DNA of 64,000 bases, from sequence record OR670491.1, one strand, 5' to 3'. A program made the position numbers and the translations under genes. Under the pieces are notes generated by a model that saw nothing but the letters and a program-made list of their open reading frames with translations, had not been told where the DNA came from and made no database searches. This document shows, one piece after another, positions 1 to 64,000 of this stretch. Numbering within the stretch: the first letter of the stretch is position 1; each line of letters begins with the position of its first letter.

Positions 1-111
1 ATTTTGTGTCGTGATACACTTTTTTATTCTTGTGTGTACTAGTGTAGTATATAAGTTAGTTCCGTTCTTTAAAGATTTGCACAGTAAAATCCGTGCTAAG
101 AAGAGAGGTGA

Positions 112-468
112 GTGATGTTATCATTTGCGGGTCAGATTATCGTCATGGGTATTACATTATTATTCACGGTGAATAGTATTATTTTACTCGGTAAGTACTT
201 TAATATTCGTCCAATGAATAAGTTGTACGATAAATTAAAAGAAGATAATCCATTCTATGTATTTTTATCTGTAGCAATTGGCATAGGTTTCGTTTTAGAA
301 GTTATTGGTTTAATTGCATCTGCACCAGTTGTGATTGTTTTTGGAATCTTTTCTGCTACATGTGGGTTATTATTATTTTCTTTAGGTTTAATACTCGACC
401 TATCGATTAACATTGGTATTAAACTTAAGAAGTTTCATGAAAAGCAACTTCAGAGGGACGTAAAATGA
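112..468 (+). CDS. hypothetical membrane protein
   Basis: ORF with about three hydrophobic segments; GAGG RBS upstream. Confidence 0.75.
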   Translation: MMLSFAGQIIVMGITLLFTVNSIILLGKYFNIRPMNKLYDKLKEDNPFYVFLSVAIGIGFVLEVIGLIASAPVVIVFGIFSATCGLLLFSLGLILDLSINIGIKLKKFHEKQLQRDVK

Positions 469-836
469 CATACCGTGAGTACTTCCTAATTGTTCATATC
501 TTATTTTTTACCGTATTTTCTGTTGTAGGGTTGATGTATTATTTTTGTATTCAACCAGTGTACAATTACTTCCAGAAGACTACTGACACAAAGGTTGTTG
601 GTACAATTGCTGCAATCCTATTATATATGTTGAGTATCCTTCTTATAATTGGTGAAGTATTTTTTGATGGTATGCCAAATTCAGACGGTTTGCTTATTCA
701 TGAGTTTATAACTGGTTTATATTGTTTAGTTGGGTTTATTGCATTTGTGATTTTTACAGTGTACAGGATCTATAAATTTTTCATGTATCTTGGTGGACTA
801 CACGATTCTATTCGTCAGAAACGTATGGGGGAATAA
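465..836 (+). CDS. hypothetical membrane protein
   Basis: ATGA overlap with previous ORF; about three hydrophobic segments. Confidence 0.75.
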   Translation: MTYREYFLIVHILFFTVFSVVGLMYYFCIQPVYNYFQKTTDTKVVGTIAAILLYMLSILLIIGEVFFDGMPNSDGLLIHEFITGLYCLVGFIAFVIFTVYRIYKFFMYLGGLHDSIRQKRMGE

Positions 837-874
837 AAAAATACCCAGTACTGAAATATTGTACTGGGTATTTT
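837..874. terminator. intrinsic terminator (possibly bidirectional)
   Basis: AAAATACCCAGTAC-9 nt-GTACTGGGTATTTT inverted repeat. Confidence 0.8.
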
Positions 875-882
875 AATATATT

Positions 883-1236
883 ATGAGATTCATTAAAGCG
901 AGCTTGCAATCACAAAAGAAATGTCAAATTATAATTGAACACGATGGTTTGAAGATATCAGCATTTGATTTTGGAAGTACTAAACATTCTATTTGCTTTA
1001 ATGATCCTGACAACGCAGTGTATTGTCTTATGATTAAAGTAAACTACTTACATAAACTTATAACAGAACCTGAATATTTTGTTCGTTTCAAAAACTTTAG
1101 TACAGAGAAACTACATGAGATATATAGAATTTCAATGATTGCATATACATTTTTGGGAATACCTGATGATGAACTTGATGTGACATTCCCTGGTGAAGCT
1201 AAAATACCTAAAGAATCATTTTGGAAGGATTTATGA
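883..1236 (+). CDS. hypothetical protein
   Basis: 117 aa ORF in + strand run. Confidence 0.7.
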   Translation: MRFIKASLQSQKKCQIIIEHDGLKISAFDFGSTKHSICFNDPDNAVYCLMIKVNYLHKLITEPEYFVRFKNFSTEKLHEIYRISMIAYTFLGIPDDELDVTFPGEAKIPKESFWKDL

Positions 1237-1874
1237 AACACAGACTTAATAAGTTTTACACTGACTATTTCAAAGATGTAAATGCATTCTTTAAAAAATA
1301 CAAGATGCATACTAAAAATGCACAGAACAGACGAAACCCAGCATTTGCCAGACCAAGTAGAAATATTACTTCATGTACACCTACGTGCTCAACGAAAAAG
1401 ATGTTAAGTGCCAAAGGTATAAAGATAGCTTATATTGAAGCATATAAAGATAATGCACGTTTGAATAGTACTGATGATATTAAATTCAGTTCTGTTAAAA
1501 TGAAAATTGGTGATATTCAGTGTGAAATGGCTGTTGATTTGGAATACAATCTGGAAATCAGAATGTATGTAGCTCACGATAGTTCACGAAAAGTGGAATT
1601 AATGGGAATAACATCTTATATTTGTAAAGATACAGATGGATTTGCATTGAAAACTTCAACGTTCAACGTTGATTCGGTAGATGATCTCGATGGTGCATTA
1701 AATCATCTGATGAGTTCTGAATGTACAGACGAACTAATGTTCCAGTACTCACTGTTGTATAAAGATATTGACCAGTACATTGAAATGTGCAAAGTACTAC
1801 AACGTGTATATGATATGTACATGAAGACTGGAAAACTAACTGCATTTATTTTATATAACGCAGTAGAGGTATGA
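1233..1874 (+). CDS. family C (FQxS motif) protein
   Basis: ELMFQYSLLY motif; ATG at 1233 overlaps previous stop. Confidence 0.75.
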   Translation: MKHRLNKFYTDYFKDVNAFFKKYKMHTKNAQNRRNPAFARPSRNITSCTPTCSTKKMLSAKGIKIAYIEAYKDNARLNSTDDIKFSSVKMKIGDIQCEMAVDLEYNLEIRMYVAHDSSRKVELMGITSYICKDTDGFALKTSTFNVDSVDDLDGALNHLMSSECTDELMFQYSLLYKDIDQYIEMCKVLQRVYDMYMKTGKLTAFILYNAVEV

Positions 1875-1875
1875 T

Positions 1876-2085
1876 ATGGAAAAGTTTTATAGTTCACTAC
1901 TTCTATCTACTGAACTTGTATCATTTATGGTGTGCAAGACTAAGAAAGATTATTACATTAATAATCCAAATCCTTTAAATGATATAGAGCTATCACTTAA
2001 ATTTGTAAATTGTACTGAAAATATATTAAAGTACAACAATAAAGTTTATTTTAATGTATTGAAATTGATATTTGTATATAACTAA
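1876..2085 (+). CDS. family A-like microprotein
   Basis: C-terminus YFNVLKLIFVYN resembles family A at 13.7-17.4 kb. Confidence 0.6.
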   Translation: MEKFYSSLLLSTELVSFMVCKTKKDYYINNPNPLNDIELSLKFVNCTENILKYNNKVYFNVLKLIFVYN

Positions 2086-2112
2086 AAAGCCAGTACAAAG
2101 TACTGGCTTTAT
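2085..2112. terminator. bidirectional terminator between convergent genes
   Basis: AAAGCCAGTAC-AAA-GTACTGGCTTT. Confidence 0.85.
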
Positions 2113-2113
2113 T

Positions 2114-3319
2114 TTATATACCACGACTGGGTATTTGATATAATTGGAATTTAGTGTAGTAATCAGAAACTGTTGTCCCGGCTGCTTGTGGGATATAGCC
2201 ACTCAAATACACATCCCCTTGATTATCCATATACACTGTTGTACATTCACTTGAACAGAATAACTCGGTGTTAGATACTTTAGGAGCATCAACTGGTGTT
2301 ACAAATGTAGTACTTGATGTTGTATTACCGCGACCGAGCTTACCATACGTGTTTATACCACACATATAAAGTGAATCGGCAGTTTTAACCGTAAGCCCAC
2401 CATATGTTAATGAATTTGATTTCATTTCCATATCATCTGATATTGGTAGAGTGGAGATAGTGGATAATACTGTCCAAGAATTAGCGGATGAACCATTACC
2501 CAAGTTACCATCGGACTGAATCCCACTTGCACGAACTGTATATGTATTATTCGTGTTGTGTTTATATACAACCCATGATGCACTCCCACCGAGTTCATAA
2601 TGTATAACAGTATTGTTGGCGAATGCACCCATTTGTGTCCATACTCTAATGTTAGTTGCATTATTACTTATACCAAGCGAACCCCATGTGTTTTGACCAG
2701 TGACCCAAAGTGTTTTATCAATTTTCTGCACAATCACTGCACTTGAACCTGTTTTAACACTATCAACATTCGTATTAATTGACGTAAAAGTTGATAATCT
2801 AGTGGTTGTGTTATTACCAAAATATCCCTGTGTATTCGTCCCCATTCCATATAGCGTACCATTTTCAAGTAAAACAAAAATACCCTCACCTACAAGTTGA
2901 ATGTCCTTAATTTGGGACAATTGTGTAGCATTGAATACTGATGTAAAATATGAAGTACAATCAGTATAAGTACTGGCAGTACTTAAACCTGCACCAATAG
3001 CTTTACCAACCCCACTGTAATAAAATTTATTATCTTCAGTTTGGATTAAATTAAAAGTACCTTGGGCTGTTCTGAAACGTTTTACATTTTGGTATATTAA
3101 AGTCCATTCTTTTACTTTCGCATTATGTACACCATTCCCGAATCCATAGTTTTGTGAAGTAGTTCCACCTATACCCATTAAGTCTCCATTTTTATATAAT
3201 AGTAAGAGTGCTGTTGCTGGAATTACTGACGCACTATAACCATTGTACATAAAGATTTCTTTCACTTCAGGAACTTTCATTTTATTAGCGTATTTAACCA
3301 TTCTTGCAAAAGGTAACAT
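2114..3319 (-). CDS. RCC1/BLIP-II-like beta-propeller protein, paralog 1
   Basis: GxNxxGxLG repeats (GTNTQGYFG, GQNTWGSLG, GINTYGKLG); starts MLPFARMVKY; GGAG RBS. Confidence 0.85.
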   Translation of the reverse strand: MLPFARMVKYANKMKVPEVKEIFMYNGYSASVIPATALLLLYKNGDLMGIGGTTSQNYGFGNGVHNAKVKEWTLIYQNVKRFRTAQGTFNLIQTEDNKFYYSGVGKAIGAGLSTASTYTDCTSYFTSVFNATQLSQIKDIQLVGEGIFVLLENGTLYGMGTNTQGYFGNNTTTRLSTFTSINTNVDSVKTGSSAVIVQKIDKTLWVTGQNTWGSLGISNNATNIRVWTQMGAFANNTVIHYELGGSASWVVYKHNTNNTYTVRASGIQSDGNLGNGSSANSWTVLSTISTLPISDDMEMKSNSLTYGGLTVKTADSLYMCGINTYGKLGRGNTTSSTTFVTPVDAPKVSNTELFCSSECTTVYMDNQGDVYLSGYIPQAAGTTVSDYYTKFQLYQIPSRGI

Positions 3320-3362
3320 AAAATCCTCCTTTATTCATTATACTATATTTAGCCAAAAAGGA

Positions 3363-3390
3363 AAAGCCAGTACTTGAGTACTGGCATTAT
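3363..3390 (-). terminator. intrinsic terminator
   Basis: GCCAGTAC-TTGA-GTACTGGC with A-tract on + strand left side. Confidence 0.8.
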
Positions 3391-3396
3391 AAAGAA

Positions 3397-4572
3397 TCAA
3401 ATTGTAGGAAGTAGGAATTCTTTCATAACAGATGAACTACTCGCACTGACATTATCTGGTGATTTCCCTGCGTAGTATAATTTATTATTAATGAACATAT
3501 ATAATGTTGCATCATTCCCTGCAACAAGAGAAACCTCTTTATTAAAAACAACACCACTAGGTAAAATTGCTTCAACGAATGAACCTGATTCGCGTGTGGT
3601 ATTATTTGCTAATTGACCATTGTTATTATAACCAGTACTATAAATTTTACCTGAACTATAATACACAAGCCCACGTGTACTAGTGTTTTCTATACGAAGG
3701 AATTCACTATCATCTGGAACTGAAGTTGATAAAGTTGCATTTAACTTATAAGCGGATGTTGTATTATTATTACCCAACTGACCATAACCTTGATATCCTA
3801 GTGTATACATAGGACATGATTCTGGTGTACCTTTAGTTATAACACCAAAATAATTCGAACTACAAAAAGCGTCTATAACTTCTGTAACAGGTGTACCCTT
3901 ATATTGAACCCAAGGGAATACATATGATTGTTGTTTGCCATTCCCTAAAGTACCAGAGCTTGTTGTTCCGGTACGCCATATTGTATCATCAAGTTTAATA
4001 ATCCAGTTAGCAGATGTTATAGATGAACAGAATTTTTTAACATTATCAATTAAGTATGTAAATTTATTATAATATGATGCAGTGTTTAGCCCAAACTTAG
4101 CACCAGTATTATCACCTAACAAATATAAACTATTATCAGTACCTAAAATGACAGCATAATCATAACCTACATATATCTCTTTTATTTTTGAAATACCAAA
4201 TTGTGTAAAATAGCTTGTACATTCAGTGAATGTTGTTACTGTATTTGTTGTATTATTACCTAACCATTTATCAAAACCACTAAAAAAGAATCTATCATCA
4301 TTTGTGCGTATTAGACAAAAAGCGTTCCCTGTACTACACCAGAAATCTTTAACATTGCTATATATTTTTGTCCATTCCTGTACCTGTGTCGTATTACCTA
4401 GACCAAAAATACCACCATTTTGAAGACCGATGGCCCATACTGAACCATTTTTATCAAGTAGCATTGTAGTTGTAAATGAGTATCCAGATGATGGTGTAAC
4501 CAATTTAACAAAATTTGGGATATATGGCACGACCTTATTTCCGTACTTAGCCATCCTTGCAAAAGGTAACAT
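3397..4572 (-). CDS. RCC1/BLIP-II-like protein, paralog 2
   Basis: GYQGYGQLG, GYNNNGQLA repeats; starts MLPFARMAKY. Confidence 0.85.
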   Translation of the reverse strand: MLPFARMAKYGNKVVPYIPNFVKLVTPSSGYSFTTTMLLDKNGSVWAIGLQNGGIFGLGNTTQVQEWTKIYSNVKDFWCSTGNAFCLIRTNDDRFFFSGFDKWLGNNTTNTVTTFTECTSYFTQFGISKIKEIYVGYDYAVILGTDNSLYLLGDNTGAKFGLNTASYYNKFTYLIDNVKKFCSSITSANWIIKLDDTIWRTGTTSSGTLGNGKQQSYVFPWVQYKGTPVTEVIDAFCSSNYFGVITKGTPESCPMYTLGYQGYGQLGNNNTTSAYKLNATLSTSVPDDSEFLRIENTSTRGLVYYSSGKIYSTGYNNNGQLANNTTRESGSFVEAILPSGVVFNKEVSLVAGNDATLYMFINNKLYYAGKSPDNVSASSSSVMKEFLLPTI

Positions 4573-4617
4573 AATTTCTCTCCTTTATTCATTATAATGT
4601 ATTTACCCAAAAAAAGA

Positions 4618-4645
4618 AATGCCAGTACTGGAGTACTGGCATTAT
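4618..4645 (-). terminator. intrinsic terminator
   Basis: ATGCCAGTAC-TGGA-GTACTGGCAT. Confidence 0.75.
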
Positions 4646-4646
4646 A

Positions 4647-5990
4647 TTATTGTAAAGGTATTTCAGTTAAGGTGCTATATTGTGTTCCGTTATATATACC
4701 CCTCCAGTATAATTTACCTTCAGTACTAATAACTAATAAACCATATGTTGTAAACCCTAGAGTTCCTCCGACATACATAGCATCTTTTATTCTAATACCA
4801 ATGTCTTCATATGTAAACTCTGATACTTCACCAGCATTCCACGCTGGACTGTAATAATAATCAGTATAAACACCATGTGCTTTATATAGGGACGTCAATC
4901 CAGGTTCAAAAATTACAGTTCCGCAGTAGTTCATTCTTATTTTAGTACTGGATGAAGTTGGTATATTACCAAAAATATTATCTTTTAACCCAGTAGTTAG
5001 AACGTTGAAACCACCACCAATGGAGTTAACGTTATTCACGCCACTTAGACTCATACCAACGTTGTATCCCATGCAATACACACTACTGCTACCATTCCAG
5101 TAAGAAAAACCGCCGCCACGACCACAACGATATAATTGTGAATTTGAACAGTACATCATACCTTCGTTTGATGCGTCATAGTCGTCTGCTGTTCCAATTG
5201 TAGCTACAGTAGTCCAAGTTTTAATTACTTGGTTTGCACTAGCTGGTGTTTGTATGCCATATCTGATATTATATCCCTTACCGACTATGGTCCCATCTAA
5301 TAATTTGGCATACAGTACTGGTCTAGCCCCATTATAATAAACGTTATTATGTGACATATCAATTGTACTTCGTAATGAAACTGCTTTTTGTGTCAATTGG
5401 TTATCTTTAGTAAAAGATGAAAAGTAGTAATCTGCTGTGGAGTTGTTTATTAAACCCTGAAAGGACTGACCCATATACCAGACTTCTCCGTTTGAGTTCA
5501 ATGCTGCCAAAATACAACTATATTTGGATGTGTACCCAGTATTAGTGCCTGGACCTTTATCATACCCACCACTGAATACCATATCAACGACATCACCAAC
5601 GCTAGTGAAATATGACGAAACATCGATGAATCCAGATGTTAAAAATGGTGCAGTCGTCATCCCTGTATTTGTGAATATTCCATTTGCATATACACCACAA
5701 AAATTATACGAACCATCAATATCCTGTACTATGATACCATTAGAAAGTAACCAAAAGTTTTTTACATTTTTACGAACCAATTCAACACCTGCACCATTAT
5801 TAGGAGTTATTCCAAATGTAATTGCTTTAGTTGTGCCCATGCCATATAAATTCCCATTGGTTGCTAATATTGCACCAAGCCAGTTTCCACCTCCATTACT
5901 ATTACGACCCATACCAATGGAATCGAATTTCTTTACAGTTGGAGCTTCTACTGTATTCCCATAATCAAATAATCTAACAAAAGGTAACAT
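4647..5990 (-). CDS. RCC1/BLIP-II-like protein, paralog 3 (divergent)
   Basis: starts MLPFVRLFDYGN; NGNLYGMG, NGEVWYMG blade motifs. Confidence 0.8.
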   Translation of the reverse strand: MLPFVRLFDYGNTVEAPTVKKFDSIGMGRNSNGGGNWLGAILATNGNLYGMGTTKAITFGITPNNGAGVELVRKNVKNFWLLSNGIIVQDIDGSYNFCGVYANGIFTNTGMTTAPFLTSGFIDVSSYFTSVGDVVDMVFSGGYDKGPGTNTGYTSKYSCILAALNSNGEVWYMGQSFQGLINNSTADYYFSSFTKDNQLTQKAVSLRSTIDMSHNNVYYNGARPVLYAKLLDGTIVGKGYNIRYGIQTPASANQVIKTWTTVATIGTADDYDASNEGMMYCSNSQLYRCGRGGGFSYWNGSSSVYCMGYNVGMSLSGVNNVNSIGGGFNVLTTGLKDNIFGNIPTSSSTKIRMNYCGTVIFEPGLTSLYKAHGVYTDYYYSPAWNAGEVSEFTYEDIGIRIKDAMYVGGTLGFTTYGLLVISTEGKLYWRGIYNGTQYSTLTEIPLQ

Positions 5991-6032
5991 ATATTCCTCC
6001 TTTATTCATTATACTATATTTAGCCAAAAAGG

Positions 6033-6060
6033 AAAAGCCAGTACTTGAGTACTGGCTTTA
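6033..6060 (-). terminator. intrinsic terminator
   Basis: AAAGCCAGTAC-TTGA-GTACTGGCTTT. Confidence 0.8.
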
Positions 6061-6062
6061 TG

Positions 6063-7214
6063 TCAATAAACATCCCAAGGTAATGGTGTCTTTCTAAACC
6101 CATACCTAGTTGCGTTCTGCCCATCTCCGGCTATGTATCTACCAGTACCACACTGATATAATTCAGTACTGCTACATATCGCACCACCAATAGTACCACT
6201 ACCCCACTGAGTTATATTGGAATATAATATTGGCAAATCACTACATTTAGTATATAATGCAACAGTAGCAGCACCACTCGCACCACCAAAAACACTTCGG
6301 TTCGAACCCGTGTAATATATACCATCTGGACTCATAAATGCGGAAGTATAAGTTGTACTACAATCCACTGGACTTCTTATATTATTAAGATCACTTGGGT
6401 ATACCCTAGCACCATATGTGTATACATTACCTGTAGTAGTAATACCATTACCTAACTGACCATTATTTTGTCCACCACATGTAACTAACGATCCACTACC
6501 AGAAACAATGGCAGTAGCATTATAAGAAGTACCTATAACAATAGAAGCTCCCGCCAATAGGTATGGGGCAGGAACTCCGGCTGCATTCCCCTGACCTAAT
6601 TCACCATTGACATTTCTTCCCCATCCGTATACAGAAGTGGTATCCAATTGGCATAGTACTGAACCATAACTAAACGTATATCGTATATCCTTCACTGCCG
6701 ATGGTAAACCACTAACTTTAGTTGCAACACTAATAACGCCAGAAACGCCTGTTACTCCAGCGTTCGCGTTCAGATTACGTCCATATGCATATAAAGAGCC
6801 ATCAGCAGTTTTAATATGCATCATGCCATCTGTGCAATATAATGTATCTATACTACCCACTGCAACCTCTCCCATACTGGACGTTATATCGTTCCACCCA
6901 AGCGTTGTAGTACTAGAAATTAAGTTATTTCCGGCGTAAAGTATTCTATTATCATTAGTAACTACTACTGTATAATTGGCAGTAACGCCAATTAATCTAA
7001 CTTTCTCGTATATCTTAGACCACATTCCTATTGAATTTGTGTTAGTATCCAGAAACCCCAACTGACCAGCGGTATTATATCCAATACCCCACACATCACC
7101 TTCACTATCCAATAACACTTCATGGGAAAAACCAATCTTAAAATCTTTTATCGTTGGTGTTTCTGGAACAGGTTTAATATTTCCGTACTTAACCATTCTA
7201 GCAAAAGGTAACAT
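6063..7214 (-). CDS. RCC1/BLIP-II-like protein, paralog 4
   Basis: GYNTAGQLG, GRNVNGELGQG, GQNNGQLGNG. Confidence 0.88.
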   Translation of the reverse strand: MLPFARMVKYGNIKPVPETPTIKDFKIGFSHEVLLDSEGDVWGIGYNTAGQLGFLDTNTNSIGMWSKIYEKVRLIGVTANYTVVVTNDNRILYAGNNLISSTTTLGWNDITSSMGEVAVGSIDTLYCTDGMMHIKTADGSLYAYGRNLNANAGVTGVSGVISVATKVSGLPSAVKDIRYTFSYGSVLCQLDTTSVYGWGRNVNGELGQGNAAGVPAPYLLAGASIVIGTSYNATAIVSGSGSLVTCGGQNNGQLGNGITTTGNVYTYGARVYPSDLNNIRSPVDCSTTYTSAFMSPDGIYYTGSNRSVFGGASGAATVALYTKCSDLPILYSNITQWGSGTIGGAICSSTELYQCGTGRYIAGDGQNATRYGFRKTPLPWDVY

Positions 7215-7256
7215 AATTCCTCCTTTTATTTGTTATACTATATTTAATAAAAAAGA

Positions 7257-7281
7257 AAAGCCAGTATCAAGTACTGGCATT
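7257..7281 (-). terminator. intrinsic terminator
   Basis: GCCAGTA-TCAAG-TACTGGC. Confidence 0.7.
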
Positions 7282-7285
7282 ATTA

Positions 7286-8476
7286 TTACAATTGTCTAGG
7301 TGTATCCAGAACATATCTATTTGTACTAGGACCACCATCATCATCAGTTCCGGTTGAATATATATTTTTCATATCAGCAGTTAGAAAAGTACGATACGAA
7401 CCGCGATATATTTTTATTTTATCATACATAGAATATGTTATTTCTGACGGCAATGGACATGCAGTAAATTTACCAATGGTAACATCAGAACCAACACCCA
7501 ATGTGCCAGCATAACTACTCGCATTTAAACCAGTTGCATATACACCTGCACTCGTAACTAGTATACTAGATTGTGTTGGGTATCCAGTATGAATTGAATA
7601 CAAAGTACCGGGTGGTAAGGTTGTACTATTGTTTCCTAAAACTCCATTAACAGTGCTAGATGTAGTTTTATTTCCCCATGCTCCATTATTAGCTAATCCA
7701 CCAACTAGAAACTGACGTGCTCCTGTATTTGGATTCTCCACTAAAGCACTGACTGAACCCATTGAGCATACAGTGTATTGTAACGTTTTTGTGTATGTTG
7801 TACTTGGCTGATATAAAGTATATTCATTATATAAAGTCCATGTAGTGCTGGAACTTATACCGGATGTACCACCACCAATATATAAATTATTTTGTGTATC
7901 AAAAAACATTGCACAGCTATTTGTTGACATTATTTGTGCAATATCAACATCTGGTGTTACAGCTTTAACAAATGAACCATCGGTTATTTGTTGAGTTTTT
8001 CCAGTACCATCAGCGAATTGTTTAGCCCCACTCCAACCAGTACTCCATATTGTATTATTATCCATTAAGAAAGTAAACCACGTAGTACCTGCATACATCT
8101 GTTTAATTGAAGTACTTGAACTTTGTGTGAACAAATTTTCAATATATTGGTTATAACTTAAAAATGATGTAGTACTAGTTTCTAAACCAATATAACCACC
8201 ATAGCCACAATAAAAATAATTTAAGTCATTATCTTGTACTAACAAAGTTCCTTCTGACATCCAACAATCGTTAACGTTTTCTCTAATTAATGTCCATGTT
8301 CTTAATGCAGTGTTGTTTCCTCTCCCAAACTTCCCAAAACTATTATTGCCTCGTGCGTATAGTTGACCATCAGTATAAAGTACAACAACATCACTATTGA
8401 TTGGTATTATTTTCTTAATTTGAAGAGGCTCAGGTGTAATATTTCCATAATCAAACATTCTAACAAAAGGTAACAT
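7286..8476 (-). CDS. RCC1/BLIP-II-like protein, paralog 5
   Basis: GQLYARGNNSFGKFG; starts MLPFVRMFDYGN. Confidence 0.85.
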   Translation of the reverse strand: MLPFVRMFDYGNITPEPLQIKKIIPINSDVVVLYTDGQLYARGNNSFGKFGRGNNTALRTWTLIRENVNDCWMSEGTLLVQDNDLNYFYCGYGGYIGLETSTTSFLSYNQYIENLFTQSSSTSIKQMYAGTTWFTFLMDNNTIWSTGWSGAKQFADGTGKTQQITDGSFVKAVTPDVDIAQIMSTNSCAMFFDTQNNLYIGGGTSGISSSTTWTLYNEYTLYQPSTTYTKTLQYTVCSMGSVSALVENPNTGARQFLVGGLANNGAWGNKTTSSTVNGVLGNNSTTLPPGTLYSIHTGYPTQSSILVTSAGVYATGLNASSYAGTLGVGSDVTIGKFTACPLPSEITYSMYDKIKIYRGSYRTFLTADMKNIYSTGTDDDGGPSTNRYVLDTPRQL

Positions 8477-8520
8477 AACTAATTCTCCAAATTCAAATAA
8501 TTATAATGTATTTACAAAAA

Positions 8521-8553
8521 AAATACCAGCACATATTTCAGTACTGGTATCAT
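8521..8553 (-). terminator. intrinsic terminator
   Basis: ATACCAG...CTGGTAT with A-tract. Confidence 0.6.
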
Positions 8554-9735
8554 TTATGGTAAAATGATAGATTGTAACGAACTCATACCCAATGCTGGAA
8601 CACTAGCCTGTGGTGCTGGAGAATTCAATTTTGGTGATGAAACCGCATATGACATTCCTGAACCCAAATCTGGATCAAAAACTACAGCACAATAATTCCC
8701 ACTATATATAAGTCCATTCTTGTATCCTTGTGCACTTTGAATGCATTTCGTGAACGTACCAATATCTGTAGTGGCATTTATTAAGTTCCTCCCACGATAA
8801 CCGCAGGTGTATATGAAATTATCATCGCCTATGTACATACTAGAATCCCCAGAAGAACTACATAGATAAGACATATAAGCACGCATGTTTTTAGGAGCAA
8901 CTGACAATGTACCTGCATAGAATTTATTATTCGAACCCGTAATATCACCATCACCCAATGCACCAAAACTTCCCCAGCCAGTACCATAATATCTCTTATC
9001 ACTCAAGAATATAATACAGTTGTTATTACACATCTTGACTTGATATATCAATGAAGGATCAACCCCAGGGAATGATTCAGTGTATGTTAGAACAGCCAGA
9101 TCAGTACTAGCATTACATTGATGATATGTATTAGTACCAGCGGACAAGATTGTTCCATTAGCTAACAGAATTCTCGCAGTACCAGTACCAGCAGTACAAG
9201 CAACTGCACTTCCTGCACTTCCGGTGTATATTTGTCTGAAAGTAAAGAAACCAACAGTTTTACTTCCCTGCCCACTCCAACCAGTATTATCAACTCCACA
9301 CGCCCATACTGAACCATCTTCCATGATCATCATTACACCAAAGCGTTCTATTGAAATATAAACAATCTTTTTAGTATCAACTGCACGAAATCTAGAAGTT
9401 ATATCAGTCCATACCTTAACACTTACCGCCGTCGCACTGGAAGTAGGATCTTCACCAGCTATCATTATCCTCCCATTGTTAGTAAGATACATTGTCTGAC
9501 TATAACCAGTACTACAAAACTTAACACTATCAGTCTCTGGAACTTTTAACCACTCGTTGTAACGTGTTACGTTAGTGTTATTACCTAACTGATAATAGTT
9601 ATTCATCCCAGATACATATAACACACCATCCTTTATTAAACTATAAGTCGCACTATAGTCACTACAGGTATAACGTGTACCCACAGGTGGCTCAACGACG
9701 TTCCCATAATCAAACATTCTAACAAAAGGTAACAT
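8554..9735 (-). CDS. RCC1/BLIP-II-like protein, paralog 6
   Basis: GMNNYYQLG, GTNTYHQC, GWGSFGALG. Confidence 0.85.
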   Translation of the reverse strand: MLPFVRMFDYGNVVEPPVGTRYTCSDYSATYSLIKDGVLYVSGMNNYYQLGNNTNVTRYNEWLKVPETDSVKFCSTGYSQTMYLTNNGRIMIAGEDPTSSATAVSVKVWTDITSRFRAVDTKKIVYISIERFGVMMIMEDGSVWACGVDNTGWSGQGSKTVGFFTFRQIYTGSAGSAVACTAGTGTARILLANGTILSAGTNTYHQCNASTDLAVLTYTESFPGVDPSLIYQVKMCNNNCIIFLSDKRYYGTGWGSFGALGDGDITGSNNKFYAGTLSVAPKNMRAYMSYLCSSSGDSSMYIGDDNFIYTCGYRGRNLINATTDIGTFTKCIQSAQGYKNGLIYSGNYCAVVFDPDLGSGMSYAVSSPKLNSPAPQASVPALGMSSLQSIILP

Positions 9736-9780
9736 AATTCCCTCCTTTATTCATTATACTATATTTAATCAAAAAAAAAG

Positions 9781-9808
9781 AAATGTCAGTACTCAAGTAC
9801 TGGCATTG
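9781..9808 (-). terminator. intrinsic terminator
   Basis: ATGTCAGTAC-TCAA-GTACTGGCAT. Confidence 0.7.
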
Positions 9809-9811
9809 TGT

Positions 9812-10991
9812 TTATCTAAAAGGAACGCACTTTTTGAATTTATATATATATCCAGTCTCACCTTGTTCAGTAAAATACCCAGGGTTTCCAGTCCAGTATA
9901 AATCCTCACCTATACTAACTACCGATACTGAACCATTACCAATCGTACCAAACCACTCAACATGTGATAAGTCAACACTATCATCAAAGAATTCTATTGG
10001 TAATATTGAACCATAATTCCCAGAGACTGCGTTGCGGCCTAAACCAGCACCATTAGAATTATATCCCTTACCATTCGTATTAATAATGTTAGTACTGGAT
10101 TTTATTGCATTAACATAGGATACTGGTGAAAGTTTATCGAATGAATTTGCTGTTATATCGGTATAGGGATTGGTAGTAAATGATGACCTTATTATACCAG
10201 TATTTTCAGAACCACCTATAGTCAACTGTGTGTTCCAACCAGCCGCCATTAAAGACAAAGCAGATGTACTACTTTGAACAATCAAACGTGTTACCCATCG
10301 TGTAGCTTGTACTGCAATTACATGAGAACTACCAAGATTCAATGCAGTAAAACTAGTAATAGGCTTATTATCACCGGTTCCTAATTGATAAAAAGTATTC
10401 TCACCACAACGATAGTATATACCATCTTTTATATAGTGAAAGTTTCTGCTCATTTCACTAGATGCAATTGCAGATACACTAGTGTCAATTAAGAGTGGAG
10501 ATGTAATTGGTGCAGTTGCTGTACCCAATTCACTTGCACCATTCATGCCTATACCATATAACTGACTGTCACTTGTGAGTATTAGCATAGAATTGTTAGT
10601 ACTGGTTGTTGATGTTATTTTTATATCTTTTATAGAACTTGCAGAGATAGATCCAAAATATGATTCACAACGAGTCCACGTTGAAACAGAAGATGATATA
10701 CCAAACACCGAGTTTGTCCCGCTATAGTACAATTCCCCTTGTTTTGTTCTAATTATAGTACAATATAAAGAACTCCAGAAATCATCAACACTATAAGGAC
10801 ATAAAACCCATCTATCCAAAAAAGATGAACCAGTAACTCCCATTTTTGCTGATTGGTTTCCGTCCACGCATATATAATGACCCATCACTGTATAATACGC
10901 TTATTGAATTTTCATCACTATTAATTTTAACAACAGTATCTTTGACAGGGGCAATATTCCCATAATCAAATAATCTAACAAAAGGTAACAT
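9812..10991 (-). pseudogene. RCC1/BLIP-II-like protein, paralog 7, split by a +1 frameshift (real or sequencing error)
   Basis: MLPFVRLFDYGN start at 10991 with RBS runs into a stop; span 1180 nt = 3n+1; removing one T at 10857-10859 restores LYMRGRNQSAKMG. Confidence 0.8.
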
Positions 10992-11033
10992 ATATTCCTC
11001 CTTTATTCATTATACTATATTTAATAAAAAAGA

Positions 11034-11058
11034 AAAGCCAGTACTGAGTACTGGCATT
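11034..11058 (-). terminator. intrinsic terminator
   Basis: GCCAGTAC-TGA-GTACTGGC. Confidence 0.75.
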
Positions 11059-11061
11059 ATG

Positions 11062-12171
11062 TTATTTTGGTAAATCAATTTTAGTAAAGACTGCAACATC
11101 TGCACTTGCACCTGGAATGGCGTAATACGATCCAGTACTATATACATCCCCGTCTTTGGTTAATAATGATGTTAATCCGTCACTAAAAGCAACATCACTA
11201 ATCTCACTAACTTCTACAGGTAATTGTAAATTAGCAGCACTATAGATAGCACCCGTTTGAGAATTGTTTAATCCCAAACCACGGTTTCCCCCAATACCTT
11301 TCTGATATGCACTAGTTAATATAATTTGCGTAGCCGTGCTTGTTGCCTCTGAATTTGTCATAAACAAAGGTGAATTATTAGGTAAAGTACTTACAGGAAC
11401 TGCTTTGAATGTAGTTGAATCTGAACTAAGAAAGTTTGGAGTTGTACCACATGTGAAATATGATGTACCATTATAGTAATTGAGTGTATGACCACCAATA
11501 GCTGCATCTATTACACCAGAACTACGCAGTCCCCAAATGTTAACTTGTGTTCTGTTCCCTGTGCCATGTAATCCACGGTCATTCCACCCTGAACTATATA
11601 ACTTATTATCTATGCTAATATACATACTATCATTAGGAGTAGACATAACTTTACGCACATTAGAAGCACATAGTGTTAATGTATATATTGATGAAGAACC
11701 AATCCCCAATACACCACGGTATCCATTAGCCCCAGCACCATAGAGTACTGAACTTGAACTGAGTACAAATATTACACCACCATTGCATACAATATTAGCA
11801 ATTTGATTCACAGGAATTGTATTTGTAAACCACTCCGTTCTATCAACTAATGTAGTACTGTAAGAAGTTGTTGATGATGATGTGAACCAATATGTTTCAC
11901 CGGATGTCCATATCGTATTGTCATTTTTAATAATAACAAGTGTTCGTCCTCCAGTGAAAAAATTAGAAACATCTGCACTTACTAATGTCCAAGAAGATAC
12001 CGTGTTTTTATTACCATTTCCAGATTCACCACCTTGATTTCTGCCTATGTAATATAATTCATGTGAATCAGTCAATACGAATTGACCTTGTGTAGAAGCA
12101 CCAACTTTTATTATATTTTTAGGACCAGGTGTAATATTCCCATAATCAAACAGTCTTACAAAAGGTAACAT
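11062..12171 (-). CDS. RCC1/BLIP-II-like protein, paralog 8
   Basis: true start at MLPFVRLFDYGN (12171) behind GGAGGG RBS; GRNQGGESG, GWNDRGLHG. Confidence 0.85.
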   Translation of the reverse strand: MLPFVRLFDYGNITPGPKNIIKVGASTQGQFVLTDSHELYYIGRNQGGESGNGNKNTVSSWTLVSADVSNFFTGGRTLVIIKNDNTIWTSGETYWFTSSSTTSYSTTLVDRTEWFTNTIPVNQIANIVCNGGVIFVLSSSSVLYGAGANGYRGVLGIGSSSIYTLTLCASNVRKVMSTPNDSMYISIDNKLYSSGWNDRGLHGTGNRTQVNIWGLRSSGVIDAAIGGHTLNYYNGTSYFTCGTTPNFLSSDSTTFKAVPVSTLPNNSPLFMTNSEATSTATQIILTSAYQKGIGGNRGLGLNNSQTGAIYSAANLQLPVEVSEISDVAFSDGLTSLLTKDGDVYSTGSYYAIPGASADVAVFTKIDLPK

Positions 12172-12179
12172 ATTCCCTC

Positions 12180-13382
12180 CTATTGTTGCCATAACTGCGT
12201 TGGCATTAATGTTAGTGTAGTAATACTATAAGTGCCATCAGGCAATCTACCACCATTACCATTCCAGCCACCACATGCATATAATTTATAATCTTTAGTA
12301 ATTATTATGGTTCTGCTCCAATCTTTAGATGCCATAAGAACATTGTCATAACCACCACTTATTGCATTAAGATTAAAAATATTCCAAGTTCTAACTAATG
12401 TATTAGTTCCATTACCTTCTTGACCATATGAGTTAGCACCACTACTTCTAACATATGGTGCGTATTGTGCCATAGGTGCACCAATTGATGCATTTCCCAT
12501 ATTACTTGGACAAATAAAAGTACTGTACTTACTTACATCAACCGTGACCGATGTGTTCCTAATTGGTGTTAGCTGATTTACAGATGTAGTCGTACCATTA
12601 CCAGCTTGTCCAGTACTGTTAACCCCGCTATAATATACAGACCCACCAGTAATAAACCACCAAGTAACATCGTATGTAGTACTAATATGTTCTACATTAC
12701 TAATCACGAATTTGTTCAAATATACAACAGAACTACCACCACATCCACTTTCACCAAAGTTATCCTTACCACAAAACCATGCATCTTTATTTGATTTGAT
12801 ATAGTGCGTTCCTTGTAATGAACATGCCATATGTGTAACTTCACCCATATTAGTCATAACTGTTAGTGTAGGTATGGAATTTTTATTACCAGACCCACAT
12901 TCACCATTGGTATTTCTTCCACACGCAATTACTCTACCATCGGTTAATAATATTCTAGTACTTTCACCTATATATACACTCTTGATCATATTAGCCATAA
13001 CACCAATTTTATTAAATGAAGCAGTAACATCAGTCCATGTTCTCAAATAACCATTAACAGGTGTTGCATCTCCATAATCAGAAAATGCACCAACCGACCC
13101 AGTGTAGTATATTTTATTATCCAAATCAATCATCAATGAACCTTGAACACCAAGCCAAAAGGCTGCACATCGCGTTGCAAGTACTGTAAATGACGCAACT
13201 GCTGCTGAATTCCCAAGACCAAATTGATAAAAGTTATTACTACCATAACCATATAAAGTATTAGTTGGGCTATGTAGATACATACAGTTTGTATAATGTT
13301 GTTGTAAAACATTTGAGAACTCTATTGGTTCTGGCCCTGGTGCAATATTCGCGTACTTAACCATTCTAGCAAAAGGTAACAT
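12180..13382 (-). CDS. RCC1/BLIP-II-like protein, paralog 9
   Basis: GSNNFYQFG, GRNTNGECG, GVNSTGQAG, GANSYGQEG. Confidence 0.88.
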   Translation of the reverse strand: MLPFARMVKYANIAPGPEPIEFSNVLQQHYTNCMYLHSPTNTLYGYGSNNFYQFGLGNSAAVASFTVLATRCAAFWLGVQGSLMIDLDNKIYYTGSVGAFSDYGDATPVNGYLRTWTDVTASFNKIGVMANMIKSVYIGESTRILLTDGRVIACGRNTNGECGSGNKNSIPTLTVMTNMGEVTHMACSLQGTHYIKSNKDAWFCGKDNFGESGCGGSSVVYLNKFVISNVEHISTTYDVTWWFITGGSVYYSGVNSTGQAGNGTTTSVNQLTPIRNTSVTVDVSKYSTFICPSNMGNASIGAPMAQYAPYVRSSGANSYGQEGNGTNTLVRTWNIFNLNAISGGYDNVLMASKDWSRTIIITKDYKLYACGGWNGNGGRLPDGTYSITTLTLMPTQLWQQ

Positions 13383-13431
13383 ATTTTCCTCCTTTATTTG
13401 TTATATCATATTTACCCCAAAACAAAAACCC

Positions 13432-13460
13432 TTGACAACCTTTCTGGACTGATGTACAAT
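13432..13460 (+). promoter_or_regulatory. sigma70-type promoter
   Basis: TTGACA-17-TACAAT, divergent from RCC1 cluster. Confidence 0.8.
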
Positions 13461-13483
13461 AGAAAGAAATTAAGGAGAAATGT

Positions 13484-13729
13484 ATGAACAATTCAACAGA
13501 TCACTACCAAGAACTTAGTCAAAGTACTAAGAACTATATGAGCTACATGAACGCAGAAGATTTCGCAGTCTTCCTCGGAAAATTCTGTGCAATCAATACC
13601 CTCAAAAAAAGTACCAGTACTACAAGTGTACTTATGTTGAATTGCTTTATAGAGAACATCCTTGAGGAACTTCAAAGCCCTGACGAAAGTAAACGATTCA
13701 TGAACCTTTTGTTACTGGCCTCTATATGA
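13484..13729 (+). CDS. hypothetical protein
   Basis: AAGGAG RBS; follows promoter. Confidence 0.75.
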   Translation: MNNSTDHYQELSQSTKNYMSYMNAEDFAVFLGKFCAINTLKKSTSTTSVLMLNCFIENILEELQSPDESKRFMNLLLLASI

Positions 13730-13935
13730 CTCAAGAACAAATTATGCAGTACTACCTATGTGCTATATCAAAAGAACATCTGAATAGCATAGGGCATCAA
13801 CAAATTATACTTGCAAATGCGAAACGTTCGGCACTTCTGCTTAACTCCATCAGAAATAACCTCATAAGGAATTTTCTGGAAGGTAACGAATCTATGCAGT
13901 ACTATTTCATCTTAACACTACTAATCGAGTACTAA
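13726..13935 (+). CDS. family A microprotein
   Basis: QYY near N-term; YYFILTLLIEY C-term. Confidence 0.7.
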   Translation: MTQEQIMQYYLCAISKEHLNSIGHQQIILANAKRSALLLNSIRNNLIRNFLEGNESMQYYFILTLLIEY

Positions 13936-14139
13936 ATGAATAAAGAACAATTATTTCAGTACTATAAAAGTACTCTGTCCAAAGGTCTACAGGAAAGTAT
14001 AGCAGTTGAGTCTGCAATACTACAGAACCTTAATGCAGTAGAATTCACAAACAGAATCACCAGGCACGCACAAAATGCTTTACAAGGACATGAAACCTTG
14101 AGATACTATCACATCATCGTGCTTTGTATGGAGGTATAA
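13936..14139 (+). CDS. family A microprotein
   Basis: QYYK; YYHIIVL C-term. Confidence 0.7.
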   Translation: MNKEQLFQYYKSTLSKGLQESIAVESAILQNLNAVEFTNRITRHAQNALQGHETLRYYHIIVLCMEV

Positions 14140-14147
14140 CAGAACAA

Positions 14148-14339
14148 ATGAATCCAGAACATCTAGAGTACTACAAGACATTCATGAACCACAAGGATCA
14201 GTACAGTTACAATACTGCTATGGGGCATTTTCGATACCATACCAAAAAAATGCAAAAGCACACACTAACACTATGGACTGTACAAGCACAACGAGACGAA
14301 CTAAGATTGTGTGCTATAATTAAAATCCTGAACATCTAA
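14148..14339 (+). CDS. family A microprotein
   Basis: EHLEYYK; ATG 14148 behind GGAGG. Confidence 0.7.
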   Translation: MNPEHLEYYKTFMNHKDQYSYNTAMGHFRYHTKKMQKHTLTLWTVQAQRDELRLCAIIKILNI

Positions 14340-14347
14340 GGAATACT

Positions 14348-14539
14348 ATGTACGAGCACAAAGAACAGTACTTAAACACTCTACCTAAAGATATACAAAG
14401 AGCATTCCCTTGTGCTCCGTGGGATTTAAACAGTAAATGGGGTTTTATTGAGTTCTATAACGATGTATGTATTGTACTGGAAAGTAAGTCCCTCTCAATG
14501 CAGTACTGTTCAATCTTGAACCTAATTTTTAAGTACTAA
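14348..14539 (+). CDS. family A microprotein
   Basis: EHKEQY; YCSILNLIFKY. Confidence 0.75.
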   Translation: MYEHKEQYLNTLPKDIQRAFPCAPWDLNSKWGFIEFYNDVCIVLESKSLSMQYCSILNLIFKY

Positions 14540-14543
14540 AACT

Positions 14544-14723
14544 ATGCAAACATTCTATACAGATAGACTAAGCCTTAGAGATACTTTTATGTACGAAACC
14601 TTTGTTAAGTACTATAACTTAGGTACTCCAATTACAAAGAATATTAATCTACAGCACTGCACACACTCAGCAGTACATGACCACGATCCGTACAGATACA
14701 TCTTAGCCCTTTTAAGTATATAA
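14544..14723 (+). CDS. family A-like microprotein (59 aa, absent from ORF track)
   Basis: MQTFYTDRL...YRYILALLSI translated by hand. Confidence 0.55.
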   Translation: MQTFYTDRLSLRDTFMYETFVKYYNLGTPITKNINLQHCTHSAVHDHDPYRYILALLSI

Positions 14724-14732
14724 GGAACACTA

Positions 14733-15407
14733 ATGAAACTCAATAATTACAGTAAACAATACCTAAAGCATTTTAAGTACCTCAAAAGCATTAAGGCTGA
14801 ATCTATCACCAGCAGCTACGTTTACAGCCCTAATGTACTAAAACAATTAAAGTACAAGAAAGAAAAAGTATCAAAGAACCTCAAAAAGTTTCTTAAGCAC
14901 AAAGACGCAAAGATTCAGTACTTGAACATTAAAAACGATCATCCAGTACTAAGCCTCAATACAAGTCTAAAGAATCTGGATAACTCTTCATTTATGCTTG
15001 AGTTCAATATAAATGAAAATACTCCAGCGGTTTTTACAATTGCGTATAATAAAGCACAAATCTTTTTAGGTGCAAAAACCGCACTTAAACTCAGTAAAGC
15101 ACAATTCTGTTTAGGTGACCAGTACTACGTAGGTAGTGTACATATTGAACTCGAAAAAGATATGTACTTCGGTAGTACCCACGATAATCCAGAACATAAA
15201 GATACTATTGACTTCTTCAGGAATCTCCCTAAAGAGTATTCAGAAGATGAAATGTTCCAGTGGAGTACTATTATTAAAGACCCACATCTTTGCTACGAAG
15301 TGTATAAGAAAGTACAAGGGATTAAACAAATGATTAAAGAAAATAAAAAAATGTACCAACTCTTGCAGTTCTTAACCGGAGAAAATCTAATTGTTCAAAG
15401 ACCATAA
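14733..15407 (+). CDS. family C (FQxS motif) protein
   Basis: EDEMFQWSTII. Confidence 0.75.
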   Translation: MKLNNYSKQYLKHFKYLKSIKAESITSSYVYSPNVLKQLKYKKEKVSKNLKKFLKHKDAKIQYLNIKNDHPVLSLNTSLKNLDNSSFMLEFNINENTPAVFTIAYNKAQIFLGAKTALKLSKAQFCLGDQYYVGSVHIELEKDMYFGSTHDNPEHKDTIDFFRNLPKEYSEDEMFQWSTIIKDPHLCYEVYKKVQGIKQMIKENKKMYQLLQFLTGENLIVQRP

Positions 15408-15585
15408 AGAGTACTACAGAAATCAACTCCCAAAGGAATGGCAAATAACATTAGAAACTAACCTAGCACAGATATATACCCAGAAGTTTCTTGCTATGAC
15501 ATGGGAGCACTGCATTGAGTCAGTACTGAATTCTTCAAATGAATCACAATATCTCAATACTCTTTTACTTGTATATAAATTCTAA
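15391..15585 (+). CDS. family A microprotein
   Basis: TTG start behind GGAG; DHKEYY; YLNTLLLVYKF. Confidence 0.7.
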   Translation: MFKDHKEYYRNQLPKEWQITLETNLAQIYTQKFLAMTWEHCIESVLNSSNESQYLNTLLLVYKF

Positions 15586-15598
15586 AAAGGAATAACAA

Positions 15599-15805
15599 AT
15601 GCAATTCCATGAACATATGGAGTACTACAGAAAACAACTACCAGAACCTTTATCGATGATAATCGGTTCCAGAAGTTTAATAAGTAATCCCAATTTTCAT
15701 ATGCGTAGTCACTATAAATGTACTGCTTCAATTTGTAATGGAACTGCTCACAATGAACCGCACCAGCATCTATACCAAATCCTTAAACTAATATATCAGT
15801 ACTAA
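15599..15805 (+). CDS. family A microprotein
   Basis: EHMEYY; LYQILKLIYQY. Confidence 0.75.
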   Translation: MQFHEHMEYYRKQLPEPLSMIIGSRSLISNPNFHMRSHYKCTASICNGTAHNEPHQHLYQILKLIYQY

Positions 15806-15808
15806 ATT

Positions 15809-16000
15809 ATGCACGAATATAAAGAGTACTACAAAGATAAAATCCCAAAGTTTCTACAATACCAAATACCAGATGCTGCACTAGGAATAAATGATGTGCA
15901 CACCTGTACAAGATTCTATCAATGCACTGAAAGTTTTCTGGTAGATGATTATGACCAATGCAAGGTGTACTATGTTATTTCACTAATATATAGGTACTAA
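15809..16000 (+). CDS. family A microprotein
   Basis: EYKEYY; YYVISLIYRY. Confidence 0.75.
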   Translation: MHEYKEYYKDKIPKFLQYQIPDAALGINDVHTCTRFYQCTESFLVDDYDQCKVYYVISLIYRY

Positions 16001-16003
16001 ATC

Positions 16004-16183
16004 ATGCACAACGATTTCTATATACAAAAACTTATCGACGCTGGCCTGGAAAGCTTCCCGATAAATCCTGTACAAACAAAAGGATTGCACTGGTACTTCA
16101 TCCCCTGTACTAAAGCATGTATAAACCCCAGCAATTACAAGGATCTATACCACAATATATTAATACTCGCATTGAGGTACTAA
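16004..16183 (+). CDS. family A microprotein (59 aa, absent from ORF track)
   Basis: MHNDFYIQKL...LYHNILILALRY translated by hand. Confidence 0.65.
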   Translation: MHNDFYIQKLIDAGLESFPINPVQTKGLHWYFIPCTKACINPSNYKDLYHNILILALRY

Positions 16184-16186
16184 ATT

Positions 16187-16369
16187 ATGCAAGAACACTT
16201 GGAGTACTACAGAAGCCATCTCCCAAAGAAGGCACAAAGAAACTTCGACCAACAATATATAAACCAAAAGAATCAGTTCTATAATGCATTCTATTCGTCT
16301 ATGAAAACTATTGCTATACAAGGCAAAGACCCGTACTATAGCATCCTGAACATCATCTTCAAGTACTAA
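16187..16369 (+). CDS. family A microprotein
   Basis: EHLEYY; YYSILNIIFKY. Confidence 0.75.
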   Translation: MQEHLEYYRSHLPKKAQRNFDQQYINQKNQFYNAFYSSMKTIAIQGKDPYYSILNIIFKY

Positions 16370-16372
16370 AGC

Positions 16373-16558
16373 ATGTACAGAGACTTCTATATAAGTAAAC
16401 TTAATCCTGTACTACAAACTCGTATTCCTCCAGCGAAATTTATCCTCAAAACAAAAGCACAAAGGTATGAGTTCAAAAAGTGTACAAAAGAAATACTCAG
16501 TACTAAAAGTAATAAGAACATATACTATCAAGTACTCGTCCTTATATTCAAGTACTAA
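16373..16558 (+). CDS. family A microprotein
   Basis: YYQVLVLIFKY. Confidence 0.75.
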   Translation: MYRDFYISKLNPVLQTRIPPAKFILKTKAQRYEFKKCTKEILSTKSNKNIYYQVLVLIFKY

Positions 16559-16578
16559 AGTACTAAAGGAATAAACAT

Positions 16579-16773
16579 ATGCAACACCAGCACAAATTGT
16601 ACTACACGCAATTTCTTAATCAGCAACTACAACAATTTATACCTAATGAACCATTACCATATGATCATCCCCTGGGTGCACGCGTTTTCAAAAGAACTAT
16701 TAATGAACTATTGAGTACTACCGACGACGATTCCCTGTACTACTGCTTAATTAAACTTATATATAGGCACTAA
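16579..16773 (+). CDS. family A microprotein
   Basis: QHKLYY; YYCLIKLIYRH. Confidence 0.75.
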   Translation: MQHQHKLYYTQFLNQQLQQFIPNEPLPYDHPLGARVFKRTINELLSTTDDDSLYYCLIKLIYRH

Positions 16774-16774
16774 T

Positions 16775-16969
16775 ATGCAACTCCTGCACAGAGAATACTA
16801 CACACAATTCCTTAAAGAGAACTACAGAGATTCAGTCCCCGTAACTCCTTTTGACCCAAATAACCCAAGTTCAATCTTCCTCTTTAACGACGCAACACGT
16901 ACTGCACTCTGTACTACCAATAAACATTGGCACTACGCATTTGTACTTATACTTATATACAGACACTAA
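16775..16969 (+). CDS. family A microprotein
   Basis: LHREYY; VLILIYRH. Confidence 0.75.
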   Translation: MQLLHREYYTQFLKENYRDSVPVTPFDPNNPSSIFLFNDATRTALCTTNKHWHYAFVLILIYRH

Positions 16970-16978
16970 GGCACTAAC

Positions 16979-17164
16979 ATGAATGAGCACAGAGAGTACT
17001 ACATAAAGAGACTTCACCCCGACCTACGAGATACTATACCATTCGTTCCACATAATATACATGAACCCGTAGTGCAGTACTACTTTAATATAACAGTACA
17101 AGCCGCATTAAGTGAATATAGACTTGAGTACTTCACTGTACTAAAACTTATATATAAGTACTAA
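16979..17164 (+). CDS. family A microprotein
   Basis: EHREYY; YFTVLKLIYKY. Confidence 0.75.
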   Translation: MNEHREYYIKRLHPDLRDTIPFVPHNIHEPVVQYYFNITVQAALSEYRLEYFTVLKLIYKY

Positions 17165-17168
17165 CCCC

Positions 17169-17196
17169 TTGACATATACTCCAAGAATGATATACT
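17169..17196 (+). promoter_or_regulatory. sigma70-type promoter
   Basis: TTGACA-16-TATACT. Confidence 0.65.
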
Positions 17197-17229
17197 ACTT
17201 TCTATATAGAAACAATACAGAGATAACAT

Positions 17230-17439
17230 ATGCACGAACATAAAGATTTCTATGTAAGCCAACTCCCCGTAATAGACCAATTCTGGTTAGCTGATGCAGC
17301 ACCGTGTAATACAGATACTAAGTACGGACAATTGTGCTTTGTTGAATCTATAAAGAAAGTACTACAACAAGATAAAACTAAGTACCGTAAAGAAAAAGAC
17401 TTGTACTTTAATATAGTAGAACTTACCTTTATGTTCTAG
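17230..17439 (+). CDS. family A microprotein
   Basis: EHKDFY; YFNIVELTFMF. Confidence 0.7.
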   Translation: MHEHKDFYVSQLPVIDQFWLADAAPCNTDTKYGQLCFVESIKKVLQQDKTKYRKEKDLYFNIVELTFMF

Positions 17440-18580
17440 TATAGAGAATAGTACAGGATACTAAGGTCTAGATGTGTTCCTAGGGAAGCATTATAACAGG
17501 CTTTAACATCTCGTAAAGATGTTAAAATTCAGCCTGCTCGACGTCTGAATTGTTAAAATTCAGCCTGGACAAATGCGATCACTAGGATTCTATCTAGGCT
17601 GAATCCCGTAATCACAAGTACGCATATGTAATCATATATAAACATTTCCGTGAGAAGTTTTGAGTACTGTATAGTATTAAGAATCACCGTAGGAGCACAG
17701 AATGATTAAGAATGCACGGGAATGATTCAGAATGATTCAGTACTGATATGTCACTAAGTAGGCAGAGGAAGTCTGCCGTACTTTTTAGTTTCCAAGCTCC
17801 TTTTCCATTTTTCAAATTACATCAAATGCAATCAAAAGTAATCACGCAATGATTAGTACTGAATTATTACTTTCACCTTAATTTCAAATACCCGTTGACC
17901 CTTCGGGGTAAAATTCCATTACCCCTTGAGGCTCCAGCAAAAAGTTGGTTAGTACTCCATCCTAAATCTCGATCCTAAAAATTTTGGAGTACCTATGAAA
18001 TAAAAGTTGGATCTTCGAAAGTTGAAATTTACGTTGGGATGATTAGGATTTGTGAACTATAATGTAGTTCAAGTTGGAGTACAGAGTGAGAACAATCTAG
18101 AGTACTGAAAGATGAAATAACATCTTGACAATACAATTCAGTACTGTATAATGTTGTACATAGGGTGAGGGAACGGCGGCAACTGTTCCTTAATCTCAGT
18201 ATCATGTCGTGAGACATTACGCAAGTTATATCCTCCTGTGCATAGTGCTGGTGGTTATCTCTTGAACCTCATTTTTTCTCGTGAACTAAACAGTACTGAT
18301 ATTAACAGAATGGTAGCAGTACTGATATTAATCTAATGCATTATGCCACCAGCTTGTGCTGGTGGATTCCCTCTAACAGTATTCAGTACTACATGATGGT
18401 CTTCATCCTCCTGGGGTAACATAGTGAAGGTTATGATGGCAGTACTGAATACTCCAAACTCAAGATGGATTAAGGGTGTAGTACTGACGGATTTTGGGTG
18501 TAGTTACCCTGGATGGATTTTGGACGTAGATATGTCTAGCCCTCCAGAAGTCTGGAAGTAAAGATGGCTATCCATCTAGA

Positions 18581-18652
18581 CGGCTAAACGGCTAGATTTC
18601 TGGATGGCTGGACGTTTGGACGGCTAAACGGCTAAACGGCTAAACGGCTAAA
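18581..18652. repeat. CGGCTAAA 8-bp tandem repeat
   Basis: four perfect copies 18621-18652, a further copy at 18581. Confidence 0.95.
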
Positions 18653-18849
18653 CGTCTGGATGTATGGATGGCTAAATCAAAATTTTATTTTGTTTTTTCC
18701 AATAGTTCCCCTACCGCGTGGGGATAGTTTCCCCGCAGTATCTGGTGTTAGATTTTTCTGAATCTGGAATCATTATCTTATAAACTGGGGGCAATGTCAA
18801 CGGCCTGGACGGATATTTTTAAAAATTTTTTCAGTACTGAATTTTGGGC

Positions 18850-18925
18850 GTAACTATGCACCCGGTGGGCTTGAGTCTTTCTCGACTTGATGGAACTATT
18901 ATACAGTACTGAAAAAATAAAGCAA
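18850..18925 (-). promoter_or_regulatory. leftward promoter followed by CCCA-GGGTGC element
   Basis: minus strand TTGCTT-16-TATAAT then AAGCCCACCGGGTGCATAGTTAC. Confidence 0.65.
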
Positions 18926-19300
18926 TACCCTGGAAGCAAAAAAGTTTTAATTAATTTGCTTGCTATCCTGGGCCGGACTATGGTACTATATTTCAGTACT
19001 GAGAAAGTGCGTTTACCTGCTAGGGTGCGGGAGTGTATCCTTTTTTTATATCTTGAATTTTGGACGGATCTTCCCACCCCCTGGGGTATCCGCTTTCTCG
19101 CGTCTATGTAGTAATTATACGCTTTTTCAGGATCAAGTCAATACCTAAAAACAAAATAATTGAAAATAATTTAACGCGTTTAAACGGCCCGTAACGCCCT
19201 GGAATGATTAGAATGGTGCAAATGTATAGCTTAGGTGTATTAATGCGTTAGAATGCGTCTGAGGCCGTTTTATGGGGTGTAGTAGTGATTTGGTTGATTC

Positions 19301-19465
19301 AGTACTGAATAATAGTACTCCTATATAGAAAGATAGTTCCCCTGGATTGATTCAGTACTGAATGATAGTACTGAATAATAGTACTCCTATATAGAAAGAT
19401 AGTTCCCCTGGATTGATTCAGTACTGAATGATAGTACTGAATAATAGTTCCCCTATATAGAAAGA
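19301..19465. repeat. 66-bp tandem repeat, about 2.5 copies
   Basis: units start at 19301, 19367, 19433; first two units carry three AGTACT each. Confidence 0.9.
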
Positions 19466-19579
19466 AAACTATTTTAAAAGTATTTGTAGAAAGTACTTGC
19501 ACAGTACTGATAAAAGCGTATAATGTTTTACATCGAGAGCGGGAACTCTTCCCGCTACACTTTAAGAGAGATTAATACG

Positions 19580-19942
19580 ATGGCGACTCAAATCACTAAA
19601 ATCATTGCTAACCTGGTTAACTTCCGCGACGATATGAAAGATCTTCCGGCGGCAACGGTTAAAACTCACATTGACGCATACCGCGAACTGATTAAAATGC
19701 TGCCGCTTAAGCGTGAACAATACGCCGCCACCGTGATGCTTGATGCGATGATCCATAAGATGATCGCCAGTGATTTAACGATGGCTTATCAGTATATGGG
19801 TGAATTGTTCGCGGTGTATAGTAAACCAGTACCAGGAATGGAAAGTACAGAAGTATTACACGGTTTAAATTTAAAACAAGATGCATGGGATAATATGCCT
19901 CGTTTCCTGGTATGGGCTGACAGTGGCAAAATTTACGAATAA
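19580..19942 (+). CDS. hypothetical protein
   Basis: ATG 19580 behind promoter/stem-loop cassette. Confidence 0.75.
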   Translation: MATQITKIIANLVNFRDDMKDLPAATVKTHIDAYRELIKMLPLKREQYAATVMLDAMIHKMIASDLTMAYQYMGELFAVYSKPVPGMESTEVLHGLNLKQDAWDNMPRFLVWADSGKIYE

Positions 19943-20034
19943 GTTAAAAATTAGTTTGACAGTACTGAATAAAAGCGTATAATGTTTTACATCAGGTGGG
20001 GAATAGTTCCCCACTATATAAGAGGATTAAAAAA

Positions 20035-20274
20035 ATGGCTAAATCAAAAATGTTCTTAGGTCACAAAAATAAAACTCATTGGAATGTAAGCCTTTGGATT
20101 AATAACGATGAGGGATTGTATCGGTTGGCCCAGGACTTTATTAACGATAGCACTAATCGCAATGATGCGGCCCGTCATATGATGTTATTTTTAGAACAGA
20201 CTGGACAAGATAAAACACCGGACGGATTCAAATATAGCACTACTGCGATCCGTGCGGCAATGGTAGGAATGTAA
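20035..20274 (+). CDS. hypothetical protein, paralog of 22076..22315
   Basis: GHKNKTHWNVSLWINN ... TPDGFKYSTTAIRAAMVGM shared. Confidence 0.8.
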   Translation: MAKSKMFLGHKNKTHWNVSLWINNDEGLYRLAQDFINDSTNRNDAARHMMLFLEQTGQDKTPDGFKYSTTAIRAAMVGM

Positions 20275-20360
20275 TAGAATATATTTAAAGTACTATCATT
20301 TTTTTGCGATAGTACTTTATAATAGTGTTTTATTCATACACCAACGATAAGGGCAACAGC

Positions 20361-20627
20361 ATGAATATTAAGTATTTTGCGACGCGTGAACAAGCTCGGA
20401 TCGCCGCTCGCCAGGACGGGGCAACGTTTAAAGATATGGGCGTACAATCGGAACGTGGTAAACGTTGGGCCATTGTAAAGCGTAGTACCGCCAGATCATT
20501 ACAGTACTGGTTAGCGGCCTTAAAAAGTCCCGATAGTGTATCGCGTCGAGTGGTAGAAATAAAGCTCGACCGAAAGGGCAACCGCGTGACCGTGTACCGT
20601 ACTAAAAAGATAGCAGTACTTGAATAA
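20361..20627 (+). CDS. hypothetical protein, paralog of 32821..33225
   Basis: FATREQAR...FKDMG...GKRWA...DRKGNRVTVY shared. Confidence 0.8.
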   Translation: MNIKYFATREQARIAARQDGATFKDMGVQSERGKRWAIVKRSTARSLQYWLAALKSPDSVSRRVVEIKLDRKGNRVTVYRTKKIAVLE

Positions 20628-20714
20628 AAAGTACTTGCAAACTATGTTTAATGGCGTATAATGTTTTACATCGAGAGCGGGAACTCTTCCCGCCTATAAC
20701 CTGGAGTAATAAAA

Positions 20715-20945
20715 ATGACTAATATGTATATGACTGAAGTTAAAACCGTAAAAGATACTACCACGAATAAAACTACTTACTTACAGCGGATCTGCGGTGT
20801 ATGGCAACGTATCAGCAAATCAAAGTACTTTAAATTAACATCATATGCAAATCGTTCGGATTCATTCAGTACTGAAATAAAAGGTAATAAAGTACACCAA
20901 TACGGCACTTATTATTATTACAGCCTGGACGCGATTGCAGTATAA
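20715..20945 (+). CDS. hypothetical protein
   Basis: own promoter cassette, GGAG RBS. Confidence 0.7.
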   Translation: MTNMYMTEVKTVKDTTTNKTTYLQRICGVWQRISKSKYFKLTSYANRSDSFSTEIKGNKVHQYGTYYYYSLDAIAV

Positions 20946-20975
20946 GCAGTTTACAAATCTTTACAATTGCCGGTA

Positions 20976-21056
20976 TTGACTTATTTTGTCAGTACTGGCA
21001 TAATGTATTCATTGGCAGATAAGCCGTAGCCCATAGGGTGCGGGAGTGTATCTATA
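20976..21056 (+). ncRNA. orphan promoter + CCCA-GGGTGC element (candidate short ncRNA or operator)
   Basis: TTGACT-17-CATAAT then TAGCCCATAGGGTGCGGGAGTGTATCTAT; no ORF. Confidence 0.4.
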
Positions 21057-21071
21057 GAAAAATTAGTTTAG

Positions 21072-21148
21072 TATAGTTACAATTGTGCACCCGGTGGGTT
21101 AGCTGTTGTCATGGGGTATATTATGCCAGTACTTGATAATTCTGTCAA
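21072..21148 (-). ncRNA. orphan leftward promoter + CCCA-GGGTGC element
   Basis: minus strand TTGACA-17-CATAAT then CTAACCCACCGGGTGCACAATTGTAACTAT; converges on previous unit. Confidence 0.4.
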
Positions 21149-21230
21149 TACTTTTTTTTTACTATTCAGTACTGAAAACTATTTTTAAAAAGTACTTGCA
21201 AACTATGTTTAAAGGCGTATAATGTTTTAC

Positions 21231-21305
21231 ATCAGGACGGGGAACGAAATAAGTAACTTCCCGTTAAGTAGCCCAGGAGTAAGGCACACGAAAAACTCCC
21301 CTGAT
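21231..21305 (+). ncRNA. candidate structured small RNA / leader, copy 1
   Basis: follows TTGCAA-16-TATAAT; ATCAGG/CCTGAT closing stem, ACGGG/CCCGT stem, GGAGT/ACTCC stem with 14-nt loop. Confidence 0.55.
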
Positions 21306-21373
21306 AAAATAGTTTGACAAATGTTTTTAAAAGCGTATAATACTTACATCAACTACTGAATGAGGGTTACAAA

Positions 21374-21985
21374 ATGAAAACTATCACTACTACTACTTTC
21401 GTTATGGATTTTTCTGAATTGAACGCAGAACAACAAACGTCAGCTATCGAACTGGTTCGGGATCGTGAGCGTTCATGTGAGGATAATTTCTTTGCTGAGG
21501 GCGTTATCGAGTACTATAAAGAAACAGTACTACCAGAATACGGCATAGATGAAGCTGAATTGCAATACAGTGGTTTTTGGTCGCAAGGTGACGGTGCATC
21601 AATCAGTACTGACAGCGTGGACGCAGTGAAGTTTTTACGCAAGATTAAAGCGTTAACGAAATATCGTTCTATCCGTCACTTGTTGAATGAAGATGATTTG
21701 GCAATGAGTGTAGAACGTTCACACTCTCGCTACGCACACGAAAACACGGTAAGCGGGTACATTGAATCGGCTTACACTGATTTAACCGCAAAACAAGAAA
21801 CGTTAGTTAATGAGCTTGAGGAACTACTCACTGATACTATTCGTGAATTGTCCCGCAAGTTGTACCGTGATTTAGAGAATGCATATGAGGATCAATTCAC
21901 TACTGAAAACATTACGGCACTGATTGAGGGTAACGAATATCAATTCAATGTTATTGATGGCGTAGTGGAATCAATCGAATATTAA
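21374..21985 (+). CDS. conserved hypothetical protein (YSGFWSQGDGAS motif)
   Basis: 203 aa acidic ORF, own promoter and GAGG RBS. Confidence 0.8.
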   Translation: MKTITTTTFVMDFSELNAEQQTSAIELVRDRERSCEDNFFAEGVIEYYKETVLPEYGIDEAELQYSGFWSQGDGASISTDSVDAVKFLRKIKALTKYRSIRHLLNEDDLAMSVERSHSRYAHENTVSGYIESAYTDLTAKQETLVNELEELLTDTIRELSRKLYRDLENAYEDQFTTENITALIEGNEYQFNVIDGVVESIEY

Positions 21986-22075
21986 TTTAAAAAGTACTTG
22001 CAAACTAAGTTTAAAAGCGTATAATACTTTATATCGAGGCGGGGAGTGGTTCCCCGCTCAAACGAGGATTTAAAA

Positions 22076-22315
22076 ATGGCTAGTACTAAAACTTACAACG
22101 GACACAAAAACAAAACTCATTGGAATGTAAGCCTTTGGATTAATAACGGTGAGTCATTGTATCGGCTTGCTCAAAGTTGCATCGCACAAAGTAGAACTAA
22201 AGATATTGCTGCGGAATGTATGTACCGCAGATTAAAAGCCAACGGTACTACTACAACGCCGGACGGCTTTAAGTATAGCACTACTGCGATCCGTGCTGCA
22301 ATGGTTGGAATGTAA
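22076..22315 (+). CDS. hypothetical protein, paralog of 20035..20274
   Basis: shared N- and C-terminal blocks. Confidence 0.8.
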   Translation: MASTKTYNGHKNKTHWNVSLWINNGESLYRLAQSCIAQSRTKDIAAECMYRRLKANGTTTTPDGFKYSTTAIRAAMVGM

Positions 22316-22372
22316 TATTCAGTACTGAGATAATGGCGGGTAATAGTTCCCGCCTTTACTGAGGGTTATCTA

Positions 22373-22633
22373 ATGAGTAAAGTAATTAGCTATACAGCAC
22401 TAAGCAAGACATTATCTATTAGCCAGTGCACCGATGGTTATTGGCTATTTGATGAAACGCGTGGCATGAATTTAGCGATGCGTGCAAAAACTGCTGAGGC
22501 GGCGTATATTCAAGCACTGGAATACTACCAGGAACGTTTAAAGGAAGTAGAAGAAGATTATAAAAGCCTCAAAGCGAAAGTAGATCATTTCGTCGGTCAA
22601 TTCAACGAGGAAGACGACGACAAACAATATTGA
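22373..22633 (+). CDS. hypothetical protein
   Basis: stem-loop + GAGG RBS; C-terminal coiled coil. Confidence 0.75.
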   Translation: MSKVISYTALSKTLSISQCTDGYWLFDETRGMNLAMRAKTAEAAYIQALEYYQERLKEVEEDYKSLKAKVDHFVGQFNEEDDDKQY

Positions 22634-22719
22634 AAAAGTACTTGCAATTAGTTTTCAGTACTGTATAATGGTTTACATCAAAGGGAGAAATGGTTCTCCC
22701 TGGTAATGAGGAAAATAAA

Positions 22720-22941
22720 ATGGCTAATATCACTACTCTTTCCCAACTGGAAGCACTGGTGAAATCTATGCGGGAACATGCCGACAAAATCGGCGTACAA
22801 GATCCAGCCGTTTGCTTCTGCGACGAATTGAATGATGATACCCTGGTAATAGCAGAAGTCCAGGACGTTTCTAACTATTCCTCGCGTTACACTGGCGGCG
22901 TAGCAAATAAAGGCGACTTCTGTTTATACCTTACAAAATAA
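22720..22941 (+). CDS. hypothetical protein
   Basis: ATG 22720 behind cassette. Confidence 0.7.
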   Translation: MANITTLSQLEALVKSMREHADKIGVQDPAVCFCDELNDDTLVIAEVQDVSNYSSRYTGGVANKGDFCLYLTK

Positions 22942-22994
22942 CAACGCGGGGAGATAATAACTCCCCGTTACTTTTTCAGTACTGAATCATTTAA

Positions 22995-23076
22995 TAGACG
23001 GATCTCGGCACCCGGTGGGTTAGTGACTGTTTCGTCTTGATGTAGTAATTATGCCAGTACTGGATGCACTTGTCAA
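22995..23076 (-). ncRNA. orphan leftward promoter + CCCA-GGGTGC element
   Basis: minus strand TTGACA-17-CATAAT...CTAACCCACCGGGTGCC. Confidence 0.4.
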
Positions 23077-23184
23077 CAACTATTTTTCAAATACTTTTTA
23101 TTAAAATACTTGCAATTAGTTTTTAAACGCGTATAATGTTTTGCATAGGGGGAGCGGTTCCCCTGGTAACTAAGGAATAATAAA

Positions 23185-23421
23185 ATGCTTGAACAAATCA
23201 AATCAACGTCTGCGAATGTAACGGGAACGGTATCACACTTTACTAGTGATGAATCGCGTGGTGTTCCTTATTGTGCTGTACATGTAAACACTGATGGCAA
23301 CTACTGGTTTACGGTTTACGGATCATATTCATTTGGACGGCCAGGGCATCAAAAAATTCTGGATAAAGTACAACCAACGGGTAAAAATATCACTGCCGAA
23401 ATGTTTTATAAAAAATCATAA
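23185..23421 (+). CDS. hypothetical protein
   Basis: own cassette, AAGGA RBS. Confidence 0.75.
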   Translation: MLEQIKSTSANVTGTVSHFTSDESRGVPYCAVHVNTDGNYWFTVYGSYSFGRPGHQKILDKVQPTGKNITAEMFYKKS

Positions 23422-23505
23422 AGTACTTGCAATTAGTTTTTAGTACTGTATAATATTTTACATCGCAAGGGGAAACGGTTTCCCCTGGTAACTAAGGATA
23501 ATCAA

Positions 23506-23805
23506 ATGAAAGTTGCAATCATCGCCCTGGCTTTATCTGTATCGTCTTTCGCTGTTAACGCTTCCGTTGATGTACCGCGTGAAAAATTCATTCAGTGCAC
23601 TGTTGCAATGACTAACGAGGAAACGGCTGAGATTGTTACCAAATCCCTGGAACTGGCCCCTGCAATGTTTGCTAATGGCCCGTACCATGAAGAAGATGAT
23701 CAGGGTAGCACGACCATCTATTACGATGCAAAAAGTAAACGCGGTTCAGTTACTGTAATGGATACTGAGAAAGTTACATTCACGGGAGTAATTAATTGTT
23801 TTTAA
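23506..23805 (+). CDS. putative exported protein
   Basis: Sec-type signal peptide MKVAIIALALSVSSFAVNA. Confidence 0.75.
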   Translation: MKVAIIALALSVSSFAVNASVDVPREKFIQCTVAMTNEETAEIVTKSLELAPAMFANGPYHEEDDQGSTTIYYDAKSKRGSVTVMDTEKVTFTGVINCF

Positions 23806-23821
23806 TGAAGTACTGAATCAT

Positions 23822-23851
23822 AAGCCCACTATAAGAAGTGGGCTTTTTTTA
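23822..23851 (+). terminator. intrinsic terminator
   Basis: AAGCCCACT-6-AGTGGGCTT + T tract. Confidence 0.85.
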
Positions 23852-23927
23852 TTGTAGTACTGAATACTTTAAAAATAGTTTTGAAATAGTAGTTGACATT
23901 ACCAGGGAAAGGCGTAGAATGTATTAC

Positions 23928-23990
23928 ATCAGGACGGGGAACACTAAGTAGACCGCCAGTAAGTCGAACGAAAAACTGGACACGACCTGG
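23928..23990 (+). ncRNA. candidate structured RNA / leader, copy 3 (divergent)
   Basis: ATCAGGACGGGGAAC start; CCAGT/ACTGG stem with the same 14-nt AAG-N4-ACGAAAA loop. Confidence 0.5.
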
Positions 23991-24035
23991 AAACTTTGAT
24001 AAACTAACTTACACTTTAATTGAGGAATTAAAAAA

Positions 24036-24515
24036 ATGGCAAATGTAAAATCATTCTTTAAAGCACTGGTATCTTCTGACGTATCTATCGCCGCTGAATT
24101 GCTGGCTGACCTGGATAATGATACCATGAAAGCAGTACGCAATAATTTTAATATGGCGTACAGTGCAGCAAAAGAACTGCAAGCCAAAAAGGTAGCAGAA
24201 CTGGAAGCGGCAAAGGCAGAACGTGAAGCAGAACTGCAAGCAACAATCGAAAGCATCCAGGCGGCGGTAAGTGGATTGGATATCGAGATCGTAACCGATA
24301 TGGCACATAAAGCCCTAGCTGCAAAATACGGTGAAGTAAAAGCGGTTAAAGAAAAGAAATGGATTCAGGACCGCGTTAACGTAGTACTTGACAACGGGGA
24401 AGAATATCTTATTCCTGTACGCGGTAACTGCATTGCCGTAGTACTGGACGCGATTAACTCCAGTGGTATGACACGCGAGGAATGGATCGAAGCTCATCGC
24501 AAAGTTGAAGCATAA
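24036..24515 (+). CDS. H-NS-like protein with degenerate DNA-binding motif
   Basis: central coiled coil; C-term NGEEYLIPVRGNCIAVVLDAINSSGMTREEWI aligns without gaps to the H-NS DNA-binding domain as I recall it. Confidence 0.55.
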   Translation: MANVKSFFKALVSSDVSIAAELLADLDNDTMKAVRNNFNMAYSAAKELQAKKVAELEAAKAEREAELQATIESIQAAVSGLDIEIVTDMAHKALAAKYGEVKAVKEKKWIQDRVNVVLDNGEEYLIPVRGNCIAVVLDAINSSGMTREEWIEAHRKVEA

Positions 24516-24536
24516 CAATAAAAGTACTGAATCACT

Positions 24537-24563
24537 AGCCCACCTTAAACGGTGGGCTTTTTT
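24537..24563 (+). terminator. intrinsic terminator
   Basis: AGCCCACC-6-GGTGGGCT + T tract. Confidence 0.85.
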
Positions 24564-24790
24564 GTGTTTATCGTTTACCAGGCCACCAGCACCGCCTAGA
24601 AACGATTCTAACGCATTAAACTGATTATCTGATGCATTGCCCTAGCTGGTGGCGTTAAGGCTGTAAGAACGCGATTGAGAGCGTTTAAAGTATTTTGCAA
24701 AAAGTAATAAAAAGTACTTGCACGATTAAGAGATTAGCGTATAATTAATTACATCAAGGCAAGACACCTTAACTAACTGAGGATATAAAG

Positions 24791-24943
24791 ATGAATACTT
24801 ATGACCTGGATTGTTTTACTTTACAAGTAATGTCAGTATGCAGTAAGAAAGATTGGTCATCAAAGGAATTTAAAGCAGTTATCGCGTGTGCAAAACACGG
24901 CAAGACTATCAATGAAACGGCATCAATCATTGATAAACTTTAA
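24791..24943 (+). CDS. hypothetical protein (50 aa)
   Basis: own promoter, GAGG RBS; C-term resembles 28686..28829. Confidence 0.55.
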   Translation: MNTYDLDCFTLQVMSVCSKKDWSSKEFKAVIACAKHGKTINETASIIDKL

Positions 24944-25012
24944 AAAATAGTTTGACAATAGTTTTAAGTACTGGCATAATACATACATCAACTACTGAAT
25001 AGGAATTAAAAA

Positions 25013-25240
25013 ATGGCTATTATCATTACTCGCGTATCTGGTACTACTGGCAACGAACAAGTAGTTGCAGTCATTACCAACAAGGAAGGTGCGGAATTGC
25101 AAAATGCAATGAATACCTGGGCCGTTAATGAGTTCGGTCAGTGGGCAAGTGTAGCATACATTGAAACCTATCAAGTGCCGTCGATTAGTTTAACTGATTT
25201 GGGCGTTGAGCGTATCCTTTGCCTGGATGAATTAAATTAA
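25013..25240 (+). CDS. hypothetical protein
   Basis: own promoter and RBS. Confidence 0.75.
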   Translation: MAIIITRVSGTTGNEQVVAVITNKEGAELQNAMNTWAVNEFGQWASVAYIETYQVPSISLTDLGVERILCLDELN

Positions 25241-25325
25241 AAAAGTACTTGCAAAGTAAATCGAATAAAGTATAATACATTACATCAAGGGGAGAAATGG
25301 TTCTCCCCACTACAAGGAAACTAAA

Positions 25326-25469
25326 ATGAAAACTTGTCAATGTGGTCATAAATCTATTACGGGTTTTAAGCGGGGCGTTGCTCTTTGCCAGTACCATTAT
25401 AATTTACAAGTATGGGGTAAAGAATGGGCCGACCAGGTGGAAGCAGCAAAGAAAGCAAAAAGTAAGTAA
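25326..25469 (+). CDS. small Cys/His-rich protein (47 aa)
   Basis: MKTCQCG...LCQYH; behind cassette. Confidence 0.6.
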   Translation: MKTCQCGHKSITGFKRGVALCQYHYNLQVWGKEWADQVEAAKKAKSK

Positions 25470-25557
25470 AATATTATCACAGTACTATTGACATAGTTTG
25501 ATAGTACTGGCATAATAGATTTTATCAAGACAACATATTAATTTAAGGAATACAAAA

Positions 25558-25881
25558 ATGGCTAAAACTATCATTAACACCGTTTCCCTGGCTGCAATCC
25601 GTGCAATCAATGTTGACGGTAAACGTTGGACTGATACATATGGCAATACTTATCATTCTTGTCATGTAAGCGTTGAACTGGATAACGGTTTGAATGATCT
25701 GGCGGTTGAATCATTTACTTATGGCTATGAAGATGCATATCAACAAACGGCGTTAGATCTATTAAAGGAATCAGTAGACGGGCTTAATACTGATGAAACC
25801 TCCCTTACTCGTTTGTGCAATGATCTTAATATCCCGTTGCATTGTACTGTACAGAATGTTAAACGCAAAAAAGATCTTTAA
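25558..25881 (+). CDS. hypothetical protein, paralog of 32407..32730
   Basis: RWTDxxGNTYHSC...TYGY...VKRKKD shared. Confidence 0.8.
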   Translation: MAKTIINTVSLAAIRAINVDGKRWTDTYGNTYHSCHVSVELDNGLNDLAVESFTYGYEDAYQQTALDLLKESVDGLNTDETSLTRLCNDLNIPLHCTVQNVKRKKDL

Positions 25882-25961
25882 TTAGCTTTACTTTATGCAG
25901 ATACTTTGATATAGTGTCTGCATAGGGGAAAGAAATTAAATTAACTTAAGAGGATCGTATA

Positions 25962-26231
25962 ATGAAAAATATCAGTACTTTAATCGATACAGGTACTCAT
26001 GTTCGTCGGTCTATGGTTGCAACCAGTACTACAAAACAAGTACCAAGCGGTTATCTTGTATTTGTGCACGATGGTAAACTCCTGGAACGTTCAATCAATT
26101 TTGATGTTAAAAACAATTGCCGTTTTATTATCTTTAAGCGTGAGCAATATAAAATTGATTTACCAGCAAAGCCCATAAGCGGGGCGTACAACGTGCAATC
26201 ATTGTTTGAACGTCAACCATACACCTATTAA
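25962..26231 (+). CDS. hypothetical protein
   Basis: GAGG RBS. Confidence 0.7.
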   Translation: MKNISTLIDTGTHVRRSMVATSTTKQVPSGYLVFVHDGKLLERSINFDVKNNCRFIIFKREQYKIDLPAKPISGAYNVQSLFERQPYTY

Positions 26232-26282
26232 TCAAAACATCGTTAGCGGTCGATTTAGGCCGCGTATATTGGGGATTATACC

Positions 26283-26555
26283 ATGAACGTTAATCAAGTA
26301 CTGAATGAGATCGAAAGCATCATTAAACCAATGAAACGCATTGATGCTATGTTAACACCGGAAGAATGCCGCCTTTATGAGCGTTACAGCGTCGAACAAG
26401 TCCAGGCAATGGCTATGGCTACCCCAGCCGTTAAACCGCCTGAGAATGCGTTACAGGACGTTACAGGGGATTATATCATCAATCCAGTACTAGGGAAGAT
26501 GGCTGCAATCACCGAAGATCAACAAGATTACTTAAGTCAGTACTTAAAAGGTTAA
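26283..26555 (+). CDS. hypothetical protein
   Basis: ORF in + strand run. Confidence 0.65.
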   Translation: MNVNQVLNEIESIIKPMKRIDAMLTPEECRLYERYSVEQVQAMAMATPAVKPPENALQDVTGDYIINPVLGKMAAITEDQQDYLSQYLKG

Positions 26556-26560
26556 TTAAT

Positions 26561-26770
26561 ATGCTTACTGTACAGGATAAGATCGACATCTTAAAGGTTA
26601 ATATGTATGTGATTGATGCAGTACCTGGTAAAGTATTTGCATACGATGACAGTACTGTAAGCGATTTCTACTATAGCCAGGACGTGGGGGATCTTTCTGT
26701 ACAGTCGGTTATTGAAAACGTAGTTAATGCAGCGTATGAGCATTTACTTTCAAATAGTACTTGCAATTAG
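26561..26770 (+). CDS. hypothetical protein
   Basis: ORF in + strand run. Confidence 0.65.
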   Translation: MLTVQDKIDILKVNMYVIDAVPGKVFAYDDSTVSDFYYSQDVGDLSVQSVIENVVNAAYEHLLSNSTCN

Positions 26771-26839
26771 TTTTTAAACGCGTATAATGTTTTACATGAA
26801 GGGGAGAAATGATTCTCCCCACTAATTAAGGAATATGAA

Positions 26840-26986
26840 ATGAAAGCATCAAAAAAGAGTAATACTAAGAAAGCACGTTCAACCTTAGATGGGGTATTCC
26901 CTTTACGTTTCGTTGATGAAGTGGTGTCCTACCCGCCGGGCCTTACTCCTGAGATGGTAGAAAGTTTGCGTAAATCTAAAAAATAG
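26840..26986 (+). CDS. small basic protein (48 aa)
   Basis: behind cassette; translated by hand. Confidence 0.5.
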   Translation: MKASKKSNTKKARSTLDGVFPLRFVDEVVSYPPGLTPEMVESLRKSKK

Positions 26987-27067
26987 TACTTGCAATTAGT
27001 TTTTAGTACTGTATAATAGTTTACATGAAGGGGAGAAATGATTCTCCCCAATAACAGGAGAATCAAA

Positions 27068-27220
27068 ATGAAACAATACAACGCTCGGTTTGATGTTACT
27101 ATCGGTAACGGCAAAGGTCAATTCTCTTTCAGTACTCGCAAAAGTTATACAGAAAACTTCCTGCGTAATTGTGCACTGACCGCCGCTCAAATTAAACATT
27201 ACTTTCAGGCTAAAAAATGA
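27068..27220 (+). CDS. hypothetical protein (50 aa)
   Basis: ATG 27068 behind cassette with GGAG. Confidence 0.6.
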   Translation: MKQYNARFDVTIGNGKGQFSFSTRKSYTENFLRNCALTAAQIKHYFQAKK

Positions 27221-27306
27221 AAACATTAGCTTACTATAGTTCGGCCCTGGTCGGTGCATTGATCGCGGCGTTGTTAGTAACCTATCTATTCTTTATGGTG
27301 ATTTAA

Positions 27307-27450
27307 ATGAATCCAACAGGTTTAAACTATAAAAGTTGTTCGGCGTTTACGAAAGCAAATAAAGCGAATGCACGTAAAGCGAAAGTACAAGAATACATCA
27401 AGCAAGGCATGACGCGAAAGGCGGCGATTCTAAAAGCTAAAAATAAATGA
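27307..27450 (+). CDS. small Lys/Ala-rich basic protein (47 aa)
   Basis: translated by hand; follows a 29-aa hydrophobic ORF at 27217..27306. Confidence 0.45.
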   Translation: MNPTGLNYKSCSAFTKANKANARKAKVQEYIKQGMTRKAAILKAKNK

Positions 27451-27451
27451 A

Positions 27452-27541
27452 AAAAGTGGTTGACTCCGGTCAGCCATTTTGCTATTATATATTCATTGAG
27501 AGATAGCTCACTAGCCCACAGGGTGCATAAGTGTATCTATT
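27452..27541 (+). ncRNA. hairpin-embedded orphan promoter + CCCA-GGGTGC element
   Basis: TTGACT-17-TATTAT inside hairpin; CTAGCCCACAGGGTGCATAAGTGTATCTAT. Confidence 0.4.
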
Positions 27542-27671
27542 ATATGAGTATTGAGTACTGAAAACTATTTTAAAAGTATTTGTAGAAAGTACTTGCAAAC
27601 TATCTCAATAAGCGTATAATGTTTTACATCGAAAGGGGAAACGGTTTCCCCTGATAATAAGGAAACAAATC

Positions 27672-28013
27672 ATGACTATCTCAATTGCTCAATCTAACTT
27701 TGAAAACGAAATCATCGCCCAGGCACTGCGTTTAAATGATGGTCGGGCCGAAATTAATTACGGTTTCAATTCAGGCGGTTGTGAAAAATATCAGTACTTT
27801 GTAACGGCTGATGGCGGTGTCCTGGGTATCAATACAGTTATTGTAAACATCCAAAAAATTAATTTCAATGATCCAGACGATAGCCAGTTTTACATCACTG
27901 GCGTAGACGTGAACTATGAGGATGACTCACTAACTGATGATCACACTGGTGAGAAGTTAGAGAGTGCATACGGTGAAGATGATTATCAGTCAGTACCGGA
28001 AGATTTTGAATAA
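27672..28013 (+). CDS. acidic hypothetical protein
   Basis: own cassette; YFVTADGG and ESAYGE motifs. Confidence 0.8.
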   Translation: MTISIAQSNFENEIIAQALRLNDGRAEINYGFNSGGCEKYQYFVTADGGVLGINTVIVNIQKINFNDPDDSQFYITGVDVNYEDDSLTDDHTGEKLESAYGEDDYQSVPEDFE

Positions 28014-28110
28014 TATTAAAAAAATAGTTTGACAATAGATTATAGTACTGTATAATAGTTTACATCAAGGGGAGAAAAACTTCTCCCCACTAACAGAGAG
28101 AGAAAACAAA

Positions 28111-28323
28111 ATGGCTAATATCTGCACTGTACTGAAAAATGCAAAACAAGTTTTATTTTCTGATCACGATCATTTAAACAAGGATATTACTGGCGTTCGG
28201 AATATCAAAGATGTAAAAAGTGTTATGGGTATCTATTGCAATATGAAACGTGTTGGAACGTTCGGCGACAAAGTACTATACCAGGCAGGGGATTACAATT
28301 TTACACTGACTATCATTAACTAA
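28111..28323 (+). CDS. hypothetical protein
   Basis: own cassette. Confidence 0.7.
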   Translation: MANICTVLKNAKQVLFSDHDHLNKDITGVRNIKDVKSVMGIYCNMKRVGTFGDKVLYQAGDYNFTLTIIN

Positions 28324-28415
28324 AAATATATTACCAGTACTATTAAATCTATTGACAACGTTTGATAGTACTGACATAATAACTTTTATCAACTACACTA
28401 CTAAGGAATTAAAAA

Positions 28416-28595
28416 ATGGCTATCATCGCAAAAACTGAAATCGTTGGTCTGGATTCTATCATCATGACGTTTGAAGATCAAAAAGGTATGTATGTAGTTT
28501 CATATGGTGATTATGTTCGGGAGTATGAAACGGTAGACGAAGCCTTTGAAAGTTATATTCGCCAGGTGAATAAAGCATACGACGACTACCGCTAA
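28416..28595 (+). CDS. hypothetical protein (59 aa)
   Basis: own promoter, AAGGA RBS; translated by hand. Confidence 0.6.
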   Translation: MAIIAKTEIVGLDSIIMTFEDQKGMYVVSYGDYVREYETVDEAFESYIRQVNKAYDDYR

Positions 28596-28685
28596 AATAT
28601 ATTACCAGTGCTATTGACAAAGTTTGATAGTACTGTATAATAAGTTTTATAAACAGTAGTTAACTTAACCTAAGAGAGAAATAAA

Positions 28686-28829
28686 ATGATCGCACTGGAT
28701 TCATTCATCGACGCAGTACTGGCAAAAACTGGCGAGGATCTGACCGCAGAACAATACGCGATGATCGAGCAATGTCAGCAAAACGGTAAATCGGTGAAAG
28801 ATACTGTTAAGATTATCCGCAAGATGTAA
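28686..28829 (+). CDS. hypothetical protein (47 aa)
   Basis: own promoter; translated by hand. Confidence 0.55.
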   Translation: MIALDSFIDAVLAKTGEDLTAEQYAMIEQCQQNGKSVKDTVKIIRKM

Positions 28830-28835
28830 GATTAT

Positions 28836-28863
28836 AGCCCACTGGTTAACGCTGGTGGGCTTT
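28836..28863 (+). terminator. intrinsic terminator
   Basis: AGCCCAC...GTGGGCTTT. Confidence 0.6.
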
Positions 28864-28928
28864 AATCCTTTACCCTATACAATGCCAGTACTCAACCGTT
28901 TATCTCGTTAGAATGCGTTACAGGACGT

Positions 28929-29132
28929 TTGACAATGATTAGCATGAAATCAGTACAAAAACAAATAGAAACATTATCAAAAATTAAACGTAAACAGTAC
29001 TCGTTAGAATATACAATCAATGGTAACTATCATCTAATGAAAGAGAATAATTTTATCGTCATTGATGAATCATTGCAAGTTATTAGTATAGTACTGAAAG
29101 CATTAATCAATGACAGAAAAAAATTAAAATAA
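28929..29132 (+). CDS. hypothetical protein
   Basis: 67 aa ORF, weak RBS. Confidence 0.4.
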   Translation: MTMISMKSVQKQIETLSKIKRKQYSLEYTINGNYHLMKENNFIVIDESLQVISIVLKALINDRKKLK

Positions 29133-29136
29133 TCTA

Positions 29137-29220
29137 TTGACAATATCCTCCAGTACTGGCATAATACTTACATCAAGACGAGAACGTCGCTAACCCATAG
29201 GGTGCACAAATGTAACTATA
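29137..29220 (+). ncRNA. orphan promoter + CCCA-GGGTGC element
   Basis: TTGACA-17-CATAAT...CTAACCCATAGGGTGCACAAATGTAACTAT. Confidence 0.4.
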
Positions 29221-29227
29221 TAATATC

Positions 29228-29300
29228 GATCAATAAATGATCAAAAAAGTACTGGATCAATTTAGCATAAGGCGTATAATTCTGATCAATTCTTGATCAA
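29228..29300 (+). promoter_or_regulatory. GATC cluster around a TATAAT box
   Basis: GATCAA at 29228, 29239, 29255, 29284, 29295; TATAAT 29275-29280. Confidence 0.6.
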
Positions 29301-29461
29301 AGGCAATATACGCAGTTGAATTTATATAGACAGTACAAAGGCGTTACTATCCGTGGTAATGCTGGTGGATATGTAGTATCATATGGTTTGAATAAGATAA
29401 ACACTAGTAGTATTATTGTAGCATTACAGTACTATAGTATTTTTATAATGAGGTTAAAATA

Positions 29462-29719
29462 ATGGCAGTAGGATACGCGAAAGACGGGGCCGAACAAGAC
29501 GAGATTCACGCAGTGATTCAGGCCGCCGTTAACCACGCTAGAAAGCAAATTAACGCACAAAGAGAATCACTGGTACATTGCCTCGACTGCGGCGATAAAA
29601 TCCCTGAGAATCGACGCCAGGCCGTTATAGGGTGCATGTATTGTATTACTTGCCAGGAGGATCATGATAGTACTTTTAAAAGAGATCCGCGTAATTGTTG
29701 GCATAGATCTATGAGATAA
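29462..29719 (+). CDS. DksA/TraR family C4 zinc-finger protein (YbiI-like)
   Basis: CLDCGDKIPENRRQAVIGCMYCITCQ; N-term G-Y-A-x-D like YbiI. Confidence 0.9.
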   Translation: MAVGYAKDGAEQDEIHAVIQAAVNHARKQINAQRESLVHCLDCGDKIPENRRQAVIGCMYCITCQEDHDSTFKRDPRNCWHRSMR

Positions 29720-29782
29720 AAAGTATTGACAGTACTGAAAGATAGTGTATAATGTTTTATATCTTAACTGAGGATAGTAATC

Positions 29783-30139
29783 ATGGGAATACAACATATC
29801 ACGCGTACTACTGACAATGGCGAGATCACTGGTTATCAGGTACAGGGCAAAGTAGCACAATTGCAGTACTGGTTTGTTAAACGTGGAATCATTGCACCGG
29901 ATCTTGATTATGACCGTGTAGCGTTTATTGATTCTCTTTATGTTGATCCTGATAGTCGGGGCAATGGTGAAGGTAACGAATTAATGAATGCCTTTATTGA
30001 TGCCGCCGATGATTCAGATTGTATCATCTTAGAATGCGATACGGGAGAAGATAACGCCTTTAATCTTAAAGAATGGTACGAAGGTTTCGGATTCGAGGTA
30101 CTGATCGATAGTGAATATCCTATCATGATTTTATCATAG
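29783..30139 (+). CDS. GNAT family N-acetyltransferase
   Basis: motif A LYVDPDSRGNGEGNELM and C-terminal WYEGFGF. Confidence 0.8.
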   Translation: MGIQHITRTTDNGEITGYQVQGKVAQLQYWFVKRGIIAPDLDYDRVAFIDSLYVDPDSRGNGEGNELMNAFIDAADDSDCIILECDTGEDNAFNLKEWYEGFGFEVLIDSEYPIMILS

Positions 30140-30217
30140 TACTTGCATTTAGTTTTCAGTACTGTTATAGTACTTGCATCAAGGGGAAACATCTTCCCCT
30201 ACTAAGAGGAAATAAAA

Positions 30218-30406
30218 ATGGAAAACTTATCAAGTATTTTAGTACAAGATGATTTCGGTAATCCTGGAAGTGCTATCATTGTTCGGGGCAATAAAGCAAC
30301 GTTTGTTATTGCTGGTGGACCCGTACAGCGTAGCATTAAAAATAATGCTGTTACCATTAATAATGTACGCTATCGCTTAGATAAAGAATTAATTCATAAA
30401 CTGTAA
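30218..30406 (+). CDS. hypothetical protein
   Basis: own cassette. Confidence 0.7.
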   Translation: MENLSSILVQDDFGNPGSAIIVRGNKATFVIAGGPVQRSIKNNAVTINNVRYRLDKELIHKL

Positions 30407-30433
30407 TATTAATTTAATAGAGGATAACAATAA

Positions 30434-30757
30434 ATGTACATTCATACTACTATCACAAAGGAAGTCCGTTGCCAGTTCGAAAGTATTCCGGGCGTATGTT
30501 TCATCACTGGTACGTTTTCCCCTGGTGATCGTGATAATCCAGTACTGTTACAATTACGCCATCCATCATGGGATAAAGCATTTGATCTACCGTTGAATGA
30601 ATTCGCAACTACTGCTGAAAAGTACATTAAAAATATTCGCGAGAATGATCGACTATTCATTAATGCTTTTAGTGATGCCGCGTTAAGTGAGATCCATGCT
30701 GTATTGGTTGCAATCATGGAATCAATGGAGAAAACTATATTCAAACAAGGTGAATAA
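30434..30757 (+). CDS. hypothetical protein
   Basis: GAGG RBS. Confidence 0.75.
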   Translation: MYIHTTITKEVRCQFESIPGVCFITGTFSPGDRDNPVLLQLRHPSWDKAFDLPLNEFATTAEKYIKNIRENDRLFINAFSDAALSEIHAVLVAIMESMEKTIFKQGE

Positions 30758-30840
30758 AAACTATTGACAATGCAATCCAGTACTGTATAATAGTTTACAT
30801 GAAGGAGAGAAATGATTCTCCCCACTAAGAGGAAAGAAAA

Positions 30841-31053
30841 ATGCAAGGTCAACTAATCGTTCGTAAATGGTCTGATACTAACGAAAAACCGTGGGATGTA
30901 CAATACATCGCCCCAAATGGTGAATCCAGATATCAACCAGGTGTAACGCATAGTACTGAGCAATTCGCCGCCGCTCATCGCGAACGTCTGTTACAATCAA
31001 TGCAGCAAGGTTCCGGTGAAAAATTCATTCAGGATCATTGGCTGAAAGATTAA
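30841..31053 (+). CDS. hypothetical protein
   Basis: own cassette. Confidence 0.75.
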   Translation: MQGQLIVRKWSDTNEKPWDVQYIAPNGESRYQPGVTHSTEQFAAAHRERLLQSMQQGSGEKFIQDHWLKD

Positions 31054-31139
31054 AAAGTACTTGCACAGTACTGAATAAAGTGTATAATGTTTTATATCGG
31101 AAGGGGAATAGTTCCCCTCCGAACAAAGAGGAAAGTATA

Positions 31140-31313
31140 ATGGTCCAGGTAGAATTAACAGTACTGAAAGATCTGTTTTATCGGATTGGTACTACTGGCG
31201 AATATCCGAAGGGTGATAATGCAAAACTTTACGTATCACTCGACTTATGGCAACGCGAACAATTAGCAACGGCCTGGCGTAAAGGCAAAGCAGATAGCGA
31301 GGTGAAAGCATGA
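31140..31313 (+). CDS. hypothetical protein
   Basis: ATG 31140 behind cassette. Confidence 0.65.
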   Translation: MVQVELTVLKDLFYRIGTTGEYPKGDNAKLYVSLDLWQREQLATAWRKGKADSEVKA

Positions 31314-31459
31314 AAGAATTCTTATTTGAAGTAGTGTTTCAAGGTGTCGGTAATAACCAACTGATTCGATCAAGTGGTTATAATGTTAACCAGGCATGGA
31401 ATAACATTAAACAAATGTACCCGAACGCTATCACATATCGCAACCCGAAAGAAGTTTAA
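31310..31459 (+). CDS. hypothetical protein (49 aa)
   Basis: ATGA overlap, GAGG RBS; translated by hand. Confidence 0.55.
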   Translation: MKEFLFEVVFQGVGNNQLIRSSGYNVNQAWNNIKQMYPNAITYRNPKEV

Positions 31460-31470
31460 AAATAATTGAA

Positions 31471-31554
31471 AAAGGGATTGACTCCGGTCAGTCCCTTTGT
31501 TATTATATACGCATAGAAACAAATTAGCCCACCGGGTGCATAAATGTATCTATT
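31471..31554 (+). ncRNA. hairpin-embedded orphan promoter + CCCA-GGGTGC element
   Basis: TTGACT-17-TATTAT; TTAGCCCACCGGGTGCATAAATGTATCTAT. Confidence 0.4.
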
Positions 31555-31631
31555 GTTTGCTGGTGGCTAGTACTGAAAACTATTTTTAAAAAGTACTTGC
31601 ATTGTACTTAGAATCAAGTATAATGTTTTAC

Positions 31632-31704
31632 ATCAGGACGGGGAACGAAATAAGTAACCCCGTTAAGTAGTCCAGGAGTAAGACATACGAAAAACTCCCC
31701 TGAT
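31632..31704 (+). ncRNA. candidate structured small RNA / leader, copy 2
   Basis: closely similar to 21231-21305 with all three stems retained. Confidence 0.55.
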
Positions 31705-31773
31705 AAAATAGTTTGACAATAGAAAGTAAACGAGTATAATACTTACATCAACCACTGATAAGGAAACATAAAA

Positions 31774-32049
31774 ATGCGGATTCTACTGACAGCTAACGAA
31801 ATCGAACAAGTACTGACTACTAATCTGGAACAATGGAAACGTGAAGCAGATATCCAGGCGGTTCAATGCCTTAACGATAAGTTAACGCCAGATGACTTAA
31901 GCACGATTGTTGATCCACAATTTTATGAAGATATTCACGACACGTCTTTAAGCGTCGAGGATGTACTTGATAAGCACTACATTGATACTGATTTACATGT
32001 TTACGGTCGTAAAAACTTTATCACTATTCACGACATTTACAATACTTAA
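31774..32049 (+). CDS. acidic hypothetical protein
   Basis: own promoter and RBS. Confidence 0.75.
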   Translation: MRILLTANEIEQVLTTNLEQWKREADIQAVQCLNDKLTPDDLSTIVDPQFYEDIHDTSLSVEDVLDKHYIDTDLHVYGRKNFITIHDIYNT

Positions 32050-32135
32050 GTATTGACAAAGTATCTTAGTACTGTATAATAGTTTACATCAAGGGGGGGA
32101 ATGGTTCCCCTCCTAACTAAAAGAGAGAAATAAAA

Positions 32136-32318
32136 ATGGCTAAGTGCACTATCTGTAATAAAGAAATAGTATTAGTTCCAAGTGCCCGTGAACGTGCCGC
32201 TCGGTTCGGTGGCAAAGCGTCAGACTATACAAAAATGTTTACTACCCATACAGCTTGCCAGGTAGCAAAACGTTCACAAGAAAGCGTAGAATTAATGCGT
32301 AAACTTTCCAAAAAATAA
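32136..32318 (+). CDS. small putative metal-binding protein
   Basis: CxxC ... HxxC. Confidence 0.7.
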   Translation: MAKCTICNKEIVLVPSARERAARFGGKASDYTKMFTTHTACQVAKRSQESVELMRKLSKK

Positions 32319-32406
32319 GTATTGACAAAGTATCTTAGTACTGTATAATAGTTTACATCAAGGGGGGGGGAATGGTTCCCCTCCTAACAAAGAGAGAGAA
32401 ATAAAA

Positions 32407-32730
32407 ATGGCTATGATCCTTACCCAGAAAGTAGAACTGAAAATTGTAACCTCCTTTGACATTAAAGTTAATCGGTGGACTGATAGCCACGGCAATACTT
32501 ACCACTCCTGCTACGTGTCCGCATTGATTGGTGATCGCTGGGAAGACCTGGGACACGAAACCTTTACATACGGTTACGGCACACAAGGCGAGTACACGGG
32601 TTTAGAAATCATTAAGGAAACTGTAATAGGTTTCAACCCGAAAGAGAAAGTACTACACAGAATTGAGAAAGAGATCAACAAAGAAATTACAGTTCGCTAC
32701 TACGATGTAAAACGTAAGAAAGACATGTAA
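32407..32730 (+). CDS. hypothetical protein, paralog of 25558..25881
   Basis: shared motifs; upstream cassette almost identical to that of 32136. Confidence 0.8.
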   Translation: MAMILTQKVELKIVTSFDIKVNRWTDSHGNTYHSCYVSALIGDRWEDLGHETFTYGYGTQGEYTGLEIIKETVIGFNPKEKVLHRIEKEINKEITVRYYDVKRKKDM

Positions 32731-32820
32731 TAGAATCCATTTAAAGTACTATTTGACATTGCCCAGATAGTACTTTATAATAGACTCTAACTTGTAGTAC
32801 TAATTAACTTAACTAATAGG

Positions 32821-33225
32821 ATGTACACCATGATTACTAAATTCTTCGCTACCCGTGAACAAGCTCGCATCGTTGCCCGTGAGGAAGGTGAAACATTTAA
32901 AGACATGGGTAAAGATTCTCCTACTGGTAAACGCTGGGCGGTACAGTTCAAAGAGATCTCTGATATTGTGAATTCACCTGAGCCTGTACTTACAGCAGCA
33001 GAACTAAAGCAAGCTCAAGAACTGGCTGAAGTACTGAACGCTCAAGATGACTTCTTGAAAGGTTCTGATATTGAAGTTACAGTTAACGCAAATGCATGGA
33101 CTCACGCGGATCACCTGGCAAACCTTAAGCGTCCAAGTGAACTGATTCGTAACCAGAAAGAGATCCGTCATGACCGTAAAGGAAACCGTGTTACCGTATA
33201 CAGTAAACGCCGCCAGGTTATCTAA
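32821..33225 (+). CDS. hypothetical protein, paralog of 20361..20627
   Basis: shared motifs with a longer central insert. Confidence 0.8.
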   Translation: MYTMITKFFATREQARIVAREEGETFKDMGKDSPTGKRWAVQFKEISDIVNSPEPVLTAAELKQAQELAEVLNAQDDFLKGSDIEVTVNANAWTHADHLANLKRPSELIRNQKEIRHDRKGNRVTVYSKRRQVI

Positions 33226-33289
33226 TACCTTGCAGTACTAACCAACACGGCGGGAAGACAGTTCCCGCCTTTTTTATAGGACAAACAAA

Positions 33290-33544
33290 ATGATTAAGGT
33301 TCAACTATATAAAGATAACATCTTACGGGTACACTATAAAGCACCTCAGAGAATCATCACAAAGGCCGTACAGCTTGCTAATGAGTTTATTAATGGTAAC
33401 CTATTACCTAGGAAGTTAAGCAACGGGAAACTGCGTGTAATCGACGTGGACACTAACAACAGGATAGTAATCGAGAACACAGGAAAGATAAACCTTTATG
33501 AGCATCAACAATACAATAAGAAAATAAAACTAATATCACGTTGA
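33290..33544 (+). CDS. hypothetical protein, possibly ParE/RelE-like fold
   Basis: RKL...VIDV...RIV...EHQQYN pattern; weak. Confidence 0.55.
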   Translation: MIKVQLYKDNILRVHYKAPQRIITKAVQLANEFINGNLLPRKLSNGKLRVIDVDTNNRIVIENTGKINLYEHQQYNKKIKLISR

Positions 33545-33597
33545 CAGTACTCAATTGTTTTAGTACTATGTACACATACCAACACGGGAGAAACAAA

Positions 33598-33816
33598 ATG
33601 AAATTATCTAAAATCGAAAAGAAAACTATTGATGAAGCAGTTAAGCACGGTTATACCTTTCGTAATGATTCACATTTTACCAATTTTCAACAAGGGTATC
33701 GTACTATTAAAAAACTAATTGACAAAGGTTTATTAGTTGAAGTCAATAACGGTAACGGTATCGAGTATCAACCAACACAGGACGCATTTTATTTTAAGAA
33801 ATATAATATTATCTAA
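33598..33816 (+). CDS. hypothetical protein, possible winged helix
   Basis: TIKKLIDKGLLVEV; own promoter. Confidence 0.6.
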   Translation: MKLSKIEKKTIDEAVKHGYTFRNDSHFTNFQQGYRTIKKLIDKGLLVEVNNGNGIEYQPTQDAFYFKKYNII

Positions 33817-33874
33817 TTGACAGTACTCAAATGTTTTAGTACTATATGTACATACCAACACGGGGGGAAACAAA

Positions 33875-34117
33875 ATGATTACTTTAGAAAAACGTATCAA
33901 AGAAACTACATCGCTGGTGGAACTGTTAACAGTACTCAAATGTAAAACAGCACCATTCAGCACGCCGGACTTTATTAATATGGTTGATGTTAATGGTCGC
34001 TATCGTATCACGGTCGAACAAGGAGCGGCGAAAGTATTCAGTACTAAAAACACGAAGGAAGTGATCCACGCCGTTAATGTTAAAAAAGTAGTTGCCATTG
34101 ATAGTAAAGTACTGTAA
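33875..34117 (+). CDS. hypothetical protein
   Basis: promoter cassette duplicated from 33541. Confidence 0.7.
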   Translation: MITLEKRIKETTSLVELLTVLKCKTAPFSTPDFINMVDVNGRYRITVEQGAAKVFSTKNTKEVIHAVNVKKVVAIDSKVL

Positions 34118-34148
34118 TATAGTTTCATTAACTCAAGGAGATCATGCA

Positions 34149-34733
34149 ATGCGTAATTATACAAAATTCATCCGTACACTGTCAGAAATGGAAACCAACA
34201 AAGAGATCCTTTCAGCTTGTCGGTTAGCTGACCTGGAGATCATCGGTGCTGGTTCTTCCCGTATAGTTTTCGCTTTAAATGATCGGTTAGTGATTAAGGT
34301 CGCGAATTGTGATGCGGGTGTAGAACAAAATGAAACTGAATGTAAGGTATGGAATTTTTTAGACTATGACCGCCCTCAGTTGAAACAGTACTTTGCAAAG
34401 GTGCATATGCATTTATGCGATCCTGATAATATGTTTATCGTTATGGATCGGTTGAGTACTGCAAGCAAAGGCAGTGTGAAGCACGTAAACGCGTGCAATG
34501 AATTAAAGTACAATATTAAACGTAATGCAATCGAACGCCAGCACCGCTTTGCTGATGCACTACAACACGTTGATGATACATTATCAACACTAACGATAAG
34601 AGATATCAGAAAACAGAATATCGGCCAGGATCGTAATGGACTTATTAAAGTACTTGATTACGGTTTAACCAGCAATATCTGGAATCAGTACTATAAAAAG
34701 CGTGATGTGGCAGCAAGTAAGGTAACACGATAA
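34149..34733 (+). CDS. protein kinase-like (Ser/Thr kinase fold) protein
   Basis: Gly loop IGAGSSRIV, VIK lysine, QNETE helix C, catalytic RDIRKQNIG, LDYG; AAGGAG RBS before ATG 34149. Confidence 0.85.
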   Translation: MRNYTKFIRTLSEMETNKEILSACRLADLEIIGAGSSRIVFALNDRLVIKVANCDAGVEQNETECKVWNFLDYDRPQLKQYFAKVHMHLCDPDNMFIVMDRLSTASKGSVKHVNACNELKYNIKRNAIERQHRFADALQHVDDTLSTLTIRDIRKQNIGQDRNGLIKVLDYGLTSNIWNQYYKKRDVAASKVTR

Positions 34734-34745
34734 AAAAGATTAAAA

Positions 34746-34834
34746 AAAGGGATTGACTCCGGTCAGTCCCTTTGCTATTATATATCCATTGAGAGATAAC
34801 TCACTGACCCATAGGGTGCGGAAGTGTATCTATT
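34746..34834 (+). ncRNA. hairpin-embedded orphan promoter + CCCA-GGGTGC element
   Basis: TTGACT-17-TATTAT; CTGACCCATAGGGTGCGGAAGTGTATCTAT. Confidence 0.4.
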
Positions 34835-34955
34835 ATATAAGTATTCAGTACTGAAAACTATTTTTAAAAAAGTACTTGCATTGTACTTAGAATCAAGTAT
34901 AATGTTTTATATCGAGAGGGGGAAATGGTTCTCCCTGGCAATAAGGAATAAAATC

Positions 34956-35177
34956 ATGACTACAATGACTTGCATTTACGCTTCCAATCGTCTGAATGAT
35001 GCGGCCTTTAATGTTGATTCAGAATATCAATGTTATCGGGATGAAAATAAAAAAGTTTTTGTAGTTGATAATAATGGTTTCCATATTGAATTACAATCCG
35101 GCTTCACTGGTGTTGATGGTAAATCAGTATGGGGCGTACAGGATGATAAAGGCACATATCATTTTAAACGTAATTAA
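34956..35177 (+). CDS. hypothetical protein
   Basis: ATG 34956 behind cassette. Confidence 0.7.
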   Translation: MTTMTCIYASNRLNDAAFNVDSEYQCYRDENKKVFVVDNNGFHIELQSGFTGVDGKSVWGVQDDKGTYHFKRN

Positions 35178-35260
35178 GTATTGACAAAGTATATCAGTAC
35201 TGTATAATAGTTTACATCAAGGGGAGAATAGTTCTCCCCGATACTAAAAGGAATAAAATC

Positions 35261-35665
35261 ATGACTACTACTAATCTTGCTCGGAATATCGCCAACGATA
35301 AAAATCATGCTGCAATGGTTGTTGGTTACATTGAAGCTATGCAATTCAGTACTGTACACAATGAGAACGGCGATTACCTGGAAGATTATGAATTATCAGA
35401 GCAAGCCCATCAAGCGGCAGTGATTGCATGTTCTCGCTTCATTGAGAAACACGGTAATGATCTGGAAGTAGTTCGCGGTATGTTTATTGATTACGGTTAT
35501 GAGCAAGCTGGTCATGATCTGTTCCTTACCCGCGAAGGTCACGGAACTGGTTTTTGGGATCGTGGTTTAGGTCACTATGGCGATGTATTCACGAAGTACT
35601 GCGAAGAAATCAACGTTTGCGATCCCTATGTAGGCGATGATAATCTAATCTATATGGGCGAATAA
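35261..35665 (+). CDS. conserved hypothetical phage protein (GHDxxLTRxGHGxGFWDR)
   Basis: own cassette; His/Gly-rich motif. Confidence 0.8.
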   Translation: MTTTNLARNIANDKNHAAMVVGYIEAMQFSTVHNENGDYLEDYELSEQAHQAAVIACSRFIEKHGNDLEVVRGMFIDYGYEQAGHDLFLTREGHGTGFWDRGLGHYGDVFTKYCEEINVCDPYVGDDNLIYMGE

Positions 35666-35752
35666 AAGTATTTGACAAAGTATATCAGTACTGTATAATA
35701 GTTTACATCAAGGGGAGAATAGTTCTCCCCGATACTAAAAGGAAACAAAATT

Positions 35753-36025
35753 ATGTCCAGCTACTCCGCTACTATGATCATTAAAGATATGAACGGTAAT
35801 CCTACTTCTGCTGGTGGATCATTTGGAAACATTAATTTAGATGGTCGGTTATCCATGCAATCAGCAATCGATGCAGCGAAAGAAGTTTTTAAGAATGAAT
35901 GTACTGTTAGTAAGCTGGATTATATGGGATTTGCTATCGAAAAAACTAATCGTTTTGTGGACTACAAAAAACCACTGATGATTGATACTAACCTGAAAGC
36001 AAACGAAGTGGAGTACTTATTATGA
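35753..36025 (+). CDS. hypothetical protein
   Basis: cassette almost identical to that of 35261. Confidence 0.75.
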   Translation: MSSYSATMIIKDMNGNPTSAGGSFGNINLDGRLSMQSAIDAAKEVFKNECTVSKLDYMGFAIEKTNRFVDYKKPLMIDTNLKANEVEYLL

Positions 36026-36213
36026 CAGTTGAAGAAGTTAAAAAAGTACTGGCAGTACTACGCTATCATAATCATTGTAAGGTGAAGAATGATCCTGATT
36101 ATCTTGATTCATCCCTGGAAGAGGATACACTACAAGCAATAAGCCATATGCAAACATTAGCAAAGCGTATGACCGAAAAGAATAGACCGGACTATATCGG
36201 AAATAAAATTTAA
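36022..36213 (+). CDS. hypothetical protein
   Basis: overlapping start, GGAG RBS. Confidence 0.6.
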   Translation: MTVEEVKKVLAVLRYHNHCKVKNDPDYLDSSLEEDTLQAISHMQTLAKRMTEKNRPDYIGNKI

Positions 36214-36299
36214 AAAGTACTTGCATTGTAGTTAGATTAACGTATAATGTTTTACATAGAGCGGGGGAATAGTTCTCCCGCCAGTCCAGGAGATACACC

Positions 36300-36563
36300 A
36301 TGAACACTATCGAAATCACTATCAATGCACACGTATACGACAACGTAATCATGCAAACTACTATGACCGCTAATGATACCAGTACTTTGCGGAATACTGT
36401 TATTAGTGCTGTATGTGCCGCTATCGGTGATGTCGCCCTGGAAAATGCAAAACACGTAAACGATGGTTTCACTATGTGCAAACGTGATAACGCAAAACAT
36501 ATCATCGTGGAAGGTTACGGCGGTGTAGAATTTAATGTTTATATGAAAAAAGTACTTGCATAA
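36300..36563 (+). CDS. hypothetical protein
   Basis: own cassette. Confidence 0.75.
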   Translation: MNTIEITINAHVYDNVIMQTTMTANDTSTLRNTVISAVCAAIGDVALENAKHVNDGFTMCKRDNAKHIIVEGYGGVEFNVYMKKVLA

Positions 36564-36630
36564 TAACTAAAACAAAGTATAATGTTTTGCATAGGGGGAG
36601 ATATCCTCCCCCACTAAAAGGAGTAATAAA

Positions 36631-36855
36631 ATGGCTAACTTTGATGAACTGATGCGGGAAGTAGCTAACCTGGCAGAAGAGAAGAAATCATTCGATTCTA
36701 TCTATAACACCGCTCACCGTGATTCAGTACTGGCATGTAACCAGGATCAAAAAGATGAACTAATCGCCACCTATCATGAAGCATGGAAGTACTACCGACA
36801 ATGGGAGAAAGAAGAAAGTGAGTCTACCATTGACGGCCTCAATAATCTAATCTAA
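36631..36855 (+). CDS. acidic helical hypothetical protein
   Basis: own cassette. Confidence 0.75.
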   Translation: MANFDELMREVANLAEEKKSFDSIYNTAHRDSVLACNQDQKDELIATYHEAWKYYRQWEKEESESTIDGLNNLI

Positions 36856-36931
36856 AAGTTTTATTTCAGTACTATTGACATAGCTTGATAGTACTGATGT
36901 AATAACTTTACTAACTACAAGGGGAAACATA

Positions 36932-37189
36932 ATGGATCAGTTCACACAATATCGGGTAAATCATCAAGCTATGGCCTACGTAGAAGACCATAAAACGTTA
37001 CCAGTACTGCAACCAGTTAAAGGCCATATCTATCGTGCAATGTCGTGGTGTACGGCCCAGGATGGCTATAAAACCGTAGCCGTTGGTATGTATTGCGGTA
37101 ATGGTGAATGGTTTGATCCAAATAATCCGGTAGCCATTGACAGTACTGAAAAAATGAAATGGGCCGACTACATCGAAGATATTTCATAA
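36932..37189 (+). CDS. hypothetical protein
   Basis: own promoter. Confidence 0.7.
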   Translation: MDQFTQYRVNHQAMAYVEDHKTLPVLQPVKGHIYRAMSWCTAQDGYKTVAVGMYCGNGEWFDPNNPVAIDSTEKMKWADYIEDIS

Positions 37190-37278
37190 AAACTATTTGA
37201 CAGTACTAACCAGTAATGTATAATGTTTTACATAGAGCGGGGAATAGTTCTCCCGCCAATAGTTTGGAGTAAAACATT

Positions 37279-37479
37279 ATGTCTATCGCTATCGCCCTGG
37301 TTGAAGTACTGAAAGAAGCTAAAGCCAACCAGATCGACGTAAAGATCCAGGAACTACAAAACGGCTTAATCGGCTGTACTTGTACCGCTGGTGGAGCGGC
37401 AGACTATCGAGAACACGAATCACTCGAATCACTGGTTCGGTATCTTACCATGATCGTTGATGATTGGAGAATCATCTAA
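37279..37479 (+). CDS. hypothetical protein
   Basis: own cassette. Confidence 0.7.
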   Translation: MSIAIALVEVLKEAKANQIDVKIQELQNGLIGCTCTAGGAADYREHESLESLVRYLTMIVDDWRII

Positions 37480-37495
37480 CAAAAAAAGAATAAAA

Positions 37496-37576
37496 AAAGG
37501 GATTGACTCCGGTCAGTCCCTTTGCTATTATATACGCATAGACAAAAACTAGCCCACAGGGTGCATAGGTGTATCC
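37496..37576 (+). ncRNA. hairpin-embedded orphan promoter + CCCA-GGGTGC element
   Basis: TTGACT-17-TATTAT; CTAGCCCACAGGGTGCATAGGTGTATCC. Confidence 0.4.
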
Positions 37577-37725
37577 AAAATATATAGTTAATAACGGTGA
37601 GTAACTATCTGCTGGTGGAACTAAAACTATTAATAAAAAAGTATTGACAAAGTATATCAGTACTGCAATAATGTATCTCGTAGGGCGGCAATGGTGCGAC
37701 GGCCCACAAAGTTAGGAGATTCAAA

Positions 37726-38058
37726 ATGACTACTTCAATCGCTATCGTTAAAGCTTTCATCCGTACTAATGTTTCCTCTGTATTCATCGACGGCCTCGAC
37801 CGTAACGTAGAATACTCAATCATTATCGCACAAACGGCAAACGGTTCTCGGTACATCCTGAATGATAGTGAAGCAAATCACTACTACTTCACTAAAGCCA
37901 CTGGCTTTAAACGCATCGATGCTGATGTAGTATACGCTAAGATGAATAAGCTGGTAGACAAGATTAACGCTAAAGGTACTATAGATTTACAGTACTGGAC
38001 CGAAACCGATCCAGAATATGGATCTCACCGCTACCTGAATCCAGGTATCAAAATGTAA
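37726..38058 (+). CDS. hypothetical protein
   Basis: own promoter, AGGAG RBS. Confidence 0.75.
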   Translation: MTTSIAIVKAFIRTNVSSVFIDGLDRNVEYSIIIAQTANGSRYILNDSEANHYYFTKATGFKRIDADVVYAKMNKLVDKINAKGTIDLQYWTETDPEYGSHRYLNPGIKM

Positions 38059-38147
38059 AAAGTACTTGCATAGTACTTAGATTCATGTATAATGTTTTAC
38101 ATAGAGAGGGGGAAATGGTTCTCCCTCCTAAATTAAGGAGTATTGTC

Positions 38148-38549
38148 ATGACTTTTTCTATCAATTCTTATGCTGACGTTTTAGTACTGGCTCGGACTTT
38201 TGGTAAAGATGCACTGGAGTACGCTGTAAGTAATGGCACTATCCAACCGGAACAGTGCCGCATCATTGGAAACTGCAAACGTTGGGCGGTTTCCAATACT
38301 ATTGCACTGGAAAACTTCCACGATGGCAACAATGAATATTCTGTTGATGTAGTATTCGAAGCCGTTGATCTCGGCGGTATCTATAATACTAACCTGAATG
38401 ATGTGCGTATCGTTCGCACTGGGTTCGGTGCTTATGATGTATCTATTCGTGAAGCTATGAACACCGGATACATTAGCAAGGACTTACTTGCTCACATCAT
38501 GCAGCTGTGTACGGAACGTAACGAAGCACGCACTATCTTAGGACTGTAA
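38148..38549 (+). CDS. hypothetical protein
   Basis: ATG 38148 behind cassette. Confidence 0.75.
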   Translation: MTFSINSYADVLVLARTFGKDALEYAVSNGTIQPEQCRIIGNCKRWAVSNTIALENFHDGNNEYSVDVVFEAVDLGGIYNTNLNDVRIVRTGFGAYDVSIREAMNTGYISKDLLAHIMQLCTERNEARTILGL

Positions 38550-38573
38550 GCGTTACACATCACCAAACATCAT

Positions 38574-38595
38574 AGGCCGCCTTGTAGCGGCCTTA
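38574..38595 (+). terminator. possible terminator
   Basis: AGGCCGC-6-GCGGCCT, short T tract. Confidence 0.5.
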
Positions 38596-38617
38596 ACTAT
38601 ATCAGGAGTACATACAC

Positions 38618-38827
38618 ATGATCTATACAGTATACAGCGTTCTAGGCACTATTGCAGGCGTACATGATAACGTCGATAGTGCTATGCGTACAGTACTGCA
38701 ACAGGTTCCACTAAAGCCTAAGACCATTAAGCAGATGACAGCACGACTAACCAGGGCGACGGCTGGCGTGGAAGTATGGCAGGACTATGGGGATACACAG
38801 ATAATCGTAAGCGTAACGAAGGATTAA
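38618..38827 (+). CDS. hypothetical protein
   Basis: AGGAG RBS. Confidence 0.65.
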   Translation: MIYTVYSVLGTIAGVHDNVDSAMRTVLQQVPLKPKTIKQMTARLTRATAGVEVWQDYGDTQIIVSVTKD

Positions 38828-39002
38828 TGCGTAAAAGGATTTAGTACTGATGCATTTTAAATTTTAGTCATTTTTTAAAAACTACGCAAAAAAACTAAAC
38901 CAATACCTTAGCGTAATAGTTTAGGGATTGGACTATGTTTTTATGCGTGGGGGGGCTAGTATGGGGTAACCTTAGCTCGATCGTGAAGTAGCCCATAGGG
39001 TA

Positions 39003-39030
39003 TTGACTTTTTATATGGAACGTGTAAAAT
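39003..39030 (+). promoter_or_regulatory. sigma70-type promoter for family B cluster
   Basis: TTGACT-16-TAAAAT. Confidence 0.6.
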
Positions 39031-39060
39031 CTGAATGATATAAATTATCAAGGAGTCCCC

Positions 39061-39291
39061 GTGAAAAACTTAAGTAAAGATGAATACGATGAGTTACTTA
39101 TACGAACTGTTAATAAAGCCTTTGGAGCCGCTACACCGTTGATACGTTTGGATTACTTCCTTTCGGCTACTCTAGGAACTAACTATCAGGATTTTTGGAT
39201 AGATAAGTATATTGCACAACTAAAAGAAGATATAACTTACAAGGTAGTCAATTACACTATACAAAACGCTATTACTAAAGGTAACAAATGA
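39061..39291 (+). CDS. family B (GTxxQ) protein
   Basis: LGTNYQD; GTG start behind AAGGAG. Confidence 0.75.
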   Translation: MKNLSKDEYDELLIRTVNKAFGAATPLIRLDYFLSATLGTNYQDFWIDKYIAQLKEDITYKVVNYTIQNAITKGNK

Positions 39292-39515
39292 AAGTCATAA
39301 CACAAACACAAGCGTATTCACTTATGCTGCTTTACATGGATGACTTAACCAGTATCTCCCGTGACCTCAATCCTTTGATTAGGGGTCATCTGCAATGTGA
39401 GATTCGCATGTTGGCTGTACTGGGGACCAACTTTCAACTGGAGTACGTTGAAGAATATCTTTACGCACTGAAGAGGTATATTGCACATGAAGCACATCTC
39501 GCCGGACGAACATGA
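39288..39515 (+). CDS. family B protein
   Basis: LGTNFQL. Confidence 0.75.
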   Translation: MKVITQTQAYSLMLLYMDDLTSISRDLNPLIRGHLQCEIRMLAVLGTNFQLEYVEEYLYALKRYIAHEAHLAGRT

Positions 39516-39705
39516 AGAAATCATTAGAAAACTCACACAGCAAGCATTAAATCTGTATAACGATCCATCTAAAACATGGTATGAAAATAGAATCGCAGTG
39601 AGTGACTTATGGGTTCTGCACTTTATCGGGACACAGTATCAAGAAAGGTATCTGGATCACTTGATTGGACATTTACTGCAAGGAATTATAATTAAATGCG
39701 AATGA
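39487..39705 (+). CDS. family B protein
   Basis: IGTQYQE. Confidence 0.75.
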   Translation: MKHISPDEHEEIIRKLTQQALNLYNDPSKTWYENRIAVSDLWVLHFIGTQYQERYLDHLIGHLLQGIIIKCE

Positions 39706-39944
39706 AAATCCTAAGCGAAGTAGAATTTTCTGAAAGAATGAAACTAGGAAGAAACGCCAGATTAAAAGTCTACGATGAAGTGGAGTTAACTAACACACAA
39801 AGAGCCGTAAAGCGTATGGAAATAACATTACCTTACTTCCTTGGGACGAACTATCAGGAAACGATGATAATGAACTATATAAATGAACTTAAAATTCATA
39901 TCCATGAAACATATCAAGGTGTACTGAATGAAAAAACTAAGTAA
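39702..39944 (+). CDS. family B protein
   Basis: LGTNYQE. Confidence 0.75.
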   Translation: MKILSEVEFSERMKLGRNARLKVYDEVELTNTQRAVKRMEITLPYFLGTNYQETMIMNYINELKIHIHETYQGVLNEKTK

Positions 39945-40170
39945 TTACGATTACTTCAAACTATTGGACGGCATCAAAGGTGACATACGTTTAATTCATC
40001 AAACTGAATACATTCCAAGGGACGATAGGATTATTATTGTATCAGAAATGAAACTCAAACTCCTTGTGGGAACCGATAGACAGAATATCGCGGTGGACTT
40101 ACTTATATCATCCTTACGCAATAAGATATGGAACCAATATAATGAAGACAATCGACATAAAGGAATTTAA
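39928..40170 (+). CDS. family B protein
   Basis: VGTDRQN. Confidence 0.75.
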   Translation: MKKLSNYDYFKLLDGIKGDIRLIHQTEYIPRDDRIIIVSEMKLKLLVGTDRQNIAVDLLISSLRNKIWNQYNEDNRHKGI

Positions 40171-40369
40171 CATTAGACTGGCTCGAACTCGTGCACTAAG
40201 ACAACAGATTTTCTACGATACAAACACACCACAAACCAAAAAGGATGTTGCAATATCAGAGATTAACATGTATAGTACCTTGGGAACGCAATACCAAGAG
40301 ATGTACGTCCAAGAGCATGTACTGAACTTAAAAAAGGAAATCCAACATGAAATACATCGATGCCGCTGA
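40142..40369 (+). CDS. family B protein
   Basis: LGTQYQE. Confidence 0.75.
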   Translation: MKTIDIKEFNIRLARTRALRQQIFYDTNTPQTKKDVAISEINMYSTLGTQYQEMYVQEHVLNLKKEIQHEIHRCR

Positions 40370-40586
40370 AAAACAACGTAGATTAATGGAATCGCTTAAA
40401 GCATGTAAAAAGATTTTCAATGACTATACGATTACACATGAAGAACGAATGGTGCTAATCGCTGAAACCCGCGTTCTGGTTATGCTGGGAACATCTGAAC
40501 AGGAAGGTGCAGTTGAAATCTTACTTAAGGAAATGCAATTCCACTTAAAACGAAGAGGCAAAGATGAAACACTTGACAAGCGATGA
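40347..40586 (+). CDS. family B protein
   Basis: LGTSEQE. Confidence 0.75.
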   Translation: MKYIDAAEKQRRLMESLKACKKIFNDYTITHEERMVLIAETRVLVMLGTSEQEGAVEILLKEMQFHLKRRGKDETLDKR

Positions 40587-40851
40587 ATTGAATGCTAAAT
40601 TAAACCATGCGTTCACAGTAAGAACCAGAATTATGATGAACAAGAATTACAGCATAAACGAAAAACGTATCCTCTGTGTAGAAGCTACGATGGGTGTACT
40701 GTTGGGAACCACTAAGCAAGAGCATCACGTTAATCTTGTTATCTCGGAGTTACTCCAGGAAATCAAAGGTAAAATCTATATTCAAAATATGAGTAAAGCT
40801 ATCCACAGAAAGGATATTGACTCTATCGTATCTTTAAACAGAGAAATTTAA
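40564..40851 (+). CDS. family B protein
   Basis: LGTTKQE. Confidence 0.75.
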   Translation: MKHLTSDELNAKLNHAFTVRTRIMMNKNYSINEKRILCVEATMGVLLGTTKQEHHVNLVISELLQEIKGKIYIQNMSKAIHRKDIDSIVSLNREI

Positions 40852-41105
40852 TGCAAAATGAAATGATATACTTAACGAACGATGAACTAAAAGTAAGGCT
40901 CGTTAAATCCAGAAGAGATACCAATAACATCCCAAAAGACCCTATGCAATCACCCGCAGAAAGGAGTGCTGAAGTATTATATGCACAACTCTTGTACTTT
41001 CTAGGAACTGATAGACAAGAACATTACGTTCAATCCTGGCTTAGATACACTAAAATTACTATTCAAGAAAAGCTACATGAACAAGAATTTCCTAAGTCGG
41101 AGTAA
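40851..41105 (+). CDS. family B protein
   Basis: LGTDRQE. Confidence 0.75.
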   Translation: MQNEMIYLTNDELKVRLVKSRRDTNNIPKDPMQSPAERSAEVLYAQLLYFLGTDRQEHYVQSWLRYTKITIQEKLHEQEFPKSE

Positions 41106-41109
41106 TAGA

Positions 41110-41334
41110 ATGCAAAAACCTAAACCACTAGGAACAGCAGAATACATTGAACTAATGGCAGTGAACTTCTCTGCATTTAAGAAACTGCTACAAGAATCAA
41201 AGAATGATTTAGAGTATAAGATTAAGGGTTCTGATTTAAGATTGTTACTTACTCTAGGAACAGACATTCAGGATAAATCTGTTCAAGAGCATATCAGAGC
41301 ACTTACACATAGCATCTGTCATAAACATTCCTAA
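41110..41334 (+). CDS. family B protein
   Basis: LGTDIQD; ATG 41110 behind GGAG. Confidence 0.7.
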   Translation: MQKPKPLGTAEYIELMAVNFSAFKKLLQESKNDLEYKIKGSDLRLLLTLGTDIQDKSVQEHIRALTHSICHKHS

Positions 41335-41348
41335 ATCGGAGAAATACA

Positions 41349-41576
41349 ATGCAAGCCCAAATCAAAACTCTAACATCTAAAATGTATCACGATGGTTTAA
41401 TGAAGAGATCACCACAGCTACTGGAAATTTCCTCAAGCGATAAAAGTGATGAAGAGATTGAAATGCTCATGCAGGAAGTCAGACTAGATATCACGATAGG
41501 CACTGATGCACAATCAGAATACATTGGTTATTATATTGATTGTACTAAAGATTACATCAAGAGCCTATGCCAATGA
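41349..41576 (+). CDS. family B protein
   Basis: IGTDAQS. Confidence 0.75.
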   Translation: MQAQIKTLTSKMYHDGLMKRSPQLLEISSSDKSDEEIEMLMQEVRLDITIGTDAQSEYIGYYIDCTKDYIKSLCQ

Positions 41577-41624
41577 CATATTAGTACTGAATACTTAGTA
41601 CTAAATTTTAATTAGGAAAATAAA

Positions 41625-41978
41625 ATGAAAAACATTTGGGGAATTGAAAGTACTAGTACTAAACAAAATGATTTAGCACTTTCAGCGATTGGAGTGGAGT
41701 TTATTAATCTACAAGGAAAGACATTCTTTTTATCGTGTTCTTCTGATGATGACATTAATATGTGTTTTGAATTAGATAAACATAACATTTCTTTATCGTA
41801 CATTAAAAGTGAAGGATTATTATTATATAGAGTGTATGACACTTGTAGTACTATCAGTACTGTTTATTACATCCAGAATAATACTGGAATGATATTAGAT
41901 CAAAATGGAAATGAACACAATCTATTTGGTTTATCTTATAGGGATAGTTCTTATTTAATTTCAAAGATTATGGAGTAA
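41625..41978 (+). CDS. hypothetical protein (not family B)
   Basis: AGGA RBS; interrupts the family B run. Confidence 0.7.
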   Translation: MKNIWGIESTSTKQNDLALSAIGVEFINLQGKTFFLSCSSDDDINMCFELDKHNISLSYIKSEGLLLYRVYDTCSTISTVYYIQNNTGMILDQNGNEHNLFGLSYRDSSYLISKIME

Positions 41979-41981
41979 TTA

Positions 41982-42206
41982 ATGCACACAATAACACCAA
42001 AAGAACTATGGCGTAGGCTAGGACTAACTGCTACTAACTCTAGTCCAATCAGGACTGACCCAAATCTGACTGTCCTAGAGAAGCGTGTTTTAATGCATGA
42101 ATTACAATTGCACAAAACCATAGGAACAAACTACCAGGAACAGTTCGTTGGAATTTACCTTAAGAGTTTACAAGATTTAATTAAACAGAATAAAAGGACA
42201 TTATGA
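41982..42206 (+). CDS. family B protein
   Basis: IGTNYQEQF; close duplicate of next gene. Confidence 0.8.
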   Translation: MHTITPKELWRRLGLTATNSSPIRTDPNLTVLEKRVLMHELQLHKTIGTNYQEQFVGIYLKSLQDLIKQNKRTL

Positions 42207-42442
42207 GCATCATCTCAATAACCCAAGATGAACTATTACGTAGGATAGGACTAACAACTGCCAGTGCTATTGCAATTCGTAATAATCCAAACTTTACAGT
42301 ACTAGAAAAGTACGCTCTAATGTACGAAGTAAAATTGAATGCTATTTTAGGAACAAACTACCAAGAACAGTTCATTGAAAGTTACGTAAATGCCTTAAAA
42401 GATTTAATTGAACATAATAAAAAGGAATATACCAGAATATGA
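42203..42442 (+). CDS. family B protein
   Basis: LGTNYQEQF. Confidence 0.8.
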   Translation: MSIISITQDELLRRIGLTTASAIAIRNNPNFTVLEKYALMYEVKLNAILGTNYQEQFIESYVNALKDLIEHNKKEYTRI

Positions 42443-42684
42443 GAATCATTACATCTCAACAGTACAGAAACATTATGCTCAATACTATCCCTGATTGCAG
42501 GGCAATAGATAAACTAACCTTAAGACCTGATGAGCGAAAGTGCAAGTACTATGAACTTATGTACTTTAACTTACTGGGTACTAACTATCAAGAGCATCAT
42601 ATTAAAGCGTACTTAAATGTTTTAAAGGAGAGCACTGAATACCTTATTGAACAATCTAAGAAAGCTAAAAAGAGACAGAAATGA
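42439..42684 (+). CDS. family B protein
   Basis: LGTNYQE. Confidence 0.75.
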   Translation: MRIITSQQYRNIMLNTIPDCRAIDKLTLRPDERKCKYYELMYFNLLGTNYQEHHIKAYLNVLKESTEYLIEQSKKAKKRQK

Positions 42685-42941
42685 CAGCAATGAAAGAATT
42701 AAGACACGAAGATTACTTTACTTTTATTTCAAAGCACAACCAACAGTACAAAGAATTTAAAGAGCAGAGTACTTCCCATTATGAGTACTGTGTATTAAGT
42801 ACTGATTATACTTTAGGTTTTACAGTAGGAACTACATTACAGGAATACTCTATTGGTTTGCACTTAAATGCTTTAGAAAGATTAATTCAAAGTAAAGTCC
42901 TAGAACATGAACAAGAAAATAAAAATACTAACAAAAAGTGA
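42681..42941 (+). CDS. family B protein
   Basis: VGTTLQE. Confidence 0.75.
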   Translation: MTAMKELRHEDYFTFISKHNQQYKEFKEQSTSHYEYCVLSTDYTLGFTVGTTLQEYSIGLHLNALERLIQSKVLEHEQENKNTNKK

Positions 42942-43146
42942 ATACGCAGATATCATTTTCAATACTATGCACAAATACCAGTACTTAAAAGATAATTACG
43001 ATTCTATAGAGTTAGAAGTTAAAAAAGCAGACTTAGATGTATTAATAGCTTTAGGTACTAATTATCAAAAGTACAGTACTCCAAGATTAATAGAAGCATT
43101 ACTACAAGAGGTCCAAAGTAAATGCAATGACAATGACAATGAATAA
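42907..43146 (+). CDS. family B protein
   Basis: LGTNYQK. Confidence 0.75.
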   Translation: MNKKIKILTKSEYADIIFNTMHKYQYLKDNYDSIELEVKKADLDVLIALGTNYQKYSTPRLIEALLQEVQSKCNDNDNE

Positions 43147-43393
43147 GAACATAGTAGTAATACAGTACATGAGTTCTGTGCAGTACAAAAATGAAATTGC
43201 TAAAATGCAGAGCAATAGTACAGAAGACCGTTCTAAGTACTTGTGGTTAGTACAATCCAGAGAAATCGTTTTAAATAAATTTATAGGGACAGATGCACAA
43301 GAGTATTGCTTAGAGCAGTACATTGAAGCGTTGATGATGCACATCAGAGGTCTTAAGAAATTACGTTACAGTATTGACAGTACCAGAAAGTAG
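43127..43393 (+). CDS. family B protein
   Basis: IGTDAQE. Confidence 0.7.
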   Translation: MTMTMNKNIVVIQYMSSVQYKNEIAKMQSNSTEDRSKYLWLVQSREIVLNKFIGTDAQEYCLEQYIEALMMHIRGLKKLRYSIDSTRK

Positions 43394-43402
43394 TGCTATA
43401 GT
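43374..43402 (+). promoter_or_regulatory. sigma70-type promoter
   Basis: TTGACA-17-TATAGT. Confidence 0.7.
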
Positions 43403-43442
43403 ACCTGTACATTCAAGGTACGTTCAATAAAGGGTAGAGGTT

Positions 43443-43679
43443 ATGATTAAATTAGCATTCGGTATTGTAGTACTGGCACTTGCAATCAGCTTAGGTCTAG
43501 CTGCACTGGAAGTTAATGAATTAGAAGAGATGCATTGCACAAAGACAGGACAGAGTAGAGTTGAAACGGTTTTGATTCCCGTAACGGTTATTGTGAATAA
43601 TATGCCCATCACGAATCTGATTCCTACCCTAACGACAACGTATCAGTACACTTGCGATGACGGAGAGCGATGGAGATAA
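43443..43679 (+). CDS. small membrane-anchored protein
   Basis: N-terminal TM helix; two Cys in the soluble part. Confidence 0.75.
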   Translation: MIKLAFGIVVLALAISLGLAALEVNELEEMHCTKTGQSRVETVLIPVTVIVNNMPITNLIPTLTTTYQYTCDDGERWR

Positions 43680-43921
43680 TGCATTACAAACATCTTCCAG
43701 AAATGGAATTCAGACGCATGTCCAAGTCAATCAGACAAAAATACATTGCAACACAAAGGTACAACCTAAAGTACAAGCACAATATTCATGACGAACGATT
43801 GCTGTACGTAGTAGGGACAGAGTATCAGGATAGGGTTGTTAATTCATATTTGTACGCCCTAAAAGAGTACATCCTATATCTTTGTAATAACAACAATAAC
43901 AGTACAAAGGACATAAAATGA
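43670..43921 (+). CDS. family B protein
   Basis: VGTEYQD. Confidence 0.75.
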   Translation: MEIMHYKHLPEMEFRRMSKSIRQKYIATQRYNLKYKHNIHDERLLYVVGTEYQDRVVNSYLYALKEYILYLCNNNNNSTKDIK

Positions 43922-44238
43922 AATTTAATATCCTAAGAGTATCAAAAAGAGCGATTTATGCATATGAGTTTAATTATGATCAATTTGATGTAGATATCAT
44001 TTTGTACAAGAACAGCCAAGGTGAAATGCTTTTTAAGTACCAAAATAGTGAAGCAGATAATATTCCTTTACCGGATTTAACCAAAATGCAAGAGGATGAA
44101 TTCTTTCAGCAGAGCTTAGTATATGATATTGATTTTTATAGTATAGATATTCTTTTAGCTTTACAGAAAAAGATGCACGAAATCTTTAATGATTTAGTCC
44201 AGGGTGATGATAGCACAAGGTTCGTATTCTATGTTTAG
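43918..44238 (+). CDS. family C (FQxS) protein, short type
   Basis: EDEFFQQSLVYD. Confidence 0.8.
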   Translation: MKFNILRVSKRAIYAYEFNYDQFDVDIILYKNSQGEMLFKYQNSEADNIPLPDLTKMQEDEFFQQSLVYDIDFYSIDILLALQKKMHEIFNDLVQGDDSTRFVFYV

Positions 44239-44434
44239 AAACATAGATCCCAATCAGTACGCAACAATGTACAGAGATTATTGGATGCAAAGTTCCAGTA
44301 CCAAGTCCCTTGCGGAATTTCGTATGATATATTTTCTTGGTACAGAGAATCAAGAAGAAACGATGCTGGACTATATTGAAGTACTAAAGGTTGAAGTACA
44401 AGATGAATACATATTAGGGGTTATGGAGCAGTGA
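44231..44434 (+). CDS. family B protein
   Basis: LGTENQE. Confidence 0.7.
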   Translation: MFRNIDPNQYATMYRDYWMQSSSTKSLAEFRMIYFLGTENQEETMLDYIEVLKVEVQDEYILGVMEQ

Positions 44435-44925
44435 AATCGAGATTCGTTTCAGAGTTCAGTACAGACACGGTGTACGCTAAGGATTTAGTACAGTTATTAA
44501 TTTCATTGCTCAAGGCTAAGGATAATTCAGAAGTTCAAGATTTGTGTAGTTCTTGTATCCGATATGCAGGTGGTAATTTGTATATTAATATAGATGGATT
44601 AGATCGTCCTATATATAAACAATCAAAATTCATCCAAAGTTGGACATACATTGATTTTGATAGTACATATTCGGCGTACACAAAAAGAAGTACAAAAACC
44701 TTTTTTACAATCCAGGGTAAAACGTATAATTTATTAAAAGAGCCATTAACAGAAGAAATGTATTTCCAGATGCAATGCTTAGGATTAAGTACAGAAGCGT
44801 TAAATGCTTATGTGCTTATTGATGCTATGGATTATTTAGATTTAGATAAGTACGTTCCAGACGGATGGAGAATGTCTTTACCTTCGTTATTTGCAGTGTA
44901 CAATACAATACATGGGGAACCTTAA
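44431..44925 (+). CDS. family C protein
   Basis: EEMYFQMQCL. Confidence 0.7.
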   Translation: MKSRFVSEFSTDTVYAKDLVQLLISLLKAKDNSEVQDLCSSCIRYAGGNLYINIDGLDRPIYKQSKFIQSWTYIDFDSTYSAYTKRSTKTFFTIQGKTYNLLKEPLTEEMYFQMQCLGLSTEALNAYVLIDAMDYLDLDKYVPDGWRMSLPSLFAVYNTIHGEP

Positions 44926-45436
44926 AGTGAATTTTAATGTAATTGATGTTCCTGAATTAGCAAAGAAGATTCAAACAATCCTGTACATAGGTAGTTCAAT
45001 ACGAAGTACAGGTGATTTCATCAGGACAGATAAAGTAAGAATGCAAGGTATGCGTTCATCATATGATGTTAAAGGTATGTGTACATTTGATATGGTCTAT
45101 ACAAAATACGGAAAGGAAAAGAATGCAGTATGTTTATTATCGTTTCCACCGAACCCTATAGCACCGAGAAATCCTAACAATACATTATGGTACGAGCAAG
45201 GTGCAGATACAGTAGAGTTCAAGGGTGTATTTTATGATGTAGAAGATATTCCAGCAACAGAAGAAGGAGCATTCCAGTACAGCTTATTATATCCAGATGA
45301 TGTAATATTTTATAAGAAGTTATTTTGGGAGTTAAACAATTTACCTCATTACACCCCTAATTTTTCAATAGATCTGGAGTGCATTGATACCGTATACGAA
45401 AGTTTAATGGAGTTCATTAGTTATGAAGTACAGTAA
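44912..45436 (+). CDS. family C protein
   Basis: EEGAFQYSLLY. Confidence 0.75.
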   Translation: MGNLKVNFNVIDVPELAKKIQTILYIGSSIRSTGDFIRTDKVRMQGMRSSYDVKGMCTFDMVYTKYGKEKNAVCLLSFPPNPIAPRNPNNTLWYEQGADTVEFKGVFYDVEDIPATEEGAFQYSLLYPDDVIFYKKLFWELNNLPHYTPNFSIDLECIDTVYESLMEFISYEVQ

Positions 45437-46004
45437 CCCAGAAGAGACAGTATTTGAGTACACATATGAAAATGCTGTAGAGCTTTGTACAAAATTAAAA
45501 GAAGTCCTTCAAATTTACAATTCCATTGTAAATGACCCAAAGAATAAAGATAAAAATGTAATCCAATTAAATGCATTTTGTTCCATAAACATAGCAAAAG
45601 ACCATTCAGAATTACAGGTCCGTAAAACACAAGATAACGAGGACAAATTCAGATTCATCAGGAATTATCCAATATCAGATGTATTATCATATCTTAGTTT
45701 TCCACCTGGTCCTTGTTTGAGTAAAGAAGATACGGATTCATTTTGGTATAATAGTACATTCCAGTACATGGGTATTAATAACAAGGGTTCAGATGCAACG
45801 GACAGGATTGAAGTGAATCAAAGTCCTAAAAGTGCAGAGGAATTCTTTCAGTACAGTACCCTTATGCATCCAAGAACAATTTTTTATTCATGCGTTTTAG
45901 ATGCTTTGAAGAGTTCAGGTTTAGATTTACCGCATTTACGTTTCAACCCACAGAGCATTCCTAGTGTGTGGGAAATGTTAAAGAACGAGCCGCCTGTGTC
46001 GTAA
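45423..46004 (+). CDS. family C protein
   Basis: EEFFQYSTLM. Confidence 0.8.
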   Translation: MKYSNPEETVFEYTYENAVELCTKLKEVLQIYNSIVNDPKNKDKNVIQLNAFCSINIAKDHSELQVRKTQDNEDKFRFIRNYPISDVLSYLSFPPGPCLSKEDTDSFWYNSTFQYMGINNKGSDATDRIEVNQSPKSAEEFFQYSTLMHPRTIFYSCVLDALKSSGLDLPHLRFNPQSIPSVWEMLKNEPPVS

Positions 46005-46020
46005 GATACGGGCTTTTTTT
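45992..46020 (+). terminator. intrinsic terminator
   Basis: GCCTGTGTC-GTAA-GATACGGGC + T7. Confidence 0.8.
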
Positions 46021-46023
46021 GTA

Positions 46024-46052
46024 TTGACAAAAGCAAAAGTACCAAGTACAAT
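46024..46052 (+). promoter_or_regulatory. sigma70-type promoter
   Basis: TTGACA-17-TACAAT. Confidence 0.8.
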
Positions 46053-46080
46053 ACAGATATATTAATAAAAGGAACATACC

Positions 46081-46647
46081 ATGCAACCAGTACAACCAGT
46101 ACAACCAGTACCTAAAGTGCCTAAAGTGCATCTAGTAGCCGATTTCGAAGTACCACAAACGTTCGAAGAGTGCAATGCGTACATCGACAAGGTGCTTTGT
46201 ATTTTCAAGGCATTCATTGAAGATGACATTCCATCCTTTGATTACGAACATCCCAGCCAAGGGTACGCAAACATGTACACAAGGAATAACATGAGTGGTA
46301 TTATTCCTCACATCACGAGTACAACGTTTTGGTACACAGATAGTTCAAAGAAATCAAAAGATTTCCTTGTACGCGATTTGAATTTAAACGAACCTTCATC
46401 AGTACCTATGCTGTTTGAGCCTATTCAATCCAAAGAAGAGTATTTTCAGTACAGCACCTTGTATACAGCATTTGAGTTATTTTGTATTCAGATGTACGCA
46501 AGAACAAATGCTTATATTAAAGATAATCCAATCAATTTCAAAAGTGCCAAGATTGTCCATCCTGTATTTGCTGATTTATATGATTCAGTGTATTCAGGTA
46601 AAAAGCCAAAGTACACCACAACAGCGTATAGAGCGTTTCGTCCTTAA
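46081..46647 (+). CDS. family C protein
   Basis: EEYFQYSTLY; N-terminal QPV/PKV micro-repeats. Confidence 0.8.
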   Translation: MQPVQPVQPVPKVPKVHLVADFEVPQTFEECNAYIDKVLCIFKAFIEDDIPSFDYEHPSQGYANMYTRNNMSGIIPHITSTTFWYTDSSKKSKDFLVRDLNLNEPSSVPMLFEPIQSKEEYFQYSTLYTAFELFCIQMYARTNAYIKDNPINFKSAKIVHPVFADLYDSVYSGKKPKYTTTAYRAFRP

Positions 46648-46656
46648 GGAGCTATA

Positions 46657-47268
46657 ATGAGTTACATGAGTTCGCACAGATTATTAGATGTGTTAAAGGA
46701 GCATCTTGTTTTCCTTCAGGACAAGTTACGTTCCTTTTCAGAGACATTCCCGGAGGGTAGTAAGTTGGTAGTTCCTTTTCGTGCACCCAATGTGAATGAC
46801 CAGTTCATAGTACACATCAGTACAGATAATATTTCGTTGCGTATTATCAATTCAGATTTAGATTTATTCGGTGTAAGATTCAATACAAAACAAACGGTAT
46901 CGAGTTCGTCCCTGAACAAATGGGATTTTTGTATTGCTCACCCTAATAAAGCTGAAGAGATTTGGATACAAATCAGTGCAGATGGTCATGAGAGATCGCA
47001 TTTTGCGTATTATCCTAAAACAGATAAGTTCCCAGAATCAGTGTATTACAAGAGAACAGATTATGAAACATTGGATTCATTTTTGTTCCAGCAGCAGATG
47101 TTTGAAGGCGTAAGAAATCAAGATGAAATCCAGAAGGACATTGATACAATCCTTGATATCCAAAGTTATCTTGATGAAGACATGTACGTATATCATGGTA
47201 ATTCAGTTATTTTTGAAAATGTATTACCGTCCTTTATCAATGCATTACAAGATATTAAGGTGTTTTAA
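46657..47268 (+). CDS. family C-like protein
   Basis: DSFLFQQQMF. Confidence 0.7.
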   Translation: MSYMSSHRLLDVLKEHLVFLQDKLRSFSETFPEGSKLVVPFRAPNVNDQFIVHISTDNISLRIINSDLDLFGVRFNTKQTVSSSSLNKWDFCIAHPNKAEEIWIQISADGHERSHFAYYPKTDKFPESVYYKRTDYETLDSFLFQQQMFEGVRNQDEIQKDIDTILDIQSYLDEDMYVYHGNSVIFENVLPSFINALQDIKVF

Positions 47269-47501
47269 TGATTTTATTCAATACAGGTCCGTGTTCCTTA
47301 GAAGTGATGTTTTCAAGAAATCGTTTATGGAATCAAAAATTCAGGGACGATACGTTGTTTCACAGGATGGTACAAACCTTCGAAAACGAGAAAGAAGAAG
47401 AATACATACACAGAATCATGTACATAGCAGTCCTCAGTACACCTGAATATTACGAGCGTTTGAGAGCGTTCAATTCCACAATACCAAAGGAGCCTAAGTG
47501 A
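47268..47501 (+). CDS. hypothetical protein
   Basis: TAATG overlap. Confidence 0.55.
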   Translation: MILFNTGPCSLEVMFSRNRLWNQKFRDDTLFHRMVQTFENEKEEEYIHRIMYIAVLSTPEYYERLRAFNSTIPKEPK

Positions 47502-47899
47502 CAACCATGAAACCAGTACCGTTAAGATATCAATTTTGTGCTTACGCAGTGCAAATGTACAGTTCAGAAGGTATATGTCAATACGAGTTTGATATTGAGT
47601 CACAGGAGACGAATGAAGAGGTGTACACGGTACGTTACCTTTACGGGAAGTACACCTTCGCTATCAAAGACAAGCACAGAAACATATCCCCTGTTCCTAA
47701 TTTTGTACACGAACCGGAGTTGGAGTTCCAGTACAGCACCTTAAGAGATGACATTCCTGTGCACAAGAAGATGCAGGATGTGCTGATAAAGTTCGTAGAA
47801 TGTGTTATGGCGGTTGACAATTACCCGAATATCCTGTACATTACCTTTGATAGTTACGAAATCTTAGAAGATATGTTCGAGGGATGGGAATTATGTTAA
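47498..47899 (+). CDS. family C protein, short type
   Basis: ELEFQYSTLRD. Confidence 0.75.
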   Translation: MTTMKPVPLRYQFCAYAVQMYSSEGICQYEFDIESQETNEEVYTVRYLYGKYTFAIKDKHRNISPVPNFVHEPELEFQYSTLRDDIPVHKKMQDVLIKFVECVMAVDNYPNILYITFDSYEILEDMFEGWELC

Positions 47900-48087
47900 G
47901 TGAAAATCAGACCAAAATAATTGACAGGATGGTATCCCTGCATATCAGTCAGTACCTTTATGATTCCAGAAGAGGTATTGATACATGGGACATTACAATG
48001 CAATGCATCAGGCTTTTTTATTCGGATTTTAATAATGGATTAAAATGGCTCCAAGAGAGAAAAGATGAGAAAGTACACCAGACATGA
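47884..48087 (+). CDS. hypothetical protein
   Basis: ORF in + strand run. Confidence 0.55.
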   Translation: MGIMLSENQTKIIDRMVSLHISQYLYDSRRGIDTWDITMQCIRLFYSDFNNGLKWLQERKDEKVHQT

Positions 48088-48265
48088 GTTTATAGTAGAA
48101 ATTCAGGAAGTATTTCAGAGGTGGAAAGCCTTGGGTTTAGAGAATTTTCCGTATCAGGATTTTAAATTATTACATTTTTGGGGTAGTAATATGCAGGACG
48201 CTGTATTAAAAGAGTACCTAAAAGAGATGCAGTACAAGATACAGTACAAGAAGGAACAACAATGA
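48065..48265 (+). CDS. family B-like protein
   Basis: WGSNMQD followed by EYLKEM helix. Confidence 0.65.
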   Translation: MRKYTRHEFIVEIQEVFQRWKALGLENFPYQDFKLLHFWGSNMQDAVLKEYLKEMQYKIQYKKEQQ

Positions 48266-48486
48266 GTCCAAATCCAAGTCATGAAGTTGCATTTGATTCG
48301 AGTATAGTACATTTAGTTGTAGAAATGGTTAATGAAGATTTCAAACATGAAATTAACAAAGACCGATGGGAAATGCTTTTGGAGTTCATATTACAAAACA
48401 TCAGGTCGTATTGGACGGAGGCAGTACGAGAAGAGATGTTTTGGAGGGGTGAAATTCAAATGATAAATAACGGCATTTTGGAATAA
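48262..48486 (+). CDS. hypothetical protein
   Basis: ATGA overlap, AAGGA RBS. Confidence 0.6.
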   Translation: MSPNPSHEVAFDSSIVHLVVEMVNEDFKHEINKDRWEMLLEFILQNIRSYWTEAVREEMFWRGEIQMINNGILE

Positions 48487-48690
48487 CATGAGGGGGCGGT
48501 TTTACAGGCCGATGTTTTAGGGGTCAAAAAAATTTCCGCTTTAACAAGGTGGAGATTATCTTTTATATATCCTGTTAGAATTGTGCATAAGCGTAGAAGG
48601 AATTTTCGAAAAAGAAAAAAAGACGCGACGCAGGCACGATTCGGGCTGGGAATATATTTCTTTATCTTGTATTTTAATTTGGAGTTCATT

Positions 48691-49035
48691 ATGGATTTTG
48701 ATTATTCGATTTACAGTATAAAGTACCATGATTCTTTTGAATTGTATTGTAATCTTGTAAAGGGTGATAGCAAGCACGATTGTGAGCAATTCCTGCGATA
48801 CGATGGGAAACAATTTCATTTCTATGATTACTGTACTGGAGATAAAGAAGAAGTACCAGATTATACGGGGCTGGATGATGCAGAACTATTTCAGGCTAGA
48901 CTTGTATTTGATTCGAGATTAGTTTGCAGTATTGAAGAGATGATTCCTTTACAACAGGAATTAAAAGAACATTCCGAAAAGAAAGTCCAGTACGGATATG
49001 ATCATCGTTATTACTTTAATCTAGAGGATAAGTAA
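48691..49035 (+). CDS. family C protein, short type
   Basis: ELFQARLVFD; ATG 48691 behind GGAG. Confidence 0.75.
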   Translation: MDFDYSIYSIKYHDSFELYCNLVKGDSKHDCEQFLRYDGKQFHFYDYCTGDKEEVPDYTGLDDAELFQARLVFDSRLVCSIEEMIPLQQELKEHSEKKVQYGYDHRYYFNLEDK

Positions 49036-49511
49036 TGAGTTTAGAAAGTGCACTGGAATTAGGTCGAAGGATAGTTCCTATTATTAATTTCTACCAAAAG
49101 AATTTATATAAGCTAGGATACTTCAATGATGAAATCCTGACTCCAGAAGAACTGGAGTTGGGATACATGTGTATGTTAGCCTTTGGTCAGTATCATACTA
49201 GTGGTGATTGTGATATGAACCTTAGTGGTGGATATCTTGATTTCGAAAGGAATAGTGCACTCCAATTCGTAGACAGAAATGGTTCAGTACAACGTATTGA
49301 ACCGGAAGAGTTTAAAGAATTTAGTACTATGACAGAGGATATGTATTTCCAGTTAAGTACTCTTTACAGTTCAGAAGCACTTGATGCAATGATACTTTTT
49401 GATTACTTATATGGCAGTGATGTTCCTAACTTCGTGTATCTAAGTCTTACTCGCTTGGATATTCTGGAAGAATTATATGAACAGGATTTATTAAAACAGG
49501 TACATATGTAA
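49035..49511 (+). CDS. family C protein, long type
   Basis: EDMYFQLSTLYS. Confidence 0.8.
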   Translation: MSLESALELGRRIVPIINFYQKNLYKLGYFNDEILTPEELELGYMCMLAFGQYHTSGDCDMNLSGGYLDFERNSALQFVDRNGSVQRIEPEEFKEFSTMTEDMYFQLSTLYSSEALDAMILFDYLYGSDVPNFVYLSLTRLDILEELYEQDLLKQVHM

Positions 49512-49864
49512 TGGAATTTGAATTTGTAATATCGACACATAGTTTCAAGTTACAGCGTCAGTACTTTTGTAATTTAAACAAAGGTGATATGATACACGCA
49601 GGGAATGAATATCTTCATTACAGTAGTGGTAAATTTACATTTGTTAATTACGATAATTATCTTAATCCACATGAAGAGATGCTGGATTATACAGTACTAC
49701 CAGATGGTGAACTATTTCAGCAGTCCCTGGTATTTGATAAGAAGTACATTTGTTCTTTTGAGGATGTTTGTGCTTTGCAGAAGATCATAAAAGAATACGA
49801 CAAGAGTATTTCTGGGCGTGATATAATAATTAAGGAATATAAGTTCAACCTAGAGGATATGTAA
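49511..49864 (+). CDS. family C protein, short type
   Basis: GELFQQSLVFD. Confidence 0.8.
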   Translation: MEFEFVISTHSFKLQRQYFCNLNKGDMIHAGNEYLHYSSGKFTFVNYDNYLNPHEEMLDYTVLPDGELFQQSLVFDKKYICSFEDVCALQKIIKEYDKSISGRDIIIKEYKFNLEDM

Positions 49865-50301
49865 TGAGTTTAGAAAGAGCATTAGAAATTGCTGAGTTGA
49901 TTGATTTGTGCAGAACTAAAATCAAAACTGACTGCCTCAATGGATATCTATACCAGGAAGGCAATTCATATTTCCGAAGTTTATTTGATGAAAGTTCTGA
50001 TAGTATTGAAATGTATGATGATAAGTTAGATACCAGATATACTGTTGAATGCGATGTTAGTTTAGAAGATAATTACATATTCTTTTGTAAGAACTCTAGT
50101 ATTGCATTAAGTTATAATGAGCTTCTCCCTTATTCAGTACTTGAAGGTAATTGGGGTAGTCCAGAATATTACTTCCAGCAAAGTACTATCTACAGTGAAG
50201 AAGTTCTTGATAAACTAGTCATTTTGTGGTACTTTAATAACACTAGTCCCAATAACTTCTACATGGACTTGGACATATTAGATGTAATGAAAGGGGGATA
50301 A
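49864..50301 (+). CDS. family C protein, long type
   Basis: EYYFQQSTIYS; FYMDLD. Confidence 0.8.
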   Translation: MSLERALEIAELIDLCRTKIKTDCLNGYLYQEGNSYFRSLFDESSDSIEMYDDKLDTRYTVECDVSLEDNYIFFCKNSSIALSYNELLPYSVLEGNWGSPEYYFQQSTIYSEEVLDKLVILWYFNNTSPNNFYMDLDILDVMKGG

Positions 50302-50303
50302 AC

Positions 50304-50783
50304 GTGTCATTTGAAAGTGCCTTTATGGAAGCCCAACGAATCCATGAGTACATGATTCGTATTATTAATGATGATAATCCAAATATAACAAAGTACTGTG
50401 ATGCATCATGGACTGAGTACTACCTATGTACACCAGCACAAAAAAATTACATGTTGGATTCAAATACTCGTATTCTACATTTATGCCCTGGTAGTAATCA
50501 CTTCTACTGTTGTCGTACAGCAGAGCACAGTACTATGGAGTTCAGTAGGAGTAGTCCTATTATTTTTTATAACTGGAATGTAGAGGGTTCTAACTATACT
50601 GACTGTACACACCAGATAGATGCAGAAGTACTGGATGAGCCGTGGGATTCTTCTGATTATTATTTTCAGATGAGCACTGTGTACGAAGAAGATGTACTTG
50701 ACACTTTAGTACTGATGTGGTACTTTAAGCACAGAACAGATTATCCAGATTTCTATCTGGAGTACTTCCACGACATAGGCTAA
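50304..50783 (+). CDS. family C protein, long type
   Basis: DYYFQMSTVYE. Confidence 0.8.
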   Translation: MSFESAFMEAQRIHEYMIRIINDDNPNITKYCDASWTEYYLCTPAQKNYMLDSNTRILHLCPGSNHFYCCRTAEHSTMEFSRSSPIIFYNWNVEGSNYTDCTHQIDAEVLDEPWDSSDYYFQMSTVYEEDVLDTLVLMWYFKHRTDYPDFYLEYFHDIG

Positions 50784-50792
50784 GAGGATTAT

Positions 50793-51341
50793 ATGGATTA
50801 CACATTTAATGGTTTAGAGTACAGGCACTGTATTGCAATGGCTAAAGTACTGGAGTACGTTGTTACCAGATTGCAATGCAATGAATTTCTTAAGCGAAAT
50901 ATCTTATATCTAAATTCCGATGGTTACTTGTGCCATATTAATGATTTTGTTGACTTTGGTTGGGGCGTTCGTATTGACAAAGATACCATATCAAGAGCCG
51001 GATGCAGGGGTGCAGTTCTTACGCACTGTATTTGTTTTTCTCCTGATAGTAGATCTGTTATTATCAATCACGACAGTCAAAAATATTTTCTGGGTCTGGA
51101 CAATGGAGATTTGGAAGCGTGGTTCTTCCAGAACATTTTAGTACTTGAACCTATGAAAGTACTATATATGGTAGTGTTTAATTATTTGTACAACATTAAA
51201 TGCATAGATTCATTTGATATAGAAATGAGTCTTATGCGTATTATCAATCAAATACCTGAACTCCAGCGTATTACAGAAGAACCGTACTTCAACGATTTCA
51301 CAGAATTATATCGTATGCACAGCTTTGAAGGAGATGAATAA
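50793..51341 (+). CDS. family C-like protein
   Basis: AWFFQNILVL. Confidence 0.7.
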   Translation: MDYTFNGLEYRHCIAMAKVLEYVVTRLQCNEFLKRNILYLNSDGYLCHINDFVDFGWGVRIDKDTISRAGCRGAVLTHCICFSPDSRSVIINHDSQKYFLGLDNGDLEAWFFQNILVLEPMKVLYMVVFNYLYNIKCIDSFDIEMSLMRIINQIPELQRITEEPYFNDFTELYRMHSFEGDE

Positions 51342-51823
51342 TGTCATTTAAAGGAGCACTTGAAAAAGCTAATACTATTTTCGAGTACTATAAACTATTT
51401 CGTAATGGTGACTTGGATGATCTTTTTCAATGCAGCGATTTTTCTAATTCATACTTTCATACCAATAGTGATGGTAAGACATGGATAGTATACAGTACTA
51501 GTGGATCACGTGAAACTATTGAGTACTGCTGCAATCCAGACAGGGATTATATCTCGTACTGTCATAATTCTGAATATATTAATCTTGAGTTATGGACACA
51601 TGATGACAGTACTTACATGAAGACAACTGTTGATGGTGATGAGTTAAATGCCATGTACCAAGATTGGTTATCAGAAGATTATTACTTCCAGCAAAGTACT
51701 TTGCACAAGGAAATGTATCTTGATGCTATGGTAGTTCTTTCTTATCTTCGTTCTAAGAATTTAAGTCCTTTTTATTTGAATTTAGGTTATCTTGAAGAAA
51801 TCAAGAAGTCAATGCAAGGGTAA
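51341..51823 (+). CDS. family C protein, long type
   Basis: EDYYFQQSTLH. Confidence 0.8.
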   Translation: MSFKGALEKANTIFEYYKLFRNGDLDDLFQCSDFSNSYFHTNSDGKTWIVYSTSGSRETIEYCCNPDRDYISYCHNSEYINLELWTHDDSTYMKTTVDGDELNAMYQDWLSEDYYFQQSTLHKEMYLDAMVVLSYLRSKNLSPFYLNLGYLEEIKKSMQG

Positions 51824-51826
51824 TCA

Positions 51827-52174
51827 ATGAAAACTGAAATAGATGTAACTAACTTTTCGTACCACGGTACACTGTATTGTATTTTTAAACTCAAGAACAA
51901 AGATGTATCAATTCGTGCTCTTTATAATATTTGTACTACCGAAACTGAATACGATTTGTACATAGTTAAAGATGAACGTGGTGAGCGTGGTAGGATTCCT
52001 AATTACGCTGAATGTTCATACAGGGATGAATATGAAGCTTTTATGTTCCAGGAATCATTAGTATGGGAGAAGGATGTTGATTTCTTCTTAGTAAAAGAAA
52101 TCCAAGAGTACTTCCAACGTAATCACGAAAAGTTTATAAATGATGATTCCAAATTTACTTTAACACTAGGATAA
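51827..52174 (+). CDS. family C protein, short type
   Basis: FMFQESLVWE. Confidence 0.8.
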   Translation: MKTEIDVTNFSYHGTLYCIFKLKNKDVSIRALYNICTTETEYDLYIVKDERGERGRIPNYAECSYRDEYEAFMFQESLVWEKDVDFFLVKEIQEYFQRNHEKFINDDSKFTLTLG

Positions 52175-52177
52175 TTT

Positions 52178-52570
52178 ATGACATTCGAAGATTCACAAAG
52201 AATTGTAAGTAAATGTATGGAATTAATAAAAGAATTAAAAGAAGTAACAGAATATGATCTATCATTTGCTGAACAAAATGAATTCAAGATTGATGGTTCT
52301 TTTTACTACAATCCCCTTTGGGATAAAAAAATCACATTCTTCTCAAAAGAGGGTTATAAAACAGATTATCCCCTAGAGCCAGAGCACGATCCTAGTACTG
52401 AAGAAGGTTTCTTTCAGTTGAGTTTACTTTACAATGATGATATAGTTCTAATGTACGCGATGTTCGATGCGTTCAAAAAGAGCGATTACGAAGAAATTTT
52501 CTTCCCTAATTATCGTTACCGTGTTGAACTAACTGGGATGGTGAAATGCAAAGTCAAAGTGGAGGAATAG
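52178..52570 (+). CDS. family C protein
   Basis: EEGFFQLSLLY. Confidence 0.8.
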   Translation: MTFEDSQRIVSKCMELIKELKEVTEYDLSFAEQNEFKIDGSFYYNPLWDKKITFFSKEGYKTDYPLEPEHDPSTEEGFFQLSLLYNDDIVLMYAMFDAFKKSDYEEIFFPNYRYRVELTGMVKCKVKVEE

Positions 52571-52571
52571 T

Positions 52572-52883
52572 GTGACACACGATGAATATAAAAGAGTCAT
52601 TACTGTGCAGAGTTCACTCCTTGATATAACTAAGGAGGATGCTGCATATGCACTTGTTTGTAAGAATATTCTTTCTGATTACCAAGATTTCTTTACGAAG
52701 AAATACACTGCTCGTTCTGTTTTGTTCACGGTGTACTTGGTAGGGGAAGAACAAATCCAAGAAATGAAAATAAACGAGTACTGTATAAATTTACACGCGA
52801 TATTCTTCAGAGTAGGTAAAAACGGTTCTAACTCATACGCTGCCAGATGTTTCAGTACTGGATACGTTGAATTACTCCCATAG
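52572..52883 (+). CDS. hypothetical protein
   Basis: GTG start behind GGAGG. Confidence 0.65.
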   Translation: MTHDEYKRVITVQSSLLDITKEDAAYALVCKNILSDYQDFFTKKYTARSVLFTVYLVGEEQIQEMKINEYCINLHAIFFRVGKNGSNSYAARCFSTGYVELLP

Positions 52884-52885
52884 GA

Positions 52886-52913
52886 TTGACACTTGGGAGT
52901 TTTGTGCTATAAT
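52886..52913 (+). promoter_or_regulatory. sigma70-type promoter
   Basis: TTGACA-16-TATAAT. Confidence 0.75.
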
Positions 52914-52929
52914 ATTTTTAGAGGTACTT

Positions 52930-53241
52930 ATGACAACATATACAGTTGAGGTTAGCAGTTACGGGACGTACACGTACAGGGCAGGTGTAGTAGGTAAATT
53001 AGATCAGATCCTTGCATACGATGCATTTGAAGATTTCTGGTACATTCCATATCCTAATGAACGCAAATACGCTGATATCAGTGAAATCTTTAAGATGAAT
53101 GAAGAAGAGTTGTTTCAATTCTCATTAGTATGGGAACATAAAATCCCAATGGAAGTCGTTCTTGCACTGAATCCTATCATCATGAATTTAGTACTGAATT
53201 GTGAAACGCCCCGCAACATGAAGATTACATTTGAGGTGTAA
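52930..53241 (+). CDS. family C protein, short type
   Basis: EELFQFSLVWE; ATG 52930 behind GAGG. Confidence 0.8.
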   Translation: MTTYTVEVSSYGTYTYRAGVVGKLDQILAYDAFEDFWYIPYPNERKYADISEIFKMNEEELFQFSLVWEHKIPMEVVLALNPIIMNLVLNCETPRNMKITFEV

Positions 53242-53712
53242 ATGATTAATTTAGAGAATAGCAGGACTTTAGCGAATAAGGTTATTACAATTGTTCAGTA
53301 CTACCATACAAACAGGCATCTTCTTACTGAGAATGTTCTGGTAGTTAGTAGGAGTGAAGATTTCGATGTAGATGCCTTAAAGGTATGTGAATGTATTTCT
53401 GAAGATAATTTAACAGAATACAGTGCTCGTTATCAGTACATGTGCTACAATAAGATGAGACGCTTGCACATTTCGAGTGACATGTACCCAACTAAAGATG
53501 AATTCGAAGAATTTGATATCACCAAAGATGAGTGCATGTATGCCTGTACTGAAGAAGGTTTCTTTCAATTAGAGACAATGTATTACCCTGAAGTTGTTGA
53601 AATTATTGCAGCTTTTGGTTTCATTTATAATAGCGATATTAACGTTGACTTCTATCTGGACTTAGATTATCTGGATTATCTTTATGCTGAGGCTACTAAA
53701 AATGAACATTAA
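53242..53712 (+). CDS. family C protein, long type
   Basis: EEGFFQLETMY; FYLDLD. Confidence 0.8.
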   Translation: MINLENSRTLANKVITIVQYYHTNRHLLTENVLVVSRSEDFDVDALKVCECISEDNLTEYSARYQYMCYNKMRRLHISSDMYPTKDEFEEFDITKDECMYACTEEGFFQLETMYYPEVVEIIAAFGFIYNSDINVDFYLDLDYLDYLYAEATKNEH

Positions 53713-54238
53713 TATTAACAATCCAGAATCACTTGAGTACTTTTATTCTTTTATTACTAAAGCAGTTCCTTTGATCAAACAATCATTTCTCGAAGGTACT
53801 GAAGATAAACTTCTGAATTCTAAGTACACTATTGATGGCACAGTCCAAGAAAAATCTTCAGCGTTTCAGTCATGTGAAGTGCGTAATGTATTTTGTAAAA
53901 GCGAAGTGCCTGTTATCATTGGGACAAGTGTGTCTAATTCTTTTATGACAGTAGATGATGATGGTAAAATTCTACGTTTCGAGTACACAAGAAAAAGTAA
54001 TGTCTTTGAGTTATTCACTAATACAAAATACAAGTTCAGTTCTTCGTGTAACGCATTTCTTATTCCTGAATATAATTACACAGAATTTGAAGAACAATGT
54101 TTCCAGTTGCGTTGTACCGATGAGAACTGTGAACTAATGATTTTCTTAATGAAACTAAGAATGGTTATGAATAATACATTTGCAATGTACTTACCGTTCT
54201 TAAAAGTAAATGAAGTATTCAATGAAGGTGTACTGTGA
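53702..54238 (+). CDS. family C protein
   Basis: EEQCFQLRC. Confidence 0.7.
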   Translation: MNININNPESLEYFYSFITKAVPLIKQSFLEGTEDKLLNSKYTIDGTVQEKSSAFQSCEVRNVFCKSEVPVIIGTSVSNSFMTVDDDGKILRFEYTRKSNVFELFTNTKYKFSSSCNAFLIPEYNYTEFEEQCFQLRCTDENCELMIFLMKLRMVMNNTFAMYLPFLKVNEVFNEGVL

Positions 54239-54444
54239 GTAAAATAAAGTACATCAATGATGATTACATTATGAAGAACGCTATTAAGTACTTCAGTAAT
54301 TCTGCCAATCAGGGTGACAATCTTAAGATGGTGGAGATTCGTGTACTCATATACTTAGGAACACAACACCAGGAAAAATTGATTGCAGAATATCTTGATT
54401 CACTAAAACGACATGTAGAGAAAATTTATTATGGAATACAATGA
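54235..54444 (+). CDS. family B protein (outlier)
   Basis: LGTQHQE. Confidence 0.7.
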   Translation: MSKIKYINDDYIMKNAIKYFSNSANQGDNLKMVEIRVLIYLGTQHQEKLIAEYLDSLKRHVEKIYYGIQ

Positions 54445-54931
54445 AGTTTTGAAGTTATACGAAGATATTTGTACTGCAATTAAAGTTGTGGAACTTGATA
54501 CAAAGAATCCAAATCCCAAGTTACATACACAGATAGTTAGTCCAGTAGCTTCCTTCCGTAAGATATTAATAAAATCAGACTACGAGATGGAACACTTAAT
54601 GTTTGTACATGATGAGAAGTTGACTAATATTGTACCGAACTCTCATTTCGAACAAGCAATGCATACGTTCATGTCATTCCACAAGGACAGTACTAAAATC
54701 ATGTTACACAGTGATATATACACTGAGTATGATATTGTTCCTGTGGAGTTGAATGCTGACAGTTATTTTCAGTACAGTTTTGTGTACGACGAGACGCTAC
54801 TGATGATGCAGTTTCTTTCTAATCTATACATGCAGAACGATGACCTTCCGAACTTCATTAAGATTAATATTTCATATCTCAAGATGCCACAGTACTTAAA
54901 GATTAAGGAATACTACAGTGATTTACTCTGA
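54431..54931 (+). CDS. family C protein
   Basis: DSYFQYSFVYD. Confidence 0.8.
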   Translation: MEYNEVLKLYEDICTAIKVVELDTKNPNPKLHTQIVSPVASFRKILIKSDYEMEHLMFVHDEKLTNIVPNSHFEQAMHTFMSFHKDSTKIMLHSDIYTEYDIVPVELNADSYFQYSFVYDETLLMMQFLSNLYMQNDDLPNFIKINISYLKMPQYLKIKEYYSDLL

Positions 54932-55460
54932 ATACAATTCGTTAATTGAAACTATTGAAAAGTCCAGACGTGCTCATACGTTAATGGTTAAGTACGATAT
55001 TAATAAGTATAAGAAATTTAGTATTCAAGAACTTGAACTCGGTGAAAATACAAGGAAATTTCTTTCTTATAGTGGTAGAATGTTTATCTCTCTTAATTTC
55101 TTTGAGAATCCAGATTTGGAATTGATGCGTTCTATGGTTACATCAATGGACGATAAAATACAAAGTATCTATTTCCGTAATGGCAAGAAGATGGAAATCC
55201 ATGTGTACTATCAGTGTGATGACCGTTTATCATATGATATTACAAACTATCCACAATTCAGTACTTCAGACGATGCAGCTTTATTCCAGTACAGTACTCT
55301 GTACAGTAATTTTGATTTCATGTGCTTGTACATAATCAATGCCCTACGAGAACTGGACTATAACAATTACAACATCAACTGCTCTGTAATGCAGGACGAT
55401 GGTTTCGATGAAGGTATTGATGAGTTACTTACATATCTAAATGAGTACATTAATGAATAA
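54918..55460 (+). CDS. family C protein
   Basis: ALFQYSTLYS. Confidence 0.8.
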   Translation: MIYSEYNSLIETIEKSRRAHTLMVKYDINKYKKFSIQELELGENTRKFLSYSGRMFISLNFFENPDLELMRSMVTSMDDKIQSIYFRNGKKMEIHVYYQCDDRLSYDITNYPQFSTSDDAALFQYSTLYSNFDFMCLYIINALRELDYNNYNINCSVMQDDGFDEGIDELLTYLNEYINE

Positions 55461-55513
55461 AATAGAAATAAAATCTTTTTGTAATAGTTTTATAAAAGAT
55501 CTGGAGTACTAAT

Positions 55514-55882
55514 ATGAAACAGGTATTTCGTTATACGTATTACACTACAAAAAAGCAATTGGTTTCTTTATTTGGTTTCAAGACTTTGAAGACAAATGCA
55601 TATCAAAGGGTATTCATTGGCATTGATGATAATGGTTTCTTTCAATTACTGTCCAATGAAAGTGATAAGTCCTATACTATCCCTGACACTACTGTACTGG
55701 GAGAAGGTGAATTATTCCAGTTGAGTACTGTATGGGATGATTCAGAATATGCATGTAATTTTGAGAATTTTGTTCAGTACCAGAAAATATTACGAACTGA
55801 TTTTGAGAACTACCCAGTGAAAGTATTAAGTACTGGAAACGAACAATACAGACAAAAAGTGGTTGAACTTGATGCGTATTGA
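55514..55882 (+). CDS. family C protein, short type
   Basis: GELFQLSTVWD. Confidence 0.8.
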   Translation: MKQVFRYTYYTTKKQLVSLFGFKTLKTNAYQRVFIGIDDNGFFQLLSNESDKSYTIPDTTVLGEGELFQLSTVWDDSEYACNFENFVQYQKILRTDFENYPVKVLSTGNEQYRQKVVELDAY

Positions 55883-56405
55883 AACAATAAGAACACACAG
55901 TGCAGAAACATTCTTTGATATTTGGCTTGTCCAGGAGCTAATGACTATTGGTTCTATTCCTACGAAATTATTAAATTACACACATAACAATAGTAATTCT
56001 GTACCACACCAATCAATTACCGATAGTAGTGGTGTGGTGTACATGCGTAGTAGTACTAATATTAATAATATAAAAAGTGCATACAATAATTCATGTGGCT
56101 TCTTTACTTATAAATCCGATACTCACCCATCATTCAGTACTATATTACAGGGGAATGTAATTTATCTTGACATGTTGAAACCACAAGAGTATACTGACGA
56201 TGTAATTAATGAAATTAGTACTGCAACAGATCCGAATCTGGTAATTGCTTCTATGGTATTCTCTTACATGAGATACAGTGCTATGCCGTGTACGTGGGCT
56301 TCAGCACCTGATCTCAGGAGATATTTAAATTCACTCCTAGGCACAAACTTCAGAGAACATTTAAATGCACGACGATTTATACAAAATAAACTACAGATTG
56401 AGTAG
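55872..56405 (+). CDS. hypothetical protein
   Basis: long ORF in run; family C motif degenerate or absent. Confidence 0.65.
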   Translation: MRIETIRTHSAETFFDIWLVQELMTIGSIPTKLLNYTHNNSNSVPHQSITDSSGVVYMRSSTNINNIKSAYNNSCGFFTYKSDTHPSFSTILQGNVIYLDMLKPQEYTDDVINEISTATDPNLVIASMVFSYMRYSAMPCTWASAPDLRRYLNSLLGTNFREHLNARRFIQNKLQIE

Positions 56406-56718
56406 AAAAGAACTTATACTCAGGATTGGTTATGATGCACGTAAAAAATGTCACAATAATATCATGTACAACAGTACTGAACGTTTTCTTTTTTGTGTTG
56501 GATTTACAAGGTACTTCATTGATGACTTTACGGAGTTAGGTGAAGGGGAACTATTCCAGAACATGTGTGTTCTTCCTGATTACATTAATGTAGATATATA
56601 TGACTTAGTAAAGTATCAGAAAGCATTAAAGTACTTATACAATAACTATCCATGTACACCAGATCCTAAAACTATAGGTTATGAGGTTTATCACTTACCA
56701 GGAAATCTAATATGTTAG
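56365..56718 (+). CDS. family C protein, short type
   Basis: GELFQNMCVL. Confidence 0.7.
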   Translation: MHDDLYKINYRLSRKELILRIGYDARKKCHNNIMYNSTERFLFCVGFTRYFIDDFTELGEGELFQNMCVLPDYINVDIYDLVKYQKALKYLYNNYPCTPDPKTIGYEVYHLPGNLIC

Positions 56719-57296
56719 ATAAAGATAAAAAACTACTGTCCCCAAGAAATAATCATTTAAAATTAGATACATTAGAAGAAGCTATCCAATGCGGTAAACA
56801 GTTAGTTGAACTAATCAATGCAATTGAAAATGATGAAATACCACAGATTCAACGCTGTGAAGAAGAATTTGAGGGTGATGGCGATCCTTACTATTACAAT
56901 TTTAGAAAGGAAGATGCTAGAACATCTGAATACGAAAGTGCACTATATACAGTACAAGGTGATTACGACACAAGTGAATACGATCCATGTTTTCAGGGTG
57001 GATTCCTCAGTACTAGTTTAAAATCAGATATAATTGTAGTTGACTGGTATGTACACAGAGATGGTAGTTTAGAGGATAATAATGAACTTCGTCTCGATGC
57101 ATCAGGTATTGAATTTACTGAAGAGTCATTCTTCATGCACAGTACATTGTACTCTCAGTACTGCACTGGTGTTATGGTACTGGCGAAGTACTTAAACCAA
57201 GAACTCAAAAAACCTATCTATCTGGACTTAGATATGCTAGAACAAGCATACAAGTACCACCTTCAAGCCAAATCAAAAAAGGCATCTAAAAAATAG
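56712..57296 (+). CDS. family C protein, long type
   Basis: EESFFMHSTLYS; IYLDLD. Confidence 0.8.
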   Translation: MLDKDKKLLSPRNNHLKLDTLEEAIQCGKQLVELINAIENDEIPQIQRCEEEFEGDGDPYYYNFRKEDARTSEYESALYTVQGDYDTSEYDPCFQGGFLSTSLKSDIIVVDWYVHRDGSLEDNNELRLDASGIEFTEESFFMHSTLYSQYCTGVMVLAKYLNQELKKPIYLDLDMLEQAYKYHLQAKSKKASKK

Positions 57297-57326
57297 TTGA
57301 CCTTCCTCCTTCTCTTGTGATATAAT
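57297..57326 (+). promoter_or_regulatory. sigma70-type promoter
   Basis: TTGACC-18-TATAAT. Confidence 0.55.
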
Positions 57327-57360
57327 TCTTTTAATATCTTTTTAATGGAGTTATATCACA

Positions 57361-57834
57361 ATGAGCACTCATTTTCTTTGCACTTATCAATCAGCATTTG
57401 CTTTAGCTCAAAAAATCGAATTCCTTTACCATACATTCATTTCCTTCGAGGATGATGAACACATCCAAGTAGGTTCAGAAAGACTTGATTTCAAGGAAAG
57501 TCATAACCAAATTATATATAAAAAATGTTTGTTATTCAGTGTAAATGAAAATTCAGTGAATATCAGGACAAATATAGACCCTTATGTTTGTTATTCCCCA
57601 ACAATAAAGAGATATAAATTATCTACTGCAAGGGGTTATTCAAATGATTATGAAGCTGTTGACATTTTCAGTGAAGAAGATTACTTCATGAATTTGTGTT
57701 TGTTCCCTGAACTGGACGTATATAATCTTACTATCATTTCATACTTCAAGTTAAAGGGCATGGGTTCATTCTATATGGATCTGGATTGCGTTAATGAATT
57801 GTATGAGCATTTTTCTGGAGTACATAATGTATAA
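57361..57834 (+). CDS. family C protein, long type
   Basis: EEDYFMNLCLF; FYMDLD. Confidence 0.75.
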   Translation: MSTHFLCTYQSAFALAQKIEFLYHTFISFEDDEHIQVGSERLDFKESHNQIIYKKCLLFSVNENSVNIRTNIDPYVCYSPTIKRYKLSTARGYSNDYEAVDIFSEEDYFMNLCLFPELDVYNLTIISYFKLKGMGSFYMDLDCVNELYEHFSGVHNV

Positions 57835-58315
57835 GAATGTAATGATGACCGACTACGATTCAGTACTGAAATTTGCAGAAATCGTAACCAAAATACACTT
57901 TGAAGCTTACACTGATAATCCATTCGGTGGTTTATTTTATAAGAAATTCGACTCATACGAACGACCAATCCTCGCTGATCTAAATTATGTAAATGATGAG
58001 AATGCAATGGAACGATATTGTGAGTACTTCAAAGATAGTGATTTCAGTTTAAAAAGTGCATATATGTCATACGCACCTGGAACTGATATATCCATTAATG
58101 ATGGCTATGATAAAGTCCTATACAAATCTGAAGATTTACCAAAGGATTATAGTGAGGATTCATATTTTCAGTACTTATGTATACATGATATCAATACTGT
58201 GAATGTATTATTCTTCTATACTATTCTTCGTAAGAAATATCAGTTGACTAAATGTTTCTTTTTGGATTTTGAATTAATGTCCGATGCAGTACTGGAGTAT
58301 CTCAATGCCGATTGA
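57827..58315 (+). CDS. family C protein, long type
   Basis: EDSYFQYLCIHD. Confidence 0.75.
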   Translation: MYKNVMMTDYDSVLKFAEIVTKIHFEAYTDNPFGGLFYKKFDSYERPILADLNYVNDENAMERYCEYFKDSDFSLKSAYMSYAPGTDISINDGYDKVLYKSEDLPKDYSEDSYFQYLCIHDINTVNVLFFYTILRKKYQLTKCFFLDFELMSDAVLEYLNAD

Positions 58316-58646
58316 AATCGAGTTCATGGTTGATTCGGATTATGATTGTTTTATTATCCAGACTAAGTACAAAGATGACTTGTACTTAGTTTATATTCAC
58401 GATAATTCACAGTTCTATATGCATAGAAAAGTATCCAAAACATACACACAAGAAAAGAAAATCAAAAACTATACCAAACTAAGTACAGAAGAACTATTCC
58501 AAATGAGTTGTTCTGACGACTATGATGTGCATTTGATAAAAGAATTACAATTACCGCTTCTTAAATTCCAAAAAGAATGTAATCCTGTATTTGCAAAGCA
58601 CTTTGGTATCCCGTGGGATTATACAACATTTATGTACGAAGGATAA
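58305..58646 (+). CDS. family C protein, short type
   Basis: EELFQMSCSDD. Confidence 0.75.
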   Translation: MPIEIEFMVDSDYDCFIIQTKYKDDLYLVYIHDNSQFYMHRKVSKTYTQEKKIKNYTKLSTEELFQMSCSDDYDVHLIKELQLPLLKFQKECNPVFAKHFGIPWDYTTFMYEG

Positions 58647-58649
58647 GAT

Positions 58650-59045
58650 ATGAAAACAATGCATGTAATTTTACGTGTTGAAACTGCTTTACGTGTTGAT
58701 ACTTCTCTTAAATATGCCAATAATTCATATGATTCAGTAGTATATGAACGTTGGGTTAAGCTTGACAAGACGAACACTTTACGCTATATTTCTAATACAA
58801 ATAAATTCGATGTGAACTCCGAGAACGTTCCTAGGCTCGCTCACATGAGTTCTGAAGAGGTATTTCAGTACTCCTTAGTGCACAAGCATAGTGCTGATTT
58901 GAAGGTTCTGAAGGCCGTTCAGGAGGCTCTATTGGAGAATAACAGGACTCGTTACGTTACAATTGAGGTGGATGCACCGGATTATATGTTAGATGATGAC
59001 GAATTCTATGAGAAACATTTCCCTAAGAAACAATGGAGGGATTAA
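58650..59045 (+). CDS. family C protein, short type
   Basis: EEVFQYSLVH. Confidence 0.8.
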   Translation: MKTMHVILRVETALRVDTSLKYANNSYDSVVYERWVKLDKTNTLRYISNTNKFDVNSENVPRLAHMSSEEVFQYSLVHKHSADLKVLKAVQEALLENNRTRYVTIEVDAPDYMLDDDEFYEKHFPKKQWRD

Positions 59046-59513
59046 ATGCGAAAGTACAATGATGCTATGCGTTTCGCACGTGATAGTCTAAATGCACTCA
59101 CGTACCTTGTACTGAACGAAGATAAACTACCAAAAGAGTTTGACGTTCGTTATCCAGCCCGTAACGTTATGGTTACATGGCACGGTGCTTATAGTGTTAG
59201 TGTTTCGTCGGCAGGAGATCCATCACCTTATGTAGCTTCCATATTTGAAAAAGCCAGAACAAACTATGTGTACTTCGCTAAGAACACTAATACTGTTAAT
59301 TTCATCGCTAAAGACCGTAACTTGTGCAAGATGCAAGTACTGACAGAATTAAGTCCAGAGAATTTCTTTCAACAGAGTCTTCTTTATCCAGAAGATGCAG
59401 TACTTGCATTGTTTATGATTTCGTACTATAATTTGAACAGTACTATCGGTTCGTTCTCCTACGAGGTTGCTGACATGAAGCACTTCATTAAAACACTGAA
59501 GGGATTAAAATGA
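59046..59513 (+). CDS. family C protein
   Basis: ENFFQQSLLY. Confidence 0.8.
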   Translation: MRKYNDAMRFARDSLNALTYLVLNEDKLPKEFDVRYPARNVMVTWHGAYSVSVSSAGDPSPYVASIFEKARTNYVYFAKNTNTVNFIAKDRNLCKMQVLTELSPENFFQQSLLYPEDAVLALFMISYYNLNSTIGSFSYEVADMKHFIKTLKGLK

Positions 59514-60055
59514 ATATTGAAGGTATAGATAAAATTGTCCAAATGTACAAGTTCTTATTATATGCTCGTAAGAATATGGAAGCACATAAAATTTGGTTTG
59601 ATGCACCTGATGATGAATATATGTTGATTAGAAATATCGCTGCGGGTACTGATTTTTATGGAAAGGGTGATGGACTAATATTTACAATTCGCCCTGAAGT
59701 TCAGGGTGATCATAACCGACGAAACCCCAATAGTGCTTCACATTACAAGCACATACTACGCGATGATAATTTCTTCATTAGCTCAAGTGAAAGTGATTTA
59801 TGTGATGATATTTTCATTAGTTATTTGGATGAACCTGTTATAATCAAAATGCCAAGTACTGAAGAAGAGGAATTTCAGTTCTCATTAATTCATGATGACA
59901 AGACTATGTTTATATATTATCTACAGAAAGCATTGAAAGGTATTATACCAAATGATGTATGGGTTGGTGGTTATTATGATAGAATCATAAACTACGATTT
60001 CAGTACTGTACTAAGTCTCATTAACACTGATAAGATGAAATATGGAAAATATTAA
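59510..60055 (+). CDS. family C protein
   Basis: EEEFQFSLIHD. Confidence 0.8.
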   Translation: MNIEGIDKIVQMYKFLLYARKNMEAHKIWFDAPDDEYMLIRNIAAGTDFYGKGDGLIFTIRPEVQGDHNRRNPNSASHYKHILRDDNFFISSSESDLCDDIFISYLDEPVIIKMPSTEEEEFQFSLIHDDKTMFIYYLQKALKGIIPNDVWVGGYYDRIINYDFSTVLSLINTDKMKYGKY

Positions 60056-60560
60056 AACACCTAAGCATATTATTAAAGTACTTGAATTCATGTTAACTAA
60101 AGTACAAAAAACAATAGAGAATGGTATTAAAAAATCTATATACGTTAATGGAAAAGATTCTCTACTTATTATCCATCCTGATGGTCAATGCACTTTGCAG
60201 TACAATACTGACCGTAAAATCACTATGTTAAATGAAAACCTTCAGTACGTAAGTGATAGTGTTTCAAGGATTATCATCAGGGGTGATACATTCTTCCTAT
60301 CTTCACCGAACTCAATGAAGTTGTATCCAGTCAACGATGTTATTGAATATGAGGATGCAGAAAAATATGATTTGACTGGTTTCAAGACCGAAGAAGGTCG
60401 CTTCATGTTAAGTACACTTCTTGATCAAGATGCAATGAACATCCTGGAAATTGATGCTGCTATCGGTCACTTAATCCCAGCTAATCAATACATTAGCTTA
60501 AGAACCAATGCCATGTACAGCGAAGCAATGCGTGCTATAAGACGTGATTTCAACATATAA
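60042..60560 (+). CDS. family C protein
   Basis: EEGRFMLSTLLD. Confidence 0.75.
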   Translation: MENIKTPKHIIKVLEFMLTKVQKTIENGIKKSIYVNGKDSLLIIHPDGQCTLQYNTDRKITMLNENLQYVSDSVSRIIIRGDTFFLSSPNSMKLYPVNDVIEYEDAEKYDLTGFKTEEGRFMLSTLLDQDAMNILEIDAAIGHLIPANQYISLRTNAMYSEAMRAIRRDFNI

Positions 60561-60579
60561 GACCCTTATGGGTCTTTTT
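60559..60579 (+). terminator. intrinsic terminator
   Basis: AAGACCC-TTAT-GGGTCTT + T tract. Confidence 0.75.
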
Positions 60580-60590
60580 GTGTTTAGGGC

Positions 60591-60619
60591 TTTACAGAGC
60601 GTTCTAGACGTGTTATAAT
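60591..60619 (+). promoter_or_regulatory. sigma70-type promoter
   Basis: TTTACA-17-TATAAT. Confidence 0.65.
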
Positions 60620-60649
60620 GCGTATATATTAATTGTTTAAGAGGCTATA

Positions 60650-61189
60650 ATGGAAAAAATACTCATAGTTCATGACATTATAAAAGAGATGGCAACATTA
60701 CATGAAAGCGATAAAGTTGTTTCTAATCCCACTTCAATAACAAACTGCTTTTTAATGAGAAAGATGCACTACGGTGTGAACTTACTACTCAAGGCAGAAT
60801 CGGCAACGTACTTCACCTTTTCAGTGTATAGTAGTTCATTCCAAATAGATGATAGTACTGAGACAAAAATCCTGATAGATGGCTCTAACAAATGGGTGTT
60901 TATTGAAAGTGCTGAAAACTGTATCCCGTGCTTAGAGGCTGACTACGCAGATATTAAACTTGATCTAATTGAAAGTACTGACATTGAGAGTACATACTTT
61001 CAGATGTGTACTTTACATGATACTTCTATTGTAGATGCATTAGTACTTGAATTCTTACTTCGTGATTGGATTAAGAATAGTTCACTAGGAAGATTCTACG
61101 TTGGTTATGTCAATAAAATGCGTGATTTAACTGTTCAAGAGTTGAAAGAACTTCTGGACGCATTAAGGAAATTAAATGCTGAATCGTGA
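60650..61189 (+). CDS. family C protein
   Basis: ESTYFQMCTLHD. Confidence 0.8.
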   Translation: MEKILIVHDIIKEMATLHESDKVVSNPTSITNCFLMRKMHYGVNLLLKAESATYFTFSVYSSSFQIDDSTETKILIDGSNKWVFIESAENCIPCLEADYADIKLDLIESTDIESTYFQMCTLHDTSIVDALVLEFLLRDWIKNSSLGRFYVGYVNKMRDLTVQELKELLDALRKLNAES

Positions 61190-61745
61190 TATACTCTGTA
61201 AAATTAGTTCTGCACTTCATAAAGTTGGTACTAAGTACGATATCCCTGGTGAGAAAGATAAGTGGATTGATATTGAGGATGTGTACCGTATCGTAATCAG
61301 TCCTAGTACTGAATACACGTATAACATCTGTAGTATCAATACCATTAACTACAACCCAAGAATGGGTCTTCAACACATCATCATTGCATCCTATGTAGGT
61401 ACTAGCAGAGTTTATACTGATAACATTGGATACTATAGTCCGCATATGTTTTCTATACGTTGTGCAAGGGACAACCAAATAGCAGCGGTTGAATTGTATA
61501 ATGAGACTGAGTACGCGAATGAAGTGATGGATATCCCAGTTGATCTTCAAAACTTAAAAGAGCGAGAATCTTCATGGTTCCAGTACTCTTTACTTGACAA
61601 CTACAAGATTTATGATACTATGTGCTTAATGTACGATGTGAACAAGATTTTACCTAAAGGGGAAATCTTAATGTACGAGGCATTTGTTAATCTCAAAGAT
61701 GAAGAACTCCAAAAAATTTACGAGGAATTAATCAAACATGTCTAA
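61176..61745 (+). CDS. family C protein
   Basis: ESSWFQYSLLD. Confidence 0.8.
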   Translation: MLNRDILCKISSALHKVGTKYDIPGEKDKWIDIEDVYRIVISPSTEYTYNICSINTINYNPRMGLQHIIIASYVGTSRVYTDNIGYYSPHMFSIRCARDNQIAAVELYNETEYANEVMDIPVDLQNLKERESSWFQYSLLDNYKIYDTMCLMYDVNKILPKGEILMYEAFVNLKDEELQKIYEELIKHV

Positions 61746-62316
61746 CATCATTGATGCTATTCAAAATCCAAATCACAAAATTCTGTGCAATATCATTGCT
61801 GATATGAAGCAGCATTTGATTAAAATGAAAAACACAGATACACCTGTGAACTTCAACAAACAATTACAGCACGGGTTGAACTTGAGCTTAAAGTTGAAGC
61901 AGAAGATGACATATGATAATTACATCTTGAACGCAGGTGGTCCGCGTGCTATTGTATTTGTCAATAACGGTTTCAGTACTGATGCGGTGCATGATATCAA
62001 TGTTGACCATTACATCAATAATAGAAATTTCGTTGTTATTGATGCACCATGTGATAAAGTTGTACTTACTACGGATACAGGATACCGTAAAGTTAAAATT
62101 CTTCGCAGTACGGATGACGTACAAGGTAAAGTCTTTCAGATGATTACCGTTGAAGATACCGACAGTATTGATGCATTATTACTGGTATCAGCTTTACACG
62201 AACTAATTATTGGTAGTGCAATGAAATTGATTATTGATATTGATACCGTCAATAAATTATCAATTGACTCTCTACAGAAAGTACACGAAACTGTACAGGG
62301 ATTACTTAATGAATAA
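61738..62316 (+). CDS. family C protein
   Basis: KVFQMITVED. Confidence 0.7.
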   Translation: MSNIIDAIQNPNHKILCNIIADMKQHLIKMKNTDTPVNFNKQLQHGLNLSLKLKQKMTYDNYILNAGGPRAIVFVNNGFSTDAVHDINVDHYINNRNFVVIDAPCDKVVLTTDTGYRKVKILRSTDDVQGKVFQMITVEDTDSIDALLLVSALHELIIGSAMKLIIDIDTVNKLSIDSLQKVHETVQGLLNE

Positions 62317-62857
62317 TTTTCAAAATATGTACGACATGTGTAAGATTATGTCAAATTTCAGTACTAAGATTAAATCGGCTCCAGTAGCGGAAGTTCACAT
62401 GTCCGAACGCTACTACACGTTCCGAGTATCCAGTACTGGTGACAGTATTCGACTGTTCTTAAATGACCGACAGCAATTGTTTGATGTAGTCATTGTAGAC
62501 CATACTACAAAGGGAAAATATGCATACAATATGTATGCAAAAAATCGTTGGTTAGTAATTCGTAATACAATGCAACGATTACGTGCAGCTACAGATATAA
62601 ACAGTACTGGTGATGATTACGATATTACTAACATTTTAGATGAATCTGTTTTTAATTTTGAAATAGATTTATCTGTTGATGATCCATTCCTGCGTGACCT
62701 TTACAAATTACACGGGTGCGTTGTTCGTGGTACACAAGATATCAAAGCTGTGTCAATTGAGGTATCCAGAATTCATGAACACAATGTGAACCTGGAATCA
62801 TTGATTGATAAGATGAATACCAATTTCTTCTTTTGGAAGTGTAAGGATGAACTATGA
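62309..62857 (+). CDS. hypothetical protein (possibly degenerate family C)
   Basis: ATG 62309 overlaps previous stop. Confidence 0.7.
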   Translation: MNNFQNMYDMCKIMSNFSTKIKSAPVAEVHMSERYYTFRVSSTGDSIRLFLNDRQQLFDVVIVDHTTKGKYAYNMYAKNRWLVIRNTMQRLRAATDINSTGDDYDITNILDESVFNFEIDLSVDDPFLRDLYKLHGCVVRGTQDIKAVSIEVSRIHEHNVNLESLIDKMNTNFFFWKCKDEL

Positions 62858-63306
62858 CACGCGATGAGTGTATCCTATTATGTAAAGTTGTAGAGAAGAT
62901 CTTAAGTGATCCTTCTCTTGAAAATAGTAAAGTACTGAAAAATAAAACACGCAGGTCGTGGACTGATATTGCACTTGTAAGTGATGATATCAATGTTGGA
63001 ACTTTGTGGCCTTCGAGAACATATACACTAACAAGTGCAATACACGAAGAAAGTGTAGATTATGTAGGTGAGAAAACTTTCATCTACGGTAGTACTACAC
63101 CAGTAATGCATATCATTGATTTAGTTGATATGGATGACTTTGATTCGTTATATCTTCAGTACTCTTCGACATATAATACTGAATTAATTTATCAATTGGT
63201 TCTTATTTCGAGGATTAGTTATTTGATTAAAAATAACAATGATTATTCTTCGCTTTCACTTACGTTCGAATTACTACCTTATGCAGAGGAATTCTTAAAT
63301 GAGTAA
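62854..63306 (+). CDS. family C-like protein
   Basis: DSLYLQYSSTY. Confidence 0.75.
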   Translation: MTRDECILLCKVVEKILSDPSLENSKVLKNKTRRSWTDIALVSDDINVGTLWPSRTYTLTSAIHEESVDYVGEKTFIYGSTTPVMHIIDLVDMDDFDSLYLQYSSTYNTELIYQLVLISRISYLIKNNNDYSSLSLTFELLPYAEEFLNE

Positions 63307-63784
63307 TATCAGTGCACAAGATTACGTTAAGATTTACAATTTCATGAATAGCTTCTTTGGTCCTGAAACTAAAGAAGTACAACTAACTAAGAACTTACAG
63401 TTAGGTGTATACAGTAATACTTATGTAGGTATTAAGAATACATCAAGTACCACTGAATTTAATACAGATATGTTTCGTATTATCCGTAATACACATAATC
63501 GTGAAATTAGTACATTAACACCTAATACAATGATAGCTGAACCTCCGACGAAAAATATCAATGTTATCACATTCAATTCAGATAATGTCGTTGAGATTCC
63601 AGAATTTACTTCATTTGATGAATTACAGTTTCAGTTGAGTACTCTATATAAAAATGAAAGTATCCTGACATTCTTATCATATCTTAATAGTATTAATAAT
63701 AATTATGTGGTTTATTTTGGTTCAATCCAGTCTATTAGTATTACACAGGAATTAATTGATTACATTGATAGTCTGGAGGAATAA
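63299..63784 (+). CDS. family C protein
   Basis: ELQFQLSTLY. Confidence 0.8.
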   Translation: MSNISAQDYVKIYNFMNSFFGPETKEVQLTKNLQLGVYSNTYVGIKNTSSTTEFNTDMFRIIRNTHNREISTLTPNTMIAEPPTKNINVITFNSDNVVEIPEFTSFDELQFQLSTLYKNESILTFLSYLNSINNNYVVYFGSIQSISITQELIDYIDSLEE

Positions 63785-64000
63785 TGGAACTCAATTTCAG
63801 TACTTTACTAAAGTTCATCCATCCAGTACTTTGGGTACTAAAGAATAGAAAATCAGAACATGATACTGTTCAGTACAGTAATGATTACTACAGTATATTG
63901 TGCGGGGTTTATGCTGATGGTGGTTCCATTATTATGGAGTACAAAGAAGCTAGTGCAAGGGGAACCAATCTAAGAATCGAATTACGTCTACCACTGTACG
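63784..64000 (+). CDS. hypothetical protein, partial (runs off window)
   Basis: ATG 63784 behind GGAGG; open to window end. Confidence 0.6.
   Translation, partial: MELNFSTLLKFIHPVLWVLKNRKSEHDTVQYSNDYYSILCGVYADGGSIIMEYKEASARGTNLRIELRLPLY

Follow-up and report, generated by a model that had tools for sequence, protein, structure and literature searches.

Related systems and identification of the family

Large lineage-specific expansions of small-protein families are found in jumbo phages such as Bacillus phage G, which carries a zinc-ribbon family of about 35 copies (PMC7824862), and a generic remark puts paralogues at about 10% of RaK2 proteins (PMC3622015). The window analysed here, 64,000 nucleotides long, is the end of the record (OR670491.1) of Escherichia phage vB_EcoM_JNE01, an Asteriusvirus and giant E. 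coli phage with 355 kb. It holds an old, tandemly expanded and previously undescribed multigene family, named family C. Both this family and that of phage G are large tandem small-protein expansions of jumbo phages with unassigned function, but they differ in fold and sequence. Family C is not singled out in PMC7824862, in PMC3622015, in the phAPEC6, fEgEco12 and Sharanji papers or in a 2026 review. PHROGs entries match it with E values down to 8e-39 (phrog_9317, 12674, 19795, 34017, 15629, 13866 and 34359, all 'unknown function'); the database splits it into several unrelated-looking groups and gives no motif, architecture or function. On sequence comparison these groups are united here into one family.

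An iterative HMM search seeded with eight BLASTP-linked ORFs (cut-off E<=1e-3) converges on 33 ORFs of the window, while about 2,150 reversed or shuffled sequences served as decoys and not one passed. Once relatives join the profile search, 35 window ORFs are members. The family is real and well above chance. The first-pass annotation had seen it as one shared family of about 38 proteins; the unity stands, and of the proteins 35 are robust and the other three only borderline. Its motif was said to occur in nearly every gene from 43.9 kb, where members make up about three quarters (34 of the roughly 45 genes between 43918 and 63784). The outlier noticed near 1233 is a member lying outside this region (1221-1874, HMM E 4e-16), whereas membership of 14733-15407 is unsupported because it matches solely in the surroundings of the motif (Table 1). 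The array runs on past the artificial break of the record, which leads to about 40 genes per genome, in tandem and covering about 6% of JNE01 DNA. The member interrupted at 63784-64000 has its motif SEEWYFQNSLLH at the record start, with an HMM match on record positions 63-365, and its orthologue is intact (193 aa) in the circular Turkey5 record. Family C proteins are small (about 105-215 aa), acidic (median pI 4.9 vs 6.7) and soluble, no hydrophobic segments being found in them.

The family is confined to RaK2-like jumbo phages of enterobacteria. Arrays have at least 28 genes in the Klebsiella phage RaK2, at least 38 in phAPEC6 and 42 in vB_Ec-M-J, and an uncultivated 109-kb contig has at least 11. 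They are collinear across Asteriusviruses. Family C diverges fast with gene order retained: positional orthologues have about 33-35% identity vs about 80% for adjacent enzymes, at a rank correlation of 0.91.

Table 1. Family C members (length, motif), borderline ORFs and regulatory elements in the window.
Feature	Position	Strand	Evidence
Outlying member, 217 aa, ELMFQYSLLY	1221..1874	+	HMM E 3.9e-16; phrog_34359
Borderline ORF, membership unsupported, alike only near motif	14733-15407		hhalign probability 29%
Member, short, 106 aa, DEFFQQSLVY	43918..44238	+	HMM E 1.5e-14; motif
Member, 164 aa, EMYFQMQCLG	44431..44925	+	HMM E 2.9e-19
Member, 169 aa (deposited start), EGAFQYSLLY	44927..45436	+	HMM E 3.2e-29; deposited CDS
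Member, 193 aa, EEFFQYSTLM	45423..46004	+	HMM E 1.5e-26
Terminator-like hairpin 45992-46013, then sigma70-like promoter 46024-46052 (11/12), intergenic gap	45992..46052	+	
Member, 188 aa, EEYFQYSTLY	46081..46647	+	HMM E 3.2e-22
Borderline ORF, alike only near motif	46657-47268		hhalign probability 8%
Member, 133 aa, ELEFQYSTLR	47498..47899	+	HMM E 1.2e-21
Member, short, 114 aa (deposited start), AELFQARLVF	48691..49035	+	BLASTP cluster with short types; recruited once relatives added; alignment
Member, long, 158 aa, DMYFQLSTLY	49035..49511	+	HMM E 1.5e-24; phrog_9317
Member, short, 117 aa, GELFQQSLVF	49511..49864	+	HMM E 1.6e-17; phrog_15629
Member, long, 145 aa, EYYFQQSTIY, modelled protein 2	49864..50301	+	HMM E 3e-26; AF2 pLDDT 84.3, pTM 0.83
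Member, long, 159 aa, DYYFQMSTVY	50304..50783	+	HMM E 8.5e-26
Member, 182 aa, AWFFQNILVL	50793..51341	+	HMM E 8.8e-24
Member, long, 160 aa, DYYFQQSTLH, modelled protein 1	51341..51823	+	HMM E 5.4e-27; AF2 pLDDT 76.7, pTM 0.75
Member, short, 115 aa, AFMFQESLVW	51827..52174	+	Recruited E<=1e-3 once relatives added; alignment
Member, compact long, 130 aa, EGFFQLSLLY	52178..52570	+	HMM E 6.1e-21
Perfect sigma70 consensus promoter (12/12, extended -10 TG), shortly upstream of deposited start 52930	52886..52913	+	
Member, short, 103 aa, EELFQFSLVW	52930..53241	+	HMM E 2.1e-17
Member, long, 156 aa, EGFFQLETMY	53242..53712	+	HMM E 1.3e-25
Borderline ORF, 184 aa, alike only near motif	53684..54238	+	HMM E 0.029; hhalign probability 33%, 30 columns
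Member, 166 aa, DSYFQYSFVY	54431..54931	+	HMM E 9.3e-24
Member, 180 aa, AALFQYSTLY	54918..55460	+	HMM E 3.1e-20
Member, short, 122 aa, GELFQLSTVW	55514..55882	+	HMM E 5e-13
Member, short, 117 aa, GELFQNMCVL	56365..56718	+	HMM E 3.3e-15; unannotated in deposit (306-nt 'gap')
Member, long, 194 aa, ESFFMHSTLY (Q->M)	56712..57296	+	HMM E 7.9e-25
Sigma70-like promoter (11/12, TG), 64-nt intergenic gap	57297..57326	+	
Member, long, 157 aa, EDYFMNLCLF	57361..57834	+	HMM E 3.6e-22
Member, 162 aa (deposited start), DSYFQYLCIH	57827..58315	+	HMM E 6.1e-20
Member, short, 113 aa, EELFQMSCSD	58305..58646	+	HMM E 8.9e-18
Member, short, 131 aa, EEVFQYSLVH	58650..59045	+	HMM E 8.1e-18
Member, long, 155 aa, ENFFQQSLLY	59046..59513	+	HMM E 4.3e-27; phrog_34017
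Member, 181 aa, EEEFQFSLIH	59510..60055	+	HMM E 6.3e-26
Member, 172 aa, EGRFMLSTLL	60042..60560	+	HMM E 4.1e-22
Terminator-like hairpin 60559-60576, then sigma70-like promoter 60591-60619 (11/12, TG), 89-nt gap	60559..60619	+	
Member, 179 aa, STYFQMCTLH	60650..61189	+	HMM E 2.7e-23
Member, 189 aa, SSWFQYSLLD	61176..61745	+	HMM E 6.3e-22
Member, 192 aa, GKVFQMITVE	61738..62316	+	HMM E 2.2e-24
Member, 150 aa, SLYLQYSSTY (F->L)	62854..63306	+	HMM E 3.5e-23
Member, 161 aa, ELQFQLSTLY	63299..63784	+	HMM E 5.5e-19
Further member, first 72 codons, cut by window/record end	63784..64000	+	

Protein architecture and predicted structure

In family C proteins a hypervariable N-terminal part precedes a C-terminal module that is constant and spans about 55 aa, an architecture already described in the first-pass annotation. 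A profile search with only the C-terminal parts recovers 78 of 80 members and one with only the N-terminal parts 20 of 79, and neither admits a decoy. The family is under purifying selection (pooled omega 0.32), and omega is twofold higher in the N-part (0.42) than in the C-module (0.21). The 145 N-parts form 86 BLAST clusters, and the profiles of the largest ones do not recognise each other. That N-terminal parts look unrelated is too strong overall: the profile covers the full length, and together with the two models and the Foldseek alignments it suggests a single fold, one half of which is hypervariable.

The module begins with an acidic run followed by the near-invariant motif (T/S)EExxFQxS(T/L)(L/V)(Y/H/W). 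Its F is found in 128 and its Q in 122 of 130 family sequences, over which the polar positions D89, T/S99, E100, E101, Q105 and S107 are conserved. As first noticed, the motif lies in the C-terminal half (0.55-0.80 of protein length) and behind an acidic patch (D/E 29% vs 14%, p 9e-12). A helix is predicted after it, but its designation as amphipathic is unsupported because its hydrophobic moment is the same as that of shuffles. Short and long subtypes exist; their reported alternation is what chance gives (13 switches, P=0.75).

AlphaFold models of two closely related members (51341..51823 and 49864..50301) show an N-part made of an N-terminal helix and an antiparallel beta-meander, and a C-module that continues after the motif with helices and one strand. 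The motif itself is modelled confidently as part of a tightly packed helix (pLDDT about 95) and not as a free peptide. Foldseek aligns the models over full length with those predicted for divergent members (TM 0.5-0.7), and the fold search with both models matches no known fold and no solved structure. No family in Pfam, NCBIfam or PADLOC fits family C, which gives no hit there to a known enzyme, defence or structural domain.

Genomic context and expected expression

The array is located directly downstream of the 21-kb terminal repeat, outside the repeat. Such terminal repeats were shown experimentally (PMC13070987). The repeat has 14 perfect sigma70 promoters, all on one strand, and genes annotated in that of relatives include a DksA-like protein, a kinase, an acetyltransferase and Spackle. 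Within the array the genes form long operons, with overlapping or abutting neighbours at 32 of 43 junctions. Consensus-like promoters and terminators sit in the few gaps; over the array as a whole, promoter-like sites show no excess (72 vs 98 expected). In the relative PA5oct, which depends on the host RNA polymerase, the genes of the terminal repeat are transcribed early (PMC7318152). Promoter-like sites together with this analogy suggest that family C is expressed early. In phAPEC6 the array corresponds to gp404c-gp461c, and the 62 proteins of its virion include none from gp348-gp548 (PMC7247149 Table 1), so family C proteins are probably absent from virions, by extension from this proteome.

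Possible functions

We tentatively privilege the view, with a probability of roughly 0.4, that family C is an early-expressed repertoire of target-specific, host-directed binders used for takeover or counter-defence. Its translationally coupled operons, downstream of a promoter-dense and putatively immediate-early terminal repeat, would most likely be transcribed early in infection by the host's sigma70 RNA polymerase. The variable half would give each paralogue its own target in the host and the constant module would be the common structural and functional core, each protein acting mainly by stoichiometric binding or neutralisation. Collinear positional orthologues kept across genera fit 40 fixed and distinct jobs; the gain-and-loss turnover of counter-defence fits them less well. 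Several polar positions are conserved, more than a purely structural core needs, which may point to a ligand or partner common to the paralogues.

Such a partner is the essence of the adaptor library, an unlikely alternative put forward in the first-pass annotation. All paralogues would dock through the constant FQ module on one hub, for which RNA polymerase, the sliding clamp, a host AAA+ unfoldase and the phage's own ClpP-based protease are candidates, and each variable half would supply a different target. If true, the system would be the phage equivalent of the F-box or PRANC substrate receptors. The quantitative contrast between the two halves, the near-invariant F and Q with their acidic and polar flanks, the likely position of conserved residues on one helix face, deduced from helical periodicity, and the preservation of about 40 distinct paralogues in collinear order, as for many fixed targets, all agree with it. 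The phage also encodes a genuine ClpP (PF00574, E 5e-41), but ClpP by itself is not known to offer adaptors a substrate-docking surface. Further points against docking are the modelled placement of the motif within a packed helix, the possibility that the conserved T/S-E-E is a plain helix cap, and domain searches in which F-box, SOCS-box, PRANC, SspB-like and other docking domains all went undetected. The fixed gene order across genera and the coupled operons, typical of complexes, could also point to subunits of a single intracellular non-virion assembly, with the module serving hetero-oligomerisation, for instance of the short and long types that adjoin several times. We consider this improbable: the alternation carries no signal beyond chance, about 33% identity between positional orthologues is unusual for co-assembling subunits, and copy number varies among phages from 28, a lower bound, to 42. 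Somewhat less probable again is a family of small enzymes whose D/E/E/Q/S cluster forms an active or metal-binding site, the variable half setting the substrate. The conserved polar residues would suit it and the lack of a matching fold leaves room for a new catalytic one, but there is no similarity to any enzyme family, Q->M and F->L occur in some members despite purifying selection, and forty paralogous enzymes of this size would be unusual.

The motif could also reflect the genome's AGTAC(T) bias read in one frame. The window has 307 copies of AGTACT vs about 21.5 expected, an excess of about 14-fold, CAGTACTG occurs 61 times vs about 0.7 expected, and 20 of the 37 motif DNAs contain AGTAC, noticed early on as often encoded by FQYST. 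AGTAC is missing from the other 17, and F (TTY), the most conserved residue, is outside it. The AGTACT excess is spread evenly over the window, and within family genes it falls in each of the three codon phases (40/48/30). Codons are mixed for F (TTC 18, TTT 18, with CTT for L in one further member), Q (CAG 30, CAA 4) and S (both AGY and TCN), which with the pooled dN/dS bears out the protein-level selection first proposed from synonymous variation. Homologous stretches are about 55 to 140 residues long, no decoy passes, and omega is 0.2 to 0.4. HMM, codon, omega, phase and C-part recruitment data reject the bias as sole cause, and we regard such an artefact as highly improbable. The AGTACT excess is genome-wide, yet it does not explain the motif.

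Comparison with known systems

Like family C, the F-box and PRANC families combine a constant module with a hypervariable part and have many paralogues per genome. Family C has no F-box or related Pfam match and no known Skp1-like hub, and its constant module is C-terminal and part of a single compact predicted domain. The SUKH/Imm-type poly-immunity arrays that Zhang, Iyer and Aravind are said to have described in 2011 reportedly comprise diversified small acidic alpha+beta proteins neutralising various targets. Tandem arrays of diversified small acidic proteins are common to both, but family C has no SUKH or Imm Pfam match and no solved-structure fold match, and no toxin genes were recognised beside its array.

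T4-type internal proteins are, like those of family C, highly variable small phage proteins with a short constant sequence in common. In the T4 type this is an N-terminal capsid-targeting peptide, whereas the shared element of family C is internal or C-terminal and its proteins are missing from the phAPEC6 virion list. SPO1-type host-takeover modules are clusters of small early genes at the terminal redundancy; the family C array differs in lying outside the repeat with few promoters of its own. The ASFV MGF360/505 and poxvirus ankyrin families, for which no link to family C in sequence or fold emerged, are tandem, strain-variable and non-structural paralogues near the genome end beside terminal repeats. 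Family C resembles them in being a tandem array of variable, probably non-structural paralogues by a terminal repeat, in its case in phages of a bacterial host.

Genome context of the Family C array

The window matches identically the final 64 kb of OR670491.1 (phage vB_EcoM_JNE01, Asteriusvirus, 355,583 bp). Positions 43918-63784 correspond to record 335501-355367, where all deposited CDS are labelled 'hypothetical protein'. This record has artificial ends. In the close relative Turkey5, whose record is circular, the sequence continues unbroken across the position of the JNE01 break (96.7% identity there), and one gene of Family C, the tandem array of small acidic proteins studied here, has its two pieces at window 63784-64000 and record 1-365. 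Relatives with mapped ends have direct terminal repeats of ~21 kb, like positions 1-21525 of vB_Ec-M-J or the 20,993-bp repeat of fEgEco12, confirmed by PhageTerm and restriction digests (PMC13070987). Read from its physical left end, JNE01 accordingly runs from the terminal repeat through the ~75-aa genes into the Family C array (see the table). The latter starts ~5 kb past the 21-kb repeat and, with ~40 genes, makes up about 6% of the 355-kb genome. Its member 56365-56718 is missing from the deposited annotation, which leaves a 306-nt 'gap' in its place.

Main features in window coordinates
Feature	Position	Strand	Remarks
Outlying family member	1221-1874	+	HMM
Terminal-repeat equivalent	~17750-39270	+	matches repeats of relatives
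Array of ~75-aa genes	39061-43921	+	between repeat and Family C
Family C array	43918 to window end, and first ~4.5 kb of record	+	
AlphaFold2 model 2	49864-50301		long type; deep alignment; pLDDT 84.3, pTM 0.83
AlphaFold2 model 1	51341-51823		long type; pLDDT 76.7, pTM 0.75

The window carries other paralogue families. A second one has 19 tandem, BLASTP-linked genes of ~75-85 aa on the + strand (39061-44434 and 54235-54444), two copies lying inside the Family C array; its positional orthologues are ~40% identical to vB_Ec-M-J and it has no Pfam match. The third comprises 11 genes of ~60-70 aa, also on the + strand (14348-17164 and 1876-2085), and the one gene tested gave no Pfam match. Ten tandem paralogues of ~360-450 aa with RCC1-like beta-propeller repeats occupy 2114-13382 on the - strand. 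Their size, copy number and map position suggest that they are the counterparts of the phAPEC6 'DNA condensation proteins' gp003-010, gp549 and gp551, which are present in its virion (PMC7247149).

Family membership and conserved motif

BLASTP alone (1e-3) yields only subgroups of 8, 5, 3, 2 and 2 members, and profiles are required to unite them. Starting from the largest subgroup, an iterative HMM converged at 33 window ORFs; of ~2,150 decoys, reversed or shuffled, none passed. Once the start of the record and a relative were included, the profile covered 35 window ORFs, 5 ORFs past the break and 42 ORFs of vB_Ec-M-J, and still admitted no decoy. The motif-bearing family proposed by the first-pass annotation thus exists, and 34 of the ~45 genes within 43918-63784 belong to it. 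The annotation had added two outlying ORFs: the one at 1233 (1221-1874) is a member, but the one at 14733 is similar near the motif only. Robust membership is denied to 14733-15407, 46657-47268 and 53684-54238, whose likeness is confined to the surroundings of the motif, and membership of 14733-15407, 55863-56405, 62234-62857 and 52572-52883 was rejected.

Family proteins are acidic (median pI 4.9 vs 6.7) and no hydrophobic segments were found in them. The motif, (E/D)xxFQx(S/C)(T/L)(L/V)(Y/W/H), lies in the C-terminal half as claimed, at 0.55-0.80 of protein length, behind an acidic patch (29% D/E vs 14%, p 9e-12). A helix is indeed predicted after the motif, though the amphipathicity ascribed to it is not measurable. 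Likewise the short type (ELFQxSLV(W/F)D...LQK) and the long type (YFQxST(L/V)Y...FY(L/M)DLD) exist, but their supposed alternation in gene order is no greater than chance (P 0.75). The strongest columns in an alignment of 130 sequences read T/S-E-E-x-x-F-Q-x-S-T/L-L/V/I-Y, with F in 128/130 and Q in 122/130. Conservation extends to hydrophobic positions beyond the motif and, among long-type sequences, to an N-terminal helix and to aromatic positions in strands. ExxYFQ may resemble a TEV-type protease site and QxSLVF, loosely, a beta-clamp-binding motif; these likenesses were given no weight.

Codon use agrees with the protein-level selection that had been proposed for the motif: F is encoded equally by TTC and TTT, Ser by both codon families, and the pooled dN/dS of the family versus Turkey5 is 0.32. 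The competing idea, that a DNA-level AGTAC bias alone accounts for the motif, is ruled out by these data, by the absence of AGTAC from 17 of 37 motif DNAs and by an excess found in all three codon phases. The palindrome AGTACT occurs 307 times in the window against about 21.5 expected (~14-fold excess) and CAGTACTG 61 times against about 0.7. Ranked by Markov z-score, the leading 4-mer of the window is GTAC, and AGTAC/GTACT lead the 5-mers. The AGTACT excess is uniform along the window and could reflect a protein-binding or modification site. Incapable of creating the motif, this bias may affect codon choice within it (Q is CAG in 30/34, Ser is AGT in 13/26).

Modular architecture and predicted structure

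Cutting each member eight residues ahead of the invariant F separates halves that behave differently in searches: C-parts by themselves recover 78 of 80 members, N-parts recover 20 of 79, and neither search picks up a decoy. The 145 N-parts of four phages form 86 BLASTP clusters, and profiles of the four largest detect no likeness between clusters, no more than reversed controls. Omega is 0.42 in the N-part and 0.21 in the constant ~55-aa C-terminal module (bootstrap 95% CI of the difference 0.06-0.34). A constant module joined to a variable part, as first described, is therefore right, but the claim that the N-domains are unrelated is unproven, since two AlphaFold2 models of long-type members each consist of one compact alpha+beta domain and Foldseek aligns the 51341-51823 model over its full length with predicted structures of divergent 121Q, SP27 and RaK2 members (TM 0.5-0.7, 14-24% identity). 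From N- to C-terminus the models have an N-terminal helix, an antiparallel meander (4 strands in 51341-51823, 7 in 49864-50301), a short helix holding the FQ residues (pLDDT ~95), a long helix, a strand and a last helix. Judged from these predictions, a single fold with a hypervariable half would be at least as likely as unrelated N-domains.

Distribution and relation to known proteins

No matching family exists in Pfam, NCBIfam or PADLOC, and none recurs when sets of 10 and 26 members are scanned against Pfam with E allowed up to 10. Sequence profiles found no solved relative in the PDB. Fold searches with the two models gave no significant match in the PDB (Foldseek E>=1.2; wide VIA-align, best Z 3.7), the Swiss-Prot AFDB or the ESM Atlas. 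The weak top hits, CyaY/frataxin, p32/MAM33, START and LspA (TM<=0.25 or Z<=3.7), are not counted as relatives. The sole significant match in AFDB clusters, an unnamed 147-aa protein (E 1.6e-4), is probably a family member. PHROGs profiles match 8 of 9 tested members (E from 2e-13 to 8e-39; 61738-62316 has no match), spreading them over at least 7 separate 'unknown function' families (phrog 9317/12674/19795/34017/15629/13866/34359).

The family appears narrowly distributed. A single-sequence search of 5.8 billion proteins returned near-identical copies only, and an exhaustive profile search of 1.84 billion representatives returned just 118 proteins, all of 93-213 aa except for a 4098-aa match (P0078) that lacks the motif and is spurious. 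The named members sampled from 10 clusters each trace to an Asteriusvirus-type contig of ~350 kb or to a RaK2-like Klebsiella phage. Scanning IMG/VR with the back-translated motif found only RaK2 and one uncultivated 109-kb contig with at least 11 members in 9.4 kb. Member counts are at least 28 for RaK2 and at least 38 for phAPEC6.

We found no paper describing the family. The RaK2 paper remarks generally that ~10% of its proteins are paralogues (PMC3622015), a comparative jumbo-phage survey highlights other expansions (PMC7824862), and Family C is absent from the accounts in the fEgEco12 paper (PMC13070987), the Sharanji paper and a 2026 review.

Evolution of the array

Gene order in the array is collinear among relatives: rank correlations of reciprocal best hits are 0.91 between JNE01 and vB_Ec-M-J or phAPEC6 and 1.0 between vB_Ec-M-J and phAPEC6, with 0.3-0.67 against RaK2. 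Sequence identity is low. Positional family orthologues of JNE01 and vB_Ec-M-J are ~33-35% identical, and the arrays of other Asteriusviruses match that of JNE01 in DNA over 1-2% of its length (76-79% identity), conservation at this level being found in Turkey5 only. The expansion is therefore old. Its paralogues are kept individually and diverge fast, mainly in the N-part, under short-term purifying selection. Between JNE01 and vB_Ec-M-J the proteins of the terminal repeat are 96.7% identical, neighbouring and backbone enzymes ~80% and the arrays ~33-40%; the repeat thus looks recently exchanged or unusually constrained.

Compared with Turkey5, a hot spot at 50304-52570 has 78-88% amino acid identity in three of five genes and 94-96% in the other two, with omega ~0.7-1.6 in four of the five, which suggests patchy recombination or diversifying selection. 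In the other array genes identity is mostly 91-100% and omega mostly 0.05-0.6.

Promoters, operons and product location

The repeat-equivalent region has 105 sigma70-like sites versus 67±8 expected, including, at 18001-38000, 14 perfect TTGACA-16/17-TATAAT sites, all on the + strand. About 11 TTGCAA-16-TATAAT sites are found there as well, also all on the + strand. A 28-nt hairpin recurs at 27453, 31471, 34746 and 37496 and holds a TTGACT -35-like hexamer, so that it makes up terminator-promoter cassettes. In relatives the region carries annotated DksA-like, kinase, acetyltransferase and Spackle genes. Such promoters and gene content are typical of an immediate-early region. In the related PA5oct, transcription relies on host RNA polymerase and sigma70-like promoters, the repeat genes being read early and from a single strand (PMC7318152).

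The Family C array itself shows no overall excess of promoter-like sites (72 vs 98). The strongest lie in its few gaps, at 46024, 52886 (12/12), 57297 and 60591, and two of them are directly 3' of terminator-like hairpins. As 32 of 43 gene junctions overlap or abut, long operons are indicated. From this setting we infer early expression of Family C. In phAPEC6 the array spans gp404c-gp461c, and the 62 virion proteins of that phage include nothing from gp348-gp548 (PMC7247149); absence of family proteins from virions is demonstrated in phAPEC6 only.

Possible role of Family C

Our preferred, still tentative, hypothesis (probability about 0.4) is that Family C is a repertoire of binders directed at the host and expressed early. 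Each paralogue would owe its own target to the hypervariable half, the constant module would provide the core common to all, and action would be chiefly by stoichiometric binding. The hub-adaptor model of the first-pass annotation is a special case of such a repertoire that we consider rather unlikely. The conserved polar face around F and Q speaks for it, as does a genuine phage ClpP, a candidate hub. Against it, neither the 10-member nor the 26-member Pfam scan (E up to 10) detected an F-box, SOCS-box, PRANC or BTB docking domain, and the motif sits within a packed helix of the predicted structure. The ClpP proteolytic subunit is encoded outside the window, at record 28365-29060 (PF00574, E 5e-41), amid non-structural genes. 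Equally doubtful is the more explicit version in which the ~40 paralogues form a substrate-receptor library, the EExxFQxSTLY module docking to one protease, unfoldase, clamp or polymerase and the hypervariable half picking the host protein. A hetero-oligomeric intracellular assembly is improbable, and a family of small enzymes slightly more so.

Jumbo phages have hundreds of genes of unknown function. In this one, a single coherent family accounts for about 6% of the genome and combines a constant module, a hypervariable half, an apparently new fold and a position by the immediate-early region. Some 40 'hypothetical proteins' in each genome so become a single system open to experiment, and this holds equally for every RaK2-like phage of E. 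coli, Klebsiella and relatives; several of these phages are under consideration for therapy. Should binders of the preferred kind neutralise or redirect host proteins, they would be a natural panel against bacterial targets; the family could also yield new counter-defence or host-takeover mechanisms. A common hub would make it the first phage adaptor library of its kind. A receptor library would imply programmable early degradation or rewiring of dozens of host factors, a bacterial-virus counterpart of F-box/PRANC systems on a new fold.

Comparison with known systems

Family C shares with F-box-like adaptor families the layout of a constant module and a variable recognition part. Its 35-42 tandem members per phage recall the tandem diversified paralogues of SUKH/Imm poly-immunity proteins; no Pfam match supports SUKH/Imm membership and no immunity protein is among the PDB fold matches. 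T4-type internal proteins share an N-terminal capsid-targeting sequence and are present in the virion, whereas the shared element of Family C is located toward the C-terminus and the phAPEC6 proteins are absent from the virion proteome. An SPO1-like takeover module has small early genes, each with a strong host-type promoter, within the terminal redundancy; the JNE01 repeat region fits this description; the Family C array lies outside the repeat and has only about 4-6 strong promoter-like sites. As a kind, although not as homologues, the terminal multigene families of large DNA viruses are tandem, adjacent to terminal repeats, strain-variable and non-structural, as is Family C, the last judged from the phAPEC6 virion. 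Tandem, lineage-specific expansions of small accessory proteins are familiar in large viruses, and Family C is of this kind; as a family it is new, with no earlier description of its motif, its modular evolution, its apparent fold or its scale.
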